IMG/VR virus record: IMGVR_UViG_3300025122_000006 | Reading direction: 5' to 3' (one strand) | From: a virus | Length of the DNA: 64,000 nucleotides | Shown here: positions 1 to 64,000 of the stretch, one piece after another | Numbering within the stretch: the stretch's first letter is position 1 | Layout of the letters: each line of letters opens with the position of its first letter | The notes under the pieces: model-generated | Database searches by the model: none | The model's input: only the letters and a program-made list of their open reading frames with translations | What the model was told of the DNA's origin: nothing | Translations under genes and position numbers: made by a program

Positions 1-20
1 ATTCCGGAAACGACATTCAT
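1..20 (-). CDS. 5' end of a gene running off the window edge (ATG at 16 gives MSFPE..., ATG at 20 gives MNVVSG...)
   Basis: GGAGG SD at 25-29 and ACTAATTA motif at 37-44 on the minus strand; only the first codons are visible. Confidence 0.5.
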
Positions 21-36
21 TCTTCCTCCGCTATTT

Positions 37-44
37 TAATTAGT
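37..44 (-). promoter_or_regulatory. putative late promoter motif ACTAATTA
   Basis: Same motif at similar spacing upstream of many structural genes; a second, palindromic copy (ACTAATTAGT) lies at 96-105. Confidence 0.55.
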
Positions 45-112
45 TTAGACAAAATGAAACCTCTGCGCCACAAATATCGAAGAGCATTTAATATCACTAA
101 TTAGTTTTTTAT

Positions 113-364
113 TTATTTTCTTTTGTTTTGAATCGCTTCGATTATTTGTTTTTTGGTATTATCCATCGTAACATCGCAAGTTAATTGTTCAGCCATTTCT
201 AACAAATCTTTTTTAAGAATTTTTTTCATTTTTTTGAGAGGAGGGGTGTCGATCTCCTCCAATATATCTTCCGTTTGTATCTCGGGATTGTTACTTTTAT
301 TATGAATATTCCAGGGGATTTTGCTGTATTTTTTACTAAGTAATTTTCTTCTTTTTTTACCCAT
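113..364 (-). CDS. small basic protein with C-terminal helix-extended-helix (Rho-N/HeH-like) segment
   Basis: AGGAG SD; C-terminal LKKDLLEMAEQL..VTMDNTKKQIIEAI resembles HeH/Rho-N nucleic-acid-binding motifs. Confidence 0.55.
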   Translation of the reverse strand: MGKKRRKLLSKKYSKIPWNIHNKSNNPEIQTEDILEEIDTPPLKKMKKILKKDLLEMAEQLTCDVTMDNTKKQIIEAIQNKRK

Positions 365-383
365 ATAAACTCCTTCTCTTTCT

Positions 384-391
384 TAAATAGT
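384..391 (-). promoter_or_regulatory. putative late promoter motif ACTATTTA
   Basis: About 20 nt upstream of the ATG at 364 and just downstream of a terminator. Confidence 0.55.
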
Positions 392-397
392 TTTTAT

Positions 398-433
398 AAA
401 TAAGAAAGCCTCCGAGGACACGCCCTCGGAGGC
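398..433 (-). terminator. intrinsic terminator
   Basis: 10-bp perfect stem GCCTCCGAGG/CCTCGGAGGC (408-417/424-433), 6-nt loop, followed by TTTCTTATTT on the minus strand. Confidence 0.8.
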
Positions 434-455
434 AAAAGCAATATATTTAAATATT

Positions 456-659
456 TTATTTTCTTTCTTGATCTCTTTTCTTCATATATCTTCGGAGCTT
501 TTCCACTCTTATTCTCGCTTTCCTTTCCTTTCTCCAGTCTTCTTTAAGTTCATCCAAAGTAGGTTCTGGTTTCGGAGCAGCCTTTGGCTTAGGAGCAGCC
601 TTTGTCTTCGCAGCAGCCTTTGGTTTAGTTACAGATTTATTGTTTTCTAATTTACTCAT
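456..659 (-). CDS. small Lys/Ala/Pro-rich basic protein
   Basis: AGGAG SD; PKPKAA repeats encoded by imperfect 18-bp tandem units; basic C-terminal helix. Confidence 0.65.
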   Translation of the reverse strand: MSKLENNKSVTKPKAAAKTKAAPKPKAAPKPEPTLDELKEDWRKERKARIRVEKLRRYMKKRDQERK

Positions 660-673
660 CTTAAATTATCTCC

Positions 674-1501
674 TTATCGGTTTCCGAAGCCTTGAAGACC
701 CCATTTTACCTTTTTATAAATAATACCCACTGTACTCGCAGCAGCATGAGCGTGATATCCAAACGGCGTAACAACCTCTCCGTCATCAAACGTAAACGCT
801 TGAGTAACTGTAGGAGCAACACCATCAATTTTAAAAGTCACAACGCCAGTAGAACTAACATTGACTCTAAATGTATGACTTTCGGTATCCCCCCAATTGT
901 CAGTAGTGTCAGTGGACGTAGTACCCGCATTGTTCAGGATCGTCCCGGTGTAGATATCGCCGGAGATGCAATTAAGGAACGCTGCTTCATCATAAGCATC
1001 AACATCTTCCGGTTGGAAAGCTTCAACTTTACGGAATCCAAAAGCGACCGTATCTGCATCAGATACATCTGTTAGTTCAAATTCCATTTCCATGTAAAAA
1101 GCTCCGTGAGTACCAACAGTAAACCTATCAACACCAGGATAGCCCTTATGTGTGTTCATACTAGCAACCCATTGAATGCCTTCATTATCAGCAGCATCAT
1201 ATGAATAATCCATACCAGAAGTACTTGCCGCCGGAATTAAAATGGTTTGCCCATTTGTACCACCTTCATGAAGATTCTGTACATGAAGCCTAAGACCATC
1301 TGAATATTGATGAATAACGATAGCATTGTCAGCACCGTCTGCTACTGTAGAGTCATCATCTAAAACAAGTGGCGGTGCGCCAAACGACCCATGACAACCA
1401 CCGACTTCACCACACCAAGTAGAACCCGACATATTGAGTTGTCTTTTCATATTTTCCATTAATGCCTCTATTCTCGCGAGACCCACTCTTTTTGTTCCCA
1501 T
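674..1501 (-). CDS. probable virion decoration/fibre protein with beta-sandwich (lectin-like) domain; start re-called at 1501 (MGTKRVGLARIEALMEN)
   Basis: AAGGAGG SD before the ATG at 1501; the ORF-track extension to 1666 runs through the promoter and into the terminator; located right after the capsid gene; beta-rich C-terminus. Confidence 0.6.
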   Translation of the reverse strand: MGTKRVGLARIEALMENMKRQLNMSGSTWCGEVGGCHGSFGAPPLVLDDDSTVADGADNAIVIHQYSDGLRLHVQNLHEGGTNGQTILIPAASTSGMDYSYDAADNEGIQWVASMNTHKGYPGVDRFTVGTHGAFYMEMEFELTDVSDADTVAFGFRKVEAFQPEDVDAYDEAAFLNCISGDIYTGTILNNAGTTSTDTTDNWGDTESHTFRVNVSSTGVVTFKIDGVAPTVTQAFTFDDGEVVTPFGYHAHAAASTVGIIYKKVKWGLQGFGNR

Positions 1502-1612
1502 AGTTAAAAACCCTCCTTTTATAATCATGTCCCTGCATCGGTTTATTTCAGCGATACTAGGGGGCAGTTCTAAGACATACCCGATAACTTTGGTTGAACT
1601 GTAAAGTTCAAC
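1502..1612 (-). promoter_or_regulatory. long structured 5' leader
   Basis: GTTGAACT/AGTTCAAC hairpin (1593-1612), then a CCCU(A)GUAUCG/CGAUGCAGGG stem close to the SD. Confidence 0.45.
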
Positions 1613-1614
1613 TA

Positions 1615-1622
1615 TAAATAGT
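1615..1622 (-). promoter_or_regulatory. putative late promoter motif ACTATTTA
   Basis: Downstream of the capsid terminator, where transcription must restart. Confidence 0.55.
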
Positions 1623-1652
1623 CTAAACTTTTTAATTAAACAATAATAAAAG

Positions 1653-1678
1653 AAAAACCCCAGCATGCTGGGGTTTTT
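1653..1678 (-). terminator. intrinsic (potentially bidirectional) terminator after the major capsid gene
   Basis: Perfect palindrome AAAAACCCCAGCATGCTGGGGTTTTT about 20 nt after the capsid stop codon. Confidence 0.85.
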
Positions 1679-1700
1679 GTTTGTGAACTAACTAAATTAA

Positions 1701-3578
1701 TTAGCTGGTAGCACCGGACTCGCCAAGAAGACCACGTACAACAACAACACCGTACATATCAGGACGAACCATCTTTTTACCGTATCTTGTCATGACACCT
1801 TTACGTGGCACGAAGTCTTCAACGCCGAAGATCGTTGGAGTGGTTTGCAGAGGCACGTAAGGTGCATAAACATAACCAGACTCTAAGAATGAAGAGCCTT
1901 TACGACCGACTAGGACAACGTTTCGAGGGAAGTAAGGATCAACGATAACGTCAAACTTACGACTCAAGGAACCTACCTTAACGGCGCCAATATCGCCTTT
2001 ATCTGCATCAGCAGTAACATTTGCACGGAATCCAGCAGTGAATTCGAGAATGTTAGCAACTTCAGGAGAAACAACGACATAGTTGGCACCACCACGAAGA
2101 GTCTTTCTGTGGATTTGAGCAGAAACGTCATTGATAGTTTCAATGAGAGTTTCATACCATTCACTAACCGTACCAGTGAAGTCGGGAGCAGCAGAAGAAG
2201 CACCCAATTCAGCACCAGTCACACGATTTACGAACAATCCAGGAGAACGAGACCAATAGTAAGTACCGGCGTTAGCATCTTGTACAAGATCGTTCAAAAT
2301 TTCACGATCAATTTCAAGGGCAATCTGCTCAGAAAGAATTGAAGTCAATTCTACTTCAGCATCCAAGTTGTGATAAGCGTTCAAATCTTGTCCCAATTCA
2401 GGAGTCCACTTGGCTTTCAATTTCTTGGTAATCGCGGTGATAGCAACGCTATCTACCTTGATATCGATTTCAGGAATCACATCGACCCCTGTTCCATTAA
2501 ATGCTCCGGCTGAATTACCCGCGCCTTCAAGTCCCCAGTCTGCTTGGCCTTTAATAGAACCAAGGGCAGTACTAGTTGTGAGATCATCCCTCAATGGGTA
2601 ATGCACCGCAACAGCATTCGAGCCATCAGCAGCAAGAGTACCAGAAGCAGCTACCCAATAAAACGTAAGGTAGTATTCACCCGAGACATGAGAACTATGA
2701 CCAGTTCCAACTTTAACAAGAGCGCCGTTTTCATCGCGATAACCTTCTTCGGTCAAACGACGAATCATCGCACCAGAGGTGAGACCAAAATCTGATTCAG
2801 TTGTTGATACTGGAGAGTCAAAAATTTGAATTGCTCCAAGAGCAGATTGATTAATAAGATCTCTATCAGTACTGGAGAAAAAGACTTGAGCAGCATAAAC
2901 TCTTTTAGTAGTATCGGTATCTCCAAGAATATCCGGATCAAAGCGAATAGCTTTTTTCTGAGCCGCAGTGAGATCGGCGATTGTTGTACCAGCGTTCGAA
3001 AACGGAGTATTAGTAACCGCTGTTGCAAGATTAATCTCGCCAGCTACGGAAGTTCCAGGGTCAGCATCAGCTACTTCAGTCAAAGCACCAGTTGAACCAG
3101 TTGGAGACGAATAACTAAGATTTGCTAAGTTATACATACCGCCACCTTCTTCGGTGAGATCACTAATACCATCGACTATCCCTGATGCCACTGCTCCTCC
3201 ACCATAGATAGAATCATTCGCATCGGCACCTTGACGAGTACTGTTATATGTAAAATCAAGGAAGAAGATGAGTCCTGATGGAAGGCTCATTGGCTGAACA
3301 CTAACAAGATCGTTAGCAATCAAATTACCAAATACACGACGTACAATCGGAAATGCGACAGCAGCAAAGCCCTCAACATCCCCGGCAGCCATAGATGAAG
3401 CTTCGCGAAGAAGCTCTCTTGCTTGATTTTCTAACAACCTAGACATATTTTGTTTTTGGTTATCAGTTTGAAGGCCTTCTAGCAAACCGGTTTGAGCCCA
3501 TTTATCAAGAAGAGCACGTCCTTCTTGGGCTAGATCACGATTTACCATACCTTCGGTTAATTTTTCAATAATAGACAT
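1701..3578 (-). CDS. gp23: major capsid protein, T4 gp23 family
   Basis: gp23 motifs VSVQPMSLPSGLIFFL, KKLKAKWTPELGQDLNAYHNLDAEVELTSILSEQIALEIDREI, YAPYVPL, PRKGVMTRYG. Confidence 0.97.
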   Translation of the reverse strand: MSIIEKLTEGMVNRDLAQEGRALLDKWAQTGLLEGLQTDNQKQNMSRLLENQARELLREASSMAAGDVEGFAAVAFPIVRRVFGNLIANDLVSVQPMSLPSGLIFFLDFTYNSTRQGADANDSIYGGGAVASGIVDGISDLTEEGGGMYNLANLSYSSPTGSTGALTEVADADPGTSVAGEINLATAVTNTPFSNAGTTIADLTAAQKKAIRFDPDILGDTDTTKRVYAAQVFFSSTDRDLINQSALGAIQIFDSPVSTTESDFGLTSGAMIRRLTEEGYRDENGALVKVGTGHSSHVSGEYYLTFYWVAASGTLAADGSNAVAVHYPLRDDLTTSTALGSIKGQADWGLEGAGNSAGAFNGTGVDVIPEIDIKVDSVAITAITKKLKAKWTPELGQDLNAYHNLDAEVELTSILSEQIALEIDREILNDLVQDANAGTYYWSRSPGLFVNRVTGAELGASSAAPDFTGTVSEWYETLIETINDVSAQIHRKTLRGGANYVVVSPEVANILEFTAGFRANVTADADKGDIGAVKVGSLSRKFDVIVDPYFPRNVVLVGRKGSSFLESGYVYAPYVPLQTTPTIFGVEDFVPRKGVMTRYGKKMVRPDMYGVVVVRGLLGESGATS

Positions 3579-3602
3579 TATTTTTAACCTCCTTATAAAT
3601 TG

Positions 3603-4823
3603 TTATTTAATGCCTGCCAGTCTCTTCATCCTATCAAAGAAAGGATCGGGAGATTGGCTTTCGTTTATGTTTTGTCTCCGATATAACATAGAAGACAAGC
3701 TTGATTTATGATTAACTGATTCGCTAAGTGATTGCGGAGCTTTCTTTTTCGAAGTTCCCACTGCAGATCTTAGTGTCTCATGTAAATTTCTTGCTTCTTT
3801 TGGAGACTCCGCATTCCCGATGGCTTCGACAATTTTTAATTTTTGTCGCTCATTCAAGGAGGCATCATTTAGAGTGCGGTTTTGGTAGAGTAACTTTGCA
3901 TTTGCTAGCAAAGTCTCTTGTAATTTACTGTTTAATTTGTAAACAATATTTTCTAATTTTTTGTTTTGTTGTTTAAGCGTTTCAAATGTTTGCTGAAATT
4001 GGTCGATTTTCGACAAGGCTTCTTTGAGGTCTTCATCTTCTTCTTCCTCAAGAACCTCTTCCTCGTCGAGATGTTCATCATGAGCCTCTTGCATATCTGC
4101 TTCGTGCTCAAGAGTCGTTTTATTGGTCGTAATCCAGCCTTGCTTGGCTTCTCCCATATCGACTTCCATTTTTTCTTCGAGAACTTTTTGGATTGCATCA
4201 AGAACCTCTTGGAGCTGCAATTCCTCTTCTTCTCCTCCAAGATCGCCAAAGAGATCACCAATTTCTTCGTCTCCCCCAAGGGCTTCTATCCCTTCTGGTT
4301 CTCCAAAGGGCTCTCCCGCCGGCATTTCTGCCTGTTGTTGTTGCATCAAAGATAATTCAATTGCATCGAGATCAATAGTAAGATTTTGATCAGAATCAAC
4401 CTTATCTAAAAGAGCGGAAAGCACTACAGACTCCGTGTCGCCGTAACGAGAATCCCACGCCGGAGGGGCTTCAATTTCTTGAGGGGGAGTGGATGTATCC
4501 ATGGCAGCATTCATCTCTTCTTCTTGTAAAAGTTCGTCGTTGGTTACCTCGGACAATTCAGATTCATTAACGACAAACGGTTTATTGCCGTCAGAAACAG
4601 TCACCTTACCTCTTTCGTCCGCCTCATGAACAATTTCGATAATTCGACCTTCATATCTCATTTTTCTTTTTGCTTCTGAGACGGGATCATTTTCGAGCAT
4701 TGTTTCAACTGCTTCTTTGATTCGTGGTGCATATTTTTCAATGATCGATTGTTCGGCATTTTTAAGCGCTGCTTCTCGAAGGGCAGCGGCATCTATAATA
4801 GCCTGTTCTAACATGTTAGACAT
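3603..4823 (-). CDS. prohead core/scaffold protein (gp22-like); start re-called at 4823 (MSNMLEQ)
   Basis: Acidic coiled-coil protein directly upstream of the capsid gene; many L-x-E sites; C-terminal RMKRLAGIK; SD spacing favours 4823. Confidence 0.8.
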   Translation of the reverse strand: MSNMLEQAIIDAAALREAALKNAEQSIIEKYAPRIKEAVETMLENDPVSEAKRKMRYEGRIIEIVHEADERGKVTVSDGNKPFVVNESELSEVTNDELLQEEEMNAAMDTSTPPQEIEAPPAWDSRYGDTESVVLSALLDKVDSDQNLTIDLDAIELSLMQQQQAEMPAGEPFGEPEGIEALGGDEEIGDLFGDLGGEEEELQLQEVLDAIQKVLEEKMEVDMGEAKQGWITTNKTTLEHEADMQEAHDEHLDEEEVLEEEEDEDLKEALSKIDQFQQTFETLKQQNKKLENIVYKLNSKLQETLLANAKLLYQNRTLNDASLNERQKLKIVEAIGNAESPKEARNLHETLRSAVGTSKKKAPQSLSESVNHKSSLSSMLYRRQNINESQSPDPFFDRMKRLAGIK

Positions 4824-4856
4824 TAACATATCTCCTAGAAATTTCTGTTTCTTTAT

Positions 4857-4864
4857 TAAATAGT
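4857..4864 (-). promoter_or_regulatory. putative late promoter motif ACTATTTA for the scaffold-capsid operon
   Basis: About 33 nt upstream of the scaffold start. Confidence 0.6.
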
Positions 4865-4973
4865 GTCAATAGAAAGAAAAGGAGAATATCCTTTAGTTTA
4901 GTCGATAAGACTTAGAAGCTGAAATCCGAAATATGATGACATATTTACCTGCAATATATATACCTCTGGTTTT

Positions 4974-7900
4974 TTAACTAGTCGGAGGAGTGATATCCCA
5001 ATAATATAAAACAGCTCTTACAACACCCTGAGTTGCTGTACCTGCTGTTTCTATAACTAAATCCTGCGCAGCATTAATACCCGCAGTCGCGCCTCCGGCT
5101 GCAGAATACGGGCCAGCAGATGTTATAGCCATCGACAGCAAATCATTCAATTCATCGAGCACACCGTTATTAAGAGCACCGCCGGAAGCATCACCACCGG
5201 CAAAAAGATCATCTATGGTATCGGTTCCAATCTTAGTTATGTGGTGTCCAGCCGAGATTGCTGTTGTGACTCGAATTGATAGCGCGAGTGGCATTGCCAA
5301 GGCTGGGAAAAAATTGCTGGACGTGGTTGTTGTTCCGGAGGTTGATATGGTTATCGCCACCTCCTTGATCGTCAGGGTCATTGCGGCACCGCTCTTGCCC
5401 TCGGCCGTCATGATGCCGACACCGGCATCGTTGCGCATGTACAGATTAGTAGCTCCCGTGGCGCTGGCGTGATTGTTGACGATGAACATCAGGTTCCGGG
5501 TATCTGCCTCAGCTGAGTTGGAATCCAGCCCAATCATATTGCCGGTCGTCAGCCCGTCGCACTGGATATCTATGGCGCGAGCTGTGGTGACAGCATCAGC
5601 AACAATATCAATAACGTCAGCATCGATGTTGGCTGCTTCGATGGACATTGCAATTTGGTCTGTATCATCATTATCGATAAGGAAAGCAGTGTCGCCTCCG
5701 GCGGAGCCTTGTTCAATTTCTAGCAAAGCACCGGGGGATGAGGTACCAACTCCAACACGATCATTTGCTGCGTCGGTTCTTAGCAAACCGTTTATGTTTG
5801 TGCCTCGAACCATAAAATCAATGTCGGCATTGGATTGATTAACTTGAACGGTAGTGGATGTCCCCGCGGCAGCGTCATTTCCTCCAATATGTAAAGCTTC
5901 GGTCAAAGTAGTATTGTGGTCTCCTACTGTACTACCGGTGTGACACATTACATAAAACTTAAGCTCTCCTGCTTCGTCATTGGCAGTGACATCAGAAGCT
6001 CGCGCTAAGATTTTTGCATATTGAGTAGAATTGTCCCCTGCATCAACACCATAGAAATCAATTTGCCCCAAAGACATGTCGTCAGCCTCGGCTGTTGCGT
6101 CTGATCTATTAAATTTTAAGATTGCTGGCTTGTCTGTGGCAACATTCGAATTCCTCAATTCCAAGATGGCTTCTGTGTTGGCAGCAGTGTCTTGAAACAA
6201 AACTGTTGGGCGACCAGAAGCCATGGCGGCATCATTACGGACAGCCAAAGAGATGCATCCTGTTGCTTCAGCGTTCTCATTAACGATCACAGCGAGAGCA
6301 CGATTGTCCGTTGATGGACTGGTCGATTCAAGCCGCAGCATTTGCCCAGTAGTCAAGGCGGAGGAGGTGATGTTAACAATATAGCCTGTTGTTACAGCGG
6401 CGGCTGTGATGTCGAGAACGTTTGCATCGATGTTAGCCGCATTGATATCAACTGCAATTTGATCCGTGTCGTTGCTGTTGAGCTGGAGCAGGGGCACACC
6501 GCCGTCGTTGGCGTTGGTGACCTCAAGCGTGGCGGCGACTGCGTCCGTGCTGTCCCCGATGGAGATGCGATTGCTGCTGCCCTCGACGAACAGCATGTGG
6601 CTCTCGCCGCTGGTCTCCACCCTGAAGTCCACGTCACCACCGCCGTCGTTGATTGTCACTGCGTCCTGTGCCGCCTCAACGAAGTGCATCATCTCCAGCC
6701 CACCAGCCTCGATGTACAGTGCGTCGGGGGTGAAATTCAGGCGGGTGTTTGCGTCCCCTGTGTGCCCAACGTACTGTGCCACGGTGAGCGTCCCGGCTAT
6801 GTCGCAGGCGGTTCCCACGTACAGCTTCTTGGCGATGGACACACCCCCCTCGACCCTAAGAGCACCGGTATCACCAGAGTTGTCCGAGGCATCTGTCGTG
6901 TTAGTTATATCCACGACGCCGACGAAGGTGCTGGACAGATCATCGGAGATGGTCAGTGCGGTAGCCAGGGCGTTGAGGGATGATCCAGAGCCTCCCTCGT
7001 TTGCCGTCTGGAATACGATGTCTCCTCCGGCACCGGAGCCCTTGCCCTGTCCGCCTGCTAGCGTCAGGGATCCACCGGCTATATTGTTGGTAGTGCCTGC
7101 CGTGGTCGTCCCAGCCTGTATGACGACGGCTGTTCCTGCTGTATCATGAGCAGCAGCCGAAGTCGTGAGTTTATCGAGGGCGGTTATTGTAAGATCTCCG
7201 CTCGAGAAGGACGCGTCTGACAAGTCGTCCAGTGCCACCGAGGCCGTAACGGACAGAACAGTACCGGAGGTGAGCTGGATGTCGTCGCCGGCATCGGTCG
7301 TAAAGTAGAGTTGGTTCGGGGCAGCGTCCCTGACCCAGAGCTGGCCATATGCCGCGGTATCCGAGACAGCGGCCGACTGCTCCTTCATCGATACGGATGC
7401 AACGAATTTCGCCGATCCAGCGTTTGTTAGCCTAAGAGTCTCAGTGCCATCATCTTGCTGGAAAATAATATCCTTGGCATTAACATTTTGTTTAATAAGA
7501 AAGTCGCTAGAGCTATTTGTAAATGTTGCAATAGCAGTGCCTCCGTCTTTAAATATAATATCCGCCCCATCAGCGTCAAGAATGATATCGTTAGCAGCGT
7601 CCAATGTAATGTCAGCAGTCATTCCACTTGTAAGTATTATATCTCCGCTGCCGGCAGCAACGCCGGAGCCAGATATTTCTAAAGCACTACTGTTGTTCTT
7701 GAATGCTCCGATTAAAACACCGCCATCTTTAAATAGAATATCTGCACCATCAGCATCAAGAATGATGTCGTTAGCAGCGTCCAATGTAATGTCAGCAGTC
7801 ATTCCACTTGTAAGTATTATATCTCCGCTGCCGGCAGCAACGCCGGAGCCAGATATTTCTAAAGCACTACTGTTGTTCTTGAATGCTCCGATTAAAACAC

Positions 7901-10253
7901 CGCCATCTTTAAATAGAATATCTGCACCGTCGGCGTCTAAAACGATATCGCCGGCAGAGTCTAGTGTAATTGTGGTTGCATCAACCTCAAAAGTGCCGTC
8001 TGCTGTGATTTGAATGTTCGCTGCCGCAGCATCATCGTCAGTTGTCTCGATTGTGAATGCGCCATGTTGTGCCATGGTCATAACAACCTTATCACCAGTA
8101 TCTTGATCATCATGAATGGTTAATGTTGTATTATCAACATCAAAATCAAAAATAGTTAATGTACCGTCGTCCATTGTGATATTGCCACCATCAGCAGAAA
8201 GAATGATATCATTAGCAGAGTCTAATGTAATGTCAGCAGCCATGCCGCTTGTAATTATAATGTCTGCTCTCGTTCCCTCTGAGTTGGGAGAAGAGCCAGA
8301 TAATTCTAAAGCAGCACTGTTATTTTTGATTGCCCCGATTAAAACACCGCCATCTTTAAATAGAAGGTCATTTCCCTGGGCGTCTAAAATAATATCTCCG
8401 GCAGAGTCTAGTGTAATTGTGGTTGCATCAACCTCAAAAGTGCCGTCTGCTGTGATTTGAATGTTCGCTGCCGCAGCATCATCATCGGTTGTGATAATTG
8501 AAAATGCTCCGTGTTGAGCCATAGTCATAACAACTTTATCACCAGTATCTTGGTCATCATGAATGGTAAATCTTGTATTATCAACATCAAAATCAAAAAT
8601 AGTTAATGTACCATCATCCATTGTAACATTGCCACCGTCAGCAGAAAGAATGATATCATTAGCAGCGTCCAATGTAATGTCAGCAGTCATTCCACTTGTA
8701 AGTATTATATCTCCGCTGCCGGCAGCAACGCCGGAGCCAGATATTTCTAAAGCATTACTGCTGTTCTTTAATGCTCCAATTAAAACGCCACCATCTTTAA
8801 ATAGAACATCAGCGCCGTCGGCATCAAGAATGATATCGCCAGCAGCATCCAACGTAATATCAGCACCACAGTCAATAGTAAGATTGCCGCCATCAGCTAC
8901 AACAAAAGAGGTTACATCAACTGCTTCTTCGCCATTATCAGCTACAAGAGTGAGCACCGCTCCCGTGTCCTGCCCAGCCGTCAATGTAATCCCTGAACCA
9001 CTTACATACAAACTACCGGTAAGTTCATGACCGCTGACGCTGCTGAATTTTGCATATTGAGTTCCGCCATCTTTAAATGTGATATCCGCCCCATCAGCAT
9101 CGAGAATGATGTCCCCACCAGCATCAAGTAAAATATCCACGCCGGAAACTAAATTAATATCTGCACCATTGAAATGCTTCAGATCTGCTCCGTCGGAGTG
9201 AATGTAAGTACCTGACCCTCCAAATTCAATTTTCTTCGTTCCAGCCATCAATAATGAATTCGCGGAAGTGTCAAAACGAGCGATTTCAGTAGAAGTGTTA
9301 GCATGGAAGATTATATCTTTATTTGTAACTGACGATGAAAGAATTGCATCGCCACCGATTGATGCGGTCAAAACAAGAACATTTGTGCCGCCTCTACTGA
9401 AGGAAACGTCTCCTCCCTGTCCTGCTCCAAAATCAAGCTTCAGCTTACGAGAAGACACAATATCTAAATCGGTACCATCACCACCAATATATTCTCCAGT
9501 ATTTCCAAATTGAATTTTTTGGCTAGAAGCAACGAACGTTGTACCAGACAGGTTTATATTACCGCCATCAAATAATTGAAATACAGAAGTGGTTCCATCT
9601 AGTAAATCTAAAATTTTTCCGGTACCATCTTGTCTAACCGCTAAAGCAGGTTGAGTATTTGAGGTGTGGTCATCGTGGATGAAAGTCAGGGGAGCTGCAC
9701 CAGCTTCAGCGATATTTCTGGTAAATTTGGCAGCATAACCATTTGTAATATCTTGAGAGCAATAAAGTGGTCTATATCCTAAAATATAAACAGCCGGATG
9801 ACTGGTTGATTCAGAATCAATATAAAGAGCATTGTAGCCGCCAGTTTCATCAAAATCAATATTTATTCCTTTGATGTTCTCCGTATCAGCAACTCTTATG
9901 TCCAATTTGGTAGTTGGCTGGGTGCTTACAGATGAAGCAATTGCTACTTTTCCAACAAAAATGTGTGTATCGTCAGTTGTATCACCAAATTCGGTGGATC
10001 CCGTCGCTGAGATATTTGTTATAGTTTTGTTATGGTGATTAACATTGATTATATCAGCATTAATAGTGCCGCTAACAAACATGGCTCCCGTGAGAAACAA
10101 TTCAGAATTACAATGATCCCAAATTAAATTTCTACTGCCGGATAGCGTAGTGCCGCCCGTTGACCACTGTAGAGAGCCGGAGCAAGAGGTTCCGTGACCA
10201 CCTGATCCGCTTATAATATTTGATGGTACATATGCCCAGCCGAATTCTGCCAT
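4974..10253 (-). CDS. long tail fibre / receptor-binding protein with internal repeats
   Basis: 1759 aa, G/A/T/D/S-rich; repeated DIILDADGADILFKDGG units, DVDFRVE and RVGVGTSSP fibre motifs. Confidence 0.85.
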   Translation of the reverse strand: MAEFGWAYVPSNIISGSGGHGTSCSGSLQWSTGGTTLSGSRNLIWDHCNSELFLTGAMFVSGTINADIINVNHHNKTITNISATGSTEFGDTTDDTHIFVGKVAIASSVSTQPTTKLDIRVADTENIKGINIDFDETGGYNALYIDSESTSHPAVYILGYRPLYCSQDITNGYAAKFTRNIAEAGAAPLTFIHDDHTSNTQPALAVRQDGTGKILDLLDGTTSVFQLFDGGNINLSGTTFVASSQKIQFGNTGEYIGGDGTDLDIVSSRKLKLDFGAGQGGDVSFSRGGTNVLVLTASIGGDAILSSSVTNKDIIFHANTSTEIARFDTSANSLLMAGTKKIEFGGSGTYIHSDGADLKHFNGADINLVSGVDILLDAGGDIILDADGADITFKDGGTQYAKFSSVSGHELTGSLYVSGSGITLTAGQDTGAVLTLVADNGEEAVDVTSFVVADGGNLTIDCGADITLDAAGDIILDADGADVLFKDGGVLIGALKNSSNALEISGSGVAAGSGDIILTSGMTADITLDAANDIILSADGGNVTMDDGTLTIFDFDVDNTRFTIHDDQDTGDKVVMTMAQHGAFSIITTDDDAAAANIQITADGTFEVDATTITLDSAGDIILDAQGNDLLFKDGGVLIGAIKNNSAALELSGSSPNSEGTRADIIITSGMAADITLDSANDIILSADGGNITMDDGTLTIFDFDVDNTTLTIHDDQDTGDKVVMTMAQHGAFTIETTDDDAAAANIQITADGTFEVDATTITLDSAGDIVLDADGADILFKDGGVLIGAFKNNSSALEISGSGVAAGSGDIILTSGMTADITLDAANDIILDADGADILFKDGGVLIGAFKNNSSALEISGSGVAAGSGDIILTSGMTADITLDAANDIILDADGADIIFKDGGTAIATFTNSSSDFLIKQNVNAKDIIFQQDDGTETLRLTNAGSAKFVASVSMKEQSAAVSDTAAYGQLWVRDAAPNQLYFTTDAGDDIQLTSGTVLSVTASVALDDLSDASFSSGDLTITALDKLTTSAAAHDTAGTAVVIQAGTTTAGTTNNIAGGSLTLAGGQGKGSGAGGDIVFQTANEGGSGSSLNALATALTISDDLSSTFVGVVDITNTTDASDNSGDTGALRVEGGVSIAKKLYVGTACDIAGTLTVAQYVGHTGDANTRLNFTPDALYIEAGGLEMMHFVEAAQDAVTINDGGGDVDFRVETSGESHMLFVEGSSNRISIGDSTDAVAATLEVTNANDGGVPLLQLNSNDTDQIAVDINAANIDANVLDITAAAVTTGYIVNITSSALTTGQMLRLESTSPSTDNRALAVIVNENAEATGCISLAVRNDAAMASGRPTVLFQDTAANTEAILELRNSNVATDKPAILKFNRSDATAEADDMSLGQIDFYGVDAGDNSTQYAKILARASDVTANDEAGELKFYVMCHTGSTVGDHNTTLTEALHIGGNDAAAGTSTTVQVNQSNADIDFMVRGTNINGLLRTDAANDRVGVGTSSPGALLEIEQGSAGGDTAFLIDNDDTDQIAMSIEAANIDADVIDIVADAVTTARAIDIQCDGLTTGNMIGLDSNSAEADTRNLMFIVNNHASATGATNLYMRNDAGVGIMTAEGKSGAAMTLTIKEVAITISTSGTTTTSSNFFPALAMPLALSIRVTTAISAGHHITKIGTDTIDDLFAGGDASGGALNNGVLDELNDLLSMAITSAGPYSAAGGATAGINAAQDLVIETAGTATQGVVRAVLYYWDITPPTS
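7588..7928. repeat. 180-bp-period tandem duplication inside the fibre gene
   Basis: 7588-7748 is identical to 7768-7928; a third near-identical copy lies at about 8660-8800. Confidence 0.9.
7951..8670. repeat. 447-bp-period duplication inside the fibre gene
   Basis: The block from 7951 (ccggcagagtctagtgtaattgtggttgcatcaacc...) recurs at 8398; the protein repeat MDDGTLTIFDFDVDNT...TADGTFEVDATTITLDSAGD occurs twice. Confidence 0.85.
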
Positions 10254-10275
10254 TTAAAAACTCCCCATTAAATCA

Positions 10276-11100
10276 TTATACCGCGCTGTCATCTATAGAT
10301 CTCCAGGCGGAACCATTGTATAAGTTAAGCTTGTTCGTGGTAATGTTATAGATCAAGCAACCGCCGGCTTGTTTAGTAAGGGCATCTCTTTGTGTTGTTG
10401 TCATTCTAGGTGCCGGTATTGAAGAAGAAAGTACAGTTACAACTTGAACTAGAGCATTGATATTTTGATCAGGCTGCGAGCCGAATCCAACTTGATTAGT
10501 TTCACAACGTGTGCGAATCAGATTATTCACATCTTGTCCTCGAACAATGAAATCAACATCGGCTGCATTTTGGCGATTGATTTGCAAAGCGAAGGCGCGT
10601 TGCCCGGCAGCCGTGTCTTCCATTCCAAAAACCATACATTCCGTAAGAGAAGAATTGCCGTGCCTTCCTCCGATCATAGCAGAGAAAACAACTTCGCCGG
10701 CTTCATCATCTACAGTAACATCAGAACTGTATGCTGAAATGCTAGCATACTTTATTGCAGCATTTGCTGCATTATGTCCATAAAATTCAATTGAACCCAG
10801 TGCCATGTCATCTGCCTCGGCTGTTGTGTCTGCTCTATTAAATCTTAAGATTGGTGGTTTATCTGTTGCAGCATTTGAATTTCTTAATTCAAGCAATGGG
10901 TTGGTTTCAGCAGCAGTGCTTTCAACAACCACGGTTCCCTCTGCAGCGATGGCATCGTTTCTGACATATAGGGGCCTCGCAGCGACAGCATCTACGTGAT
11001 TAGTAATGACAGATACAACATTGCGAGCGCTCGTGCTATCACTGTTATCGTCAACTGCCAAATATGGCGGATTTGTTCTTGATGGTTTAAAGCTTCCCAT
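10276..11100 (-). CDS. short tail-fibre-like protein
   Basis: Shares the LELRNSN.ATDKP.IL.FNR.D.TAEADDM.LG.I.FYG module with 4974..10253; C-terminal PRMTTTQRDAL...LIYNITTNKLNLYNGSAW fibre motif. Confidence 0.8.
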   Translation of the reverse strand: MGSFKPSRTNPPYLAVDDNSDSTSARNVVSVITNHVDAVAARPLYVRNDAIAAEGTVVVESTAAETNPLLELRNSNAATDKPPILRFNRADTTAEADDMALGSIEFYGHNAANAAIKYASISAYSSDVTVDDEAGEVVFSAMIGGRHGNSSLTECMVFGMEDTAAGQRAFALQINRQNAADVDFIVRGQDVNNLIRTRCETNQVGFGSQPDQNINALVQVVTVLSSSIPAPRMTTTQRDALTKQAGGCLIYNITTNKLNLYNGSAWRSIDDSAV

Positions 11101-11119
11101 TATTTATCTCCTAATTTTG

Positions 11120-11332
11120 TCATAATTGAAATGTTTGTCCAGCAACACCATCATCAAACATCGTTAATGTTTGTCCGCTAGCGTGAGTCTTAAATAAGTT
11201 GCCATTTGCAACCGAAGGAGTGGTATCAGATGCACTAAAAGTTACAAAAGTTTCAGATGTTCCGCTAAATGATGATCTTCCTCCCACCGTTAAGGATGGC
11301 AATTTTGTTCTTGATGGTGTAAATATTCCCAT
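11120..11332 (-). CDS. short fibre-associated protein, possibly truncated
   Basis: N-terminus MGIFTPSRT parallels MGSFKPSRT of the next gene; the beta-rich segment ends abruptly. Confidence 0.5.
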   Translation of the reverse strand: MGIFTPSRTKLPSLTVGGRSSFSGTSETFVTFSASDTTPSVANGNLFKTHASGQTLTMFDDGVAGQTFQL

Positions 11333-11347
11333 AGTTTATCCCCATTA

Positions 11348-11809
11348 TTAACTCGTTATCCCGGATCCTGTTAGCGTATACATACTTCCGGTTGGTATTT
11401 GTGTTAATTCCGCAAATACTTGGTAACTCAAATCATCATTGCCTGATCGATTTGAGATATACAAAAATTTAGATTTCACATCCATAGTAAGAGAAGCATT
11501 CCCGGCTGGAATCGTTATATAATTATTGTTCTTTGCTACGTCTGAAGTAGCGGTGATGGTACCAATACCTCCGCCTTTTGGTGAAGCAGTAATCGGGGAT
11601 CCCTCCGAAAAATGAATATCTAAATCATACCCATTCGTTGTTGAAGTATTAATAACCGTTATGGACTTTGTTACATATGGAAATGAAATTCTGTGAACTT
11701 TTCCATCATCTAAGTTCGCTGAACCCGTCATAAACGGGGTTCCGGAAACTTGATAAGACCCTACATTTCTTAATCCTACATATCCGTGTTGACTTGTATA
11801 AGTTGCCAT
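11348..11809 (-). CDS. probable virion structural protein
   Basis: AGGAG SD, late motif upstream, GLRNVGSYQVSG motif, beta-rich with TGS tripeptides. Confidence 0.6.
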   Translation of the reverse strand: MATYTSQHGYVGLRNVGSYQVSGTPFMTGSANLDDGKVHRISFPYVTKSITVINTSTTNGYDLDIHFSEGSPITASPKGGGIGTITATSDVAKNNNYITIPAGNASLTMDVKSKFLYISNRSGNDDLSYQVFAELTQIPTGSMYTLTGSGITS

Positions 11810-11827
11810 AATAATTCTCCTGCAAAT

Positions 11828-11835
11828 TAATTAGT
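11828..11835 (-). promoter_or_regulatory. putative late promoter motif ACTAATTA
   Basis: 18 nt upstream of the ATG at 11809, heading the fibre cluster. Confidence 0.55.
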
Positions 11836-11842
11836 TTTCAAA

Positions 11843-12058
11843 TTAATTTTGTTGCTTCTCCCTTTTGCGTTGTTCTTTTTTGTGTCTTGCAATTGCTCGT
11901 TTTTTTGCTAATCTTTTTTTGGTGGTCGGTTTCGTATAATAACGTTTTTCTTTAAATTCGTCAATAATACCAAGTTTCTTGCATTTCTTTATAAATCGTT
12001 TTATAAAACGATTTGGGTCTTCATTTTTTCTTGGCTTTTCTATATGATTTATAGACAT
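11843..12058 (-). CDS. rpsU: phage-encoded ribosomal protein bS21
   Basis: 71 aa, highly basic; NED..RFIKRFIKKCKKLGIIDEFKEKRYYTKPTTKKRLAKKRA matches the bS21 pattern. Confidence 0.85.
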   Translation of the reverse strand: MSINHIEKPRKNEDPNRFIKRFIKKCKKLGIIDEFKEKRYYTKPTTKKRLAKKRAIARHKKEQRKREKQQN

Positions 12059-12059
12059 T

Positions 12060-12485
12060 TTAATTTCCTGCTAATTTTTTCCAATGTTTACGTGACCCAA
12101 AACTGGAAATATCAATCCCAGGATCACTAGGCGCCATGCCGTCAAGTGCGCTTGATCCATACGGAGAAGAGGGGGATCTTGGAGCCGACATAGGTGTGGT
12201 TCCTTCAAAAATATTTACACCATTGTAAGTGTCTTTTCCGATTGCATCAAGAATTTTTTTTCTATTTTCTTGGAGTTGATTTTGTTTTTTTTGTCTTCGT
12301 GTTTTCGCCTCTTCATCAGATTCAAGTGTAGGTTTTTGTTTTGTTTCATAAACCATTTGTTTCGTAGAAGTTCCTCTTATAACTTCAGAAATAATAGTTG
12401 AAAGAGTGCCTTCTTCAAAAATAACTTCTTTAATGCACTCTTTAATTAACGGTTTCAAAATTTTTTTTAATTCTTCTTTTTTCAT
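12060..12485 (-). CDS. head-module hypothetical protein with variant leader (MKKEELKKILKPLIKECIKEVIFEE)
   Basis: ORF in the head operon with an amphipathic I-x-E-rich N-terminus. Confidence 0.7.
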   Translation of the reverse strand: MKKEELKKILKPLIKECIKEVIFEEGTLSTIISEVIRGTSTKQMVYETKQKPTLESDEEAKTRRQKKQNQLQENRKKILDAIGKDTYNGVNIFEGTTPMSAPRSPSSPYGSSALDGMAPSDPGIDISSFGSRKHWKKLAGN

Positions 12486-12493
12486 TAGAACCT

Positions 12494-12796
12494 CTATTGT
12501 TTATATTGACTGTAGGAATGTCTTTCTGCTTGGAAGGCACCTTGGATTTTTGCAATCTCGACTTCTATTATAGAAATACTTTGACCAAGCCCAGATAGAT
12601 TAGACTCATCATCAGCTGAATACTCATGAGTCGTTTCACTGCCGGCGATTAGTTTGAGTTGTTCGGTTGCTTCTTTTAATTTATCAATTGCTTCTTGCGC
12701 CTTTGCTTGTTCCGATGCAACCTGTTCCTCTGGATAAAAATTTTCTTTTAATTCTTCCTTTATAATTTGAGTTAATCTTTTTTTACTGATCTTCAC
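12494..12796 (-). CDS. leader-bearing small protein (MKISKKRLTQIIKEEL)
   Basis: GTG start; shared N-terminal motif. Confidence 0.7.
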   Translation of the reverse strand: MKISKKRLTQIIKEELKENFYPEEQVASEQAKAQEAIDKLKEATEQLKLIAGSETTHEYSADDESNLSGLGQSISIIEVEIAKIQGAFQAERHSYSQYKQ

Positions 12797-12798
12797 AA

Positions 12799-13407
12799 TT
12801 AATCCCCCAAAATCTTTTTAAATAAATCATTGATACTATTCTCTTTAACCTCACGAAGGCGAGTCGTCATGGAACTTTGGCCACTTGGATAAACATATGC
12901 GTCTGGAGTCGAAGGCTCCGATACTATATCAAAGCAAATCAATTGAAAATCATTCTCAACAACAGTTTGTCCAGCGCTTTCTTTAACAGACCCCAAGCCT
13001 CTAGACGAAATACCAAGTTTAACTCCGGCATTAATAAGATCTTTAAGAATCCGGCCAGAAGGAGTATCGAGAACTTTGAGTTTACCCATCACATTTTTAC
13101 CTTCCCACCAAATATCAGTTGCAATGTGAGAAACATTTTTAAGATTAACAACAGAATCATCCGGGTGATCTAATTCTCCACACGCACGACTGTCTTTAAC
13201 AATCTTCATATAATTATCCATTTCTCTTTTAAGAACTTCATAGGGGTAAACACGACCATTCCCATTTTGTTTATCGGCGGTCTGAAGCTTTCCCGACAAA
13301 TAAAGAACGCCATTTTGCACTTCTCTTCTTTCTTTCTCGGACAGAAGATCTTGGCAAACACCGCCTTCACATAAGGCATAAAATTCTCGTAATAGTTTCT
13401 TTTTCAT
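12799..13407 (-). CDS. gp21: prohead core protease, T4 gp21 family
   Basis: NGNGRVYP, GELDHP, VSH, LDTPSG, GISSRGLGS, FDIVSEPSTPDA motifs. Confidence 0.95.
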   Translation of the reverse strand: MKKKLLREFYALCEGGVCQDLLSEKERREVQNGVLYLSGKLQTADKQNGNGRVYPYEVLKREMDNYMKIVKDSRACGELDHPDDSVVNLKNVSHIATDIWWEGKNVMGKLKVLDTPSGRILKDLINAGVKLGISSRGLGSVKESAGQTVVENDFQLICFDIVSEPSTPDAYVYPSGQSSMTTRLREVKENSINDLFKKILGD

Positions 13408-13408
13408 T

Positions 13409-13636
13409 TTATCCTTTACATGCGTCCAATCTATTGTTAATCGTGTCTATAATCATCATCTTCATACCCGGATCGGTGGAACGATCATTTTGGATTTCGG
13501 CTTTGAGCCATTCTCCATCTTCGATTAATTCATCGCAGGAATAATCATAAATTTCATCAACGGTATAACTTTCTTTCAAAGTTTTACCAAGTTCTTCTTT
13601 AATAAGTTGAATTAATTTTCTTTTTGTAATTTTCAT
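13409..13636 (-). CDS. leader-bearing small acidic protein (MKITKRKLIQLIKEEL)
   Basis: GAGG SD; shared N-terminal motif. Confidence 0.7.
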   Translation of the reverse strand: MKITKRKLIQLIKEELGKTLKESYTVDEIYDYSCDELIEDGEWLKAEIQNDRSTDPGMKMMIIDTINNRLDACKG

Positions 13637-13680
13637 TTTCTTTCCTCAAATAAAAGACTTGCCGGCGCTACCGGCGCGAT

Positions 13681-13740
13681 TCACTTTCCGCTGCAGCAAC
13701 GGCGAACGGGCTGAAACATCCATCGTTTAATCGTCAACAT
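13681..13740 (-). CDS. 19-aa peptide MLTIKRWMFQPVRRCCSGK (not in ORF track)
   Basis: Strong GGAGGTG SD just upstream; overlaps the end of the upstream gene; followed by a GCCGG/CCGGC hairpin (13661-13675). Confidence 0.45.
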   Translation of the reverse strand: MLTIKRWMFQPVRRCCSGK

Positions 13741-14056
13741 AATCACCTCCTGATCTCGACGATACTCTCAAACCAAAGTCATCGACGATCATCGAGAGTA
13801 AATAAGTTGTCCCGCTTCCCAAACAAGATAGGCAGAACATATTCCCTAAAGAATATTCAAATGTAAATAGTTCTGTATAGTCATTTATACAAAATAAAAA
13901 CATCGATGCCCAAAAGCCCATGCACAATGTACAGTGAAAAAGCCAAGTCCATTTTTTGCTTGGATCTTTTTTTGGTCTTATATTACTGAAGATAGACCCA
14001 TAGACCAGAATAAAAGTAAGCCCATAAGCAGTCAAAATAAAATTTAATAAATTCAT
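13727..14056 (-). CDS. small membrane protein with CxxC (DUF1360-like)
   Basis: Three hydrophobic segments and LFHCTLCMGFW motif. Confidence 0.65.
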   Translation of the reverse strand: MNLLNFILTAYGLTFILVYGSIFSNIRPKKDPSKKWTWLFHCTLCMGFWASMFLFCINDYTELFTFEYSLGNMFCLSCLGSGTTYLLSMIVDDFGLRVSSRSGGDYVDD

Positions 14057-14100
14057 ATTACCTCATCTTAAACCATTTTTTGAACTCTTCAGGGGCTTCA

Positions 14101-14679
14101 CTAATAAGAATATCTACCATAAAGATAAGGAGCAAAAAGATTATGTTGATACATAGATCCTTTCTTTTCTTCGTGAGGAACTTCACCTAATTCGGTTGAA
14201 TATTCATTATCCGGATCAATTAGAGCATCGTCTTGAAGATCATCATAAGCGGTTGTGCCTGTAATATAAGGCTGCTCTGTCTCCATCCATTCAGAAATTT
14301 TTAATAGAGTGACCTTCACAGGATCGTGTGTAGCGGAGTTCATTATTAGACCTTCAAGAGAACCATATACATTTCCTCCTTTAATAGAATCATGATTAAT
14401 AACCCCTTGGCTCCTTAAATACTCAAGGAGTCTAGATTCTGCACCGTATACAGCATCTGACATTACCTCTTTGGCAAATGTAATAATTTTTTTGGATGTT
14501 GGTTGTACCACAATATCAATATCTTTATGATCTAAAATCATTAGATCACCGTTTAAAGCATTGCGGAGATTTAAATTGAATTCAATTCTATCTTTCTCAA
14601 CAATTTCAATTGTTATACTTCGTTCTTCTGGTGTTGGTTCGACTATTTCTTCTGGTTCAATATTAATTTTGACTGCCAT
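14101..14679 (-). CDS. hypothetical head-module protein; start re-called at 14679 (MAVKINIE)
   Basis: GGAGG SD at 14689-14693. Confidence 0.65.
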   Translation of the reverse strand: MAVKINIEPEEIVEPTPEERSITIEIVEKDRIEFNLNLRNALNGDLMILDHKDIDIVVQPTSKKIITFAKEVMSDAVYGAESRLLEYLRSQGVINHDSIKGGNVYGSLEGLIMNSATHDPVKVTLLKISEWMETEQPYITGTTAYDDLQDDALIDPDNEYSTELGEVPHEEKKGSMYQHNLFAPYLYGRYSY

Positions 14680-15484
14680 TCTTTGATACCTCCGCAATTA
14701 AATCTTGAATATAAAAAACTTCCTCAATCATTTGCTGATTTATTGGAGTTTTTGCATAGTTGTCCAGCTTTACCTTAACTTTTTTAAAATTTTCACTATT
14801 AGGGTTAGTTGACCCTTCTACAATCTGCTGCTGCACGGCGTTCTTGAGGCGGCCAAGCTCCTCGTTTAAAAAACTTTTAAGACCCAATCCATTATCGGAA
14901 AATGAAACGATATAATTTGTTAACAAATCTTTTTGTTCTTTTCTTAATGTTCTTTCATAAGCGTTATTGAACTTGTTTACAAAAGTTTTGTATTCAAGAT
15001 TATCGAGATGCTTCATTTCTGTTAAAGTATTCTCTTTCCCTCCCAGAAATTTAATTAAATTATTCTCGAGTATAATTCTTTTTTTGGCCGTGAGTTTATT
15101 ATTTTGAAAAAATAAACCTAGGGAAGCCATATCTTTATAATTTGGAACAAAATTAGAAAAAACAGTATGCCCTAATTGCTTGTTGATCTTGTTAATAAGA
15201 TTTGTTTGAGAATTAAAGATCTGCTTTCGATCAAGTCCATAGAAGTCTTTTTTGGTTTCCTCGAGCAATTTGCGAGAGAAACTTTCTTGTAATTCTTTAC
15301 TTTCCAAGAGCGAGTTATATAATGTGAGTTCTTCACGTAGGACGCCCCCTTTGTAAAAGAATTCTTTTAGTATTTTCTTTGTAATTGTTTGTCTTTTTTT
15401 GTCTTCTCGGACGATTGCTCTTGTTAATTCTTTTATTAGGCATTCGTAAAGAAAAGCGGTATTTCTTTTCTTATTGTGTTTCAT
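14663..15484 (-). CDS. hypothetical helical protein downstream of the portal (possible prohead core component)
   Basis: 273-aa ORF starting MKHNKKRNTAFLYECL; synteny only. Confidence 0.65.
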   Translation of the reverse strand: MKHNKKRNTAFLYECLIKELTRAIVREDKKRQTITKKILKEFFYKGGVLREELTLYNSLLESKELQESFSRKLLEETKKDFYGLDRKQIFNSQTNLINKINKQLGHTVFSNFVPNYKDMASLGLFFQNNKLTAKKRIILENNLIKFLGGKENTLTEMKHLDNLEYKTFVNKFNNAYERTLRKEQKDLLTNYIVSFSDNGLGLKSFLNEELGRLKNAVQQQIVEGSTNPNSENFKKVKVKLDNYAKTPINQQMIEEVFYIQDLIAEVSKNGSQN

Positions 15485-15504
15485 GCTTCTTTCCTTTTCA
15501 TTTT

Positions 15505-15936
15505 TTAATAATCGTAATAGCCACGGCCGCCTTCATCTGGGGCTTCGAAAGCGTCATCCATATCCTCAACTTCTTCGGCAATTTCTTTTGAAAGTTCTTC
15601 GCTTATTCCAACCGTGGTTCCAGGAGGAACCTTGACTTGGCGCATTTTGCCGCCATCGTCTTTCCCGAAGATGCCCTCAAGTTTTAAATCATATCCGGAA
15701 TAGTCTCCTTGCAAAAGATCCATTATATCCAGATCATCAATCATTCCCGTACACTCAATATCAATTGTGTTTCCGGTGTTTAATGTAATCTCAATTGACA
15801 AACATCTACATTCGTCCACCATATCTGGATACTCTACCGTTGCTGATACGGCTTGCAACTGTCCCCCGTCTTCATTAAGGACGCCTTGCATTTCTTCCTT
15901 GATAATTTGTTTTAACTGTTTATTCGTTAATTTCAT
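15505..15936 (-). CDS. leader-bearing acidic protein (MKLTNKQLKQIIKEEM); alternative start 15945
   Basis: Shared N-terminal motif; overlaps the portal stop. Confidence 0.7.
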   Translation of the reverse strand: MKLTNKQLKQIIKEEMQGVLNEDGGQLQAVSATVEYPDMVDECRCLSIEITLNTGNTIDIECTGMIDDLDIMDLLQGDYSGYDLKLEGIFGKDDGGKMRQVKVPPGTTVGISEELSKEIAEEVEDMDDAFEAPDEGGRGYYDY

Positions 15937-17833
15937 TTTCTTCATCCTTCCGCAGTGATTCTATCAATGATTTAATTTCAAAATCAGTACTAAATAGTCT
16001 ATGTTCTTCTAAAATATCAGGGTTTTGTGCTTCCGTCACTCCACGAGAAAGAGAAGCGAGGCCGTCAGCGCCAGTATACCCTGGAAAAGTTTTACGAAAA
16101 GTAAGTGGTTCCGAGAAGGCAGCATTAATCATCTGCTTTCTTCTCCCGCCTTTTCTGTGTATTTTAGTAGAATCTTTTTTATAGGGGCCTCGAGGTTTTC
16201 CTTTCGCCTCTGGTCGCCTGAACACGGTGTCATCACGCTTTGCCGGCGGTTCAGCTAATAAAACTTCTTCTTCTTCCTCGGCTGGTTCTTCTCCGCCTAA
16301 ATCTAATTCTTCTCCGCCTAAATCTAATTCTCCTTCGCCACCAAGACCTAGGTCTCCGCCGGGTCCGCCTCCTGCCTCGGGAAGTTCTCCGGCTTGTTCA
16401 ACTGCAGCCATAAATTTGGCGTCCGAATACATTTCTCTTTGCATTCGAATAAATTCATCCTCAGAAAGTCCTAGAAGATTTTCTGCAACCCAACGTCGCG
16501 AGAAATAACCATCCGTAGCAGCTGCCGCAATGTCAAATTTAGTTTTCCAATGCTCAAGCTCTTGCATCTCCGCAATTTTACTAGGGTTATTGAGAGAAAG
16601 CTTGAAGCCAAGCAAATCATCTCCGCGATAACCCATAGTATAAAGATGGATAATACCAATCTTTTCGAGTTCAGATATAATAACTCTTTGAAGTCGCTGA
16701 ATAGTTCTTGCAAAACGAATATCTTTTTGGGCTAATGTGGTTTTGTCTTCTGTTGCACCTTCCCCCATTGTAAGATAAGATTGGGGTACTTTAAGAGCAG
16801 AAAACAATTTATCTCGAAGATACTTTACATCATCAATTTGGCCTGTGAAAGTTCCTCCGGCAAGGTTGGTGATGTCCGTTGCCGAAGCCCCTCCTCGAAT
16901 TGGGATAAAATAATCTTCTTCAATAGAAAGAGGGTTATAACGTAAATCAACGCGACCAGATGACGGATCAACCACTTGATGCCGCTTCATTTGAGTCATT
17001 ATTTTTTGCATATATTGCTCAACATCTTGCGGCGCAATTCCACCGACATCGATCTTGAAGACACGGCGCTCGGGCGAACGAGTAATCCGATAAGCCATCA
17101 TGGCATCTTCCAAAAGATTAAGTTGCCTCCAAATGCGTCTGGCTGGCTCTAGAGCGCTGGTACCATATGGAGCATGCTTATCATTACCTAAAACTCTAAA
17201 ATGTGCTATTTGCCAATTCTCGAGCGTTAAACCACCATTGTTCCATTGATACTGAATATAATTGGGATTTGATGGGTCTTCTCCTTCTAAGCGTTCAATT
17301 TCTTGAGCAGGAAGACCAATACAGTTTCTAATCCCCAATCCTTCGTCAATGTCTAGATATACAAACAAATCTCCATATTTACACATTGTTCTAGCCCAAC
17401 CAAAAAGATTATGCTCAATGTTCATAACATTATAATAAAGAGAATGTAATATATATTTAATTTCGTCATTGGGGCATTTAATATGCAACATTGGAGTTAA
17501 ACTTGAATGAGTTGTCATTTCATCTGCATAGATATCTAATGAAGATGCAATTTCCGGCGTATACTCCATCTGATCAAAATCAATATATCGCTCTGCACGA
17601 TTTCTATTTGAAATCATATTGAGCGAAGTTACATTCATGGGGTTGTATTCAGACTTTTTGAACTGCTTTCCGCTAGCTGATTTAAACCTTTTAGCGTAGA
17701 TATCTAAATGTCTTCTTCTTAATTGCCGACCCGATTGTGTTCTTCTCTGGGTAAGTGGTCCGGAAAAAAGCCTTGTTAAAGACTTAAACAGGTCAGATTG
17801 GTTATTATTTGGGTTTCTATCATTACGAGCCAT
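15920..17833 (-). CDS. gp20: portal protein, T4 gp20 family
   Basis: ARRIWRQLNLLEDAMMAYRITRSPERRVFKIDVG, EEDYFIPIRGG, DDVKYLRDKLFSALKVP, DIRFARTIQRLQ. Confidence 0.95.
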   Translation of the reverse strand: MARNDRNPNNNQSDLFKSLTRLFSGPLTQRRTQSGRQLRRRHLDIYAKRFKSASGKQFKKSEYNPMNVTSLNMISNRNRAERYIDFDQMEYTPEIASSLDIYADEMTTHSSLTPMLHIKCPNDEIKYILHSLYYNVMNIEHNLFGWARTMCKYGDLFVYLDIDEGLGIRNCIGLPAQEIERLEGEDPSNPNYIQYQWNNGGLTLENWQIAHFRVLGNDKHAPYGTSALEPARRIWRQLNLLEDAMMAYRITRSPERRVFKIDVGGIAPQDVEQYMQKIMTQMKRHQVVDPSSGRVDLRYNPLSIEEDYFIPIRGGASATDITNLAGGTFTGQIDDVKYLRDKLFSALKVPQSYLTMGEGATEDKTTLAQKDIRFARTIQRLQRVIISELEKIGIIHLYTMGYRGDDLLGFKLSLNNPSKIAEMQELEHWKTKFDIAAAATDGYFSRRWVAENLLGLSEDEFIRMQREMYSDAKFMAAVEQAGELPEAGGGPGGDLGLGGEGELDLGGEELDLGGEEPAEEEEEVLLAEPPAKRDDTVFRRPEAKGKPRGPYKKDSTKIHRKGGRRKQMINAAFSEPLTFRKTFPGYTGADGLASLSRGVTEAQNPDILEEHRLFSTDFEIKSLIESLRKDEENEINE

Positions 17834-17836
17834 TTT

Positions 17837-19420
17837 TTATCCTTTATAAATCCAAAAAAATTCTTTTGTTTTGTTTATTTCTTCTTCATGTTTTTCATGA
17901 AAAGTTTGTTTATAACCTTCTTGTCCTTTTATTTGTGTATTCATAGTTGTGGTTGTCTTCATTAAGCCATTAAGCATTGCTTTTTTGTATTCCATATCTC
18001 TTTGGTTCTCTGATAATGCAGTATCTCTTACCCAGCAGGCAATTGCTAAAGATATAACTAGATCATCATTATAAGAACGCATTGCTTGAGGCTTCCCATT
18101 GTACCATATAAAAGTTTTCATTTCATGAAACAAACGATTAGAATGTACAGTAATTAGTTTATTTCTAATGTACTCCTCTAGTTTTGCTACAATTAAAGGC
18201 CTTGTTTTAGTGGAAGTTGTAAACCCTGGTACAGATCTATCATTATCCTCTGCCAAATAAGCCTCAACATATTCGTGGGTTGACTTAATTGAATAATATA
18301 ATTTTGGATATTCCAAAGTAATTAATTTTTCTAATATAGAAATGCCAATCCCATTATTTTCGACAACCAACAAACAGTTGCCGTATTCTCTGCCTGCATC
18401 ATAAAGAATATTTGAATAAAGATCAAGGTTTGGTTTTCCTTGATATTCAGCAACAACTGCCATTGTGTCTAGTCTTATTACATGAAAAACAGAATAATCT
18501 GTACCATCGCCACGAGCAACATCGGCTACCAAAAGATATGGAAGACCTTCTTGATATTTTTCCCATATCCATAAATTTCTGTCATATCCAGTTTTATAGT
18601 GGGGGTCTTTAACATTTTCAAATAACCACTGCATATCGTCCGGGTGGATAACAGTTTCGCCTGAAGTATTGAAATTACATTCTAATTCCTGGGCGATCTG
18701 TCTTCGAGACATATTTTTGGTTTCTTTTGCAAACCAATCCTGATCTCTTTCAGGATGCATATCCCAAGGTAAAACAATTGGATGAAAATCGTTCTCTTCT
18801 GACTCTGCATCAATGTAAGTCTTGTGGAACCAATTACCTACCCCTTTAGGGGTCGATAAGGCTATGCAGCGGCCTCCTGTTGACAAAGTAGGGTAAAGAC
18901 CCGTCCACAACTCTTCAAGGCCTTCTACGTGTGCTGCCTCGTCTATAACGAGCAGTGATAAGGCTTCCGATCTACCGGCATCTCCAGAAGTCGTTCCTGC
19001 TTTGATCTGTGACCCGTTTGATAATTCGAATGAAGTTTTATTATCCGTTACGATCTTTGAAATTTTAATCCATTCGGGTAAATGCTTCATAATTGATTTT
19101 ACTTTTCTCACCAAGTTAGCTGCTGTTCCAAACTTAGTGGCAATTACAAGAATGTTCTTGTCTCTATGAAAAAGCATAAACCAGACAATGTATCCCGCTG
19201 AGATTGTGGAGATACCCAATTGTCTGGCTTTAAGTATAATATTGAAACGATAATCATTAAAGTCTTTTAAAAGATCTTTTTGATAATTGTAGGTTTTAAA
19301 CGGAATCAAGCCCCGCAGAGGATGTGAAATTCTACAATAGTTATCGATAAAGAATTGTGGATCCTTACCGCATTTCACAATCTCTTTTACAATTTCTTGT
19401 TTGGAGAGTTTAAAGGCCAT
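17837..19420 (-). CDS. gp17: terminase large subunit, T4 gp17 family
   Basis: Walker A LKARQLGIST, Walker B LLVIDEAA, STPKG, QELECNF, nuclease VADVARGDGTDYS, VENNGIG, DDLVISLAIA. Confidence 0.96.
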   Translation of the reverse strand: MAFKLSKQEIVKEIVKCGKDPQFFIDNYCRISHPLRGLIPFKTYNYQKDLLKDFNDYRFNIILKARQLGISTISAGYIVWFMLFHRDKNILVIATKFGTAANLVRKVKSIMKHLPEWIKISKIVTDNKTSFELSNGSQIKAGTTSGDAGRSEALSLLVIDEAAHVEGLEELWTGLYPTLSTGGRCIALSTPKGVGNWFHKTYIDAESEENDFHPIVLPWDMHPERDQDWFAKETKNMSRRQIAQELECNFNTSGETVIHPDDMQWLFENVKDPHYKTGYDRNLWIWEKYQEGLPYLLVADVARGDGTDYSVFHVIRLDTMAVVAEYQGKPNLDLYSNILYDAGREYGNCLLVVENNGIGISILEKLITLEYPKLYYSIKSTHEYVEAYLAEDNDRSVPGFTTSTKTRPLIVAKLEEYIRNKLITVHSNRLFHEMKTFIWYNGKPQAMRSYNDDLVISLAIACWVRDTALSENQRDMEYKKAMLNGLMKTTTTMNTQIKGQEGYKQTFHEKHEEEINKTKEFFWIYKG

Positions 19421-19429
19421 TGGATTCTT

Positions 19430-19525
19430 TTATTTTTTCTTTTTAGGGGTGGGCTTTGTTCCCTTCATAACATTTTCCAATTCTTCTTTTACTATTCTTT
19501 TGAGCTGTTCTTTTGTAAGTTTCAT
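19430..19525 (-). CDS. 31-aa leader-only peptide MKLTKEQLKRIVKEELENVMKGTKPTPKKKK (not in ORF track)
   Basis: ATGA overlap with the upstream stop, AGGAG SD upstream, exact match to the shared leader; fills the gap before terminase. Confidence 0.7.
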   Translation of the reverse strand: MKLTKEQLKRIVKEELENVMKGTKPTPKKKK

Positions 19526-20076
19526 TTGTCATTCGCTCCTTTTTTATAAGTAACGTTTTTGGGACGCTTTGTGGAATGTTGTGCTAAGAATTTTCTTGTA
19601 ACATCTCGGGTCGCATCAACGGATGGCTCTAGATGTGGTTCGGAATCAACTTTAGAAATTTTATAATGTTGGTGGGCTTGTACAAAAGTTCGAACGTGAG
19701 AAGTAGACTGAACCAGGCACTCTACGTCACCTTTTTTTGTAAGAGTGATAGAATTTCCGGTAATTGCCTTATACTCTTTTTGAAGAAACTTTTTAACTTG
19801 ATTAATCATGCGTTCTTGTTCTTGTTCGAATTTTGGATCTTTTACATTTTTAAGAAGCACATCGCTCTGGTATGTAATACGAAGCGAATCCCCATAGAAT
19901 TTTACAGAAAAACCATCATTAACTCGTTTGTCTGTAATCAGGTTGCCCTCTTCTCTATTCAGCCCCACTTTACGTGAAGTTCCATCATATGAATATCTTT
20001 CGTCATGTGATCCATCATAGCCATTTGCGGCTGCTTGAGCTAGCCCTCGAATAATTTCTAGTGTATTTGAGCTCAT
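19522..20076 (-). CDS. hypothetical protein
   Basis: 184-aa ORF packed in the operon. Confidence 0.7.
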   Translation of the reverse strand: MSSNTLEIIRGLAQAAANGYDGSHDERYSYDGTSRKVGLNREEGNLITDKRVNDGFSVKFYGDSLRITYQSDVLLKNVKDPKFEQEQERMINQVKKFLQKEYKAITGNSITLTKKGDVECLVQSTSHVRTFVQAHQHYKISKVDSEPHLEPSVDATRDVTRKFLAQHSTKRPKNVTYKKGANDK

Positions 20077-20088
20077 ATTATAATTTCC

Positions 20089-20709
20089 TTATCTTCTGTC
20101 TCTGGCCAGGCTTTTCTGTATCCTAGCGCTGTGTCCTGGGGTGGCTTTCCCGGGGGCATCGTGCTCTGGCTTCCACCCTGATGCTCTCAAGGCCTTTGTA
20201 TGTGCCTGTTGCTGTTTTTTCAGTTTTGCCGCTGCTTTCTTTTTCTCTTTCGCCTCACCGGCATCCACTATGCCTCCCACGGCTACATCCAATAGAAAAG
20301 CGACTGCAACAGGAGCAAGAAATCCAATAGCGGCCGTTCCTAAAGTTGCAAGCGATGTGCCCATAACTACTGCTGTTTTTGCTAACAATACTTTACCAGC
20401 GGCTGAGGCTAAAAACGCCGTCATCGATGGATATCCAGCGACTAGAATAGAAGAGACGGCTAACGGTACATTGAGTGCGTCCACATCTTCCTCATTTTTT
20501 TGTACTTGAATATCGGTTTGTGCCACTATTTTTTTCACCTTGGGATCTCTTGAAAGAGCTAAAAAGATTTTATCCAAATTTGGATTATCTTTCATTTCCA
20601 CTGCTGCTTTCATAATTTTATCTTCTTGCCCGGTGGTGGTAGCCTCTTGCACTACGCTTTCGAGTTCTTCTTTAATAAGACATTTAAGCTGTTCTTTTGT
20701 TAATTTCAT
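20089..20709 (-). CDS. leader-bearing protein with long hydrophobic (membrane) region; start re-called at 20709 (MKLTKEQLKCLIKEEL)
   Basis: ATGA overlap with the upstream stop; shared leader; ~65-aa A/G/V/L-rich stretch. Confidence 0.7.
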   Translation of the reverse strand: MKLTKEQLKCLIKEELESVVQEATTTGQEDKIMKAAVEMKDNPNLDKIFLALSRDPKVKKIVAQTDIQVQKNEEDVDALNVPLAVSSILVAGYPSMTAFLASAAGKVLLAKTAVVMGTSLATLGTAAIGFLAPVAVAFLLDVAVGGIVDAGEAKEKKKAAAKLKKQQQAHTKALRASGWKPEHDAPGKATPGHSARIQKSLARDRR

Positions 20710-21083
20710 TTGTCTGGTCTCCATCCTGTTTTCCATCTATCCTCTCGACCATCGACCCATTGAATATAGCACTTAAAGCAACAATCGAACTTTGTCATAT
20801 AGACATCATCTTTAGATTTAAATGAATACATATTACAAACAGGACAAGAACGCGTGGATTCTTCTTTAAGTAGTTTTGAAGGGATAAAAACGCCATAGAT
20901 CTCTTCTTTGTCTAAATCTTCTGTATCGGCATCGGCGCAATAAGAGTTTTTAAGTTGTTCAAGATACTCTTTCTCTTTCTCGTCATTCCATTTAGACTTT
21001 GGATTTACCACGGTCTCTTCTCCATATTTTTTTGCAATCGCTTGTTCTACTTTAACAGCGTAGTTGGGGTCTTTACTTTTCAT
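20706..21083 (-). CDS. Zn-finger-like hypothetical protein; start re-called at 21083 (MKSKDPNY)
   Basis: CPVC...CCFKC; the longer call overlaps the next gene by 145 nt. Confidence 0.65.
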   Translation of the reverse strand: MKSKDPNYAVKVEQAIAKKYGEETVVNPKSKWNDEKEKEYLEQLKNSYCADADTEDLDKEEIYGVFIPSKLLKEESTRSCPVCNMYSFKSKDDVYMTKFDCCFKCYIQWVDGREDRWKTGWRPDK

Positions 21084-21507
21084 CCATTGACTCTTTATTT
21101 TTTGTCTGCCATTCATGAGAGATCGTATCTTCAGGAATAGGCCCACCAGCAGCCCAAGTGTAACAAACTCTGACGCTGTGGCATTTAAAATTATGCATCC
21201 AGCAATATCCCAATTCACCTTCTTTATCAGATGTTTTTCCGGGTATACACTCTTTCATTCGTGGCGACAGGTCAAAAGCAGCGCAATTACCACATCGAGA
21301 TTGTTTGGCTACCTCCGGTTCGGTTTTCCAAAACTTTGCCAATCTATTCCAATATTTTTTATCAGCAAGATTTAGAGGACCATATTGTATATAGTCAGCT
21401 TTAATAGCAGCATTTCTATTCCTAGTATTTAATTCAAGATTCTGCGTTGCCGGGGGGCATATCACATCCAAAACTTTTTTTATTGTTTTTTTAATTCTTA
21501 TTTTCAT
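21073..21507 (-). CDS. Cys-rich metal-binding hypothetical protein
   Basis: RCGNCAAF...C...GYCWMHNFKC...VCYTW. Confidence 0.65.
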   Translation of the reverse strand: MKIRIKKTIKKVLDVICPPATQNLELNTRNRNAAIKADYIQYGPLNLADKKYWNRLAKFWKTEPEVAKQSRCGNCAAFDLSPRMKECIPGKTSDKEGELGYCWMHNFKCHSVRVCYTWAAGGPIPEDTISHEWQTKNKESMDEK

Positions 21508-21901
21508 TGATTTCTCTCACAGAATAATAAGTTCCCAGCGAAGTTCCTGACGCTAGCAAAAAGCCGCCGAAGAAAGCCCACATGGTTTTGTTTGGTTTAA
21601 GTTGTGTTCTCAGAGCCTCAATTTCGGTATCTCGAAGTTCCAATAGAGTTGCGTTCTTTGCTTGTTCTGTTTCCAACTCTGCTTTTAAATAGTCTATTTC
21701 AAGTTGCATTTCCGCTTTTACAATAGAAACTTTCAACTCGGTTTTGATCTCGCATTGCTCAAGGGTCAATTCATTCCCAGCAATAATGTTGGCCACCGCC
21801 TCATCGTTCATTAGACGGCCGCCAAAGGGCGCTACGTCCCCTTCTCGAAGGTGGATGAGCATCGGGTCGGCTAACGCTGTAGAAAGCAAGAATAGTAGCA
21901 T
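21491..21901 (-). CDS. exported coiled-coil protein with C-terminal TM segment, possible spanin-like lysis component
   Basis: Short signal-like N-terminus (..ALA|D), coiled coil, WAFFGGFLLASG. Confidence 0.5.
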   Translation of the reverse strand: MLLFLLSTALADPMLIHLREGDVAPFGGRLMNDEAVANIIAGNELTLEQCEIKTELKVSIVKAEMQLEIDYLKAELETEQAKNATLLELRDTEIEALRTQLKPNKTMWAFFGGFLLASGTSLGTYYSVREINENKN

Positions 21902-21910
21902 TACAGTCTC

Positions 21911-22372
21911 CTAAAGCCCACCGTCTGAATCATCAGAAGGCGCTTGTCGTATTGGAATCAAAATAATCATTTTACGATCATAAGACATATACCAGAAATC
22001 ATCAGTCTGGAAGCCTCTGCCTTCTTTCCACCGTCTCTCTTTCAGAAAACCTACAATCTCATCTGCAACATCCAGAGGATAGTCAAGCTGTATCCATTCA
22101 CCCATTTGAGAAAATCTTAAAGGTTGTGGCATCTTTGTCGCTTGCATAAACAAATCCAAACCAAGTCGATTGAGTTTTTCGTTGCCTGGGGTTTTCAATA
22201 GAGCCTCGGCCATTTCAGGTGTTGGTTTTTCTTCCATCATGTCCAAGAGTTCAATCGCTTGATTAATATAGTTTTCGTCTCCTGATTGAAACATCGCAAG
22301 TAAATTATCCCTTTCTTCCTGCTCGAGAGCCTCGGTAATAAGTTTGGAGAGCTTTTGTTTTGTGAGTTTCAT
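21911..22372 (-). CDS. leader-bearing hypothetical protein (MKLTKQKLSKLITEAL)
   Basis: TAATG overlap; shared leader. Confidence 0.7.
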   Translation of the reverse strand: MKLTKQKLSKLITEALEQEERDNLLAMFQSGDENYINQAIELLDMMEEKPTPEMAEALLKTPGNEKLNRLGLDLFMQATKMPQPLRFSQMGEWIQLDYPLDVADEIVGFLKERRWKEGRGFQTDDFWYMSYDRKMIILIPIRQAPSDDSDGGL

Positions 22373-23034
22373 TACGCGCCCTTTAAAATAGGCGATCCTG
22401 GAGGTAGAACGAAATAGATACCTGCAGCGGCAAATGCACCTCTATCAAATGGTACTTGAACACCGTCGACGTCCATGCCGCCCGGGTACAAAGTAACAAG
22501 ACTCAAAACAGTTCTACCGTCTTCAAGAGAACCAATATTGGAAGTTACTAATGTGACTTCATCTGTTTCTTTCCTTTCACCGGGGGCAACTTTTACAACC
22601 TCTCCTCGGCCTCCGGGCATTTTATAATCTTGCAAACCAGCAACTTCTTGTGGAGTCCCAGCAGCCAGCCCCATTTTGCCAACTGGACCGGAAGGAGAAC
22701 TGATGCCTTCCCACTTAACCATGCCTCCGCCTGTTGAAGTTGGTTGTGTATTCATTATGGCTAAAATCAATTCTTTAACATTAACATTTGGATAAATTAA
22801 AGATCCGGGAGCGTTAGCGTCTTGATGACGATCTTTAATATGGCTCATTCCTTCTTCACTAGCATACAGAAGGACTTTGTCGCTAATTGGTATTAAGTCT
22901 CCTTCATTAACTTGTGTGCCTTTAAGCCACTGATTTCCATCAACCATGGCTTGAACTTGTCCTAAAGCACCTTGTTCATTTTCATACATTGCTTCTTTGA
23001 TTAATTTATATAGTTTTTGTTTTGTAAGCCTCAT
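22372..23034 (-). CDS. leader-bearing protein with putative RNase toxin-like domain
   Basis: MRLTKQKLYKLIKEAM leader; GMSHIKDRH...GS... and LVTLYP motifs resemble polymorphic-toxin RNase domains. Confidence 0.55.
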   Translation of the reverse strand: MRLTKQKLYKLIKEAMYENEQGALGQVQAMVDGNQWLKGTQVNEGDLIPISDKVLLYASEEGMSHIKDRHQDANAPGSLIYPNVNVKELILAIMNTQPTSTGGGMVKWEGISSPSGPVGKMGLAAGTPQEVAGLQDYKMPGGRGEVVKVAPGERKETDEVTLVTSNIGSLEDGRTVLSLVTLYPGGMDVDGVQVPFDRGAFAAAGIYFVLPPGSPILKGA

Positions 23035-23445
23035 TTATTTGTCTCCTGGGGTCATTATTATAATACCGAACTCCTCGGCAAGGATGCGATCAATCTTTTC
23101 GGGGTCTTCTTTATTGGCCTCAACTAACAGACGAACGCGTTCTGCTTTTAATAGTTCCGCATGATTCATGGATTCGTTAGCCGTTTTATTAGCAATTTCC
23201 AAAGCGCGAATGTACTTGCTATTGGCTGCTTTTTGCAGCTTGCCTTTCTTGTTTGCTGCGGCTTCAACGGCTTCAATTTCTTTCTGGTATAGCTCGTTTG
23301 CCATTTGTAATTGGGTCTTATAGGCTTTGACTTTGCCTCGCCCAACTACATAGGAAATAATAAGAAGTGCTGCCACCACCAGCATTCGCCAGTGATGGAA
23401 GCACCATAACTTTATCTTTTTCCACGCGAGTTTCATTATCCCCAC
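23035..23445 (-). CDS. membrane-anchored coiled-coil protein, i-spanin (Rz)-like
   Basis: N-terminal TM segment WRMLVVAALLIISYVVG followed by an Ala/Lys/Glu coiled coil. Confidence 0.5.
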   Translation of the reverse strand: MGIMKLAWKKIKLWCFHHWRMLVVAALLIISYVVGRGKVKAYKTQLQMANELYQKEIEAVEAAANKKGKLQKAANSKYIRALEIANKTANESMNHAELLKAERVRLLVEANKEDPEKIDRILAEEFGIIIMTPGDK

Positions 23446-23957
23446 TCTTCAATTACATAATCTACAAGAGGGCCGAGTACCTTTTCTTCTACGTCAAAGT
23501 ATTCCTCCAGAATATCAATTATATCTGATCGCTCTGTTCCCGCAGCTCGTTCATGCTTTATCATTTCGATCTCGTCGTCATAATAAAATTTATCATCATC
23601 AGTCAATTCATACAAATTCTCCGGACTGTCCGGCGCATCTATCCTCGCATCTTCAATTTGACTGATTAAACTATTCAGGGGATGCACATATTGATCAAAC
23701 CAATCGGGTGTATACACCCCCGCGGGGCCTTGTTTATATTCTCTTTGGAGTTCATCGCGCTCTTGCTTAACAATCTCTAAAGCAGCGGACAATTGTTCAT
23801 GTCCCCAGTAGGCCCACATATCTGAACTAACTGCTCTCAATTCTTGTTGAATTTGAAAAGCAGATAGTCCTCCTAGAGGAGTCAGGGCTTCTAAAAGAGT
23901 TGCTTTCTCTATCTCTTCTTGAATAACTTGTTTAAGCTGCTGCTTAGTAAGTTTCAC
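23436..23957 (-). CDS. leader-bearing acidic protein (MKLTKQQLKQVIQEEI)
   Basis: GTG start with GGAGG SD; shared leader. Confidence 0.7.
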   Translation of the reverse strand: MKLTKQQLKQVIQEEIEKATLLEALTPLGGLSAFQIQQELRAVSSDMWAYWGHEQLSAALEIVKQERDELQREYKQGPAGVYTPDWFDQYVHPLNSLISQIEDARIDAPDSPENLYELTDDDKFYYDDEIEMIKHERAAGTERSDIIDILEEYFDVEEKVLGPLVDYVIEEWG

Positions 23958-23960
23958 AAT

Positions 23961-24203
23961 TTACCCTCCGTGCTTCCAAGATTTCGCAAAATCAATAACA
24001 GATTGACCGCCGATGTAACACACTGCAATCATTCCCCAGATGTCCGGATCGAGACTTGCCCAGAGCATAAGACCTGTCGCTGTGAGAAACACAAGTAACT
24101 TACGACTTACAACTTTTTCTTGCAAGGAATCGAGCATCCCTTTGTCTTTATTCTTGAGATACAATTCATTTTGTATCATTACTTTACTTTCTTCTTTATC
24201 CAT
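23961..24203 (-). CDS. putative holin; start re-called at 24203 (MDKEE)
   Basis: AGGAG SD, TAATG overlap, SRKLLV followed by two hydrophobic helices. Confidence 0.5.
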   Translation of the reverse strand: MDKEESKVMIQNELYLKNKDKGMLDSLQEKVVSRKLLVFLTATGLMLWASLDPDIWGMIAVCYIGGQSVIDFAKSWKHGG

Positions 24204-24454
24204 TACAATTCTCCTTCTAGTTTTCGGATTAGCCAAAAATACTTTTTCCTTTCTCTCGGCGTAAGATCCTTACCCGACACTACCTTTTGATGAAGTTTTT
24301 CTTTTTCTTCGAGCGCTGTCTCGTGCGCAGTTTTTCTCGGCGTGGGCTCGGTATGACCACCGACAGATCCAGCAACGGGCCCCATTGATAGCTCTTCAAG
24401 AGATTCAAGTTCTTCCTTAATGATTTGCTTCAGTTGTTCTTTTGTTAATTTCAT
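24203..24454 (-). CDS. leader-bearing small protein (MKLTKEQLKQIIKEEL)
   Basis: TAATG overlap with the Mre11-Rad50 stop; consensus leader. Confidence 0.7.
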   Translation of the reverse strand: MKLTKEQLKQIIKEELESLEELSMGPVAGSVGGHTEPTPRKTAHETALEEKEKLHQKVVSGKDLTPRERKKYFWLIRKLEGEL

Positions 24455-27400
24455 TAGATTTTTACCTTTGCAAAGCCATCTGCTTTTTGAATGTCGATTG
24501 TCTTGTCGACAATATCCTTTAAAGATTCGAGATGGGAAATTAAGAGAACCGTTTTAAATTGGCTTTTAATCATTTGAAGAAGACGAATAAAGCCTTCCAT
24601 ATGATCTTGATCCAATGCTGTTGCTGGTTCGTCAAGAATAAATAGTTCCGATTTTGGTAAATTGGTTACTGAAATCAAAGCAAGGCGGATAGCCATTGAT
24701 GCAATTGTCTTCTCCGCACCAGATCCCATCGACAATGGTCTAGGATCATACTTCGGATGTTTAATATATATTTCTAATTTATTATCAACATTATCAAAGA
24801 AAACTTCAAAGTCCACAATAGTATTAAGCACAGAAGATATCTCTTTGTTAATAATAGGGAGCATTGATTTAATGACCTGATAAGATACGCCATTGGCATG
24901 CATAGCTTGAATATATAAATCATAAGCGATAAATTCTTTTTCAGCGTCATCAATTTGTTTAATATGTTCTTTTGCTTCTTCAATTAAGCGCCGGGTGGAA
25001 CCCTCCTCAGACATGAGAATCATAATCTTCTTGTTACACTTTTCAAGCTCTTCTTGCTTCTTACTCACCGTTAATTTGATTGCCCGAAGGTCTCTTTGTA
25101 AGGATTCCAGATTATCATATGCTTCTTGGTTTTTATAATAGTGCTCAATCTTCGCAAGGGTTTCTTCGATCTCCTTTCCCGTGAGAGCCTTCTTGCTCTC
25201 GTGTGCCTCATTTTGAGCGCGTATTTTTTGTATCTTTGCTTCATTTGTCTTGCTCTTTGTTAATTTATTTTTATAGTCCTCGATTGCATTCTTTACGGAC
25301 TTTATGTCAATCTTGCCAAGGAGTTCGTTATTTAGAAAAATCTCATCATTAACCTCTTCAAGTTTCTCTTGAGACTTTATGATTTCTTTCTTTGCTTTGT
25401 GCGCTTCTTTTACGAACTGGTTATCACAGCAGAATTCACAATTAGGATCGTATTCGTGATCATGAAGCAAATCAATCTTCGCTTGGTAATTGGCAATCTT
25501 TGAGGCTAAATCCCTCTGTCTTATTTTTAATCTACGACCAAGATCGGTCAAGGATTTATGCTGCTCTTGTTGGCCGGTGTACTCATCGAGATTAAAATTA
25601 TCGATAAAGCCTTTTAAACGCTCTTTTAAGGCCACCAAGCCCTTTACATAACTGTCGCCACTCTCAATCGCTTTAGAGATATCCCGCTGGACTTCACGCT
25701 TCTCTTCAAGCATATCAAGAAGAATGCGAATATCTACTGGTTCAGCCCCAATTGATCTTAGCTGTTCTTCTATTATCTTTTGTTCTTCTAGAAGATCCTT
25801 GGTTCTCGCTGCGTGTTTTTCACAAAGGTCAGATTGGTTGGCTATGTCTTCTAAAATTTCAGAAAGAGCTTCTTGATTCCATTTTAGCTTTTTGCGCCAA
25901 TCAACAGAGTTTAAGTGTTTAATCACGCCTTTCTTTTCGGCCGAATCTTTCTTCGCAAGTTTATGTTTTTCCTCAAACATCTTAAGGTCAAGAAACTTCG
26001 CAAGAATTTCTTTGCGCTTTGTTGAGCCTTCATTAATAAAACCAAACGCATCCATCTGGGAAGCCATAGAAGTGATCATAAAGTCATTATAGTTCCCAAA
26101 TGTTTTGCGAATAATTTCGTCTGTTGCATTGCGAGTCATGCCGTTTTTACTTTCGGGATGAATACCCAAAGCATATTTGGTAAAGTCCAACTCTGTCTTT
26201 ACCTCTTTGGTTTCTTTGCCTTTTAATTTTTTCTGATATGTTTCGAGGTTCCTCGTGATCTTGTAGGTATCATCACCGACTCCGATCTCGAGTTGACACT
26301 TAGCCTTTTCGCGATTTTGATTGACGATATGGACATTTTTTCTCTCTCCTTTTGACGTAGTGTTAAACAGCCCAAATAAAGCGGCATCGATGATACTTGA
26401 CTTGCCTGAATAATTTTTGCCGAAAATTCCAACAAGACCATTTAACTTGTCAAAATCAATTTCATTACTTTCGCCGTAGTTAAATAGATTGCTCCATTTC
26501 ATTTTCTTAAGTTTCCAAACAATATTTCTAGAAACATCATCGGTATTTTTAATTTGTCTAGAATATTCGCGGTTGAGTTCTAAAATTCTTTCCAAAATAT
26601 CATCGGTTATTTCTTTATCAGATAAGAACGCTTTGATATATTTTTCTTGAGTATTTTGATCACGCATGTTAATCGCTTTACCATCTTGATGTACAATAGA
26701 CGAATTGGAGTATCCTGCTCGATTAACAAGGTTAATTGAATAAGGACTCCACTTAGCATTAGCATAATCACATGCCCTTCGTAGTTTTATTAAAGGCAAG
26801 TTATAATTTGAAACCAGACGAAGACGGGAATTTTTTGGCACTTTAACTTTTGGTAAAGTACCATTTTGATTGATTTCCACCGTATAAAATGGTCGAGGAG
26901 ACATAAATAATCTTTTTTCAACATTGAAATTTTCTTTATCTCGGATGTCCCACAAGAGGTAACCTTTTCTAAGAGACTCTCCAAAATTCTGCTGAACAGT
27001 GGAACCCGCATACCAGACTCGACCATCTACATCTAACTTTTGCGTCTTATGAATATCACCAAGCATAGCAAAATCGAAATCACGGAATATATCAACATCG
27101 TCCTCACCATTATCAAGACTCCACTCTTCATTAATTTCACATCCCATAATAGCACCATGATAAAGCGCAATATTTACCCTAGATTTATCAGAAGGAGAGA
27201 CCCAGTTGTCTCTATCAAACACAGAGAGGACATTAAGGCAGATAGAATTGTCCAACTGGGTCTCTCCAGAATTTTTTAATAAATTTAAATTGGGATGTTG
27301 TAATGCTTCAATAATCGGTGATATTGCATCCTGCCTATTACCATTCTTAAGATTACCATCATGATTTCCTAAAATAATGAATGTTGGGGCGATATCCGCA

Positions 27401-27603
27401 AGATTTTTAAGAAAATCAGCGCACAACTCAAAGTATTCCGGAGAGAGTTGTGTCTTTGTATGAGCTATATCTCCGGTATGGATAATATAATCTGGCTTAT
27501 CATTCTCAAGGCTCTCATATATATCTTTAAAAACTTTCTTGTATTCATCATGATATTTCACGTTACGAATATGTGTGTCTGAAATGTGTGCAAAAGTAGT
27601 CAT
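24454..27603 (-). CDS. fused Mre11/SbcD nuclease - Rad50/SbcC ATPase (T4 gp47-gp46 equivalent)
   Basis: Phosphoesterase HISDTH, HTGD, GNHD, LGDIHK; Walker A GKNYSGKSS; hook CEFC; signature MGSGAEK; Walker B LFILDEP; LISH. Confidence 0.93.
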   Translation of the reverse strand: MTTFAHISDTHIRNVKYHDEYKKVFKDIYESLENDKPDYIIHTGDIAHTKTQLSPEYFELCADFLKNLADIAPTFIILGNHDGNLKNGNRQDAISPIIEALQHPNLNLLKNSGETQLDNSICLNVLSVFDRDNWVSPSDKSRVNIALYHGAIMGCEINEEWSLDNGEDDVDIFRDFDFAMLGDIHKTQKLDVDGRVWYAGSTVQQNFGESLRKGYLLWDIRDKENFNVEKRLFMSPRPFYTVEINQNGTLPKVKVPKNSRLRLVSNYNLPLIKLRRACDYANAKWSPYSINLVNRAGYSNSSIVHQDGKAINMRDQNTQEKYIKAFLSDKEITDDILERILELNREYSRQIKNTDDVSRNIVWKLKKMKWSNLFNYGESNEIDFDKLNGLVGIFGKNYSGKSSIIDAALFGLFNTTSKGERKNVHIVNQNREKAKCQLEIGVGDDTYKITRNLETYQKKLKGKETKEVKTELDFTKYALGIHPESKNGMTRNATDEIIRKTFGNYNDFMITSMASQMDAFGFINEGSTKRKEILAKFLDLKMFEEKHKLAKKDSAEKKGVIKHLNSVDWRKKLKWNQEALSEILEDIANQSDLCEKHAARTKDLLEEQKIIEEQLRSIGAEPVDIRILLDMLEEKREVQRDISKAIESGDSYVKGLVALKERLKGFIDNFNLDEYTGQQEQHKSLTDLGRRLKIRQRDLASKIANYQAKIDLLHDHEYDPNCEFCCDNQFVKEAHKAKKEIIKSQEKLEEVNDEIFLNNELLGKIDIKSVKNAIEDYKNKLTKSKTNEAKIQKIRAQNEAHESKKALTGKEIEETLAKIEHYYKNQEAYDNLESLQRDLRAIKLTVSKKQEELEKCNKKIMILMSEEGSTRRLIEEAKEHIKQIDDAEKEFIAYDLYIQAMHANGVSYQVIKSMLPIINKEISSVLNTIVDFEVFFDNVDNKLEIYIKHPKYDPRPLSMGSGAEKTIASMAIRLALISVTNLPKSELFILDEPATALDQDHMEGFIRLLQMIKSQFKTVLLISHLESLKDIVDKTIDIQKADGFAKVKI

Positions 27604-27625
27604 TTGTCCTCCGTATTACTTTCTT

Positions 27626-27659
27626 ATTATAGGATAACCCATATCGCGTAAGTTGTCAA
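27626..27659 (-). promoter_or_regulatory. sigma70-type promoter for Mre11-Rad50
   Basis: TTGACA, then TATCCT at 17-nt spacing, overlapping a TATAAT at 22-nt spacing. Confidence 0.55.
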
Positions 27660-27694
27660 GTATAAAACTTAGTGTTTCCATTTTTTCTTCGAAG

Positions 27695-27778
27695 TAGGGT
27701 CGGAGGGACTTGAACCCTCACGCTCATGCGAGCAACGGATTTTAAGTCCGTTGTGTCTACCAATTCCACCACGACCCC
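27695..27778 (-). tRNA. trnL: tRNA-Leu(UAA)
   Basis: GGGGTCG/CGACCCT acceptor stem, TGGTAGAC D-loop, ACGGA-CTTAAAA-TCCGT anticodon arm, long variable arm, GGTTCAAGTCC T-arm; CCA not encoded. Confidence 0.95.
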
Positions 27779-27779
27779 C

Positions 27780-28715
27780 TTAAATATTTTTTAATTGTTT
27801 TTCGAGGAAATACATATCGTTATCAATCTCTTCCGCCATATTTAATTTTTCTAAAAACACTGATCGTGTCATAGAACCAACATCTTCATAATACTCAAGG
27901 TTTATTTTTTTAACCTCAAGGTCGTATTTCATCATGGATCTGATAATCCAATGTGCTTTCTTTTCTGCATCTGAATCTAGGGCAACATATACCGGTGTAT
28001 CATGAATCGCCAAAGCCTGAAATAGTTTTGAGTCTTCTCTAAGGGTCGAGCCAAGAATGGGAATAACATTGTCGCCAACAACGATGGCATCAAAAATACC
28101 CTCAACAATAATCACGGGCTCATCCCAATCAATCATCAGTTCATTAAAAACAATGTCGCGACCACAGGGTGGATTAAGATACCTACGATTATGCCCCACA
28201 TATGAACGAGCAATAAAATAATTACAATCTCCGTCGTTGTCAATAGATGGGATGATAATTCTTCCTGCATAGTGTCCTTCCTTACAATATCCTATTTTCC
28301 ATTTTAAAATCTCAGATTTACTTATTCCTCTTTTCCTAAGATAGTCCAGCGGAGCCTGAGAACGCAATGGCAGATGTTTGTTGCACAAAGAAATAAACTC
28401 TTGTGGTAATTCAATTTTTTGTTTTATTTCAATATCACCTAGTTCTTTAAAGATATCTTCGAACTCTGTGAGGTCTAAACGACCTTGCAATTCAAGATAC
28501 TTTTGTCTTTGTTGGTAATCCCCAAACTTTCTTACAAGTCGGTAAATATTCTTTCCTCGTGCATCACACACCCAACATTTAAAAGAGTTAATCGAAAAGT
28601 TGACCGACATCTTCTTCTTGTGGTGTTTGCAATACGGGCACGAATATAGGTATTCATCGCCAGAACGACGATATGAACCGAGGATGTCGGTTATTATCTT
28701 TCGTTTATCATTCAT
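27780..28715 (-). CDS. DNA primase (Zn finger + TOPRIM)
   Basis: CPYC...CWVC; RIIIP; VEGIFDA; ALDSDAE. Confidence 0.9.
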   Translation of the reverse strand: MNDKRKIITDILGSYRRSGDEYLYSCPYCKHHKKKMSVNFSINSFKCWVCDARGKNIYRLVRKFGDYQQRQKYLELQGRLDLTEFEDIFKELGDIEIKQKIELPQEFISLCNKHLPLRSQAPLDYLRKRGISKSEILKWKIGYCKEGHYAGRIIIPSIDNDGDCNYFIARSYVGHNRRYLNPPCGRDIVFNELMIDWDEPVIIVEGIFDAIVVGDNVIPILGSTLREDSKLFQALAIHDTPVYVALDSDAEKKAHWIIRSMMKYDLEVKKINLEYYEDVGSMTRSVFLEKLNMAEEIDNDMYFLEKQLKNI

Positions 28716-28730
28716 GTTGTCCTCTCATGT

Positions 28731-28760
28731 ATAATATAACATGTTGAGACGATTTGTCAA
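28731..28760 (-). promoter_or_regulatory. sigma70-type promoter for primase and tRNA
   Basis: TTGACA-N16-TATATT with extended -10 TG. Confidence 0.7.
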
Positions 28761-28773
28761 GTGTTTTCTAAAA

Positions 28774-29661
28774 TTAAACTTCAACTCCGAAGACACTTTC
28801 GACAAGAGGAGGGATTTCTTGTGAGGTTACATAACCATCTCTTCCTGCATGTTCGGGTTGCAAGAGGATGTATCGGGACTTGCCTTCTGTCCACGCAGGG
28901 TGCTTCTCTGATCGGGTTCCCCATAAATCTTCTTGGAGCCCAGACACTATCGTTAGACTTAGTTTCTCTCTGCTGTATTCAGGCGCTAAGTTCTTTATTT
29001 GCAATTTAAACTCTTGCAGAACCCAGGAAGATTCTTTTCCCTTATAAAAACTAAACCAGATGTCCACTGCGGGATAGTCTTTATCTCCCACAAATCTCCT
29101 TCGGGAAATGCTACCATTTCGTACCCCTAAGGTATCCTCATGTATGTATAGCTCCCATCGATTTGGGACACCAAAATCCATACCAAATGTTTGCGTTGCC
29201 ATGCTTAGAATCTCTTGTCTAAAGTTTACAACCTCTCCGACAGTCAATCGCCCAGTATATCCGATATCTTCATTGCCGACAGGAATTTCTGCTTTTTGGA
29301 GTTCTTTCATCATGTCATCAGTGAAAAGAGGACGGGAAGGATAAACCTGAACGCTGTCCATGTCCCAATTAATAATATCAAGTGGTTCGTATAATTGTTC
29401 CTCGGGAAATAAAACTTCTAATGCTCCCCGCGGGGATCCTCCTTTATAAAGGGCGTTCGCCAAAACATATTTTATCTGATTTTGTTGTTCCTCTGACAAA
29501 TCGTCAATCAGAGATTGGTAGAGATCGAGAGCCATTTCAGGAGCGCTTTCAGCAACATTTATGAGGTTGTCGATCTCTTCTTGATCTATGGAAAAAGATT
29601 CTTCTTCATCTTCCAATGCTTCAAGGATTAGTGCTTTTAATGCTATTTCTGTTAACTTCAT
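28774..29661 (-). CDS. leader-bearing acidic protein (MKLTEIALKALILEAL)
   Basis: Diverged shared leader; has its own late motif upstream. Confidence 0.7.
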   Translation of the reverse strand: MKLTEIALKALILEALEDEEESFSIDQEEIDNLINVAESAPEMALDLYQSLIDDLSEEQQNQIKYVLANALYKGGSPRGALEVLFPEEQLYEPLDIINWDMDSVQVYPSRPLFTDDMMKELQKAEIPVGNEDIGYTGRLTVGEVVNFRQEILSMATQTFGMDFGVPNRWELYIHEDTLGVRNGSISRRRFVGDKDYPAVDIWFSFYKGKESSWVLQEFKLQIKNLAPEYSREKLSLTIVSGLQEDLWGTRSEKHPAWTEGKSRYILLQPEHAGRDGYVTSQEIPPLVESVFGVEV

Positions 29662-29678
29662 AGGAGATCCTCACCCTA

Positions 29679-30227
29679 CTAATTAGTGAAGATTTTCCTT
29701 ATTTGTTCTTCTTTTACGTGGCTTGGAATGAATCTTTCTATAGATTTGTGCTGGGACAAAGCCTCTCGGAACTCTGTTGCAGAAATAAACTCTTCTTGTT
29801 CGTAGAGCGAAGGTACTTGAATGATCTTCGAAGTTACTTCTCGAAAGTGACTTACAAAGCCTGCCTGGTATCCTTCATCTTTGGATGAAACGCCTAAACA
29901 AATCTTGTTTTCGCTTTCTTCATAGTTTTCCTCAGCCCAATCATACACATCTGCGAAAGGGTTCGTATAAGCGCCTCTAGCGCCCTTTCTAGGCTTCGCA
30001 CGTTGATAGACGACCTTGGGGTGCTTGAGGATGCCATAGGCCTCTAGAACGGCTTCTGCTTGCTCTAGAGAGACTTCAAAGTCTTGTCCCGCTTCGCGAA
30101 GCCTATCTCCGCAAAAAACCCTCACCTCAGATACGTGTGGGTTGGTGATGTAGTGCATAAAGAATTTGTAATGCCCTACGTGAGGCGGTTTGAATCCGCC
30201 GGGTATTAATACGGTTAGCTTGGTCAT
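29679..30227 (-). CDS. HxGH-superfamily nucleotidyltransferase (cytidylyltransferase-like); start re-called at 30227 (MTKL)
   Basis: PGGFKPPHVGH and ISATEFR motifs; GGAGG SD. Confidence 0.85.
   Translation of the reverse strand: MTKLTVLIPGGFKPPHVGHYKFFMHYITNPHVSEVRVFCGDRLREAGQDFEVSLEQAEAVLEAYGILKHPKVVYQRAKPRKGARGAYTNPFADVYDWAEENYEESENKICLGVSSKDEGYQAGFVSHFREVTSKIIQVPSLYEQEEFISATEFREALSQHKSIERFIPSHVKEEQIRKIFTN
29680..29687 (-). promoter_or_regulatory. putative late promoter motif ACTAATTA
   Basis: 18 nt upstream of the ATG at 29661. Confidence 0.55.
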
Positions 30228-30254
30228 TGTGTCCTCCAATGTTCATAATAAGAT

Positions 30255-30283
30255 ATTATAACGTGTTAAGAACGATTTGTCAA
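30255..30283 (-). promoter_or_regulatory. consensus sigma70 promoter
   Basis: TTGACA-N17-TATAAT. Confidence 0.85.
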
Positions 30284-30287
30284 GTTT

Positions 30288-30497
30288 TTATTTAGGTGCT
30301 ACCACAGAACCATCTGGCATTTCGTGTGTCCCTGCTGCAGTTCTCGCTTGGATTTCAATAATAGCCATCATGTGTTCTGAGTCCATTCCAGCCTCGAGTG
30401 CTTGGTGTACGGCCGCGGTGAATGCTTCTCCGGGCTCCTGAATTGAATCCAACTCTTCTTTAATAATTCGTTTTAGTTGTTCTGTTGTAATTTTCAT
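30288..30497 (-). CDS. leader-bearing small protein (MKITTEQLKRIIKEEL)
   Basis: GGAGG SD; shared leader; C-terminal HEMPDG. Confidence 0.7.
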   Translation of the reverse strand: MKITTEQLKRIIKEELDSIQEPGEAFTAAVHQALEAGMDSEHMMAIIEIQARTAAGTHEMPDGSVVAPK

Positions 30498-30501
30498 TAT
30501 A

Positions 30502-31353
30502 CTATAAACCTCCCCTCATTAAGGCTGAATAATTTTCTTCATATTCTGTTTTAAGAACCAATATTAGATCTTCTAGATCCTTCATATAAACATCATCAAA
30601 AATAGGATCTCTTACGACAGTCAGCATTTCTCTGATAATTTGATATTGGTTTCTGAATCCAAAAGGAAACTCTTCCAGATCCTTGGCAATTTTCTCTGCC
30701 TTGGCTGCTTCCTCTGCTTCCTCTTCTTCTTTCCATTTTCGTCTTCTCTCCTCTGCTGCTTTGTCCCACTCTTCTTGTTCCTCAGGTGTTCTCCATGGGA
30801 TAGCTTGTATTAAAGGGCCGGACACACGCTCCAGCAGGGCATCTGCAGGAAGCGACTCTCCCAATAATTTTCGAAAAGGATTTGCTGCCGATAACATGTT
30901 GTACAACCCGCCCACTGCTTTAAAAACCTTTAGGCGACGCGAGATGGCTTGACTCATGGATTTAAAAAAATGTCCCAGACTACTGCCCATTTTTTGTTTA
31001 ATAAGTTCATAATTCTTTTCTTCTCTCTCGGGGGGTGCGTCAAATTTTCCTGCTTTAATGCGATTGTATTTGTCTTTAACTAAATAATACAAATCAACCA
31101 CCCACATATCTCCAGTGGTTTTCGAAGGTCTGGTTGCCGAATGGGACATATCACCTACAAATTCACCACCAGGGTCGAAATCTCGGAGGTCTCGATTAAA
31201 ATAATCTTTTGCAGTTGAAATTAGTTTTCCCGAAAGATCCACTAGTTCTTGTGCCCTAGATAGAAGTTCCGGATTAACATCCTGCTTATCTTCTTCTTTC
31301 AACCACTTATTAAAATTTTCGGTTAATAATTTGAATTCTTCGTGTTTACTCAT
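30502..31353 (-). CDS. hypothetical protein with type-2 leader (KLLTENFNKWLKEE)
   Basis: Late motif upstream; helical. Confidence 0.7.
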   Translation of the reverse strand: MSKHEEFKLLTENFNKWLKEEDKQDVNPELLSRAQELVDLSGKLISTAKDYFNRDLRDFDPGGEFVGDMSHSATRPSKTTGDMWVVDLYYLVKDKYNRIKAGKFDAPPEREEKNYELIKQKMGSSLGHFFKSMSQAISRRLKVFKAVGGLYNMLSAANPFRKLLGESLPADALLERVSGPLIQAIPWRTPEEQEEWDKAAEERRRKWKEEEEAEEAAKAEKIAKDLEEFPFGFRNQYQIIREMLTVVRDPIFDDVYMKDLEDLILVLKTEYEENYSALMRGGL

Positions 31354-31376
31354 TTAAATTTTCCTCTTGGACTCTT

Positions 31377-31384
31377 TAAATAGT
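31377..31384 (-). promoter_or_regulatory. putative late promoter motif ACTATTTA
   Basis: 23 nt upstream of the ATG at 31353. Confidence 0.55.
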
Positions 31385-31394
31385 CCCTAGGAAA

Positions 31395-31898
31395 CTAAAA
31401 ATGTGATAATGCGACAACAATTGAATCTGCCATGTCATCTGTTCCGGGTTTTGGATTTCCGTGCCGGGTAAGAACCACTGTAAAGTCTTTGGGGTATTTC
31501 TTTTCAACCCATTCGATAATCTTTTTCTTTGTGTTCTCGCCTCTTTTGATTTTGATTCCGCTCTTTGATCTGGCTGACCTTGACGAAACAAGATCTGGCA
31601 AGATCTCGAACATCACGTATGAAAGAACAGAAATCATTCCGTTGAATCTCTGGAGCTTTGACATCGTTCCTGCTGTCGTCTTTCCGCCTGAGAACATTGT
31701 GAACGGCTCCTCTATGCGCACATGCGTTATTATATAAGTGCGTTTAATTCTAGCCAATTCGTTGTTAAAAAACTTCATCGCTCTTTCCTCAAGCGTTCCA
31801 TCTTTGAATTTCAAGAAGCTAACTTCTTTTAAATTTTGTTGATCGTCAATAACACAGTAGCCAATCTTGGATGTGCTTACATCTATTCCTAATATCAT
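31395..31898 (-). CDS. RuvC-like Holliday junction resolvase
   Basis: ILGIDVSTSKIGY, IEEP, DMADSIVVA RNase H-fold acidic residues. Confidence 0.85.
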   Translation of the reverse strand: MILGIDVSTSKIGYCVIDDQQNLKEVSFLKFKDGTLEERAMKFFNNELARIKRTYIITHVRIEEPFTMFSGGKTTAGTMSKLQRFNGMISVLSYVMFEILPDLVSSRSARSKSGIKIKRGENTKKKIIEWVEKKYPKDFTVVLTRHGNPKPGTDDMADSIVVALSHF

Positions 31899-31904
31899 AT
31901 ATAT

Positions 31905-31933
31905 ATTATAACATGTTATGAAAGGTTTGTCAA
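31905..31933 (-). promoter_or_regulatory. consensus sigma70 promoter, probably giving a leaderless mRNA
   Basis: TTGACA-N17-TATAAT, 6 nt before the ATG, no SD. Confidence 0.85.
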
Positions 31934-31934
31934 G

Positions 31935-32456
31935 TTATTTTTGTCTTTGTTGCGATTGCCATTTCTGCAGTTCGAGTGGAGATACTTTTCCATCTTTATT
32001 AAGATCCGGGCTATCAGAGGTTTGCTCTGGTTGTGTATCTTGCTGTGTTCCTTTACCGTCAGCCCAATCAAACAATTGACCCACAATTATATCTGCTTGA
32101 TTTCCTTGGACTTTATCTTGAATTTTCACTGCCCTATCGGCAACACCATCACCATCTGAATCTGCTTGTTGTGCAGCGGCCATATATTCATCAAAAGCAG
32201 TTCTAATATCATCTGTGTCTACACCTTGATAAGAATCTCCTTGCAATTCAATTTTATTCATCATGACCTCGGCTTCTGCCAGCTCCTTTTCGTCCAAATT
32301 AATTTGTTGTCCTCCGACTATAAACGCTGCCATTGTGAGCAAAGTGGTGCCAAAACCCTCTTCTATCTGATCGTCATATGCTTCGTCTAATTGATCGAAG
32401 GACATCGATTCATTAATAAACCGCCGCCAGTTTTCCATTATAAGTTTTTGTTTCAT
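31935..32456 (-). CDS. acidic protein with type-2 leader and EF-hand-like loop; start re-called at 32456 (MKQKLIMENWRRFINES)
   Basis: GAGGG SD, late motif upstream, DLNKDGKVSPLE and DSDGDGVAD loops. Confidence 0.7.
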   Translation of the reverse strand: MKQKLIMENWRRFINESMSFDQLDEAYDDQIEEGFGTTLLTMAAFIVGGQQINLDEKELAEAEVMMNKIELQGDSYQGVDTDDIRTAFDEYMAAAQQADSDGDGVADRAVKIQDKVQGNQADIIVGQLFDWADGKGTQQDTQPEQTSDSPDLNKDGKVSPLELQKWQSQQRQK

Positions 32457-32475
32457 ATTGTATTCCCTCAGATAA

Positions 32476-32483
32476 TAAATAGA
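32476..32483 (-). promoter_or_regulatory. putative late promoter motif TCTATTTA
   Basis: 19 nt upstream of the ATG at 32456. Confidence 0.5.
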
Positions 32484-32485
32484 TA

Positions 32486-33835
32486 TCAAATATCTAATTT
32501 CAATTTAAAAGTATAATCTCTGGCTTCTGTTTTCTTTACTGGATTTGCCAACGATGTGACGGCAATAAGGTTACTGTTTTCATCGTAAATGTTTATTTTA
32601 GAAATATAAGTAGTTTTTTCAAACGAAGCTGATGTGTGGGATGCGGTAACCACATTTTTGATAGAAGTTGAGCCTTGTGCAAAAATATTCCCGGATCCTG
32701 TTTGAGCGACAAGCTGCTTACTTAAATCGCGATATGTGGGATTGTTGGAGTGATTAATCTGACCCTTGTCGGCATGAGCGAACATTGTCATCGAGGTGAC
32801 ATAATTAGTACCTTTAAAATTGAGATCGTAACTGGAGGCCGATAAAGTTGTGTGTTTTATATAATCATTTAATGTTGTTCCATAATACAACCAAGATGAT
32901 CGAATTGGTGTAGATTCACCATCGTACATAATACCAATATTATCCGGGGTGCCAACATTAAAATCATAAGAAGCGGTAAGCATTATTATGCCTTCATCAT
33001 ACATTACTAATCCTACCACGGAACCCGTACTCGACCCGGTAACTTCTATTAGTTCTCCATTTTCATTCTTGTCAGAACATTCAGCTATTTTAGAACCAGT
33101 TATGCGAAACTTTAAATTCACAGATCCTTTCTTTATGCTTGATCCATAATACATTTGAGGAATAAAAATAAAATTAATATTTGAAGTTAAAAGGTTTCTA
33201 TTAGGAACGGTTGAGCCATCGTGACTTATATAAACCCCATTTGATTCCATAGAGTCCCTAAAGAAAAGACTGGAAGTCCCTGCTGTTCCGCAGCCTTCAA
33301 AAATAAAATGTGGAGAAAGCACAGAATATTTTCTGGCGATATTTTGTAGCGCAGAAGCGGTTGGGTTAACACTCAAAACTATAGTTGCATTTATATTCGA
33401 CCCAGAGGGAATGTCAAATGCGGTCACCACCTCAGTGTCTACCTTTGAAGTTAAGCGCCTTGTGATTGGTACAGAATAACTATATGAAGACGTTACAGAT
33501 TGAACCTGACCCAGGCCAAACAGTTTGGATGTATAATAGCCATCTAAATTTGTATTAGCAGACGCCAATGCAAGATTTTGTGAAAACGAATTAACAATCG
33601 GATTTGAAAGATTTTTTCTAAAATCTTGGCTAAAACCATGAGAAGCTGAAATTGTTGGCGTTGCTGCTAAAGTATTTCTATTTATATCATAAACAATGAG
33701 TCCACCGTTAGAACCCGATGTAATTTTCTCTTTATTTGTATACTGCCTTGATTGGTAAATAAAGATATTGTATTCTGGGTAAGTTTTTAAACGGTTTACA
33801 AATAAATCATCCTCGGCAAACTCAAATTTGTGCAT
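32486..33835 (-). CDS. tail/baseplate structural protein (paralog of the next gene)
   Basis: C-terminal TYISKINIYDENSNLIAVTSLANPVKK...FKLKLD, a collar/fibre-anchor-like motif. Confidence 0.65.
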   Translation of the reverse strand: MHKFEFAEDDLFVNRLKTYPEYNIFIYQSRQYTNKEKITSGSNGGLIVYDINRNTLAATPTISASHGFSQDFRKNLSNPIVNSFSQNLALASANTNLDGYYTSKLFGLGQVQSVTSSYSYSVPITRRLTSKVDTEVVTAFDIPSGSNINATIVLSVNPTASALQNIARKYSVLSPHFIFEGCGTAGTSSLFFRDSMESNGVYISHDGSTVPNRNLLTSNINFIFIPQMYYGSSIKKGSVNLKFRITGSKIAECSDKNENGELIEVTGSSTGSVVGLVMYDEGIIMLTASYDFNVGTPDNIGIMYDGESTPIRSSWLYYGTTLNDYIKHTTLSASSYDLNFKGTNYVTSMTMFAHADKGQINHSNNPTYRDLSKQLVAQTGSGNIFAQGSTSIKNVVTASHTSASFEKTTYISKINIYDENSNLIAVTSLANPVKKTEARDYTFKLKLDI

Positions 33836-35016
33836 TAGTAATCTAATCTTGTCCTGAAAGTTAGTTCTATTGATGGATCCTTGCGAATGGGCTCCGACAT
33901 TTTCCCAACTGCTAGCAGTTGATTATCAGCTGAATAAAGGCCAACTGAAGTTATATAAGAAACTGCTTGATCGTTTACACCCTTAACAATTCTAAGATTG
34001 GATCCGCTAAGATATGTTGGGTTTGATGAATAGTTAAATTCGTTATGATTTAAGCGGCAAAAATGAATTGTAGAATTAAGCTCCACGGTGTTATTAAACT
34101 CTATCAGATCTATTCTGCGCCGGAAAGCATTGGCCGAACCGCTAATTTCTTCGGATATTAACGAACCAGTGAATCCAGTGGTTTGATTAAAAAATTGTAG
34201 CGTACCAGAAGAGGTCAGCGATGCCTGTCCTCCACGGATTGCTGAGGCTCGGAGGAGGCCTTCACCGGTTCCACCTGATTCGTCATAAGCTTGGAGCAAA
34301 GAACCAGTTAAAACAACAACGCCGGCTTGATAATATATAAGTCCGCAGCGCCAATATGTAAAGCCACCGATTGTTTTGGTGTTAGTATTGCTTGTGTGAA
34401 TATTTCCACCTTCGGGTCTTGTCGAACCAGCAGCAAAGTCAAAGTCTTTAGAACTAGTAGCATATAATATTCCATATTCTCCCGCTGGACTATTAATACG
34501 ATAATTGGTTAAAGCATCCGCATCAGAAATAGTTACATGATTTCCAAAAGGTTCGTTAAAAGAAGCACTAACTCCTATTCTCATAGAAAAAGTTTGTTTT
34601 TTAATTTCATCTTTCACAAGTAATCTCGAGAATGGAAGGAAAATACATGTATCCATTTTGGCTCCACCCGTAAGATCGCCATCCTCGTCAAAATTTTGGA
34701 TATTTCCATCTTTATCAAAACCTACTAATACTTGAGCCATTTGATTATAAATATTATCTTTTTTGGTTGTTTGTGATGTTACTGCTAAAGGAGATGTAGT
34801 GGATGTTCCAAAAGCAATATCAAAAATATGATTTGCGCTAGAAGACAAATAAGGGTAATCATATACCGACTGAAACATTCCATGAGCATAATCTTTTATG
34901 TTAGCATCTGCATACGATCCACTAACAATAGAGCCTGTAATTGGAATAGCCTCGTGTAAAAGTGTTTTAGTTGAAACTACATCTTGTGAACCTAGTGGTT
35001 TATAAATACTCGCCAT
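33835..35016 (-). CDS. tail/baseplate structural protein
   Basis: FNYSSNPTY...YITSVGLYSADNQLLAVGKMSEPIRK...FRTRLDY. Confidence 0.65.
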   Translation of the reverse strand: MASIYKPLGSQDVVSTKTLLHEAIPITGSIVSGSYADANIKDYAHGMFQSVYDYPYLSSSANHIFDIAFGTSTTSPLAVTSQTTKKDNIYNQMAQVLVGFDKDGNIQNFDEDGDLTGGAKMDTCIFLPFSRLLVKDEIKKQTFSMRIGVSASFNEPFGNHVTISDADALTNYRINSPAGEYGILYATSSKDFDFAAGSTRPEGGNIHTSNTNTKTIGGFTYWRCGLIYYQAGVVVLTGSLLQAYDESGGTGEGLLRASAIRGGQASLTSSGTLQFFNQTTGFTGSLISEEISGSANAFRRRIDLIEFNNTVELNSTIHFCRLNHNEFNYSSNPTYLSGSNLRIVKGVNDQAVSYITSVGLYSADNQLLAVGKMSEPIRKDPSIELTFRTRLDY

Positions 35017-35028
35017 TTTTTTTTCCTA

Positions 35029-35967
35029 TTATAATTTTGCAAATCTTACTGGTATATCGATTGCATATCCAGTTGTCAGACCGCTGACCCTTACAATTGT
35101 ATCAATTGTAGGTATTGCCGGGGAAGCCCCTGCATTATTTTCGACTGCTGTCGTGGTGCCAATTGTGTCAAATAAATAACTACTATTCCTCAATCCCATC
35201 GAGGAAAATATTTTAAATTCTAGTGTGGACGCAAGAGGTCCATTAATCGGCGATGAAGTTGCCGTTAACTGTTTTTGAGAAGGAGTAAAAACAAATTTCG
35301 GATCACTATTCTTAGAAATAATATACGTTGCAATATTGTCATCATCAATGGCAGTTGGGCTTAAAAATGTTTTTCCATCTTTATCAACAACTCCGCCTAA
35401 ACGATTATCGATTTCAATTTGAAATTGCGTTTCAACAAGAGAAGGATCAATCGTCGAAACGTCAGTTGAATGAATACCAGCATCAATTTTGATATAACCA
35501 CCGCCGATATCAGGATTTTGCCCGAATAAAACCCCCACAATAACATTATTATCTGAATCAAACCCAATACTGGTGGTTAGTCCAAGATGAGAATTGTCCT
35601 CTGTGTTGTCATCTGTCGCAATAACAAAATTTCCAATAGAGCCGTAAGTTTTGACGCTATTGTTAGCGACTGTATTTAATTTTAATATTGGTAAATATTG
35701 AAGGTTTTGTTGAGTCAAGGTCATCAATTTCGACTTCATAGAAGACATATTGTTCGTAAATGCCTCAAGAATCGGAGTTTGTAAAATACTTAAATCTTTT
35801 TGTGCTGTTGAGGCATTATAATCATATAGACTATAATTTATTTCATCATCGCCTAAAGCAAATTTAACGACTCGAAAAGACCCATCTCCTCTTGCTAGTC
35901 TTCTTCTTCCTTCATCTGTTAAAACAACATCAAGAATAATGTCGCCGCTATTGTCTTGAAATGCCAT
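35029..35967 (-). CDS. tail/baseplate structural protein
   Basis: N-terminal LDVVLTDEGRRRLARG...KFALGDDEINY, a fibre-anchor-like motif. Confidence 0.65.
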   Translation of the reverse strand: MAFQDNSGDIILDVVLTDEGRRRLARGDGSFRVVKFALGDDEINYSLYDYNASTAQKDLSILQTPILEAFTNNMSSMKSKLMTLTQQNLQYLPILKLNTVANNSVKTYGSIGNFVIATDDNTEDNSHLGLTTSIGFDSDNNVIVGVLFGQNPDIGGGYIKIDAGIHSTDVSTIDPSLVETQFQIEIDNRLGGVVDKDGKTFLSPTAIDDDNIATYIISKNSDPKFVFTPSQKQLTATSSPINGPLASTLEFKIFSSMGLRNSSYLFDTIGTTTAVENNAGASPAIPTIDTIVRVSGLTTGYAIDIPVRFAKL

Positions 35968-35987
35968 TGCATATCTCCTTTCTTATC

Positions 35988-35995
35988 TAAATAGC
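35988..35995 (-). promoter_or_regulatory. putative late promoter motif GCTATTTA
   Basis: 20 nt upstream of the ATG at 35967. Confidence 0.5.
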
Positions 35996-36012
35996 AAAAT
36001 AAAAAGATTTTG

Positions 36013-38241
36013 CTATGTTTCATCTGCCAATCTGAAAGTCACATTAATATCCATTTTCTTTCCAGTATGTTTTGATGTTATCCTAAATTTAAATGTTTTA
36101 AAAGCATCGGGCCCTAAAAATAATTTATTTGATAAAATTCCGATTGCGTTATCAGACTCATTAAAAATTAATTGTTCAAAGTTGGGATAAATTTTCATAA
36201 TTCTTTTGGCCATCTTAATATGTGTATTATAATTTTTTTCCTCAAACTTAAATTCATGAATAGAAAGTTTGGTTTCATCAGAATCCTCAAGCAATTCTAC
36301 TTCATAAATCACTGTAGGGTTTGAAGGAGTATTATGATAACTCATAGATCTAAATAAATAGTAATACTTCTGATTGGGAACAATTTGATCTTCAAAAAAA
36401 GCATCAAAATTTTCTGTTGAAAATGCAAAATTTTTATGTCCAGGTGCGATATTATGCCAAAACCAATTATTTTTTTGATCGACAGTTGTCAAATAATTTC
36501 CTCTAAAATCTGATATAAATTTAGGCTTTGAATCCATTCTATAAATTTCAAAAGCACCTATAGCATATTTATTTACAAAAGTAGTTCCATAAACAGAATC
36601 AGATGAAACTAACAAATTATTACTGATCTCATCATCAGAATCTAAAATTCCCGTAAACTCAATATGTTTATCGTACATTTCGTTTAAATTTGCTTGAAGA
36701 TAAATTTTCAGGGAATTTCTTTTTCCCCTTTCATTATAAAAAATAACTTCTGGTGTAGGAGGGGGTTCATCAAAGAACATCTTTTCAAAATTTTGTAAAG
36801 GAATCTCAATAATTTGAAGCGATGGTTTAATGGTGACCTTGAGTTGTGCTTTATATTTATCTAAAGTTGTGGAAATCTGATCCTCCAGCACTTCGTTAGT
36901 CGAAGATTCCATTTCACCAGATTCATTTGAAACAAACAGATCTGAATAAGAATAAAGAGATCCCAAAACTATTTTTAAACAAATCGCCTTATAAATATAT
37001 TTTCTTCCAAATTTCAATTGTGTGTCTAAAAAATTTGTTAAAGAAGTGGTGTAATAAGTTTGAATGGGCAGGGTTGCATCGTTATCTAAATATTTTTCTA
37101 TTTTGTATCCTAAAACATATTCTCTACAATCCGCATGTCTTTCCCCGATATCAGCTACATCATTTTGAGTGTTGTTCCTTATGCCATTTATGGTTTCTTC
37201 ATAATCCCTCAAATTATTGAAAATTTGTGTTTGAAGTTTTTCCAACATTCTAATTTTTCTTATTTGATTAATAAATCTATTTGAAATTGAATTTGGATTA
37301 ATATCTTCCTCTTCTAATAAAAAAGTTTCATCTCTTTCTTCTAAAAAATTTGCCGCGTCATAATTTAAAATTAAGTTTATCATATTATGCGCCCTAACAT
37401 TTACTTGATCCGAGTTTGCATAAAATCTTGAATTTTGAAAAGCAACATTTCTTTTTATACCTTGAAATAAATATTTAAGCTGTCTTGTTTCATTTAAAAA
37501 ATCTAAAGTTGGCATTGGGAGTATACTGTTATAATTAATTTGTAAAACATATGGTAACACTTCTCCCAAACTCTCAACTCCGAGGTGCCTCCCTTGTTCT
37601 ATAAGAAAAATATTTCTTTGTTTAACATTTAGTTGCGACAGAGACCCCGTATAGTTTTCTATTCTTGCTGTATATTCATTATATAATCTCTTAAAATCGT
37701 TACTTGAGTTTGGAATTTTTCCATCCGTATCGGTACTATCAAATTTTGTTAATATTCCGGATGAATTTCGTATAAACCGACCCGCTTCTGCATTATTTTT
37801 ATAATTCATCAAATTAATGTTTAATAAAAGATTTGAATCATAAATTTTTGTCGCGTCTTCATATTCAGGATTATGAATATTTTTATTTAAGATTTTTTCT
37901 AAATTATAATTGTTATTAATGATAAAGTAATGATCAAAAAAATTTCTATTAGTATTTATTTTTTTATTAATAAATTCTCTCCATTGTATATGATCTCTAA
38001 ATTCTGAATCGCGCCCAACTATAGAAATTGTTTGAGTTTTCTCCGGAAACAATACCACATCATTTATTATAGGTGACGTAATTATAGTTTTATTATCATC
38101 GAGCTTATTTGATTTAAACTTGTCGGTGCTGCTTAAATTGCCATCTTCGTTTATTTCCCAATATTTACCGAGCTCTGCTCTAAGGCTATCTGGAGCCGAA
38201 AGGTTTATTACATTATGTGGATCAACGTATTTAATAGCCAC
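36013..38241 (-). CDS. hypothetical virion protein (very AT-rich gene)
   Basis: 742-aa ORF in the tail operon. Confidence 0.65.
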   Translation of the reverse strand: MAIKYVDPHNVINLSAPDSLRAELGKYWEINEDGNLSSTDKFKSNKLDDNKTIITSPIINDVVLFPEKTQTISIVGRDSEFRDHIQWREFINKKINTNRNFFDHYFIINNNYNLEKILNKNIHNPEYEDATKIYDSNLLLNINLMNYKNNAEAGRFIRNSSGILTKFDSTDTDGKIPNSSNDFKRLYNEYTARIENYTGSLSQLNVKQRNIFLIEQGRHLGVESLGEVLPYVLQINYNSILPMPTLDFLNETRQLKYLFQGIKRNVAFQNSRFYANSDQVNVRAHNMINLILNYDAANFLEERDETFLLEEEDINPNSISNRFINQIRKIRMLEKLQTQIFNNLRDYEETINGIRNNTQNDVADIGERHADCREYVLGYKIEKYLDNDATLPIQTYYTTSLTNFLDTQLKFGRKYIYKAICLKIVLGSLYSYSDLFVSNESGEMESSTNEVLEDQISTTLDKYKAQLKVTIKPSLQIIEIPLQNFEKMFFDEPPPTPEVIFYNERGKRNSLKIYLQANLNEMYDKHIEFTGILDSDDEISNNLLVSSDSVYGTTFVNKYAIGAFEIYRMDSKPKFISDFRGNYLTTVDQKNNWFWHNIAPGHKNFAFSTENFDAFFEDQIVPNQKYYYLFRSMSYHNTPSNPTVIYEVELLEDSDETKLSIHEFKFEEKNYNTHIKMAKRIMKIYPNFEQLIFNESDNAIGILSNKLFLGPDAFKTFKFRITSKHTGKKMDINVTFRLADET

Positions 38242-40582
38242 TTGTTCCGCCTCCTCTTGGACTGCTATATGAAGAAGGAGCAGCGCCGGGCTGTCTGCCT
38301 CCCGGAGTTGTTGTTGTAGGTGGTGAGATCGGTTGGACGAAATTTTTCAATATTTCCAAAATCCCTCCCTTGTTTGGATCTTGAACTATCACGTTTGATG
38401 TTGAGTAGGGAGAAAATTGCATTTCTAAACTCAATAATACCGATGGAATATTATAGCCTGGGTCTACTAGCCCGAATGACAAAGCCGGCACAGAGGGTCG
38501 GACTGGTTCGACAACAAGTGTGTTAGAAGATGGTAATACCAAAGTCATGTTTGCTCTCACCGGTGTTGAATACTGTTCTTCATAAAGACCAATGGAGGGA
38601 TCAGACCATTTTTCAATTTTTATTAATTTTGGCATATCGGAACTTAAATCAGCAGTATTCAATATTTTATAAATGGGCGTAGACATAATATATTTATCTT
38701 GTTCATTTTTAAGAAACCCTTGAAAGACACTTAAAGTATGTACATTCTGTTGTGTTTCTTTTAAAACAGCGCTAGACTCACTATTTTTTAAAGGATCGAG
38801 ACCATCTTTAATTTTTATACCACCGGATCCTGCCAGGCTACTGATTTGTGAAGGAATTGGTTTGCTAGAACGTTGATTTTTAGAGGCTTTGAAAGCTTTT
38901 GAAAAAGGAGCAGTTTGATTAATATCTTTAAGGGTAGTCACCTGTTCCGGATGATCCAAAAACTTTTTAGGAAGCGCATCAGAAAGAATCTTAAAATTTC
39001 TTGCTTCTTCTCTATTTATTTGTTCTTTATCTATTTTTTCTATAAATGGTAAAACATCACCTATAAAATAACTGTCATCTGGAAGGTATTCTTTTGTTTC
39101 CATAAAATCTGTATCTTCTCCTTCTCTTGTCGATTCTAAGTTAGATTTCACACATTTACCAATTGATAGGTTAAAACTATTTTGTGAAACTGTACCTGCT
39201 CTAGTTGTTGGAAAGCTCGATTTATATTTATTATTAAATTTAGATTCCTGGGCTTTGACTGTTTTGATTAAACGAATTTGTTTCATTGTAGTCGGGTTAA
39301 TGGCCGATAATCCTAAAGATAAATCCACAGTGCTTTTCTGATAATTAATGCCTATAGGTGTCATATGCGGACTAAACGCCGCTGGGGTGACAGTTCTTTG
39401 GGACTCATTTGTGCTTCTCTTAAGAAGGCCACTTTGATTAAAAATCATAAGATCATCAACTTTAGAATTTGTAATAATATTATAGCTCAATTCATTATTA
39501 ACTCGCAATCTGTATGTCTCATTTGTTCTAAAAGTTGTAGATTTTTTATCATTTACTATGTTAGATATTTTTATATCATTAACAGAGAAATTCATTTCAC
39601 TAATTCTATATTTCTCCATTAACCTGGAATGAAGGGCTGTAAGTTCAATTAATATATTTTCCATTAATTCCGGAGTTGTTATTGGCACTGGTAAAAGTGT
39701 AAAATACATAGATTTGACAATGTCGTCTTTTGAGTACTCTTCACCCAAAAGTTCTTTAGCTGTTATATAATCTTTAATAAGTGATCCAAATCTGGTTCTT
39801 GATAATATAGCCATGTCATTAACAGTTAAAGAAAATTTAGCTGGATTCACCTCTATCTGAAGTCTATTGAAGAAATCTTTTACAAATGAATCATGAAATC
39901 TGTTCTCCTGATAATTATAAAATTGAGCATTTTTAATAAAAGTAACGTGATTTGAGGCAAATAAAATTGCTTTTTGTAAAGAATTCGTTGCTTTTTTAAC
40001 ATAATTCTCGTGTTTTGTGTCTACGAATAATTCTATTTCATAATCCACCGATATTGCATTATTTTTTACGGGAGTGTAGTCGCTTATAAATAAAGTTTTG
40101 ATATTTGGTACCAAAGTAGCCTCCCTGACGAACGAGACCCTTTGTGCTCCTTTTATGTCTTCTATTGTAATCTCTTTGGATGATAATATTTTTAAATAAC
40201 TTCTGTCTTCTATTTTTGATATATCTACATCGTAAAGCCTTTGTTCTCCAAAATCATATCTTTGTATATCTTTCACCCTATTATCGTTTCCAAAACTAAA
40301 AGATAAAATTATGCTGTCGAGAGATTTATAAGGCCGCAAAGTCTTGACTCCCACGCTATTAACTTCATAAGTTTCTTCTATAACTTCTTTTAAAATTACT
40401 TTTCCTTGATTATATATAATATCGTCGCTTAATGCATTAAACAATTGAGGATTAACTTCGAACATAATAGATGCGATGTTGGAAATACTTTTTGCTAATT
40501 CCTTTTCATCTATATGAAGAGCCATCGTTACAAAATTTTCCGATTCTGATTCTACTTTTAAATTATAATAACTTGAAGACAT
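38231..40582 (-). CDS. hypothetical virion protein
   Basis: 783-aa ORF with P/T/S/G-rich tail. Confidence 0.65.
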   Translation of the reverse strand: MSSSYYNLKVESESENFVTMALHIDEKELAKSISNIASIMFEVNPQLFNALSDDIIYNQGKVILKEVIEETYEVNSVGVKTLRPYKSLDSIILSFSFGNDNRVKDIQRYDFGEQRLYDVDISKIEDRSYLKILSSKEITIEDIKGAQRVSFVREATLVPNIKTLFISDYTPVKNNAISVDYEIELFVDTKHENYVKKATNSLQKAILFASNHVTFIKNAQFYNYQENRFHDSFVKDFFNRLQIEVNPAKFSLTVNDMAILSRTRFGSLIKDYITAKELLGEEYSKDDIVKSMYFTLLPVPITTPELMENILIELTALHSRLMEKYRISEMNFSVNDIKISNIVNDKKSTTFRTNETYRLRVNNELSYNIITNSKVDDLMIFNQSGLLKRSTNESQRTVTPAAFSPHMTPIGINYQKSTVDLSLGLSAINPTTMKQIRLIKTVKAQESKFNNKYKSSFPTTRAGTVSQNSFNLSIGKCVKSNLESTREGEDTDFMETKEYLPDDSYFIGDVLPFIEKIDKEQINREEARNFKILSDALPKKFLDHPEQVTTLKDINQTAPFSKAFKASKNQRSSKPIPSQISSLAGSGGIKIKDGLDPLKNSESSAVLKETQQNVHTLSVFQGFLKNEQDKYIMSTPIYKILNTADLSSDMPKLIKIEKWSDPSIGLYEEQYSTPVRANMTLVLPSSNTLVVEPVRPSVPALSFGLVDPGYNIPSVLLSLEMQFSPYSTSNVIVQDPNKGGILEILKNFVQPISPPTTTTPGGRQPGAAPSSYSSPRGGGTSGY

Positions 40583-40593
40583 GCCTACTATTC

Positions 40594-41274
40594 CTAAAAT
40601 TCTAGTTCTATTTTTGTATTTTCAATTTGAACAAACCTAAGAAGCTCATGCGGATCACCTGTGTGTTTGGAGCCCTGCATGTGTCCTTGTGTGGGGTTAA
40701 GGTGTACAGGACCCCCATATTCTTGGTTTGTTTTTGGGAAATAAAAATATCCTGAAGTTTTTTTTGTTTCACCGTTGCGAAAAACCACCTCGGATGTCAT
40801 TGGGCCATAAAATTTGTTAAACAATGGGTTGGAGAAAGTGAAATCATCTAAAAAAGCAGCAGCATAAATCGTCAAATTATTAACCCCATCTCCTTGATGG
40901 TCTGCCGGTACAGCAAAGAAAACCTGAGAAACAAATTTGTCAACCTCTTCGTTTGGCTGGAGCGTTTGAGCGGGGGGCAAAATCTTTACATTTGCCCCCT
41001 CAGTATCGGCCTTGAAATGAACTAAGCTAGACCTACCACCATTGAGTTCATCGGTTAAGGTACTATAAAGATCGTTTCTAAAATCATGAACCAGAAGAAA
41101 TTTTACTTTTAAATTGGATAATTCAATTCTATCTTTCCAACTTCTTTCTTTGTGATCAAACATAGACCAATATATTTGAATTCTATAATTAAAACCACTA
41201 TCCGTCAATCCTATTCTAATTTTATCAATATAAACATTTGGTAAATTTTCTGTTCCAACACTAAAAATAGACAT
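40594..41274 (-). CDS. hypothetical virion protein with His-rich C-terminal motif
   Basis: YGGPVHLNPTQGHMQGSKHTGDPHELL. Confidence 0.65.
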   Translation of the reverse strand: MSIFSVGTENLPNVYIDKIRIGLTDSGFNYRIQIYWSMFDHKERSWKDRIELSNLKVKFLLVHDFRNDLYSTLTDELNGGRSSLVHFKADTEGANVKILPPAQTLQPNEEVDKFVSQVFFAVPADHQGDGVNNLTIYAAAFLDDFTFSNPLFNKFYGPMTSEVVFRNGETKKTSGYFYFPKTNQEYGGPVHLNPTQGHMQGSKHTGDPHELLRFVQIENTKIELEF

Positions 41275-42302
41275 TAATCACAATCCTCCAAGTCTCCAGG
41301 TCTTACTCTACTAGAATAAATATCAAACCGTTCAGTTCTTTCCTCGGGACAAATAAGTTCTTCATCTAAAAATTGATTATTAATTTCTAATTTATTAATA
41401 ACTTCACAAAGTTCCTCGGCGGGGATTTCATCATCGACTTGTATATTGAAATAATATTCAACTTGATCTTGAGGCAATTCTACTCCCTCTTGGTCGGCAA
41501 TTAGTCCTGGAAAAAGATCATTGTAATCTCCTTCAAGAACCAACAAATCATTAACTATCGCTTGCTGTTGCTTAACGAATTTTAAAGGAAACAATATTTC
41601 TTTACTTTCGCCATTATTATAACTACCGGACTTAACCATAAAAACTTCAATTTCAAAATTTTCTTTTTCGTAAAAAGAGTTAAATTCTTTTAAATGAATA
41701 ATTGGGGTTTCGAATTCCAATTTATTGTATGTGCCGTCTTTTGCAACTGTAGAAGTAAAAGCATACTTTTCAGAAGGATTAACTAATTGGCTTTCTGTCG
41801 TTTTTGATACCAAAAATTCATATTCTATTTGTGGAATTTGTAAAGAATCTAGCACTTGCCCTTTACTGGATGAAAGAAAATTTACGCTGCTACTTATTTC
41901 ACCCTGTAACATTGTAACCTGAAAAGCCGGAGTTTTATCCGAGGAATAAGATGATCTGCCTAATGCATAAATTCCTTTTTGATTTGGAGATATTTCTTGT
42001 AATTCGCCTCTAATTTCATTAATATTTAAATTTACCGAGCCAGTTTGTCCGTAATCAAATTCAGAATCTGTCTGTATACCTCTTTTCAAATATAATGTTT
42101 TAAGTTTCGGTGTTTGATTCATAATTCTATCATGAGAATCTTCTTGTGCTTCAACCGAATTGCTTGAAGAAATGTCATAAATAATATCATCATCAACAAA
42201 TTCATAAAACTTTGGTTTAAATTTTCCAATAGATAGGAGATAACGACCATATGGTGTCAGCTTTATGTCCATTACATCTGTTTTTTTATTGAAAAAAGTC
42301 AT
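41274..42302 (-). CDS. baseplate/tail structural protein
   Basis: N-terminal DIKLTPYGRYLLSIG...FVDDDIIYD resembles the start of 35029..35967. Confidence 0.65.
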   Translation of the reverse strand: MTFFNKKTDVMDIKLTPYGRYLLSIGKFKPKFYEFVDDDIIYDISSSNSVEAQEDSHDRIMNQTPKLKTLYLKRGIQTDSEFDYGQTGSVNLNINEIRGELQEISPNQKGIYALGRSSYSSDKTPAFQVTMLQGEISSSVNFLSSSKGQVLDSLQIPQIEYEFLVSKTTESQLVNPSEKYAFTSTVAKDGTYNKLEFETPIIHLKEFNSFYEKENFEIEVFMVKSGSYNNGESKEILFPLKFVKQQQAIVNDLLVLEGDYNDLFPGLIADQEGVELPQDQVEYYFNIQVDDEIPAEELCEVINKLEINNQFLDEELICPEERTERFDIYSSRVRPGDLEDCD

Positions 42303-45300
42303 CTCTCATTCCAGTTGCCGGGGTTCCACCAGCTCAAACAATCTCTGATATCTTTCTCATCGGTTTCTACCCAGCGATTTACTGCTGAAGTCTTGGCTCT
42401 TGTTCTTGCGGTGATCGCATTGACTGCACAGGCTGCAGCCCCGCGGCCAGGACAGCACCCCCATTTGAACTCGTCACACTCCCTGCGATACATCGATTTG
42501 GCGTAAGCCTTAATCTCATCGCAGGTCGGCCCGGCAGTCGGCTCAGTTGGAACCTCCAGGAAGCCTGCATTATCAACCCAGGATTGGTAATAAGCCTCTA
42601 TTTCATTCAAGACCGATGGGGTGATCTCCCATTCTCTGTAATTTGCTTCCATTTCCTCTATAGCGTATCCCTTCTGCAAATTGGCGTTCACTTCGGTGTA
42701 CGAACCCATGTTCATCACATTCACCAGGAACCTCTCTCTAAAGAAGGCAAAAGGACCCATGCCAGTCAATAAAGTTGCAGGGGCGCCGGATGGCGCTCCG
42801 GTCATGCCTGCAACCAAGACCGGCTCATGCTCCGGTGGTTCCACCGTAGCCGCCGGAGGAGGTTCTAAGATGTCAACGAGTTCCCTATTTGTATATTCGA
42901 TTCCGGCCTCGCTGGCTGCAATGGAATTTACTTTAGGCATAATTTCTTCAAAATCACTAAAGTCAGCATTAACCCACTCTATCTCAGCATCAATTGAAGC
43001 CAATTCAACAAGAGAGAAATAATCATAAGGCCAATTAAATTGAACATCTGTGGTGCTACCAAATTCGTCAACAGTAACTTTCCCGAGACGTCGTCCACCA
43101 GTTTCAGAAATACCGGCAGCATTTCTAGAAATAACTTTTTGAAAATAATTAGATGCTGCTCTTTTCTTAGCTTTAAATACCATCCATCTTAATTCTTTAG
43201 GATATTCATGCGGTGTATTGTTGCCATCATGACCACCACCTAACAATTCTTTAAAAAGAAGCGGATGAGTAATTTGTACAGTTGCCTCTTCTAAAGTCCG
43301 TCCGATTTTTGGAGGAAGATTTTGCCAAATATCCGCAAGATCTTGTTGATCAAGCCTGTGAGTAAATTCAAAAATATACATTGCAATAGGTTCTACAGTT
43401 TCATTGTGTACAAAATCAAAGGATGGTGGGAGAATATATTTTTCCATTCTTTTAATTTGCATTTTTACCGAAAGTCCTATTTTTGATTCCTCTGGATTTT
43501 TTAAATACTTTCTGACTGAATCGGGATCTAATTTGAAAAACTTTTTTGTTCCTTGTTCGACGGTAAATGGAATAGCAACAACAGCCTCCGAAATTATCTT
43601 TGAGTCCGCGGTTCGTCCGAGTTTAACGGGTTCTTTGGAAAAGCCGCAAACTTCTGCAAGATCTCCAACATCCGGGCGGACGGGCAAGGGCTCCGCGGTT
43701 TGTCCAATGCCTTGAAAGGTGGCTTCGCGCCAGGTGTCAGGAATGGGGCCAACTTGTAGGAATACGCCTTCATTGACCTCCGGAATTTTACCATATTGAT
43801 GCCACATTCCTCTGGCAGCCGAGGCTGATCCTACAATTGGAAGAGTAAGATTACCATTTTTTGCTGATATATGATTAAAATTTAACATTGGTGTTTCAAA
43901 TTTCGTTTGTATAATCCAACGATTTTCCTCTTCTGTTGCAGTATTAACAACGACATTAACTTCTTGAGCTGTTTCATCATCAAGAAGATCAATTGATTTT
44001 AGTGCCCCTTTCCCAAATGGATTAATCGATCCTGATAATTGCACGGCATTTCTATTTATTCTGTTCTGACCCCAAGCTTGAGGTCCGGTGGTGGTCCACA
44101 GATCAAGACTACCACGAGCCTTCGTGTGCCCGGCGACCTCGAAGAAACCAGCCGAAGCAGTGAGATGATAATCCATATTATTTAAATAAAAAGTGCTATC
44201 AAATCTTGTATAACTAGACGAAACCTGTGCAAATTGTAATATTTCTTCCAAAGATACTTTACCATCGACAGACCCGGTGTAATAAATATCTAACCAAGCC
44301 TGGCCATGATAATAAGGTGGAGTATATGGAAAATTGTATCCATATCGATAATCCTTCCACATGTATTGTCTGCCAGCAGCGTCACCGTTGCCTCGATCAA
44401 CTCGGAATGTATGCATTCGTGTACTTTCTGGATTATAAAAGTTCAATTGCACAGCACCGATTCTTCGCAAGTTCTTGCCCAACAATTCGGTTTCTCCTAG
44501 AGAATTCGGTCCAAAGGCACTTGGGCGAGAATACATCGTGAAAGTTTCTCTATAACTGTTATTAGCTATATCTTGTGGCACTTCATAAATAGTACCAACG
44601 GCGCCGGTAACATTTGTAGCAGAACCAGTCATGGAACGATACATTTTAATTCTCATTCCGTAGACGGCACCTTTTCGAACATTACCAAAATTAGGATTTC
44701 CTTGCGGTAATGAAGAAATGTTAGTAAAATTTTGATCCTTTAAGAAAAATTCAGGTATCTCCGCCATAAAATTATGAGCCATCATTTTATAAATTTCATC
44801 GCCGGCGCCATTCCATATAGCTGAAGCTGTGATATTCCCACTTGCGTGTACTTCCAAATTTGCAATAGGAACATTGGTCAAATACGCCTCTGGTTCCAGC
44901 AACGCTTCAAAAGGAACTCTACCAGTAAAATCTTCTGTTATTACGTTTGTCCACGGTTTTTTATCCGCGCTGGCGAAGCCGCCAGCGCCGTCATCGAAAT
45001 CGTCTTCATAAGGAAGCTGCCTGGCGTCCTCAAAGTGTCCACCGATGGCTCCGCTGTGATTCACACTGGCTGTGATATAAGGAAAGTCAACAGCAATGCC
45101 GGACTTGATAGAATTGAAAAGAACTCCGGGAGCAAACAAGGTTCCAAAAAGGCCTTGTTTTGCTCCGTCGAGTTGAATGTCCGGGAGACCCCTTGGCAGC
45201 ACTCCCTGACGGAGGCCCAGCTGTTCGCCAAAAAAGGTGAGCGGCTTTATATTACGAAAATAACTCCTTGCAAATTGCTCCGATAGCTGGACTGTTCTTT

Positions 45301-47278
45301 GGCAAGGATAAAAACCATCATATGGCAATAATTTTTTGATTGCTCGGCATCTTAATGTTAAAACTTTTGAGTCTGCGAAATCATCATGATCATTTTCAAT
45401 AATGTCAAAATGTTTCATAAAGTCTGAATTGGAATATGTTTTGTAAAAGTTCTCGTGCGAAGATCTATTGTTGCCCTTTACCCCGCCGGTGATCTCAAAT
45501 AATTCTTGAGAAAAATATATAGAACCGGTATTCATAATATCTGCAACATGCTCGCTCATCCTAAACTCAGGCAAAACAGAATAGCTTTGCCCTTTCAATC
45601 TTATATTTTCTGCAAATGCAGCATATGAATCATAAAACGGCGTTTTACCAGCTTGTATGTGTGCTTCCCAAAGAGCCTCTCCCTGTCCAAAATCAGACTG
45701 GAGATATGACTTAGTTGCTGGGCCACCTGATCCTGTTTCCGGGATTTCCATACCCGAAGGATTTGAAACAGATTGTGTGTTGTGGTAAGTATGTCTAAAA
45801 GCATATTGGGGCGCACAGCCGTGAGTAGAATCGGCAATGGAGATGCCATTGGCCTTAAAGGGTTCAACATGTCCTGTTGGAAACTTTTCGGAAAAATCAC
45901 AGTCTTTAAAAAGAGTCGTATGTACCATTGAATATAATTGGCAATAATTATTTTGCAAAACCCCAGGTGCTTTATAATTAATCCCCCCTCGGTTCTTAGT
46001 GTAGACGACTGTGTAGCCGCTGGTGGCCTCACCGGGATCCCGAGCTGACTGTCCTAAAAATGGAAATCTCCTATAATCACCAAAACCATCCTCTGGCTGG
46101 AGACTCGATGCTGATCTCGCCATCCCAAAACCAAAATCATCCTGTGCTCCCTGTGCAGAACTACTAGCGGCTACCCTAGGGTTTAGGCTCCCTGTCCTGG
46201 TCAAAAAATTCTCAGATGCGTCTAGCGGCCAAGAAGACGCAACCAATCGAGCTTCGGCGCCAGCACTGGGCGTGGCACTGAATAGCCCTCCCTCTCGCAT
46301 CCACCATACCGAATGTCTTCCAAAGCCATCCCCTTGTCCAAAAGAATGCCTTTGCGGGTAGCGGTCATGATCACTAAGTCTGTCCGGTCGATTAACTCTA
46401 AAGAAAGATTTGAACTCCGGCCTACTTCTTATCGCGTTTCTATACATATTTTTAGATAAAGGATAGACAGTTTCTCGGTATTTTAAAAATTCCCAATGTG
46501 TAAATGGACTATCTGGTTCTTCTAAATTTCCATTTAAATAAAATGTTTTAATAAGATTATACTCGGAATCTTTATGATCCATAACAATATTGTGTAAAGT
46601 ATTTACTTCATCATTAGCAAAAGCATTTAAATTATTCCCGAATGATGTAAGAACAGAAAATCTGTCTAGCTCTTGAGTTGAGCCTTGTTTAAAATGTCTC
46701 CCAACATTCCAAACTAAAGGATAGCTGTTTCTAACAACAGCCGGTTCTTTGAAATTATAAAGTTTAGAATATCTTTCTAAAGCCAGTTTTGTCCCGCTGC
46801 CAGAAGGGGAAACATCGATAAGTTGGCCAGGCTGCGTAACAAATGTTAAATTGCTATTTCTATTGTGAAATCGCGATACGGGATTATCTGCTGTTCTGAT
46901 TTGTTTCCAAGTACAATGTCCATATGGGCCATTTCTATGAAGGTTAAGAGAAACAAGGATATCAGGGATTTCATGGGGAACGGGGATGCTCATGTCGAAG
47001 CCGAAGGGACCAACCGTCGTGGACTTGGGGAGGTGAGCCACACTAATGTTTAAATATCTCTTGATATGTCCCCCTTGCGATGGGAGTAGTCCTGACAAGC
47101 CTCCTGCGAGGTCTCCTGATGGGATCACCAGATCCTCTGGGGGGATATTTCGAGGCTGATCTTGCCCGTTCAATTGCGGGGCGAAACCAATAGTATTAAT
47201 ACTAGCGCTGATTGGGTCTGAAATTAATGTATTCATTCCCACAAAATCAACAAAAACACCTTTTTTAAAAGTAGCCAT
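42299..47278 (-). CDS. large baseplate/tail structural protein with Cys-rich C-terminal extension
   Basis: 1659 aa in the tail operon; TGS/SGS-rich. Confidence 0.65.
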   Translation of the reverse strand: MATFKKGVFVDFVGMNTLISDPISASINTIGFAPQLNGQDQPRNIPPEDLVIPSGDLAGGLSGLLPSQGGHIKRYLNISVAHLPKSTTVGPFGFDMSIPVPHEIPDILVSLNLHRNGPYGHCTWKQIRTADNPVSRFHNRNSNLTFVTQPGQLIDVSPSGSGTKLALERYSKLYNFKEPAVVRNSYPLVWNVGRHFKQGSTQELDRFSVLTSFGNNLNAFANDEVNTLHNIVMDHKDSEYNLIKTFYLNGNLEEPDSPFTHWEFLKYRETVYPLSKNMYRNAIRSRPEFKSFFRVNRPDRLSDHDRYPQRHSFGQGDGFGRHSVWWMREGGLFSATPSAGAEARLVASSWPLDASENFLTRTGSLNPRVAASSSAQGAQDDFGFGMARSASSLQPEDGFGDYRRFPFLGQSARDPGEATSGYTVVYTKNRGGINYKAPGVLQNNYCQLYSMVHTTLFKDCDFSEKFPTGHVEPFKANGISIADSTHGCAPQYAFRHTYHNTQSVSNPSGMEIPETGSGGPATKSYLQSDFGQGEALWEAHIQAGKTPFYDSYAAFAENIRLKGQSYSVLPEFRMSEHVADIMNTGSIYFSQELFEITGGVKGNNRSSHENFYKTYSNSDFMKHFDIIENDHDDFADSKVLTLRCRAIKKLLPYDGFYPCQRTVQLSEQFARSYFRNIKPLTFFGEQLGLRQGVLPRGLPDIQLDGAKQGLFGTLFAPGVLFNSIKSGIAVDFPYITASVNHSGAIGGHFEDARQLPYEDDFDDGAGGFASADKKPWTNVITEDFTGRVPFEALLEPEAYLTNVPIANLEVHASGNITASAIWNGAGDEIYKMMAHNFMAEIPEFFLKDQNFTNISSLPQGNPNFGNVRKGAVYGMRIKMYRSMTGSATNVTGAVGTIYEVPQDIANNSYRETFTMYSRPSAFGPNSLGETELLGKNLRRIGAVQLNFYNPESTRMHTFRVDRGNGDAAGRQYMWKDYRYGYNFPYTPPYYHGQAWLDIYYTGSVDGKVSLEEILQFAQVSSSYTRFDSTFYLNNMDYHLTASAGFFEVAGHTKARGSLDLWTTTGPQAWGQNRINRNAVQLSGSINPFGKGALKSIDLLDDETAQEVNVVVNTATEEENRWIIQTKFETPMLNFNHISAKNGNLTLPIVGSASAARGMWHQYGKIPEVNEGVFLQVGPIPDTWREATFQGIGQTAEPLPVRPDVGDLAEVCGFSKEPVKLGRTADSKIISEAVVAIPFTVEQGTKKFFKLDPDSVRKYLKNPEESKIGLSVKMQIKRMEKYILPPSFDFVHNETVEPIAMYIFEFTHRLDQQDLADIWQNLPPKIGRTLEEATVQITHPLLFKELLGGGHDGNNTPHEYPKELRWMVFKAKKRAASNYFQKVISRNAAGISETGGRRLGKVTVDEFGSTTDVQFNWPYDYFSLVELASIDAEIEWVNADFSDFEEIMPKVNSIAASEAGIEYTNRELVDILEPPPAATVEPPEHEPVLVAGMTGAPSGAPATLLTGMGPFAFFRERFLVNVMNMGSYTEVNANLQKGYAIEEMEANYREWEITPSVLNEIEAYYQSWVDNAGFLEVPTEPTAGPTCDEIKAYAKSMYRRECDEFKWGCCPGRGAAACAVNAITARTRAKTSAVNRWVETDEKDIRDCLSWWNPGNWNER

Positions 47279-47280
47279 AA

Positions 47281-50200
47281 TTATATCCCTGTTATGTATC
47301 CATAAATAGTTGAAGCGGCTGGAAAATTAATTGCATTAATAGAAGACGTAACTCCTGTTGCATTCGATGCCGAATGTAATAATCCATTTGGCGGTGAATA
47401 ACCAAGTAGTACTTGATCGTTTCTCCAATTTTTTTGTAAAACTGAATCGGGAACATGTGCCGGGTTCTTTGCTTGATCGTGTGGTGTTTTGCCTGTTCCG
47501 TATGAAATTGTTGCCCCAGATAAAGCTGATCTAATCCAACTATATTGAAAATCGCTTCTAGGTATCGGTGATGATATATATCCATTATCAAACCTACTAC
47601 CGGTCACCACAGCATTACCACCTGCTTTTGGGTCGTTGATCGGGTCGACGCCATATTGCATGCGCCTTGATATGTTTCTATGCTGCTTTACAAAAGAACC
47701 AGATGTGACTGATGACGACAAAGAGTGGATTACACCATAATCCAAGTCTCTTCCAAATTTGCCCATATGAGATGCCAGGACGGATTGCAATCCCCGCTGT
47801 TTGCCCAAGTGATCCGATACTCTTATAGTTGCTCGGGTTTGATGTTCCAACGCGCCGTAATCCAGAACCTTCCCTTTAGGTTCTCCGCTACTTGACATTC
47901 TTACAGTTAAGTTTCTAAACGGAAGAGCGTTATGAACTGAATAAGTGTGCCTCTGCACATCTAGATAACCCATTGATTGAACCTCTGGTCCTCCAGGTGC
48001 TGAAAATCGGCTACATATTTCATATGTCGATTTTGTTAAATTCGTTTTAGGAATTTCAATTACAATATCGTTTGAATATGTTGTTAGGCGCAGATTAGTG
48101 GGGCTGGCAGGGGCTCTATACCACGGGGTTTGGTATTTCAGGGATTTAACATCTGGTTGTCGGTTGTTGTTCGCAACACCAAACACATTGCCTGAAAGAA
48201 ACGGTGCTTGTCCGACAAGTGTCATGTAATTTGTGGTCAGTGGCAGCGACTTTTTTATAGATGTTGGCAAATCTAAATTAGAAGCGGAAGCAATTCGATA
48301 CCATCTTCTTTGATCTCCTTTCTGAAGGGTGACAATTTCGTAGCCCTTCCTGTAATTGCCCATGATAGCCGAGCCTGAACTGTGGCGGATATTTCTTACA
48401 TTTAAAGGACGCTTTGCATATTCATCTCTAAATTTGGTTGCCCTTGCTTTATCAACATTGGGGTATATTTTACCACCATAATCCGCAGATACATATCCCA
48501 TTGCTCCGTCGGCTCGATAAGGAATGGGACCTGTCCAGTTGGTAAGCTCGCCTGGGACTAAGCCCCAAGCCTCTGGCCTATTTCTGGCACTGTCAAGCTT
48601 TTGTATGCCCCCGAGAGGAGCTTTGTCGGGGTCATACTTATTTATTCCAACGTGTCTAGATTGTTGTCCTCCAACATGCGTTCTTGTGAACGGACCTTGC
48701 ATTGGAATTTCGTTCGTGTGATCGGTTGTATCGGAGTGTATATTAGTTACAATTACGTGATTTTTAAAATATGTATTAATATATCGATTGTATCCTGTAT
48801 TTACGGTGCCGCTGACCAAAGTCATTGGCACTATAAGATCGCCTTTTAATGCATGCTTGTAATCGTCACCAAATCGATTTCCTACTTTTGCAATAAAATT
48901 AAGTTTTATCTTTTCATTTGGATTTTTAACATCATTGCAAATATTTGATTGTTGTATGCTGTGCCCCAGTCCTTCGCCAATAACTATAACATTTTTTGGT
49001 ATTTTAAGAAAAGCGAAACTACCAGTCTCAAGAGATCCATGCGGCAATATTGCATCTTTAAAGGCCATTACGTTTTTATCACGAGCATAATTAATGCCGC
49101 CGTGTATTGACCTTCTTGGGGCGGACATTTCAAACCTGTAAGGTTTGGATAATTTTCTTATTGTATAGGTTGAGCCATAATATATAGTACTTCCGCTCAC
49201 CCTCCGAAGTGAATGAGATTGAAGAGAGTGGTTGTTTTTCACAATTCTTAAAGTTTCTGCTGTATTTGTCTCACCTTTTTTTCGATCTGCTTGCCAAAGG
49301 CAATTGTGTGATGACCCGCCGCTGACAGGAGCATGACCAAATTGCCAATCATAAAGTAACTCTTGAATTCCCTTCACAGACCCTTCGGTAGAAGTCCTTC
49401 TTCCAAGGATTCCTATCTTATTGACATATTTGTTTCTTTCTAAAACATGACTCTCTACTACATTTTTAATTCCCTTAGAGAATCTCGAAGATGCTGGATA
49501 TAATTGCTCGAGCGCTATAGAAATAGAATCGTCAATCCATTTATAAAATGATGTAAATTTATCCAAATTAGGAGTATTTTCAACATCTTCAAAGAAACGT
49601 TCCTTCAGAAAAGATAACAAACTATAATCATGATGATAACGTTGATTTGGTTGCCCTATTAGATTATTGAAATCCAAAGCAGTAGAAAACATATTTAACA
49701 TTTCATCGGAAATAACACCATGTAAACTTTTTTCAAAAGAATAGAAATTATCAGAAACATCCTCATCAACAAAGAAATTCTCACTTCTATCATCTTTTAT
49801 TACAACAAGATCGGAAGAGAATAGATCATCTGGTTGCTTTTTTCTAGCTGTATATATGAAATTTTTATCTATTGAATTGGTGCTCGAAGCCCTAAAACCT
49901 GTTGCTTTTCCTTCATTGTTTTTTAGAACTATACCATTATAAATTCCATAACTAGAAGTTATATGAGAATTGGCTGATCCTGATGACAAATCATTTATTA
50001 TTAACTCCCCAGAAGGAGTTGATCCGGTCTTGTTAAAGAATGCCCAATGTAAAGCTAATGTTTTTTGTCTAGGTATTTCTTGACCGTCATTTAAGAAAAT
50101 TGTATCGCTTTCAAATGGCTCATTCGCACCAAACGTTTCTGAATCATAAGCGTGTTGGTTAATTGCTTCATTTGATAAATAACTACTCCAATAACGAACG

Positions 50201-52761
50201 TAGCCTAATTTAATGTCTGTTTTTTGCAGTGTCGAACCAGTAAAGTTCGTTTTATGAGCGCCAGCCCAGATACGTTTTTTGTTAGTTACAAATTTGTGGT
50301 TTGTTAAGCTCCCGGTTAAAAGAAAAGAGTTTCTTATAATATTCGCTTCAGCCTCGACACCATGGAGTTCTAAGGTATATCCAGCGGCAGCAGCGCCAGA
50401 CACGTGACCCGAAAACGGATAACTATCATGCTTAATTCTAAGAGCAAGATTCCATTTATTATTTTCGTACTGACTATTAAACACTGATGACGATATAAGG
50501 GTATTGCTTCCCGATATTAAAAATCTAATTTTTTGTGTTTCACCAAACTCCAGATCACGTTCTAATTTTTCTTTTACTATAAAAACACCTAAATCATAAT
50601 CAGCGTCGGTTCTCCAGCTGTCCCAAGTATAATCATCAGCAGCAGGCACAGCGGAATGATATCCCAAAACCGAAGCCGTATAATTTGTAAATTTTATATA
50701 TCCTATTTCATTAGATCTTGCCTTGCGGGGGAGAATAATTTCACTTTCTAAAGTAAGAGAAGTATAATTTGGAGATCCCGAAATATAAGTAGCAGCGTTT
50801 ATTGTACTAGAAGTTTGATAAAGGGTAGCATCAAAACTATCTTCAAAATTAAAATTTAAATAATTTCTTTCAAAAGATTTATATTCATAATTATCTCTTA
50901 AAACGTATGTAGAATCATCAGCATAAAGTTTTAATTTTACCAGTTCATTACCAATACCGAGAGATCTAAAAAAGTTTCTAAAAGCTTTTTCTGTTCCTTT
51001 GGATTTGTAAATCCCAACAAGATTATTATAAAGATTATGATAAATTATATCTCGAACTTCGGATATCTTTTTTTCATAAACTTCATTATCGTCTTTTGCT
51101 CTAAATCTCTCCGGAACAGTGGCTTCAACAAACAAGTCAGGAATCACAAAACCTTTTGAATATAATAAATTTTTTGCAAACGGTAAAGGTTTATCCGATC
51201 CACTCACATATCTTTCATCATGCAAAGTGCTAACAGAGTTTATTTGATGCCATATTGTATCAAAATAAGAACCTATTATTTGACATAAATATTTTAAATT
51301 CTTACCTGACTCGGTATCGGTTTCCTGCATCCAGCCTGGAAACAATCGATAAAACATAGAAGTGCTTTCCAAATCAGCCAAGCTACCACTAGTCTTATAA
51401 CGCGTTATGGATCCTGTAACATCTGGGTGTGAAGAGTACACAATCGGATCTTTAAATTCTCTAAGGGCTGCTCCCGATTCAACTATGGCAGAGCCAGTTA
51501 TTCTTGATGCATCTAAGTCCGCCGTATTAGACCCGGAGTACCCAACCCAAATCCCATCAGCTATTCTTCCTGAATAATCCAGAACTTTTAAATCTACAGA
51601 ATCATCACCAGTGATTCCCTCGTTAAATTTATAATAAAATCCTAAATTTATGTTGGGATCTCTTCTATTGGTTCCACCGCCTACAGGAACGAGGCGGGTA
51701 TTACTAATTTCTTTATGGGTTCTCGCAGTTTTCCAAAACCTAAATTCATCTAAAGATCCGGATAGTTTGTTATATCCCAACATATCTAGACTATGAAATA
51801 TATTTCCTGATACAGAGGTGTAAAGAGACCCAATAGCCGCATTAGACCCAGTGGTTAATCCAACTATACCAGAAATACTATTTGCTGCGCTGTCTAATAT
51901 GTGCTTTGAAACTGCTTTGACATTGTCTTTATATAAATCAATGCCAGTTCCAGCGGAGGAAGACTGTAATGTTAAAGCATAATTGTGCCATAAACCGTCG
52001 TATGCATCAGCTAATAATTGCTGGTCGTCAAAGCCATGCGAACCTGATCGTAGAGTTAAATTTAATGCATCATTCGAACTAGTTAAATACAAAGTCATTC
52101 TGCCATAAGCACTGGATCCCGTCGCTTCGCCGTTCCAAAGATCAAAAATAACTTCTTTTTGGTGGGTTTGTGCGTTTGATGGAGATGCCTTTTTCAACCA
52201 AAATTCAATCGTTGTGCCCTCAGATAATATCACCTCTAAAGATGAGCCACGCTTATTAGAAGGATCATAAATCATTGATTTATCAAACGTCGAATAAAGT
52301 TTTTTTCCTATCATTCCGCTTGAAGCAGTATGAGGGCCTCCAAAGATTCTAATGTACTCTTTCGTTGTTGGAAGGCTGTTCCCGCGTAAACTACTTGTTA
52401 TGGCCTTGCCTTGAACTGAAAATTTAGCATACCCATTTGTTCGAGGATAAAGATTTCCTAAAACATATAAATCCAAATAAGAAGATGAATTTTCAAACTC
52501 AATTTTTTCTGCAAGAGTCCCATCATACGGATATTCTTGATAAATTCTTTTAAATGCATTTTCATAATAAAGTTCAGCAGATCCAAATTTAGAAAACTTT
52601 GAAGGATCTGAAAAATCAATAGCCGGAATAAATCTATCCGTTTCTTTTCTCCTAGCGTCAATGTAATCTAGTGATTCCACCAATGCAGATGCACTATTAG
52701 GAGTTTCGGATTTCTGAAATTGTTTATTACTATAATTGCTGAATAAATCTTTTATGCTCAT
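47281..52761 (-). CDS. large baseplate wedge-type protein with LamG/concanavalin-like domains
   Basis: TIEFWLKK...DGLWHNYALT...GSLDEFRFWKTART (LamG-like); YKSKGTEKAFRNFFRSLG (wedge KGT motif). Confidence 0.7.
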   Translation of the reverse strand: MSIKDLFSNYSNKQFQKSETPNSASALVESLDYIDARRKETDRFIPAIDFSDPSKFSKFGSAELYYENAFKRIYQEYPYDGTLAEKIEFENSSSYLDLYVLGNLYPRTNGYAKFSVQGKAITSSLRGNSLPTTKEYIRIFGGPHTASSGMIGKKLYSTFDKSMIYDPSNKRGSSLEVILSEGTTIEFWLKKASPSNAQTHQKEVIFDLWNGEATGSSAYGRMTLYLTSSNDALNLTLRSGSHGFDDQQLLADAYDGLWHNYALTLQSSSAGTGIDLYKDNVKAVSKHILDSAANSISGIVGLTTGSNAAIGSLYTSVSGNIFHSLDMLGYNKLSGSLDEFRFWKTARTHKEISNTRLVPVGGGTNRRDPNINLGFYYKFNEGITGDDSVDLKVLDYSGRIADGIWVGYSGSNTADLDASRITGSAIVESGAALREFKDPIVYSSHPDVTGSITRYKTSGSLADLESTSMFYRLFPGWMQETDTESGKNLKYLCQIIGSYFDTIWHQINSVSTLHDERYVSGSDKPLPFAKNLLYSKGFVIPDLFVEATVPERFRAKDDNEVYEKKISEVRDIIYHNLYNNLVGIYKSKGTEKAFRNFFRSLGIGNELVKLKLYADDSTYVLRDNYEYKSFERNYLNFNFEDSFDATLYQTSSTINAATYISGSPNYTSLTLESEIILPRKARSNEIGYIKFTNYTASVLGYHSAVPAADDYTWDSWRTDADYDLGVFIVKEKLERDLEFGETQKIRFLISGSNTLISSSVFNSQYENNKWNLALRIKHDSYPFSGHVSGAAAAGYTLELHGVEAEANIIRNSFLLTGSLTNHKFVTNKKRIWAGAHKTNFTGSTLQKTDIKLGYVRYWSSYLSNEAINQHAYDSETFGANEPFESDTIFLNDGQEIPRQKTLALHWAFFNKTGSTPSGELIINDLSSGSANSHITSSYGIYNGIVLKNNEGKATGFRASSTNSIDKNFIYTARKKQPDDLFSSDLVVIKDDRSENFFVDEDVSDNFYSFEKSLHGVISDEMLNMFSTALDFNNLIGQPNQRYHHDYSLLSFLKERFFEDVENTPNLDKFTSFYKWIDDSISIALEQLYPASSRFSKGIKNVVESHVLERNKYVNKIGILGRRTSTEGSVKGIQELLYDWQFGHAPVSGGSSHNCLWQADRKKGETNTAETLRIVKNNHSLQSHSLRRVSGSTIYYGSTYTIRKLSKPYRFEMSAPRRSIHGGINYARDKNVMAFKDAILPHGSLETGSFAFLKIPKNVIVIGEGLGHSIQQSNICNDVKNPNEKIKLNFIAKVGNRFGDDYKHALKGDLIVPMTLVSGTVNTGYNRYINTYFKNHVIVTNIHSDTTDHTNEIPMQGPFTRTHVGGQQSRHVGINKYDPDKAPLGGIQKLDSARNRPEAWGLVPGELTNWTGPIPYRADGAMGYVSADYGGKIYPNVDKARATKFRDEYAKRPLNVRNIRHSSGSAIMGNYRKGYEIVTLQKGDQRRWYRIASASNLDLPTSIKKSLPLTTNYMTLVGQAPFLSGNVFGVANNNRQPDVKSLKYQTPWYRAPASPTNLRLTTYSNDIVIEIPKTNLTKSTYEICSRFSAPGGPEVQSMGYLDVQRHTYSVHNALPFRNLTVRMSSSGEPKGKVLDYGALEHQTRATIRVSDHLGKQRGLQSVLASHMGKFGRDLDYGVIHSLSSSVTSGSFVKQHRNISRRMQYGVDPINDPKAGGNAVVTGSRFDNGYISSPIPRSDFQYSWIRSALSGATISYGTGKTPHDQAKNPAHVPDSVLQKNWRNDQVLLGYSPPNGLLHSASNATGVTSSINAINFPAASTIYGYITGI
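47303..47310 (-). promoter_or_regulatory. putative late promoter motif ACTATTTA
   Basis: 24 nt upstream of the ATG at 47278, inside the end of the upstream CDS. Confidence 0.45.
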
Positions 52762-54341
52762 TCTTCACTCACTCTAAACTTAAATTTATACGGCTGTTCT
52801 ATGTAACTATTAGAATCTTCATCAAAGAAAGAATAATAGATTTCGTATTGGTAACCTTCTTCAAGCATGCCAGTATCAAGTTTAAAGTAATTTCCGGAAA
52901 GATCATAAGAGAGGCCTGTATGATACAAAGAACCAGTTCCATATGCTATGACAATTTCATCATCAATCGCTCTTTTAATCTGATAAGACGAACTCTCTAT
53001 AAGAAGGCTGGGAACAGAATTTCTTATCGCTACATTATAAATATTTGGTGACCAATCCTTTTCTCTAACATAAAGTCTAAGCTTTGGAGTTTCACTTTTT
53101 CTATATTGATCTCGTAAGCTTGGCATTGAAAGTGTATATTTTTGATCCTCAGTAAAATCAGACGAATCGAAAGTTTTCGGTGTGATAGAACCAGTATGAA
53201 ATTGAAGGGCTGCGGTTTTTGCTGAAGTTACCGGGCCACTTCCACTATACCAAACATCAAAAACCCTATCTAACTGTGCAGAGCCAGTAAAAGCAACAGA
53301 GGCAGAGTATATACCAGTAGAAACATAGCCTCCAGTAACAGCATGTTGAAAGCCAGATTCGGATGCCACGCCGCCAGATATACTTAGCCTGAGAGCATCG
53401 CCATAAGGAGCAGAGTTGTCTGACGATCCGGAAAATAAACTAACAAAAATTAAATTTTTACCAATGCTAGGAATGTTTCTCAACCTTCCCCTAACATAAT
53501 TGTAAAGATATATTGTATTCATGTTGTCTGAGGCTGGCGCGACAGAACTACTAAAATAAAAATTGCCACGGTCATCCCTTTTTGAGTCATCCCACCTTGC
53601 TTCTAAAACAGGTTTCTTAAAGAAAAATTCAGAATCTCTACCGAAAAATCTTTTGGTATAATATGAATCAGTAGAGCCAGTGGCGTTATGAATTACGCTC
53701 CCCGATTCATTATTGTCACCGGTGTCAAAAAAGCCCAAAGATGATGAAGCCTGTGCTTCATAGGAGCTGCTTAATTTGATGAGAAATCCGTAATTTGATC
53801 TTGTACCATCAATCCACTGTTCTACAAAATCAGAAACGTTTATTGTTAAATCCTCAAAACCAGTTTCAAGTGCTTGTACAGCAGGGAGGGATGAATGAGT
53901 GTCGCCACCGACATTAGTCCAGCCCTCGGTACTAGAAGCCGAGAGCCAATTAGAGCCAATATTATTCTTGGTCAAATCTTTATAGGTCTCCATGTCTAAT
54001 CCGTAACCTTCTTCCCACTCTCGAGATACAGACAACACCTCCATTTTAAAATCTCTTGGTGTTGTTCTAGAATGCGGAGCATCATACATTTTGAGATACC
54101 AAGTGACCGATCCTGAAGCTGCTAATTTATCAGCGTTTCTATCGGCTATTATATCATTTGTATTGAATTGAATTAAAACCCTTGATAATTCTGAGGACGC
54201 CGAAGAGGCGCCGCCATAAATGGAAAAAACCTCTAGAATATCAGAGGCTCCCATATTTGATCCAGTGCCACGGGTTGACAAGTCTTCTTCAAAAGCATTT
54301 GTTATAGTATTGTCTTTCGTCGCGAAATATCTTCTGATCAT
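52758..54341 (-). CDS. baseplate-associated structural protein (DNRLRE-like domain)
   Basis: ATKDNTI...SRVLIQF...WEEG...INVSDFVEQWIDG..NYGFLIK...KPVLEARWDD. Confidence 0.6.
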   Translation of the reverse strand: MIRRYFATKDNTITNAFEEDLSTRGTGSNMGASDILEVFSIYGGASSASSELSRVLIQFNTNDIIADRNADKLAASGSVTWYLKMYDAPHSRTTPRDFKMEVLSVSREWEEGYGLDMETYKDLTKNNIGSNWLSASSTEGWTNVGGDTHSSLPAVQALETGFEDLTINVSDFVEQWIDGTRSNYGFLIKLSSSYEAQASSSLGFFDTGDNNESGSVIHNATGSTDSYYTKRFFGRDSEFFFKKPVLEARWDDSKRDDRGNFYFSSSVAPASDNMNTIYLYNYVRGRLRNIPSIGKNLIFVSLFSGSSDNSAPYGDALRLSISGGVASESGFQHAVTGGYVSTGIYSASVAFTGSAQLDRVFDVWYSGSGPVTSAKTAALQFHTGSITPKTFDSSDFTEDQKYTLSMPSLRDQYRKSETPKLRLYVREKDWSPNIYNVAIRNSVPSLLIESSSYQIKRAIDDEIVIAYGTGSLYHTGLSYDLSGNYFKLDTGMLEEGYQYEIYYSFFDEDSNSYIEQPYKFKFRVSEE

Positions 54342-56134
54342 TGAGTTGTTCCTCTTATATCAGTGTTAAAATTTAAAATCTCTAAAACAACATTCCTAGG
54401 TGTTTTCAAATATGTTCCGTTTTTTGACTTCATTTGATTAATAGAAACAGGAGCACTTGAATACTTTGTTCCTGTCATTAATTTCATTTTTACATTTTCA
54501 GTATCGACTACGCCCTCTACTTTATTTATTATATTGTAAATTTTCGTTATATAAAAAGGTTCACCAATAAATAATTTATCTGTTAATTCAGATCTAAGTT
54601 TACTGTATACAGTAGACAAAACCTCAAGTTTATCTCTTGTTGATTCAACAGTTATTTTAAAATCAAAGCCAATGTTCAATATTTTTGCATCATAAATATC
54701 AATCGAATCATTTATCATTTTATTCTTGTTTAACCAAATTTTTAAATTTTCTTTAACTGTTGAGTTTAAAGCTGCTAAGTTCCCAGCACTATCCTCACCT
54801 ATTACATAAAGAGATATTCTGCGGTTACTTGATGATGGATCATTTACCACATTAACTCTTTTTATGCTGCCAAATTTCGCCGGCATCATATAACAATACA
54901 CTTCATAATCATTTTTAGTAACGCTTCGATTTTGAGCAGCGTAAACAGCGTAAGATCTATAACGAATTTCCTGGGCTGTTGGTAAAGAAGTGTTTCCCAC
55001 TATTGGTTTATCATTTGCGACCTCCAATGAATTACGCACTAAATTTTGATTGACAGTTGAGGTGCTTGAAACTGCATTTACAAAATCGAAGGAAGAAATA
55101 GATATTAAATTTATTTCGCCGGCATTTATATTAATAGAATCTGAATCATTAGAATAATATAATACAGTCAAAGTCGTATTAGATGGTACAACACCAAGAG
55201 TATTTGTATCAAGTAATTTTGTGGGGTCAAAGGCATAATCGGAAATATAAGGTCGCCCAGACATTCTTAAAGATATTTGTGAAGGGTCTGCTATATCTGT
55301 TATGTTTTTTTCTTCATCAGAACCGTATCCAAATTGTAAATAAGTGCCTGTTGAATCTTGCGCTAATACAAACCTTCTAGGGACTATCTTAGGTTTTAAA
55401 ATAGAACGGACACCATCTCGTCTTGCCTTTGGGTTTGTTGTCTCAACATAAACAACATCTTGAGACAGATGATCAACTTCATAATATTCACGCCCTTCCG
55501 TATCAATCACAGATTTAATTTCTGCTATTGACCCTGGGCCAACTCTAACTTTTTGAAATCTTGTATAATCACTAACATCAACAGTGGTTCTGAATAAAAC
55601 TGTTGATTTTATTTGTCCTTGAGCTCGAATAGCATATTCGGTGGGCTTTCCTGTTGTCTCTGAAAATCTAGAGGCTACTATTTCGTTCTTCTGATCATTG
55701 AAATCCACATCTTCGGCTAAAACGAATGTTGTACCAGTTTGGGCTTTAATTTCAGTTCCCGTTTTCAAAATTGGAATATGTTCAATATCAGGACCCAGAC
55801 CAGAAGAGTTCGCAGGCACCCTAACATAAAAAGAAACTATCCCAAAGGCGGCTGGTCGGCCGGCAAATTTATAGCCATATTGTTTTGCTAGTCTCCTTAC
55901 ATTATCATATTCTACTGCTGTTTGTAGAAAAGATTCGTTTACTTGATAATCTAAATAAAAGGATAGCATATCTCCGACATACGAAACGGCATCTAAAACA
56001 TATGATCCAAATGAATTTTCTGAAAAATCTTTATAAGTATCTGGATAATACGTTTTTGCGTGTTGTTCTAAATCCTTTTTAATTGAATTAAAATCTCTAT
56101 TTGTATAATTGACTAAAATTTTTTTATCTGGCAT
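54338..56134 (-). CDS. gp6: baseplate wedge subunit, T4 gp6 family
   Basis: YTNRDFNSIKKDL, DFSENSFG, SYVGDMLSFYLD, ESFLQTA, AQNRSVTKNDYE; adjacent to gp25. Confidence 0.9.
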   Translation of the reverse strand: MPDKKILVNYTNRDFNSIKKDLEQHAKTYYPDTYKDFSENSFGSYVLDAVSYVGDMLSFYLDYQVNESFLQTAVEYDNVRRLAKQYGYKFAGRPAAFGIVSFYVRVPANSSGLGPDIEHIPILKTGTEIKAQTGTTFVLAEDVDFNDQKNEIVASRFSETTGKPTEYAIRAQGQIKSTVLFRTTVDVSDYTRFQKVRVGPGSIAEIKSVIDTEGREYYEVDHLSQDVVYVETTNPKARRDGVRSILKPKIVPRRFVLAQDSTGTYLQFGYGSDEEKNITDIADPSQISLRMSGRPYISDYAFDPTKLLDTNTLGVVPSNTTLTVLYYSNDSDSININAGEINLISISSFDFVNAVSSTSTVNQNLVRNSLEVANDKPIVGNTSLPTAQEIRYRSYAVYAAQNRSVTKNDYEVYCYMMPAKFGSIKRVNVVNDPSSSNRRISLYVIGEDSAGNLAALNSTVKENLKIWLNKNKMINDSIDIYDAKILNIGFDFKITVESTRDKLEVLSTVYSKLRSELTDKLFIGEPFYITKIYNIINKVEGVVDTENVKMKLMTGTKYSSAPVSINQMKSKNGTYLKTPRNVVLEILNFNTDIRGTTQ

Positions 56135-56135
56135 T

Positions 56136-56537
56136 TTAATAGAATCCTATTTCTTGTGTTTGTTTTAGATTTAAATCAAATACTTGTTGTTCAAAGTTTC
56201 CTGGTATTGAATAAGTAATTCTTAATTTTAAAGTATTTTCATCTATCTCCGCAGAATCAGCTGCTACTCGTATATCTTCCACCGAAAGATATGGAAGATA
56301 TCGAGAGATTTGTCCTGAAACCCTAGATTGAATTAGGGATCTCACCGATTCAACATTTTGTTCAAAAAGAAATTGTCTTATGCCGACACCGTATCCAGGA
56401 TCACTAATGTTCTCTCCGGGGTGAGTTAGCAATAAATTTTTTAAATAAAATGAAACTTGATGTTTCGCATCGTCATAAAGTTCATATGTATCTTCGTTCC
56501 CTCTTTTCAAAGGCCATCTAGGTCCGTAAAGTGGCAT
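56136..56537 (-). CDS. gp25: baseplate wedge subunit, gp25/GPW family
   Basis: LKNLLLTHPGE...PGYGVGIRQFLFE...ISRYLP. Confidence 0.92.
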   Translation of the reverse strand: MPLYGPRWPLKRGNEDTYELYDDAKHQVSFYLKNLLLTHPGENISDPGYGVGIRQFLFEQNVESVRSLIQSRVSGQISRYLPYLSVEDIRVAADSAEIDENTLKLRITYSIPGNFEQQVFDLNLKQTQEIGFY

Positions 56538-56557
56538 CTTTAAAATCCTCTTTTAAA

Positions 56558-56565
56558 TAATTAGA
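56558..56565 (-). promoter_or_regulatory. putative late promoter motif TCTAATTA
   Basis: 20 nt upstream of the gp25 ATG. Confidence 0.5.
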
Positions 56566-56567
56566 TC

Positions 56568-59500
56568 TTAAAACAAATCTTTCAATGGATTAGTACATTC
56601 CTCTCCATTTGCATCATAAGGGTTTGCTATAATTCTTCTTCTTTGTAATAAAGGAATTTTTGGTATCAAATTTGCTAAAGACATTTCATCAAAAGGGTTG
56701 TCAACTTCAAGGCGACCGTCTGAATCTTCTCGATCTGGATGTAATCCATCAGAGTCATTAGATAAATAGAGGCCTGCGAATTGTCTTCTTAGCATCCTCT
56801 TAGCTCTTTTATTATAAACTCCGTCACTCTCGTCTTCAGGGTCGGCGGGGTCTATTGCGTCAATGTCTCTCTCTATGAACTCAGTAGGATCATCTGACGT
56901 GCCGAAGCCTAAAGCAAAGGGCCAATTGTGCATGCAATAAATCGCAGCCATAGAAGAAATCATGCTTGTAGAAAAAACTTTATCAAACATCAAGGTATAA
57001 ATTGGATTAGCTTGAACCTTGCTAACCATACAAGCTAAATCATAACTTTTGAGAGGATCAAAAGTGTCTAGGTTCTGATCAATTACCAAAATTTCCTCTG
57101 AAACCAGTGGGAGTATTAAATTGCCATCGTTAAACATTAGAGCCTTAGAAGCTTTGGATTTTCTTGTTAATTCAGAAGTAGAATCAATATTATATTTGCC
57201 TTTTGGAGGGATGATACTTATTCTTATACCGTAATATACCCCGGTATCACCAACTACACCAGCAGGACTCAATTCTTCATTAACATCTAAATTCTTTTTA
57301 GATATTAAAATAGTAAAGCCAGGTGGATCTCTGCCCAATAAATATTTTTGATGAAAACCAACAATTTCTTCTTCAAGATCAGGATTCAATGTAATAAATT
57401 CTTGCAGCATTCTATCATTAATAAAAGCTCTCTTGCTTGTTGATTTTTTTTCATAAAAACTCTTTATATTTTTCTTATAGACAAATTCTAGATCACCAAA
57501 ACAATCTGATAATCTAAAATCCCCTAAGCCTTCTTGACTTAGACTTGCTTTAAATTCGTTAAATTTTTCCGGAGAAATAATCCCCCTATACTCGTCAAGC
57601 CTGTTTAAAATAAAATCCGGAACAGGCTTATAAGATCCGTCTAGCTGGATCTTACTAGGGGGACCCTCCCTTAATCTAATATATTTCTCAACTATAAATG
57701 TGGCCTTAGAAGCATCAGGTACATCAAAAGACATATTGTTTTCCGAGACACTAGGAATATTACCAGGGTCGCCGTCATTTTCATGACTTGCTAGTCCAAT
57801 TCTAGAATTTGACATAGGAAATATTTTTTCCATACCAAGTAAATATTTTTTCGCATCGGAAATTGTTGGTGCCACAGACATTTCACCTGAAAATCTATCA
57901 GACAATATTCTTATTTCCGACTTCATCATCTCCGACAAAATCAAAATACACTCTCTTTCTACTATTCTTATGGCCAATATTTTTGTAAAAAATCTCAATT
58001 TTTTTAATCTAAATCTTTTTTTGCGCCTAATTTTCACCTCATCCTCAGCTTTAAACATATTATCTCCATATATTCTAAAAGCGGCGGCGGCATGATAAAA
58101 ATATGAAATATCTGTTATGTCATCAGGGTGCATTTCTGCTCCGGGACATCGAAAAGTGTAGTCTACGTTTAAAAATTTTCTTTTTAATTTTCTAGTTGGA
58201 TATACATAGTTTTTTTGAACCTGGTATATGATATCCAACGCCGATTGAATTTCGATTGGTGGTTTCAGCCCATCAACATCTATCATCCTCTGATAGGCCT
58301 GAACAGTCTGTTCTAAAAAAGTATACCAGTAATTTGATCTTTTTATTCTTATGCGACGGCTGGATCTTGCGGATCCTAGTCCGGTCATGGTTTCTTTCAT
58401 CTTATTTACCATATACGTCGTACAAGCTAAATCATAATTATTTTCAGAAAACTTGAGGTTGGTAAAAATTCCTAAGCCTAATAAAAAATATTCTGCTGCA
58501 TATGTGCGTAAAGTCGTTCTAACCACGCCATCTAAAGAAGCATGCGTTTTAGAATGTAGTAAGTGGTTGAACGGCCTAATAGAAATACAATCAGGGTCTT
58601 CAGCTAATCGCGAATCTTCTTGTAATCCATTCTTTAATTTATTAACTCTTTGTCCTATATCCTTAAATGCAAGAGCACCAGGGGTCTTAGGTTCACAGCC
58701 CTCATAGCCACCAAATAAAACTTGAGAAGTATCTAGCCAGCCAGTATAAGTCAAAGGCTTGATATGTATTGGCGGTCTTCTATAAGTACCTCCGTATACT
58801 TCGGGATCCAGAACCACGATCCTAGAATTGTTATATACTCCTAATATTTTTTCAGCGTTTCGTAAATTATATTCAGCTTTTCCATCCGGATTATAATAAA
58901 CAAAGTCATCTTCTATTAAGCTATCGGGCTTATAACCAAATCGAAAGCCATATGGAATATCATTATCCGGATCAATAAAAACACTATCTTTTACTGATTT
59001 AGTGAATTCTTCGATGGTAGAATCAAACAAAGATTTATAATCTTGAGAGCCAATTAAATCCGAATAATTATAATTTAAAAATTTATCAAACACATATTGC
59101 CTCATATTATTTTCCTTGTCCACACCATAGTTGATATTGATAGCGCTTAATACACCCACTTGTTCATCAGAAAGCTCTATTGGTATAATTGAGGAATAAT
59201 CTGCTTCATATGAAGGGTCGTCTTTACTAATATTTTCGGTCACAGATGAATAATAATCGAAATAACCAGGATTAACAGAATGATAAGTAACATTTGAATA
59301 AGATTCGTAATAAACCCTATTTCTTTTTGGCAAAATATCTTTATTATCTTTCTGATCATTGACAAATCTTAAAAATATATTATGTTCTTTGTTTCCGTCG
59401 TTCTTACTAACAGCTTCTTCAGTCAATATTTCATCTATACGAAATCCTGGGCTATATGGTTCAGACTTTATTTTTTCTGTAGAAAATCCAGCGCTAGATT

Positions 59501-62500
59501 TGATTTCAAAATTGTCTTCCTTTGAGGCTTCATCTCTCAATTTTATACATACTGTCTCTGGAAAAATTCCTTCCGGGTCGGGTTTTCCGGTACCTTCACT
59601 TGTAAGTTTCATCGTAGCTTGTAATATTTTCCCAGCGTCGGCATATTTTATTTCATGTTCATCTGGATGATTGGCGTAATTCGACCACAAATGAGTTCTT
59701 TTAACTCTTAAAATATGAAAAAACAAAGTCTTATCGTTCATATCTCGTAGCGCTTCGTTAAAAATCCCGCCTCGTCCTAAAAAACTTCGTTTTATAATTC
59801 TATTGAGTGCCTCAAACTCTTCTTCTGTATCTGTCCTTTCCTGGTCTTTTTCGAATTCGGACTGTTGATTTTGTATAATATCATCACAACACTCTTCATC
59901 ATTGTCATATATATCGTCAATCCCAGCATCTTCAGCTAATTTGCCGCAATCATCATCGGCGTCGGTGTGCAGCCCGAACAGGTCAGCCACGGGCGCAGTG
60001 AACAAACCGGGGCCGTCCAAAGCAGCTTTATCATCCATAAAGTCTGCCAGAGCCTCTTCGGTCAAATCGTTTAGTCGATTGACTTGGGCAAATGCATCTT
60101 CACGAGAAAGTCCTTTGTCTCTAAGCAATTGCTCTCTCAATTTGTTCCATTCATCTAACTGTTCATTTGTTAAACAAATAGCGCTACTAATTGGAAGATT
60201 TGGGATGCCCTCATCAAGCATGTCCTGTATTCTTTCTTTATCTTCTGATGATAAAAAACTACCAACTGTCCAGAAAAAATAGCTAACCTTGCCTGGTGAT
60301 CCGAGCAATACCTCTAATTCCGGTGCAAGTGTATTAATCGCAGTCGCTATTCTATCATTTAATTCATCGTCGGGCTCATCAGAAGTTATAGCATTTAATA
60401 ATTCATCTTGAGCAGCGAGACCAGATATTAAATTTGTGGCTTTGGCGGCATGGAGACCGAATAAAGAATCAGAAATAGCCCTGGCATTTTCATATCCAGG
60501 ATCGGGTCCACAAAATGCTGCATCTAAAGCTTTATAGAAAGAATCCTCTAAATTTTTAGATCCGAGGCTCTCAGCGGCAAGACCACCGATAGTTTCTAGT
60601 GCTTTACAAAAAGCGCTCTCGAGGCTATCAAGAATTTTTTTGAACATATCTACTAAAAGTTTAGTAAATAATTCTTGTAATTTCTTTCTGACTTCGTCCC
60701 TAACTTTTTTTCTGAGCGAATATCTCCAATTAGTAGGAGGCATGACTAGTTTCGGAAAGGAAATCTGGAGAGTCGGATCACAAATATCGACTTTCAAAGA
60801 ATTTAAAAATTCTGCCGGCGGTGGATAAAATAGAGGTTGGCTTGGGCATGGCTTTATTAGCGTCTCTAAAAGATTTATGACAAGATCGGGAATTGGAAAC
60901 TGTTTTAGCATTTCAAATAAGTTTGTTGATGGGATAAAATCAAATAAAGATTCTATGGCTTCAACTAATACAGCACCAATCAATTTATTTACTTTTACGC
61001 CCAAATTTGTTTCTTCATAATCTTGAACAGCCTGTTCATACTCGCTTTTGCCTAGTGCTCCTATTTTTGTATTAACCAAGTCTACACCAGCGCCCCTACG
61101 TTGTTCCCGACCTTCAGCTCGGACTGCCCTCTTTTCTGCAGCATCTTCTTGAAGAGTTGAGCCTTCCAACAATGCTGGCTGGTTTAATAGACTAAGAAAT
61201 TTTTTCCGAGCAGCCTCTAATTCTTCTTTGTCTCTATCTTTTATTGCGGAACGAATATTTCGTCTTAAAAGTCTTTCATTATGTTTTTTATCTTTATCGT
61301 TTTCACCTTTGAAAGATTTCGCATCATAATCATAAACCTTATCAACTTCTAATTTCAATGCCCATATTCCAAAAGTTGTATCGCCGCCTTCCAAGAGATA
61401 AGCCACTTCTTCGAGATTTTGTGGAGACAAATCATCGGCGGGGAGGACGGATTTCCTTATCACATCCATGGCTCGATCTATTTCTGCTAACATCGGGCCC
61501 GAAACTGCTCTTAAATTTGCATTTGGCTGTTGTTCTAGCAAAAATCCAAGTAATTTCGCTACACCTAAACCCTTTCCAAATTGTTTCTGGATTTGTCTAT
61601 CGATCTCTCTTTTGATATTTGCCGGAAGCCCGTTAAGGAAGGCTTGAAAAACATATAGATCCATATATTCAAAGATCTTTCTTATGGCTGCATCAAGTAT
61701 TTTTTCTAAAGTCAAGCCTCCAGTTAAACATTTTATAACTGTTCCGCTTAATTTTGAAACACCGCAAACACCGAAAACAGCAAGAAAATCATTTAAACCC
61801 TCAACATCCTTAAGAGTATTAATATCTTTTTTTAATGTATCAACGATAGTAAATTCTTTCTCAAAAGTTGCCCGGAGTGCATCTTTTGTATCATGAGCCC
61901 AAGGAGAATTTGTAATTTTATCTCCAAATTTTTCTTCATTTGCAGCATATTTTTCTTCGGCTTCTTGTTTCGCAATTTCTCTCGTGCTTTCTACAGTTTC
62001 TGGGTATCTATTTTCAAAGCGTTGTCGAGTCCATGGAACATGGTCTTCATCGGCAGTTAGCTCGATATAATTGAAATTATCGACAATAATCTGTATTTCT
62101 TCGTTATAAATATCATTTGTAAATCGATCGACCATTTCTGCGCGTCGTTCTGCTGCTCTTTCGGCTTTTCTCTCTTTTCTGTTTTTCTTGTCTTTTTCCG
62201 CGGAGGCGCCATCCTCCACTGCTGCCTCTCTTTGTTTGCATGCTTCTTTTGCTCGTTCATATGCCCATATATCGGCAGCAGATAAAATGGTTTCTGTTAC
62301 AGAATCTATAAGGTTTCCATCGCCGAGTGCTAATTCCTGTTCCAAAAAACAAGCAAGAGCACTTTTTTGTTCTTCTGTGGCTGCTCCACTATTTAAACCA
62401 TAATCTGCTATCATTGTTGGATAGAAATATTCCAAAGTAAATTCAAGCCAAGGTTTTGTCTCTAGTGCCGTTAAATCAATTGTAATTTCATCAAGCCGAG

Positions 62501-63782
62501 CCAAAAAAGCCAAAACAGTCGGATATTTATTAAGAACGAAGCTCCCATTCAGTCTTACATATTCTTTGCATCCAGATTTTGCGTAAACTTGATATTTGTT
62601 GTTCTTTTTTGCTATATTAAAAGGAATCTCGTCTGTAGTATCGAAAACTATTTTTATTTTTTCGGCTTCGGTTCGTATACCAAAGGTGGGAACATTAAAC
62701 AGAAACAATCTTTCAAAACCATTTTGAGCTAAAACGTCATTCAAAAGAGCTTTAAATTCAGTTATCTCGCTTATAACTTGAGCGTAATTTAGCCTATTCA
62801 AGCTAGGATCTTCTCCAACTATAGGCTGTTCTGCTCTAATTAATAAATCATCAACGCGTTGAAACGCCGAGTAATAAAAGCTGAAGGCGTTGAGAGATAC
62901 TCTTAATTTAAACAAACGATCTGATAAACTTTGTGTATCAAGAACTATTTCGTCTAAATTAAATGCAAGATCTTCAGTTATATCTGATACTCCAATCGGA
63001 GCTTCTGGGATTTTATTAAAATTTTCAGCAGGAATCGAGATTAAATATTTTTTCCCTTCATTATATCGATAATTAACATAAGTCTCTTCTATTACTGTGA
63101 CCCACTCTAAAGCATAAGGGTGAACCATCGGATATAAATTTTCTATTTTTTCTAGTCGACTTGAAAGATCAGAGCCGAAGTAAGTTGTCAAATACTCTTT
63201 TAATTGACCTTGTTCATTTTCAGAAGGGAAAAGCCCGAATCTTTCAAATCTATCTTTATCTAGCAACCCCTTCGTAACAAGTCCGGTTAAGGCTAGTGCT
63301 GAGATACCTCCCGGTACTCCTGCAAAAGCGATGCCCAATAATACACCAGCTATTTTTGCTGATTTAAATTTTTCTGCTTTTGTTTTATATTCCTCTATAT
63401 CAGCGCGGAGATCTTGTATCTCTTTTTTAGTTGCAGAACAGCCGCCAAAAGAACAGACGGTTTCGTCTGCTATCAATTTATCATATTGTGATAATAATCT
63501 TCTTATTCCTTCGCGAATAATTTCTTGCTCTAATCGATCGTCAGCCGGGAATATTATTCCACCTGGCTGTTCTCCTGATACTTCTAATTCGTTAATTACT
63601 ATTTTATATTGACAAGTGGCTTCATCTAGCCAGCCTTCTGTCATTTTAAACCATCGCTTTTCGAGCACATAGTTGGGGTTCTTTGTGCAAGTTGGACAAA
63701 TTTGTTTTTCAACAAACGATTGTCGTTCTACGATGCATTCGTCTTGTTGAAAATCAGAAAATTTTTCTTCTGCTTCAGCCAT
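56568..63782 (-). CDS. giant (2404 aa) hypothetical protein in the baseplate region
   Basis: Uninterrupted ORF with GAGG SD; mostly helical and charged; one hydrophobic segment near the N-terminus; many Cys. Confidence 0.7.
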   Translation of the reverse strand: MAEAEEKFSDFQQDECIVERQSFVEKQICPTCTKNPNYVLEKRWFKMTEGWLDEATCQYKIVINELEVSGEQPGGIIFPADDRLEQEIIREGIRRLLSQYDKLIADETVCSFGGCSATKKEIQDLRADIEEYKTKAEKFKSAKIAGVLLGIAFAGVPGGISALALTGLVTKGLLDKDRFERFGLFPSENEQGQLKEYLTTYFGSDLSSRLEKIENLYPMVHPYALEWVTVIEETYVNYRYNEGKKYLISIPAENFNKIPEAPIGVSDITEDLAFNLDEIVLDTQSLSDRLFKLRVSLNAFSFYYSAFQRVDDLLIRAEQPIVGEDPSLNRLNYAQVISEITEFKALLNDVLAQNGFERLFLFNVPTFGIRTEAEKIKIVFDTTDEIPFNIAKKNNKYQVYAKSGCKEYVRLNGSFVLNKYPTVLAFLARLDEITIDLTALETKPWLEFTLEYFYPTMIADYGLNSGAATEEQKSALACFLEQELALGDGNLIDSVTETILSAADIWAYERAKEACKQREAAVEDGASAEKDKKNRKERKAERAAERRAEMVDRFTNDIYNEEIQIIVDNFNYIELTADEDHVPWTRQRFENRYPETVESTREIAKQEAEEKYAANEEKFGDKITNSPWAHDTKDALRATFEKEFTIVDTLKKDINTLKDVEGLNDFLAVFGVCGVSKLSGTVIKCLTGGLTLEKILDAAIRKIFEYMDLYVFQAFLNGLPANIKREIDRQIQKQFGKGLGVAKLLGFLLEQQPNANLRAVSGPMLAEIDRAMDVIRKSVLPADDLSPQNLEEVAYLLEGGDTTFGIWALKLEVDKVYDYDAKSFKGENDKDKKHNERLLRRNIRSAIKDRDKEELEAARKKFLSLLNQPALLEGSTLQEDAAEKRAVRAEGREQRRGAGVDLVNTKIGALGKSEYEQAVQDYEETNLGVKVNKLIGAVLVEAIESLFDFIPSTNLFEMLKQFPIPDLVINLLETLIKPCPSQPLFYPPPAEFLNSLKVDICDPTLQISFPKLVMPPTNWRYSLRKKVRDEVRKKLQELFTKLLVDMFKKILDSLESAFCKALETIGGLAAESLGSKNLEDSFYKALDAAFCGPDPGYENARAISDSLFGLHAAKATNLISGLAAQDELLNAITSDEPDDELNDRIATAINTLAPELEVLLGSPGKVSYFFWTVGSFLSSEDKERIQDMLDEGIPNLPISSAICLTNEQLDEWNKLREQLLRDKGLSREDAFAQVNRLNDLTEEALADFMDDKAALDGPGLFTAPVADLFGLHTDADDDCGKLAEDAGIDDIYDNDEECCDDIIQNQQSEFEKDQERTDTEEEFEALNRIIKRSFLGRGGIFNEALRDMNDKTLFFHILRVKRTHLWSNYANHPDEHEIKYADAGKILQATMKLTSEGTGKPDPEGIFPETVCIKLRDEASKEDNFEIKSSAGFSTEKIKSEPYSPGFRIDEILTEEAVSKNDGNKEHNIFLRFVNDQKDNKDILPKRNRVYYESYSNVTYHSVNPGYFDYYSSVTENISKDDPSYEADYSSIIPIELSDEQVGVLSAININYGVDKENNMRQYVFDKFLNYNYSDLIGSQDYKSLFDSTIEEFTKSVKDSVFIDPDNDIPYGFRFGYKPDSLIEDDFVYYNPDGKAEYNLRNAEKILGVYNNSRIVVLDPEVYGGTYRRPPIHIKPLTYTGWLDTSQVLFGGYEGCEPKTPGALAFKDIGQRVNKLKNGLQEDSRLAEDPDCISIRPFNHLLHSKTHASLDGVVRTTLRTYAAEYFLLGLGIFTNLKFSENNYDLACTTYMVNKMKETMTGLGSARSSRRIRIKRSNYWYTFLEQTVQAYQRMIDVDGLKPPIEIQSALDIIYQVQKNYVYPTRKLKRKFLNVDYTFRCPGAEMHPDDITDISYFYHAAAAFRIYGDNMFKAEDEVKIRRKKRFRLKKLRFFTKILAIRIVERECILILSEMMKSEIRILSDRFSGEMSVAPTISDAKKYLLGMEKIFPMSNSRIGLASHENDGDPGNIPSVSENNMSFDVPDASKATFIVEKYIRLREGPPSKIQLDGSYKPVPDFILNRLDEYRGIISPEKFNEFKASLSQEGLGDFRLSDCFGDLEFVYKKNIKSFYEKKSTSKRAFINDRMLQEFITLNPDLEEEIVGFHQKYLLGRDPPGFTILISKKNLDVNEELSPAGVVGDTGVYYGIRISIIPPKGKYNIDSTSELTRKSKASKALMFNDGNLILPLVSEEILVIDQNLDTFDPLKSYDLACMVSKVQANPIYTLMFDKVFSTSMISSMAAIYCMHNWPFALGFGTSDDPTEFIERDIDAIDPADPEDESDGVYNKRAKRMLRRQFAGLYLSNDSDGLHPDREDSDGRLEVDNPFDEMSLANLIPKIPLLQRRRIIANPYDANGEECTNPLKDLF

Positions 63783-63791
63783 TTTTAGTCC

Positions 63792-64000
63792 TCAAATTCC
63801 TTTTACATGTTTTGATAGAAAAGGGGTAGATCCCCTCGGTGTCATGAAGTTTTCTCTAATGTTATCTATCTGAGACCTCACGTTTGCTGCTTGTTGTATA
63901 GAAATAAAATTCTGTATTTTTGTAATAGCTCCCCCGACAATTCCAATAGAACTTGGTGTTGTCGGAGCTCCAAAGCCAGGAGCAGAGTCATGGAAATGAC
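63792..64000 (-). CDS. 3' end of a gene entering from the window edge, possibly a baseplate spike
   Basis: Open frame ...HFHDSAPGFGAPTTPS...KHVKGI-stop; HxH followed by G/P/T resembles spike-tip metal motifs. Confidence 0.45.
   Translation of the reverse strand, partial: HFHDSAPGFGAPTTPSSIGIVGGAITKIQNFISIQQAANVRSQIDNIRENFMTPRGSTPFLSKHVKGI

Follow-up and report, generated by a model that had tools for sequence, protein, structure and literature searches.

Eleven small proteins of an uncultured marine T4-like myophage begin with the same short peptide, here called leader 1, and are dissimilar beyond it. They are encoded in the window, the whole stretch of 64,000 nucleotides that was analysed (IMG/VR virus record IMGVR_UViG_3300025122_000006), which by its sequence is a fragment of such a phage genome. 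The tag is N-terminal, conserved at the protein level, present on hundreds of unrelated sequences and confined to a protease-bearing lineage. The likeliest reading of leader 1 is an enlarged form of the T4 signal that loads proteins into the head and is then clipped; that it targets proteins to the capsid and is clipped by the protease, in the manner of the T4 capsid-targeting sequence (CTS), has in our estimate a probability of roughly 55%. The E-values below are from an HMM built from the 11 leaders.

12494..12796, minus strand: leader-1 gene, 100 aa, GTG start, leader MKISKKRLTQIIKEEL, E 2e-5
13409..13636, minus strand: leader-1 gene, 75 aa, E 2e-8
15505..15936, minus strand: leader-1 gene, 143 aa, acidic (pI 4.1), E 4e-9
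19430..19525, minus strand: leader-1 gene, 31 aa, leader plus lysine-rich tail, pI 10, best HMM match, E 2e-10
20089..20709, minus strand: leader-1 gene, 206 aa, pI 9.5, E 1e-9
21911..22372, minus strand: leader-1 gene, 153 aa, leader MKLTKQKLSKLITEAL, E 9e-8
22372..23034, minus strand: leader-1 gene, 220 aa, E 2e-8
23436..23957, minus strand: leader-1 gene, 173 aa, GTG start, acidic (pI 4.1), E 1e-6
24203..24454, minus strand: leader-1 gene, 83 aa, consensus leader MKLTKEQLKQIIKEEL, E 2e-9
28774..29661, minus strand: leader-1 gene, 295 aa, most divergent leader MKLTEIALKALILEAL, E 4e-7
30288..30497, minus strand: leader-1 gene, 69 aa, acidic, E 1e-9

The preliminary description had assigned one leader to these 11 otherwise dissimilar proteins, and both the HMM and a regular-expression scan of the six frames of the window returned exactly this set. 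All 11 motif matches are located on the minus strand at the listed starts, 1-34 residues after the preceding stop, and each has a start codon on the coding strand and a preceding Shine-Dalgarno-like sequence. Searched against the 1,958 stop-to-stop frames of the six-frame window, the HMM recovered the same 11 copies (E 2e-10 to 2e-5), with no twelfth copy above noise (next-best match, E 0.7) and none outside 12.4-30.5 kb. A leader variant had also been proposed at 12485, but what starts there is in fact a conserved 141-aa protein, whose N-terminus is not a leader copy.

The alignment of the 11 leaders, with the 16-residue consensus MK[LI]TKxQLKxIIKEEL, contains invariant residues at M1, L8 and E14, while K2, T4 and I12 are conserved in at least 90%. 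A hydrophobic-hydrophobic-x-Glu sequence ends at residue 14 in every copy, as I12-K13-E14 in ten and with V12 in the remaining one, and the conservation pattern is that of an amphipathic helix whose hydrophobic stripe is narrow. As had been claimed, the codons vary synonymously: the same codon is used in 244 of 473 same-residue codon pairs, against 213 expected from the codon usage of the phage, and the invariant Leu8 is encoded by five different codons. The conservation is thus at the protein level, with selection on the peptide and synonymous sites that are near random.

The downstream parts, excepting the 31-aa gene at 19430-19525, which is too short to score, show no mutual BLASTP similarity, and none of these 10 scoreable cargos matches a Pfam or PHROG family. 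Nine of the 11 cargos are acidic (pI 4.1-4.7), as is the product of the leader-2 gene at 31935-32456 described below, and several contain additional internal hydrophobic-hydrophobic-x-E sites. The protein encoded at 20089..20709 has a long hydrophobic Gly/Ala-rich stretch with a hydrophobic run of 21 residues and is probably membrane-active.

In 120 related IMG/VR stretches, we identified 309 copies of leader 1, about 95% of which (306 in one tally) start at M/V. The carriers are IMG/VR contigs of T4-like genomes of approximately 180-290 kb. Across the 309 copies, information content is high over positions 1-16 and from position 23 on amounts to about 0.1 bit; E14 is conserved in 99% and I12 in 98%, and Asp is not among the commonest residues at position 14. 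The leader is followed by a G/E/D-rich stretch in these loci. The 286 cargos, which are up to 485 aa long and include folded domains, fall into 233 BLASTP clusters, and the few that have Pfam domains show unrelated folds (LRR, pentapeptide repeat, YkuD, GNAT, ParB-like nuclease and FliG_C). Each near-complete genome contains 6-26 copies, and most copies in the complete genomes form tandem arrays well away from the head genes. There are also stop-free frames of the form leader-cargo-leader-cargo, in which the internal copies retain only the QLKQIIKEEL half.

Of the 45 leader contigs of at least 30 kb, 27 encode an S77 protease, as do all three that are at least 90% complete; this co-occurrence could reflect mere shared ancestry since, to our knowledge, every T4-like phage has a gp21-type protease. 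Sampling from the protease first, leader genes were identified in the flanks of 42 of 80 loci. Prokaryote genomes (596 Gb) contained only nine leader stretches, all on MAG contigs. The profile search found no copy in T4 or P-TIM40, and one weak partial match each in immuto and Mel-JY01 (E 4.5e-4 and 0.07). The leader is thus restricted to N-termini, fused to variable domains, associated with a T4-type head lineage and rare in unrelated genomes, much as the preliminary description had supposed.

The head module in the window contains the following genes.

1701..3578, minus strand: gp23-type major capsid protein (Pfam Gp23, E 2.6e-76)
3603..4829, minus strand: candidate gp22-type scaffold, 408 aa, acidic, helical (position and composition only)
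12060..12485, minus strand: conserved 141-aa protein with N-terminal helix MKKEELKKILKPLIKECIKEVIFEEG, orthologues directly downstream of the protease
12799..13407, minus strand: T4 gp21-type prohead protease (Pfam Peptidase_S77, E 1.8e-32; PHROG 207, E 2.7e-60)
15920..17833, minus strand: T4-type portal protein (Pfam Portal_T4, E 6.6e-77)
17837..19420, minus strand: large terminase subunit, TerL (PHROG 2, E 8e-53; Terminase_6N)

The Peptidase_S77 match agrees with the gp21 homologue previously placed at 12799-13407. Its best match among cultured phages is below 60% identity, and the portal is 27% identical to portals of T4-like cyanophages. The gene at 3603..4829 is placed directly upstream of gp23, and the N-terminus of its product resembles the equivalently placed protein of immuto and Mel-JY01; judged solely from position and composition, it is a probable gp22-type scaffold. 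The 141-aa protein, which in most of the 80 protease-selected loci has an orthologue encoded immediately after the protease, and whose N-terminal helix contains several hydrophobic-hydrophobic-x-E sites, is probably a prohead core protein.

The propeptide of T4 gp23 is 65 residues long (PMC9026906). The E59-A60 position of the capsid protein (LLRE59/A60) aligns with the E65-A66 cut site in T4 gp23 (FLTE65/A66), which predicts a maturation cut after L-L-R-E59. Leader 1 ends in the motif that is found at this predicted cut site. However, L/I-x-E is short and common in helices, so that the presence of the motif alone is weak evidence.

Several leader genes are inserted among the head genes. The gene at 12494..12796 is a variable insert that separates the protease gene from that of the 141-aa protein; the slot contains a homologue (49% identity) with a variant leader in the relative L133, and no gene in most relatives. 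The gene at 13409..13636 is an insert between the protease start and an intergenic gap with a terminator-like hairpin (13675-13661), and relatives have either an empty slot or unrelated leader genes of 68-228 aa. The slots flanking the protease hold different leader genes in different relatives. Furthermore, 15505..15936 begins inside the 3' end of the portal gene, and 19430..19525 is located directly upstream of the TerL gene. Among 148 sampled neighbour ORFs in the related loci, the commonest identifiable ones were portal (13), TerL (8) and protease (6), and the top Pfam families were portal, terminase, protease, primase and SMC.

A second leader, different from leader 1, is found at the N-termini of proteins in the same phages.

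31935..32456, minus strand: leader-2 gene, 173 aa, leader MKQKLIMENWRRFINES (leader-2 HMM, E 3e-8)

The start of this gene, 32456, coincides with the end coordinate of the region given in the preliminary description. Leader 2 (…L[IF]MENWRRFL.E) has 73 more copies in related loci, 71 of them N-terminal, and like leader 1 it ends in hydrophobic-hydrophobic-x-E. Homologous cargos carry leader 1, a degenerate leader 1 or leader 2, with the homology beginning at about residue 23-32 in each, and the two leaders are interchangeable on homologous cargo. The protein encoded at 22372..23034 is such a case, with homologues that have leader 1, degenerate leaders or leader 2. In its AF2 model, in which the cargo is confidently folded (pLDDT 88.7), the leader helix runs unbroken to residue 33. 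Foldseek gave the model no match at E ≤ 0.001, and its VIA Z-scores to YxiD, MafB2-CT and CdiA-CT were 5.2-5.5 over 92-96 residues, below the trust level of the tool; an Atlas lead for the protein scored 0.85. The modelled cargo fold weakly resembles small RNase-toxin domains of the BECR type.

That leader proteins are packaged, cleaved and injected is something we purely infer. Leader 1 would be a modular address-and-cleavage tag of this phage lineage, the amphipathic helix of which docks the tagged protein on the scaffolding core during prohead building. The gp21-type protease would then cut after I-I-K-E14, and the freed protein may either stay in the head and exit with the DNA, or be degraded and expelled like a core protein. 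Leader 2 would perform the same job.

In T4, the internal proteins are basic and DNA-binding, and gp67 and gp68, core proteins encoded beside the protease, are degraded and not injected. The diverse T4 internal proteins share only the CTS, which loads them into the scaffolding core (PMC3012670), and its targeting determinants sit within the N-terminal part and its processing determinants at the end (PMC9026906). Here too, a short N-terminal peptide ending in L/I-x-E is common to otherwise unrelated proteins, a gp21-family protease and a gp22-type scaffold candidate are encoded, and the tagged genes vary between relatives. The targeting and processing halves also appear separable, as the internal copies with only the QLKQIIKEEL half parallel the division of determinants in the T4 CTS. 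However, a search of the complete T4 genome with the leader profile gave no match at E up to 1, and the leader shows no similarity to the T4 CTS, MKTYQEFIAE. Leader 1 also differs in its length of 16 rather than 10 residues, in the 6-26 rather than 3-4 tagged genes per genome, in its more than 230 cargo clusters and mostly acidic rather than basic cargos, and in that at least two leaders are interchangeable in a system known from sequence alone.

The polymorphic ip loci of the T-even phages likewise follow this logic, joining a constant tag to cargo that is variable and is exchanged among close relatives, and have been read as arms-race effectors, e.g. IPI* against GmrSD (PMC3012670, PMC9026906). 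The lineage described here is far more distant, its tag is another one and its scale is larger, and the slots are scattered through head and replication modules, in addition to the arrays. In the giant phages phiKZ and SPN3US, cleavages have been mapped by mass spectrometry, and we know of no single shared, portable leader among their propeptides. The propeptide-bearing head and ejection proteins of these phages are similar in that many head-internal proteins are cut by the prohead protease at a short motif ending in Glu, as is putative here, and in the possible polyprotein-like junctions (PMC5694885, PMC7411985, PMC10052503). The leader studied here differs in being nearly identical across cargos and predicted from sequence. 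Polymorphic toxin systems also join a constant N-terminal trafficking part to a variable C-terminal toxin, and one cargo here is weakly BECR-like, but the proposed route is the phage capsid rather than a secretion system, and no immunity genes were identified.

An unlikely alternative to the CTS-like tag is that the leader, uncleaved and unconnected with the capsid, serves as a docking helix for another common partner (for instance a phage hub, chaperone or host machine). The narrow hydrophobic stripe, the unbroken helix in the AF2 model and the location of most copies in arrays far from head genes are consistent with this, as is the context of some of the genes. The start of 24203..24454 overlaps the SbcCD stop codon (TAATG), and 28774..29661 comes second in an operon whose perfect sigma-70-type promoter lies at 30283. 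Perfect TTGACA-N17-TATAAT promoters head the operons of both genes, which also contain replication genes and look early. In favour of the CTS-like tag, only 1 of 415 leader genes has a strong sigma-70-type promoter directly upstream, against 44 of 1,658 other genes (a tenfold lower frequency; p 0.001). Against that tag count the acidic cargos, the early-looking operons, the copies distant from head genes and the dissimilarity to the T4 CTS, and also the promoter analysis, in which the T4-type late promoter TATAAATA showed no enrichment and no promoter motif marked leader genes. However, a docking helix does not account for the hydrophobic-hydrophobic-x-E ending common to the two interchangeable leaders, for a near-invariant E14 with Asp virtually absent, for internal copies that retain just the half containing this motif, or for the enrichment of head genes among the neighbours.

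It is also improbable that the leader sends into the prohead mostly accessory core or scaffold parts like T4 gp67, gp68 and gp22, which would help to build or size the head and then be degraded and expelled, rather than injected as effectors. Most cargos are small and acidic, as are gp67 and gp68, leader genes fill the gp67/gp68-like slots beside the protease, and several cargos have further internal cleavage-like motifs. However, the 233 unrelated clusters, the gains and losses among close relatives and the folds of LRR, pentapeptide, GNAT, nuclease-like and RNase-toxin-like type are unlike conserved structural parts. The part of the preliminary description that saw an injected arsenal is nevertheless weakened by three observations: most cargos are acidic, unlike the basic T4 internal proteins; some leader genes occur in sigma-70-promoter operons with replication genes; and those beside the protease occupy the slots of the degraded T4 gp67 and gp68.

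The small genes in tandem arrays with an A-rich, Lys-rich start could suggest fast-diverging paralogues from tandem duplication, in which the N-terminus is kept for reasons of translation start or mRNA and has no targeting role. This is very unlikely, given the near-random synonymous sites that point to selection on the peptide, the 16-residue conservation that follows a helical hydrophobic pattern, the unrelated Pfam folds and the swapping of leaders on homologous cargo. One leader on many substrates is also the RiPP pattern, but a recognition sequence for a modifying enzyme is hardly credible when cargos are folded and up to 485 aa long and when the 25 commonest of the 45 neighbour Pfam families (148 ORFs) contain neither a radical-SAM enzyme nor another one dedicated to modification.

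Under the reading as a CTS-like tag, we tentatively suggest, as a possibility rather than an expectation, that an uncultured and abundant marine T4-like lineage loads a large, fast-changing set of unrelated proteins into its capsid via at least two interchangeable N-terminal tags, for delivery with the DNA. This set would include RNase-toxin-like, LRR, pentapeptide-repeat (DNA-mimic-like), acetyltransferase and nuclease-like domains. If so, the tag would provide a sequence handle by which injected effectors of host takeover and anti-defence could be mined from metagenomes in their hundreds, and it would also be a packaging signal portable to phages that infect hosts other than E. coli.

Eleven proteins in the window begin with the 16-residue peptide MK[LI]TKxQLKxIIKEEL, here called leader 1, and we refer to the part downstream of it as the cargo. 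The copies had been recognised in the preliminary description, and both a pattern scan of the six-frame translation and an HMM built from the eleven N-termini return exactly these, with E-values in the HMM search of 2e-10 to 2e-5, as compared with 0.7 for the next match. All eleven are placed at a start codon with a ribosome-binding site upstream, and none is internal. The conservation is indeed at the protein level rather than in the DNA, since 244 of 473 codon pairs for the same residue are identical, where codon usage predicts 213, and Leu8, which is invariant, is encoded by five different codons. The proposal that the cargos are mutually unrelated also stands, in that the ten downstream parts that could be scored show no BLASTP similarity to one another. 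Pfam and PHROGs searches covered 10 of the 11 cargos, all but that of the 31-aa gene at 19430-19525, and gave no significant match. The motif string was not found in the literature, and a search for studies of the T4 capsid-targeting sequence (CTS), which is processed by the gp21 protease, in marine or metagenome settings returned nothing relevant. A tblastn search with a 24-aa leader gave no match in cultured phages, though so short a query could have been lost to low-complexity masking.

Judging from the identified reading frames, the window is from a T4-type myophage. All long ORFs lie on the minus strand, and a tRNA-Leu gene is also present. The identified genes are as follows.

1701-3578, minus strand: gp23 major capsid protein (Pfam Gp23, E 2.6e-76)
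11843-12058: ribosomal protein S21 (Pfam, E 2.5e-9)
12799-13407, minus strand: gp21-type prohead protease, Peptidase_S77 (E 1.8e-32; PHROG 207, E 2.7e-60)
15920-17833, minus strand: T4-type portal (E 6.6e-77)
17837-19420, minus strand: large terminase
24454-27603, minus strand: fused Mre11/Rad50-like protein, 1,049 aa (Metallophos and AAA_23/SMC_N)
27780-28715, minus strand: primase
31395-31898, minus strand: RuvC-like protein
54338-56537, minus strand: baseplate wedge proteins

The portal is 40-42% identical to its counterparts in Flavobacterium phage immuto and Microcystis phage Mel-JY01, the nearest, yet distant, cultured phages, and no protease with more than 60% identity was found in any cultured phage, while IMG/VR contains hundreds of contigs with a protease 64-88% identical to that of the window. 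The window thus derives from an uncultured, apparently marine clade. In public data, one leader protein is labelled as coming from Tara Oceans.

Some other genes have unusual features. The 1,049-aa protein joins an Mre11-like phosphoesterase and a Rad50/SbcC-like ATPase in a single chain. Among the head genes, 4974-10253 encodes a 1,759-aa protein with internal repeats, in which TTCTATTTAAAGATGG is present four times, and the GC content of this region rises to 52% at 6-8 kb of the window, as compared with about 38% elsewhere. The adjoining gene, 10276-11100, encodes a tail-fibre-like C-terminus. A 186-aa protein (29679-30239) with an N-terminal GGFKPPHVGH recalls, by eye, the HxGH nucleotidyltransferases; Pfam gave no match to it.

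A degenerate DNA pattern based on leader 1 retrieved at least 120 stretches from IMG/VR, in which the leader-1 HMM identified at least 309 copies, 306 of 309 beginning with M or V. The leader proteins among the matches listed have a median length of 108 aa, the longest being 485 aa. In bacterial and archaeal genomes (596 Gb), the same DNA pattern matched only nine stretches, every one on a MAG contig. Several leader genes lie on NHDW01000006.1 (305 kb; loci L125, L129 and L132) and on PBIO01000025.1 (101 kb; locus L128), which are binned into the bacterial MAGs Methylococcaceae TMED69 and Halobacteriovorax and are probably mis-binned phage contigs. Near-complete genomes with the leader, 185-289 kb in size, contain 6, 12, 16, 23 and 26 copies, frequently in tandem arrays. 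The leader profile detected no copy in T4 and cyanophage P-TIM40, and one weak partial match apiece in immuto and Mel-JY01.

Among the matches listed, positions 1-16 have a high information content and those up to 22 a weak, helix-like signal; from position 23, where G, E and D become common, the content is about 0.1 bit. The DNA pattern biases positions 1-15; the 76 copies found by the HMM alone in protease-selected loci agree with this conservation, and every N-terminus listed for them has Glu14. After removal of the leader, 286 cargos from the matches listed sorted into 233 BLASTP clusters, 210 of which were singletons. Only a handful of the 139 longest cargos contain Pfam domains, and these are mutually unrelated (LRR, pentapeptide repeats, YkuD, GNAT, FliG_C and ParB-like nuclease).

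Taken from residue 15 on, nine of the 11 cargos in the window are acidic (pI 4.1-4.7); of the other two, one consists of a 17-residue tail rich in Lys and the other contains a long hydrophobic stretch rich in Gly and Ala. The AlphaFold model of the 220-aa product of 22372-23034 is confident (pLDDT 88.7), with the leader as a helix of lower confidence. The protein contains a conserved HIKDRH motif and its fold looks novel; Foldseek gave no match in the PDB at E 0.001 or better. A full PDB scan gave Z-scores of 5.2-5.5 to YxiD, MafB2-CT and the CdiA-CT of 5e3e, and 4.7 to BrnT, and the ESM Atlas independently listed a CdiA-CT RNase A cluster at 0.85. Because both the top Z-scores and the Atlas score fall below the trust levels of the tools, the modelled resemblance to a small RNase-toxin domain is a lead rather than an assignment. 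The 295-aa product of 28774-29661 had no usable match in the ESM Atlas.

The preliminary description tied the leader to the gp21-type protease, and the two do occur together. The S77 protease is encoded in 27 of the 45 leader-bearing contigs of at least 30 kb, and in all three rated at least 90% complete by CheckV, the contigs without it being fragments (11-81% complete). Conversely, leader genes are present in the available flanks of 42 of 80 loci picked by protease similarity alone, in every case on the protease strand. To our knowledge, every T4-like phage has a gp21-type protease, and this co-occurrence is therefore not independent of ancestry.

In the relatives, the gene for a 109-aa membrane protein is followed, after about 90 nt, by the protease gene and then by that of a 141-aa protein, an order that is conserved. 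In the window, a 75-aa leader gene is inserted immediately before the protease and a 100-aa leader gene immediately after it; in other relatives these slots are filled by different leader genes, of 68-228 aa ahead of the protease and 36-238 aa behind it, or are empty. The corresponding place in T4 is occupied by the core proteins gp67 and gp68. The membrane protein (13727-14056) contains CxxC motifs, and most relatives have it immediately before the protease. Two corrections apply here. The "variant" leader at 12485 is the N-terminus of the conserved 141-aa protein (12060-12485), which follows the protease in most relatives, and the gene starting at 32456 carries a second, different leader. 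The 141-aa putative core protein gave no tblastn match in cultured phages. The S21 gene comes after the protease and this protein, an arrangement also seen in Mel-JY01. Among 148 sampled non-leader ORFs within 2.5 kb of leader genes, the top Pfam families were Portal_T4 (13), Terminase_6N (8), Peptidase_S77 (6), primase (6) and SMC (5), and the 25 most frequent of the 45 families included no radical-SAM or other dedicated modifying enzyme.

In T4, a propeptide of 65 residues is removed from gp23 (PMC9026906), and the sequence at the propeptide end is FLTE/AEIGG. The E-A pair of this cut site is invariant in the capsid protein alignment, with LLRE59/A60 in the window, IVSE/A in immuto and LISE/A in Mel-JY01. 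From these aligned sites, the expected specificity of the protease is hydrophobic-hydrophobic-x-Glu, and such a motif ends precisely at residue 14 in all 11 leaders of the window. Among the leader copies listed, Glu14 is conserved in 99%, and Asp is not one of the commonest residues at this position. An Asp at the final position of the T4 CTS stops processing and leaves targeting intact (PMC9026906). The leader is consistent with the predicted cleavage, and because the motif is short, it is not proof of it.

The second leader, M-x(1-4)-L-[IF]-M-E-N-W-R-R-F-L-x-E, is the N-terminus of window gene 31935-32456 and is present on 73 more genes in related loci (for example L102, L068, L160 and L194), at the N-terminus in 71 of the 73. 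It likewise terminates in hydrophobic-hydrophobic-x-Glu. The gene 30502-31353 (…LLTENFNKWLKEE) has a possible resemblance to this leader, which the leader-2 HMM did not detect. A leader-1 protein of 89 aa in locus L111 and a leader-2 protein in L102 share 67% identity, one cargo family is headed by leader 1 in locus L015 but by leader 2 in at least eight other loci, and members of the 220-aa cargo family bear leader 1, degenerate forms of it, or VKLILESWKRFLNEE. As homologous cargos are found under either leader, with homology starting each time at about residue 23-32, the leaders behave in these alignments as interchangeable modules that would share one function.

Eight frames have the order leader-cargo-leader-cargo without an intervening stop codon, and several homologues of the 220-aa cargo read directly into another leader and cargo. 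Such fused frames, found in the related loci L065 (484-1608), L049, L092, L019, L022, L025 and L075 (proteins P0005, P0006, P0008, P0010 and P0013), may be protease-jointed polyproteins. Internal copies that lack the Met retain only the QLKQIIKEEL half, which fits a leader whose N-terminal part would serve docking and whose C-terminal part would serve processing. Docking and processing have been mapped to separate N-terminal and C-terminal parts in the T4 CTS (PMC9026906).

Promoters of the form TTGACA-N17-TATAAT, perfect or nearly so and conserved in their flanks, are found in three intergenic gaps (31933, 30283 and 28760), and a fourth, weaker one at 27659; they precede the genes for the RuvC-like protein, the 186-aa protein, the primase and the Mre11/Rad50-like protein, respectively. 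The three near-identical, sigma-70-type sequences (ACTTGACAAAyC…TAACAyGTTATAwTAT; 31905-31933, 30255-30283 and 28731-28760, minus strand) look like a conserved early-promoter cassette. Two leader genes, 28774-29661 and 24203-24454, lie further downstream in these early-looking operons, and 13409-13636, 12494-12796, 15505-15936 and 19430-19525 are inside the head operon. A terminator-like hairpin (13675-13661) is placed just upstream of 13409-13636. Across all loci, a strong sigma-70-type promoter is directly upstream of one of 415 leader genes, as compared with 44 of 1,658 other genes (Fisher p 0.001), and is thus ten times rarer before leader genes. Matches to the T4 late promoter TATAAATA show no enrichment in the window (10, only one of them on the coding strand, versus 6.6 expected), and no late-promoter motif was found in the window or in upstream regions across loci. 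The sequence CTATTTA[AG] shows a strand bias in the window (11 versus 1) and was dropped as a marker of leader genes, being not enriched upstream of them across loci (6.3% versus 4.9%); no k-mer that marks these regions was found. In T4, packaging also occurs when CTS fusions are expressed from plasmids (PMC9026906), so that early synthesis alone would not refute it.

We regard a T4-CTS-like address-and-clip tag as the best-supported reading of the leader, and as somewhat more probable than not, at roughly 0.55. In this uncultured lineage of marine T4-like phages, the tag would be carried by hundreds of cargos and would exist in two or more interchangeable forms. It differs from the T4 system in that the leader is not a sequence member of the CTS family and the cargo is not basic. 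The tagged proteins may either remain in the head and be injected or leave it in the manner of core proteins, and the helix may instead dock on a partner other than the prohead core. Should the leader not be a packaging signal, it would still have to be explained why hundreds of unrelated viral proteins share a near-invariant peptide of 16 residues. If the prediction is true, a 16-residue motif flags the capsid-travelling proteins of a widespread and uncultivable group of marine phages, a capsid content that would otherwise be unknowable without virions, and more than 230 orphan protein families would become candidate first-minute effectors. The T4 principle of a constant tag and a variable cargo would then reach far past the T-even phages, and the leader swaps and leader-jointed fusions would reveal how cargo sets evolve.

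Follow-up and report, generated by a model that had tools for sequence, protein, structure and literature searches.

A candidate capsid-targeted, ribonuclease-like internal protein in an uncultured marine relative of bacteriophage T4

Introduction

Beyond IPI and Alt, little is known of the head contents of T4-type phages. The locus described here raises the question of whether a small gene that opens with a short leader encodes such a component and, if so, what kind of activity its product might carry into the host. The gene (P0001; 22372..23034) lies in a window of 64,000 nucleotides, the whole stretch of DNA that was analysed, from IMG/VR virus record IMGVR_UViG_3300025122_000006. It encodes a protein of 220 amino acids and contains the only copy of its domain in the window. 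An initial annotation, made from the sequence alone, had read it as a virion-delivered nuclease of the kind found at the tips of polymorphic toxins, with the adjacent gene as a possible partner or inhibitor. All of the features for which coordinates are given below are on the minus strand.

The phage and the gene

The phage is an uncultured, marine and distant relative of T4, and all of the long open reading frames of the window lie on one strand. They include genes for a T4-type terminase, a gp20 portal protein, a gp23 capsid protein, a gp25 baseplate protein, a primase and one Mre11/Rad50-like protein, with Pfam matches to Gp23 (E 2.6e-76) and Portal_T4 (E 6.6e-77). The capsid protein is 39-47% identical to those of the nearest phage records, namely an uncultured 484-kb phage, Flavobacterium phage immuto, Microcystis phage Mel-JY01 and Rhodothermus phage RM378. 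A T4 gp21-type prohead protease is encoded at 12799..13407 (Pfam Peptidase_S77, E 1.8e-32; PHROG head maturation protease), and the window therefore holds both the T4-type head and the S77 protease that accompany capsid-targeted internal proteins of the T4 type.

The ATG of the RNase-like gene directly follows the TAA of an upstream gene for a 136-residue membrane or spanin-like protein, and a Shine-Dalgarno sequence, AGGAGA (23042..23047), can be read 7 nt before it. At the other end, the stop codon overlaps the start of the next gene as TAATG. Residues 1-14 of the protein (MRLTKQKLYKLIKE; 22993..23034) form the leader, or address peptide, which ends in I-K-E. This is the sole strict [L/I]-x-E site of the protein; none is found in the body, where 1.5 would be expected, a depletion that is not significant. 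The conserved domain spans residues ~22-214 (22393..22971) and is predicted to consist of a helix and, after it, an antiparallel sheet with elaborations, of the BECR / RNase A-like type. Homologues that have no leader start at the domain boundary, at about residue 22. The mature body has a predicted mass of ~21.6 kDa and is acidic, with a computed pI of 4.67.

The leader and three motifs on which the nuclease reading had been founded are all present. GMSHIKDRH occupies residues 62-70, and within it H65-I-K-D-R69-H70 (22825..22842), at the end of helix 60-69, offers a candidate general base. The PGS motif corresponds to a loop, P76-G77-S78 (22801..22809). LVTLYPG occupies residues 179-185 and contains T181-L-Y183-P184 (22483..22494) on strand 175-184, in which T181 and Y183 are a candidate catalytic or substrate-stacking pair.

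An undescribed and conserved family

Nothing significant was found for the 220-residue protein in Pfam or PHROGs, and tblastn against 50,697 phage records (INPHARED) gave no match, so that no cultured phage among them carries the gene. A word-indexed search returned 27 close homologues, all of them unnamed and free of Pfam domains, while an exhaustive profile (HMM) search of 1.84 billion representative proteins identified 117 representatives, 59 of them at E <= 1e-30. The homologues originate from Tara and other marine metagenomes. The family HMM profile had no match at E <= 10 among PDB sequences. Since no Pfam model rises above threshold, the RNase-like domain constitutes an undescribed family.

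Conservation was counted over 79 non-redundant, full-length homologous domains. H65 and H70 are each kept in 75 of these, and R69 in 65/79; had the histidines varied among homologues, the nuclease reading would have lost its footing. In the loop, G77 and S78 are invariant (79/79) and P76 is kept in 75/79. T181 is likewise present in 75/79, with a further three domains carrying Ser, so that Thr or Ser occurs in 78/79; position 183 is aromatic throughout (79/79), alternating between Tyr and Phe, and is followed by P184 in 77/79. Other kept positions are K107 (69/79), W108 (77/79), E145 (71/79), K148 (72/79), T157 (77/79) and R198 (77/79). The conservation of the motifs is beyond chance.

Predicted fold

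An AlphaFold2 model of the protein, built on the family alignment, has a mean pLDDT of 90.8 and a pTM of 0.81. Confidence is lower over the first 20 residues, which are modelled as a helix (pLDDT 72 and 62 per block of ten residues). In the body, helix 60-69 is followed by a mostly antiparallel sheet, the long strand of which (175-184) bears T181 and Y183. This layout agrees with the BECR fold, in which a helix near the N-terminus packs on an antiparallel sheet of four or five strands. When the model was compared with 48,161 PDB representatives by VIA-align, the highest-scoring match was MafB2-CT (8hhj_B; Z 6.8, rmsd 3.8, 89 aligned of 101 residues), followed by YxiD-CTD (9v8i_B; Z 6.7, 95 aligned of 107), and the top three, which include CdiA-CT(Ykris) (5e3e_B; Z 5.8, 95 aligned of 114), cover 83-89% of the toxin chains. 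MafB2-CT, YxiD and CdiA-CT(Ykris) are experimentally demonstrated RNases, with folds of the RNase A-like or BECR type (PMC9970974, PMC12700104, PMC5435912). Further matches were to BrnT, several CdiA-CT tRNases, colicin D, RelE/ParE/HigB/YoeB and vertebrate members of the RNase A family and, judged by entry title, ~37 of the best 50 rows belong to RNase toxins of the BECR or RNase A type. As a control for this enrichment, a model of the adjacent gene product (21911..22372) put through the same search gave a heterogeneous list. The enrichment of the modelled body for toxin folds is striking, though each Z-score is too low for any single match to be trusted. Two apicomplexan proteins of no assigned function (2pd0 and 4fbd) also align over ~140 residues and are functionally uninformative.

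No structural match to the model reaches Z 8 and, with Z only 5.8-6.8 for the leading toxins, what is seen is a resemblance of fold and not proven homology. Foldseek, which had been suggested as a check, returned nothing at E <= 0.001 for the model in PDB or BFVD, and hence no significant nuclease match. When 26 members were scanned singly against Pfam, PBECR3 (PF18812) was matched weakly by 10 (best E 0.012) and by none above the 30-bit threshold; the match in a related phage genome scored 11.7 bits against that cut-off and covered profile positions 22-60, the region of the His motif. PF18431 RNAse_A_bac had no match at E up to 5 in the 26 members or in the 220-residue protein. In the ESM Atlas, the best named cluster was PF18431 RNAse_A_bac (0.91, 173 shared features), an assignment that the tool itself flags as one in which the family may be wrong.

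An EndoU-like identity had also been suggested for this protein. EndoU-like enzymes have two catalytic histidines together with a Ser/Thr on the terminal strand and a duplicated BECR core (bioRxiv 10.64898/2026.08.28.747851). Two conserved histidines and T181 are present here, and the size of the domain would allow a duplicated core of this type. EndoU-like families (PF14436 and relatives) had no Pfam match in members of the family, and the EndoU toxin 5hkq aligns to the model at Z 2.4.

A more direct comparison of active sites can be made with CdiA-CT(Ykris), in which activity depends on His175, Arg186, Thr276 and Tyr278; across its family His175 and Thr276 do not vary, and Phe often takes the place of Tyr278 (PMC5435912). 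The published mutagenesis primers translate to L-I-D-R-His175-V-G and I-I-Thr276-G-Tyr278-P (PMC5435912), with which I-K-D-R-His70-Q and L-V-Thr181-L-Tyr183-P of the phage protein may be compared. At the end of the VIA-aligned range residue 186 of the model corresponds to residue 281 of 5e3e_B, which would set T181 and Y183 against Thr276 and Tyr278. The start of the range places His175 no more than three residues from H65 or H70, either of which is a candidate equivalent. PBECR domains have a His in an N-terminal helix and a Ser/Thr in the last strand, an arrangement that is common among BECR RNases (PMC5512222). The model shows it too, helix 60-69 having H65 and H70 within it or at its end and strand 175-184 having T181. 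A BECR / RNase A-like toxin fold for the body of the protein is supported by the predicted structure. The RNase reading has thus held at the level of fold, through the AlphaFold2 model and its VIA matches, and of motif, through the conserved His, Thr and aromatic residues; it has gained no Pfam match above threshold.

Domain contexts

The domain had been expected at the tips of CdiA, Rhs or MuF toxins. It was found at none of these among the 117 representatives or in a search of long proteins, and no fusion to a portal or polyvalent protein occurs among the 117. Instead, the long forms consist of a 755-residue protein in which the domain is joined to a HAD_SAK_1 module, a 494-residue protein in which it is joined to an HD domain, and two proteins of ~1510 residues that combine transmembrane segments, a STAND NTPase and, at the extreme C-terminus, the RNase-like domain. 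For one of the STAND fusions (P0139), hhalign gives a probability of 93.5% (E 2.4e-7) to the RNase-like domain, with both histidines, the PGS loop (its spacing kept) and an S-x-Y-P motif aligned. The C-terminal place on a STAND NTPase is a typical effector position, and the HD and HAD partners point to RNA-end chemistry.

The genes for leaderless homologues, of 192-211 residues, are found next to a HAD-like gene in runs of genes on one strand, with MetH, AdoHcy hydrolase, thioredoxin and DnaE genes nearby. An assignment of these homologues as cellular was considered and dropped, the DnaE of the contig being 45% identical to that of the uncultured 484-kb phage. To judge from such sequences, a huge-phage origin of the contigs is more probable than a cellular one. 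Two pattern scans of GTDB genomes for the leaderless form revealed no relatives, with a reach limited by the patterns used. As leaderless homologues exist, packaging is not intrinsic to the RNase-like domain.

A shared leader and its exchange between lineages

In T4, gp21 cleaves after L/I-x-E and thereby removes from the internal proteins their 10-residue capsid targeting sequence (PMC9026906, PMC3012670). Seven open reading frames of the window share an amphipathic leader of ~14 residues, in every case with [I/V]-x-E as residues 12-14; that is, a short leader is common to otherwise unrelated proteins and ends in a protease motif. One of the seven, of 75 residues, lies directly upstream of the protease gene. 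A BLAST query with the 23-residue leader against the 50,697 phage records gave no match, the query probably being too short for BLAST.

The comparison of homologues supplies the strongest new evidence on the leader. Among homologues of the RNase-like protein the leader is replaced by other tags. At least five types can be distinguished, namely MKLTKxxLxxIIKEE, MKLIxENWRxYLxEE, MKYLKVFENLEE, MSKSLKKLLIESIDG and a type of the form ..MQKLAGLITESE, and these too carry [L/I]-x-E. In 8 of the 10 lineages examined, the tag type of the homologue is that borne by neighbouring genes of the same contig. The position of the tag also varies: some homologues end in ..RWQ[K/R]LAGIIKG preceded by [I/L]-x-E, forming a C-terminal tag, and in others a tag stands between two bodies inside one true open reading frame. 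Peptidase_S77 is encoded in 4 of 5 related phage records with tagged homologues, including both of the complete ones. Delivery of the 220-residue protein in the capsid is a proposal that this comparison makes well motivated.

Proposed role

The sequence of events that we infer for the protein comprises packaging, cleavage, ejection and RNase activity on an RNA target. Residues 1-14 would act as an amphipathic address through which the precursor is lodged in the prohead core. The gp21-type (S77) protease encoded at 12799..13407 would then cut after I-K-E14, removing the leader. The mature body of ~21.6 kDa is predicted to be a metal-independent endoribonuclease, in which catalysis might be carried out by His65 and/or His70 from the helix together with Thr181/Tyr183 from the long strand. 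Ejected with the DNA, it could cut host RNA or RNA-based components of host defence at the start of infection. Taken as a whole, this chain, in which a capsid-targeted and protease-processed internal protein has a new BECR / RNase A-like ribonuclease as its body, is advanced tentatively and judged a little short of evenly balanced. The modest Z-scores, the outcome of the profile searches, which link the family to no known one at HMM level, and the occurrence of leaderless homologues count against it, as do two further considerations. The mature protein is acidic, whereas the RNase toxins that it matches have basic RNA-binding faces. In addition, as no immunity gene is present, a potent RNase must either be tolerated late in infection or be kept inactive as a precursor, and this need for tolerance by the producing cell weighs against the proposal.

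A broader version can be considered, in which the domain is one cargo of a modular tag-and-cargo system distributed across many uncultured marine T4-type phages. Here, at least five address peptides, placed N-terminally, C-terminally or internally, would each be bounded by a site for the head protease; the RNase A-like effector could be strung into cleavable polyproteins, would be re-addressed by interchangeable, lineage-specific tags at each move between lineages and, once injected, might cut RNA before any phage gene is expressed. This extension is possible, though on balance it is to be doubted.

Alternative explanations

The adjacent gene (21911..22372) encodes a leader-tagged protein of 153 residues, which had been put forward as a partner or inhibitor. 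If it neutralised the RNase in the producing cell, the two would form a toxin-immunity pair, as the TAATG start/stop overlap might suggest; moreover, in both clusters for which a contig, or the window itself, was inspected, the neighbour lies directly downstream of the RNase-like gene. Its distribution tells against this. Among 5.8 billion proteins it has only two homologue clusters, and it is missing from all eight of the contigs among the matches listed (with 11 similar places beyond) in which the RNase-like gene is 94.5% identical. In these contigs the next conserved gene follows immediately at the same TAATG junction, and in a close relative two genes with another tag type are inserted at the same position. 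Where it is present, it is 64% identical, compared with 99.5% for the RNase-like gene and 98% and 91% for the flanking genes of the same contig. It bears a leader of its own, and its model (pLDDT 78) gave heterogeneous VIA matches at Z <= 5, none of them immunity-like. Being dispensable and diverging independently, the neighbour is not a cognate inhibitor of the RNase-like protein; missing from most close relatives, it is better described as an accessory, fast-diverging cassette. The layout of a polymorphic toxin, with a C-terminal toxin tip and a cognate immunity gene, was thus not found, and a toxin-immunity pair has hardly any probability left. Very improbable too is the suggestion that the shared peptide is not a capsid address but a recognition sequence for a modifying enzyme, as in RiPP-like systems with, for example, a radical-SAM partner: Radical_SAM occurs in 0 of the 5 related phage records (two complete) and in none of the genes scanned in the window, which covers half of the phage genome, whereas S77 proteases are present in most of those records.

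Two further explanations, both unlikely, have more to be said for them. The protein might be an RNase-like enzyme that acts inside the infected cell, unpackaged like T4 RegB, with the peptide serving in assembly, localisation or translational coupling. The leaderless homologues of the huge-phage-like contigs fit this idea, as does the place of the gene among non-structural genes, between the Mre11/Rad50-like gene and the terminase gene; nor do scans for promoters, terminators and T4 late promoters, which scored no higher than in shuffled sequence, provide a link to late genes. Such an enzyme would not, however, account for a tag that varies with phage lineage, matches those of neighbouring tagged genes and has at its end a cleavage motif for a protease encoded by such phages, nor for the tagged 75-residue open reading frame directly upstream of the protease, which is the position of the prohead-core genes in T4. 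Alternatively, the protein might be packaged, as we propose, and yet have another chemistry, being a second-messenger or RNA-end phosphodiesterase, or an inhibitor that binds RNA or protein on a BECR scaffold. Not every BECR member is an RNase (ParE, for example, is not), Z-scores of up to 6.8 speak of shape only, and the acidic mature protein, the HD and HAD_SAK_1 fusions and the HAD-like gene that adjoins leaderless copies are all compatible with such a role. Against it, the near-invariant two His, Thr and aromatic residues sit where the RNase A-like toxins have their catalytic residues, and the domain occupies the effector position on a STAND NTPase. This second explanation is held to be about as improbable as an intracellular enzyme.

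Significance and comparison with known systems

If the capsid-targeted RNase reading is correct, T4-type phages deliver RNase effectors by means of cleavable capsid-targeting tags and not by MuF-type fusions, and an uncatalogued family is added to the BECR / RNase A-like nucleases. The cargo has a recognisable and easily assayed predicted chemistry, with H65, H70, T181 and Y183 as catalytic candidates. The natural tag swaps define the address peptide, and would offer a direct route to test the co-evolution of address peptides and head proteases. Should the modular version also hold, it would mirror in nature the engineered construct in which the T4 capsid targeting sequence is fused to a nuclease.

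T4 RegB is an early, unpackaged enzyme. Like the present protein it is encoded by a T4-type phage, and it is a BECR-fold RNase that acts on mRNA (PMC5512222); it gave no sequence or structural match to the phage protein in the searches that were run. Virion-delivered BECR RNases of phages have already been published for MuF and polyvalent proteins (PMC5512222, PMC5576092), and PBECR domains, which are borne on MuF, portal and polyvalent proteins, are known in solo phage versions as well (Iyer et al. 2017, PMC5512222). The domain described here differs from these in having a cleavable tag instead of a fusion to a head protein, and in its larger size of ~190 residues.

The best structural matches remain CdiA-CT(Ykris) (PF18431, 5E3E) and MafB2-CT/YxiD (Ntox50; 8HHJ, 9V8I). 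The D-R-H and T-x-[Y/F]-P motifs of CdiA-CT(Ykris) and the phage family are alike, with a Thr that is invariant in the former and near-invariant in the latter and a Tyr that is often Phe in both. Five residues upstream the phage domain has an additional conserved His that sets it apart from the RNase A-like toxins, as do its extra strands and the helix-strand at its C-terminus. The phage protein also differs from them in being acidic, in having no cognate immunity gene, in not being carried on the tip of a secreted toxin and in sharing no HMM-level similarity with them.

The leader described here is of 14 residues, and its sequence is presumably other than that of the T4 tag. The closest parallel in organisation is nevertheless with IPI, IPII, IPIII and Alt of T4, where a short N-terminal peptide is likewise found on unrelated, fast-evolving proteins, ends in L/I-x-E and is served by a gp21-type S77 protease (PMC9026906, PMC3012670); Alt also provides a precedent for an enzymatic cargo (PMC9026906, PMC3012670). 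Here, the cargo is RNase-like and not an ADP-ribosyltransferase or a restriction inhibitor and, by comparison with the T4 internal proteins, the same putatively packaged cargo bears different N- or C-terminal tags according to lineage. Capsid targeting is classical for T4; what is new is the RNase-like family, the swapping of tags and the pairing of tag delivery with a BECR-type RNase.

A variable junction downstream of the RNase-like gene

The phage represented by contig L008 is closely related to the window phage (approximately 94% identity at the RNase-like gene), and it carries, at exactly the site occupied in the window by the leader-tagged 153-aa gene (21911..22372, minus strand), a pair of genes (L008:759-2200) with the other type of tag (MKLIMEKFKRFLKE and MKLIMESWKSFLNE). 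A single phage therefore carries both types of tag, and the junction is an insertion hotspot. The 153-aa gene itself shares just 64% identity with its counterpart in contig L036 (1324-1788), whereas the genes that flank it are 91-99.5% identical between the two phages. This divergence amid conserved flanks points to local hypervariability or cassette replacement.

Other large and tagged open reading frames of the window

Four very large ORFs, all on the minus strand, probably encode tail, baseplate or fibre proteins: 4974..10253 (1759 aa), 42299..47278 (1659 aa), 47281..52761 (1826 aa) and 56568..63782 (2404 aa). A Pfam scan of the latter three returned a Laminin_G_3 domain alone in the 1826-aa ORF and no match in the 1659- and 2404-aa ORFs. 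Directly upstream of the gene for the prohead protease is a further leader-tagged ORF, of 75 aa (13409..13636, minus strand).

The RNase-like domain in other contexts

Structural searches with the AlphaFold model of the RNase-like protein matched PDB 2pd0 (Z 6.7) and 4fbd (Z 5.5), both functionally uncharacterised apicomplexan proteins from structural genomics. Each aligns over about 140 residues, a larger part of the domain than is covered by any of the RNase toxins.

In marine metagenome contigs L005 (3728-8260) and L006 (3576-8108), a copy of the domain forms the C-terminus of a 1510-aa protein with transmembrane segments and a STAND NTPase, whose gene is followed by one encoding a TM2 domain. 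The fusion may be a defence-type NTPase with the RNase-like domain as its effector. Leaderless homologues are found in contigs L003, L004 and L031, repeatedly followed by a gene for a HAD-like protein of about 109 aa, within same-strand arrays that include MetH, AdoHcy hydrolase, thioredoxin, a GMP-reductase-like gene and DnaE. The DnaE is 45% identical to that of a 484-kb uncultured phage (LR756508.1); the three contigs are probably from huge phages carrying metabolic genes.

Seven homologues (P0005, P0041, P0044, P0047, P0049, P0052 and P0053) end in the peptide ..RWQ[K/R]LAG[I/L]IKG, with an [I/L]-x-E site no more than about 15 residues before it; in P0035, P0037, P0039 and P0040 the same QKLAG motif is N-terminal or internal. 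The terminal peptide may be a C-terminal address peptide.

Comparison with T4

Such a putative C-terminal address peptide would be reminiscent of the C-terminal processing of T4 Alt. In the T4 gene order, the small prohead-core genes 67 and 68 occupy the same position relative to the prohead protease gene as the 75-aa tagged ORF of the window.
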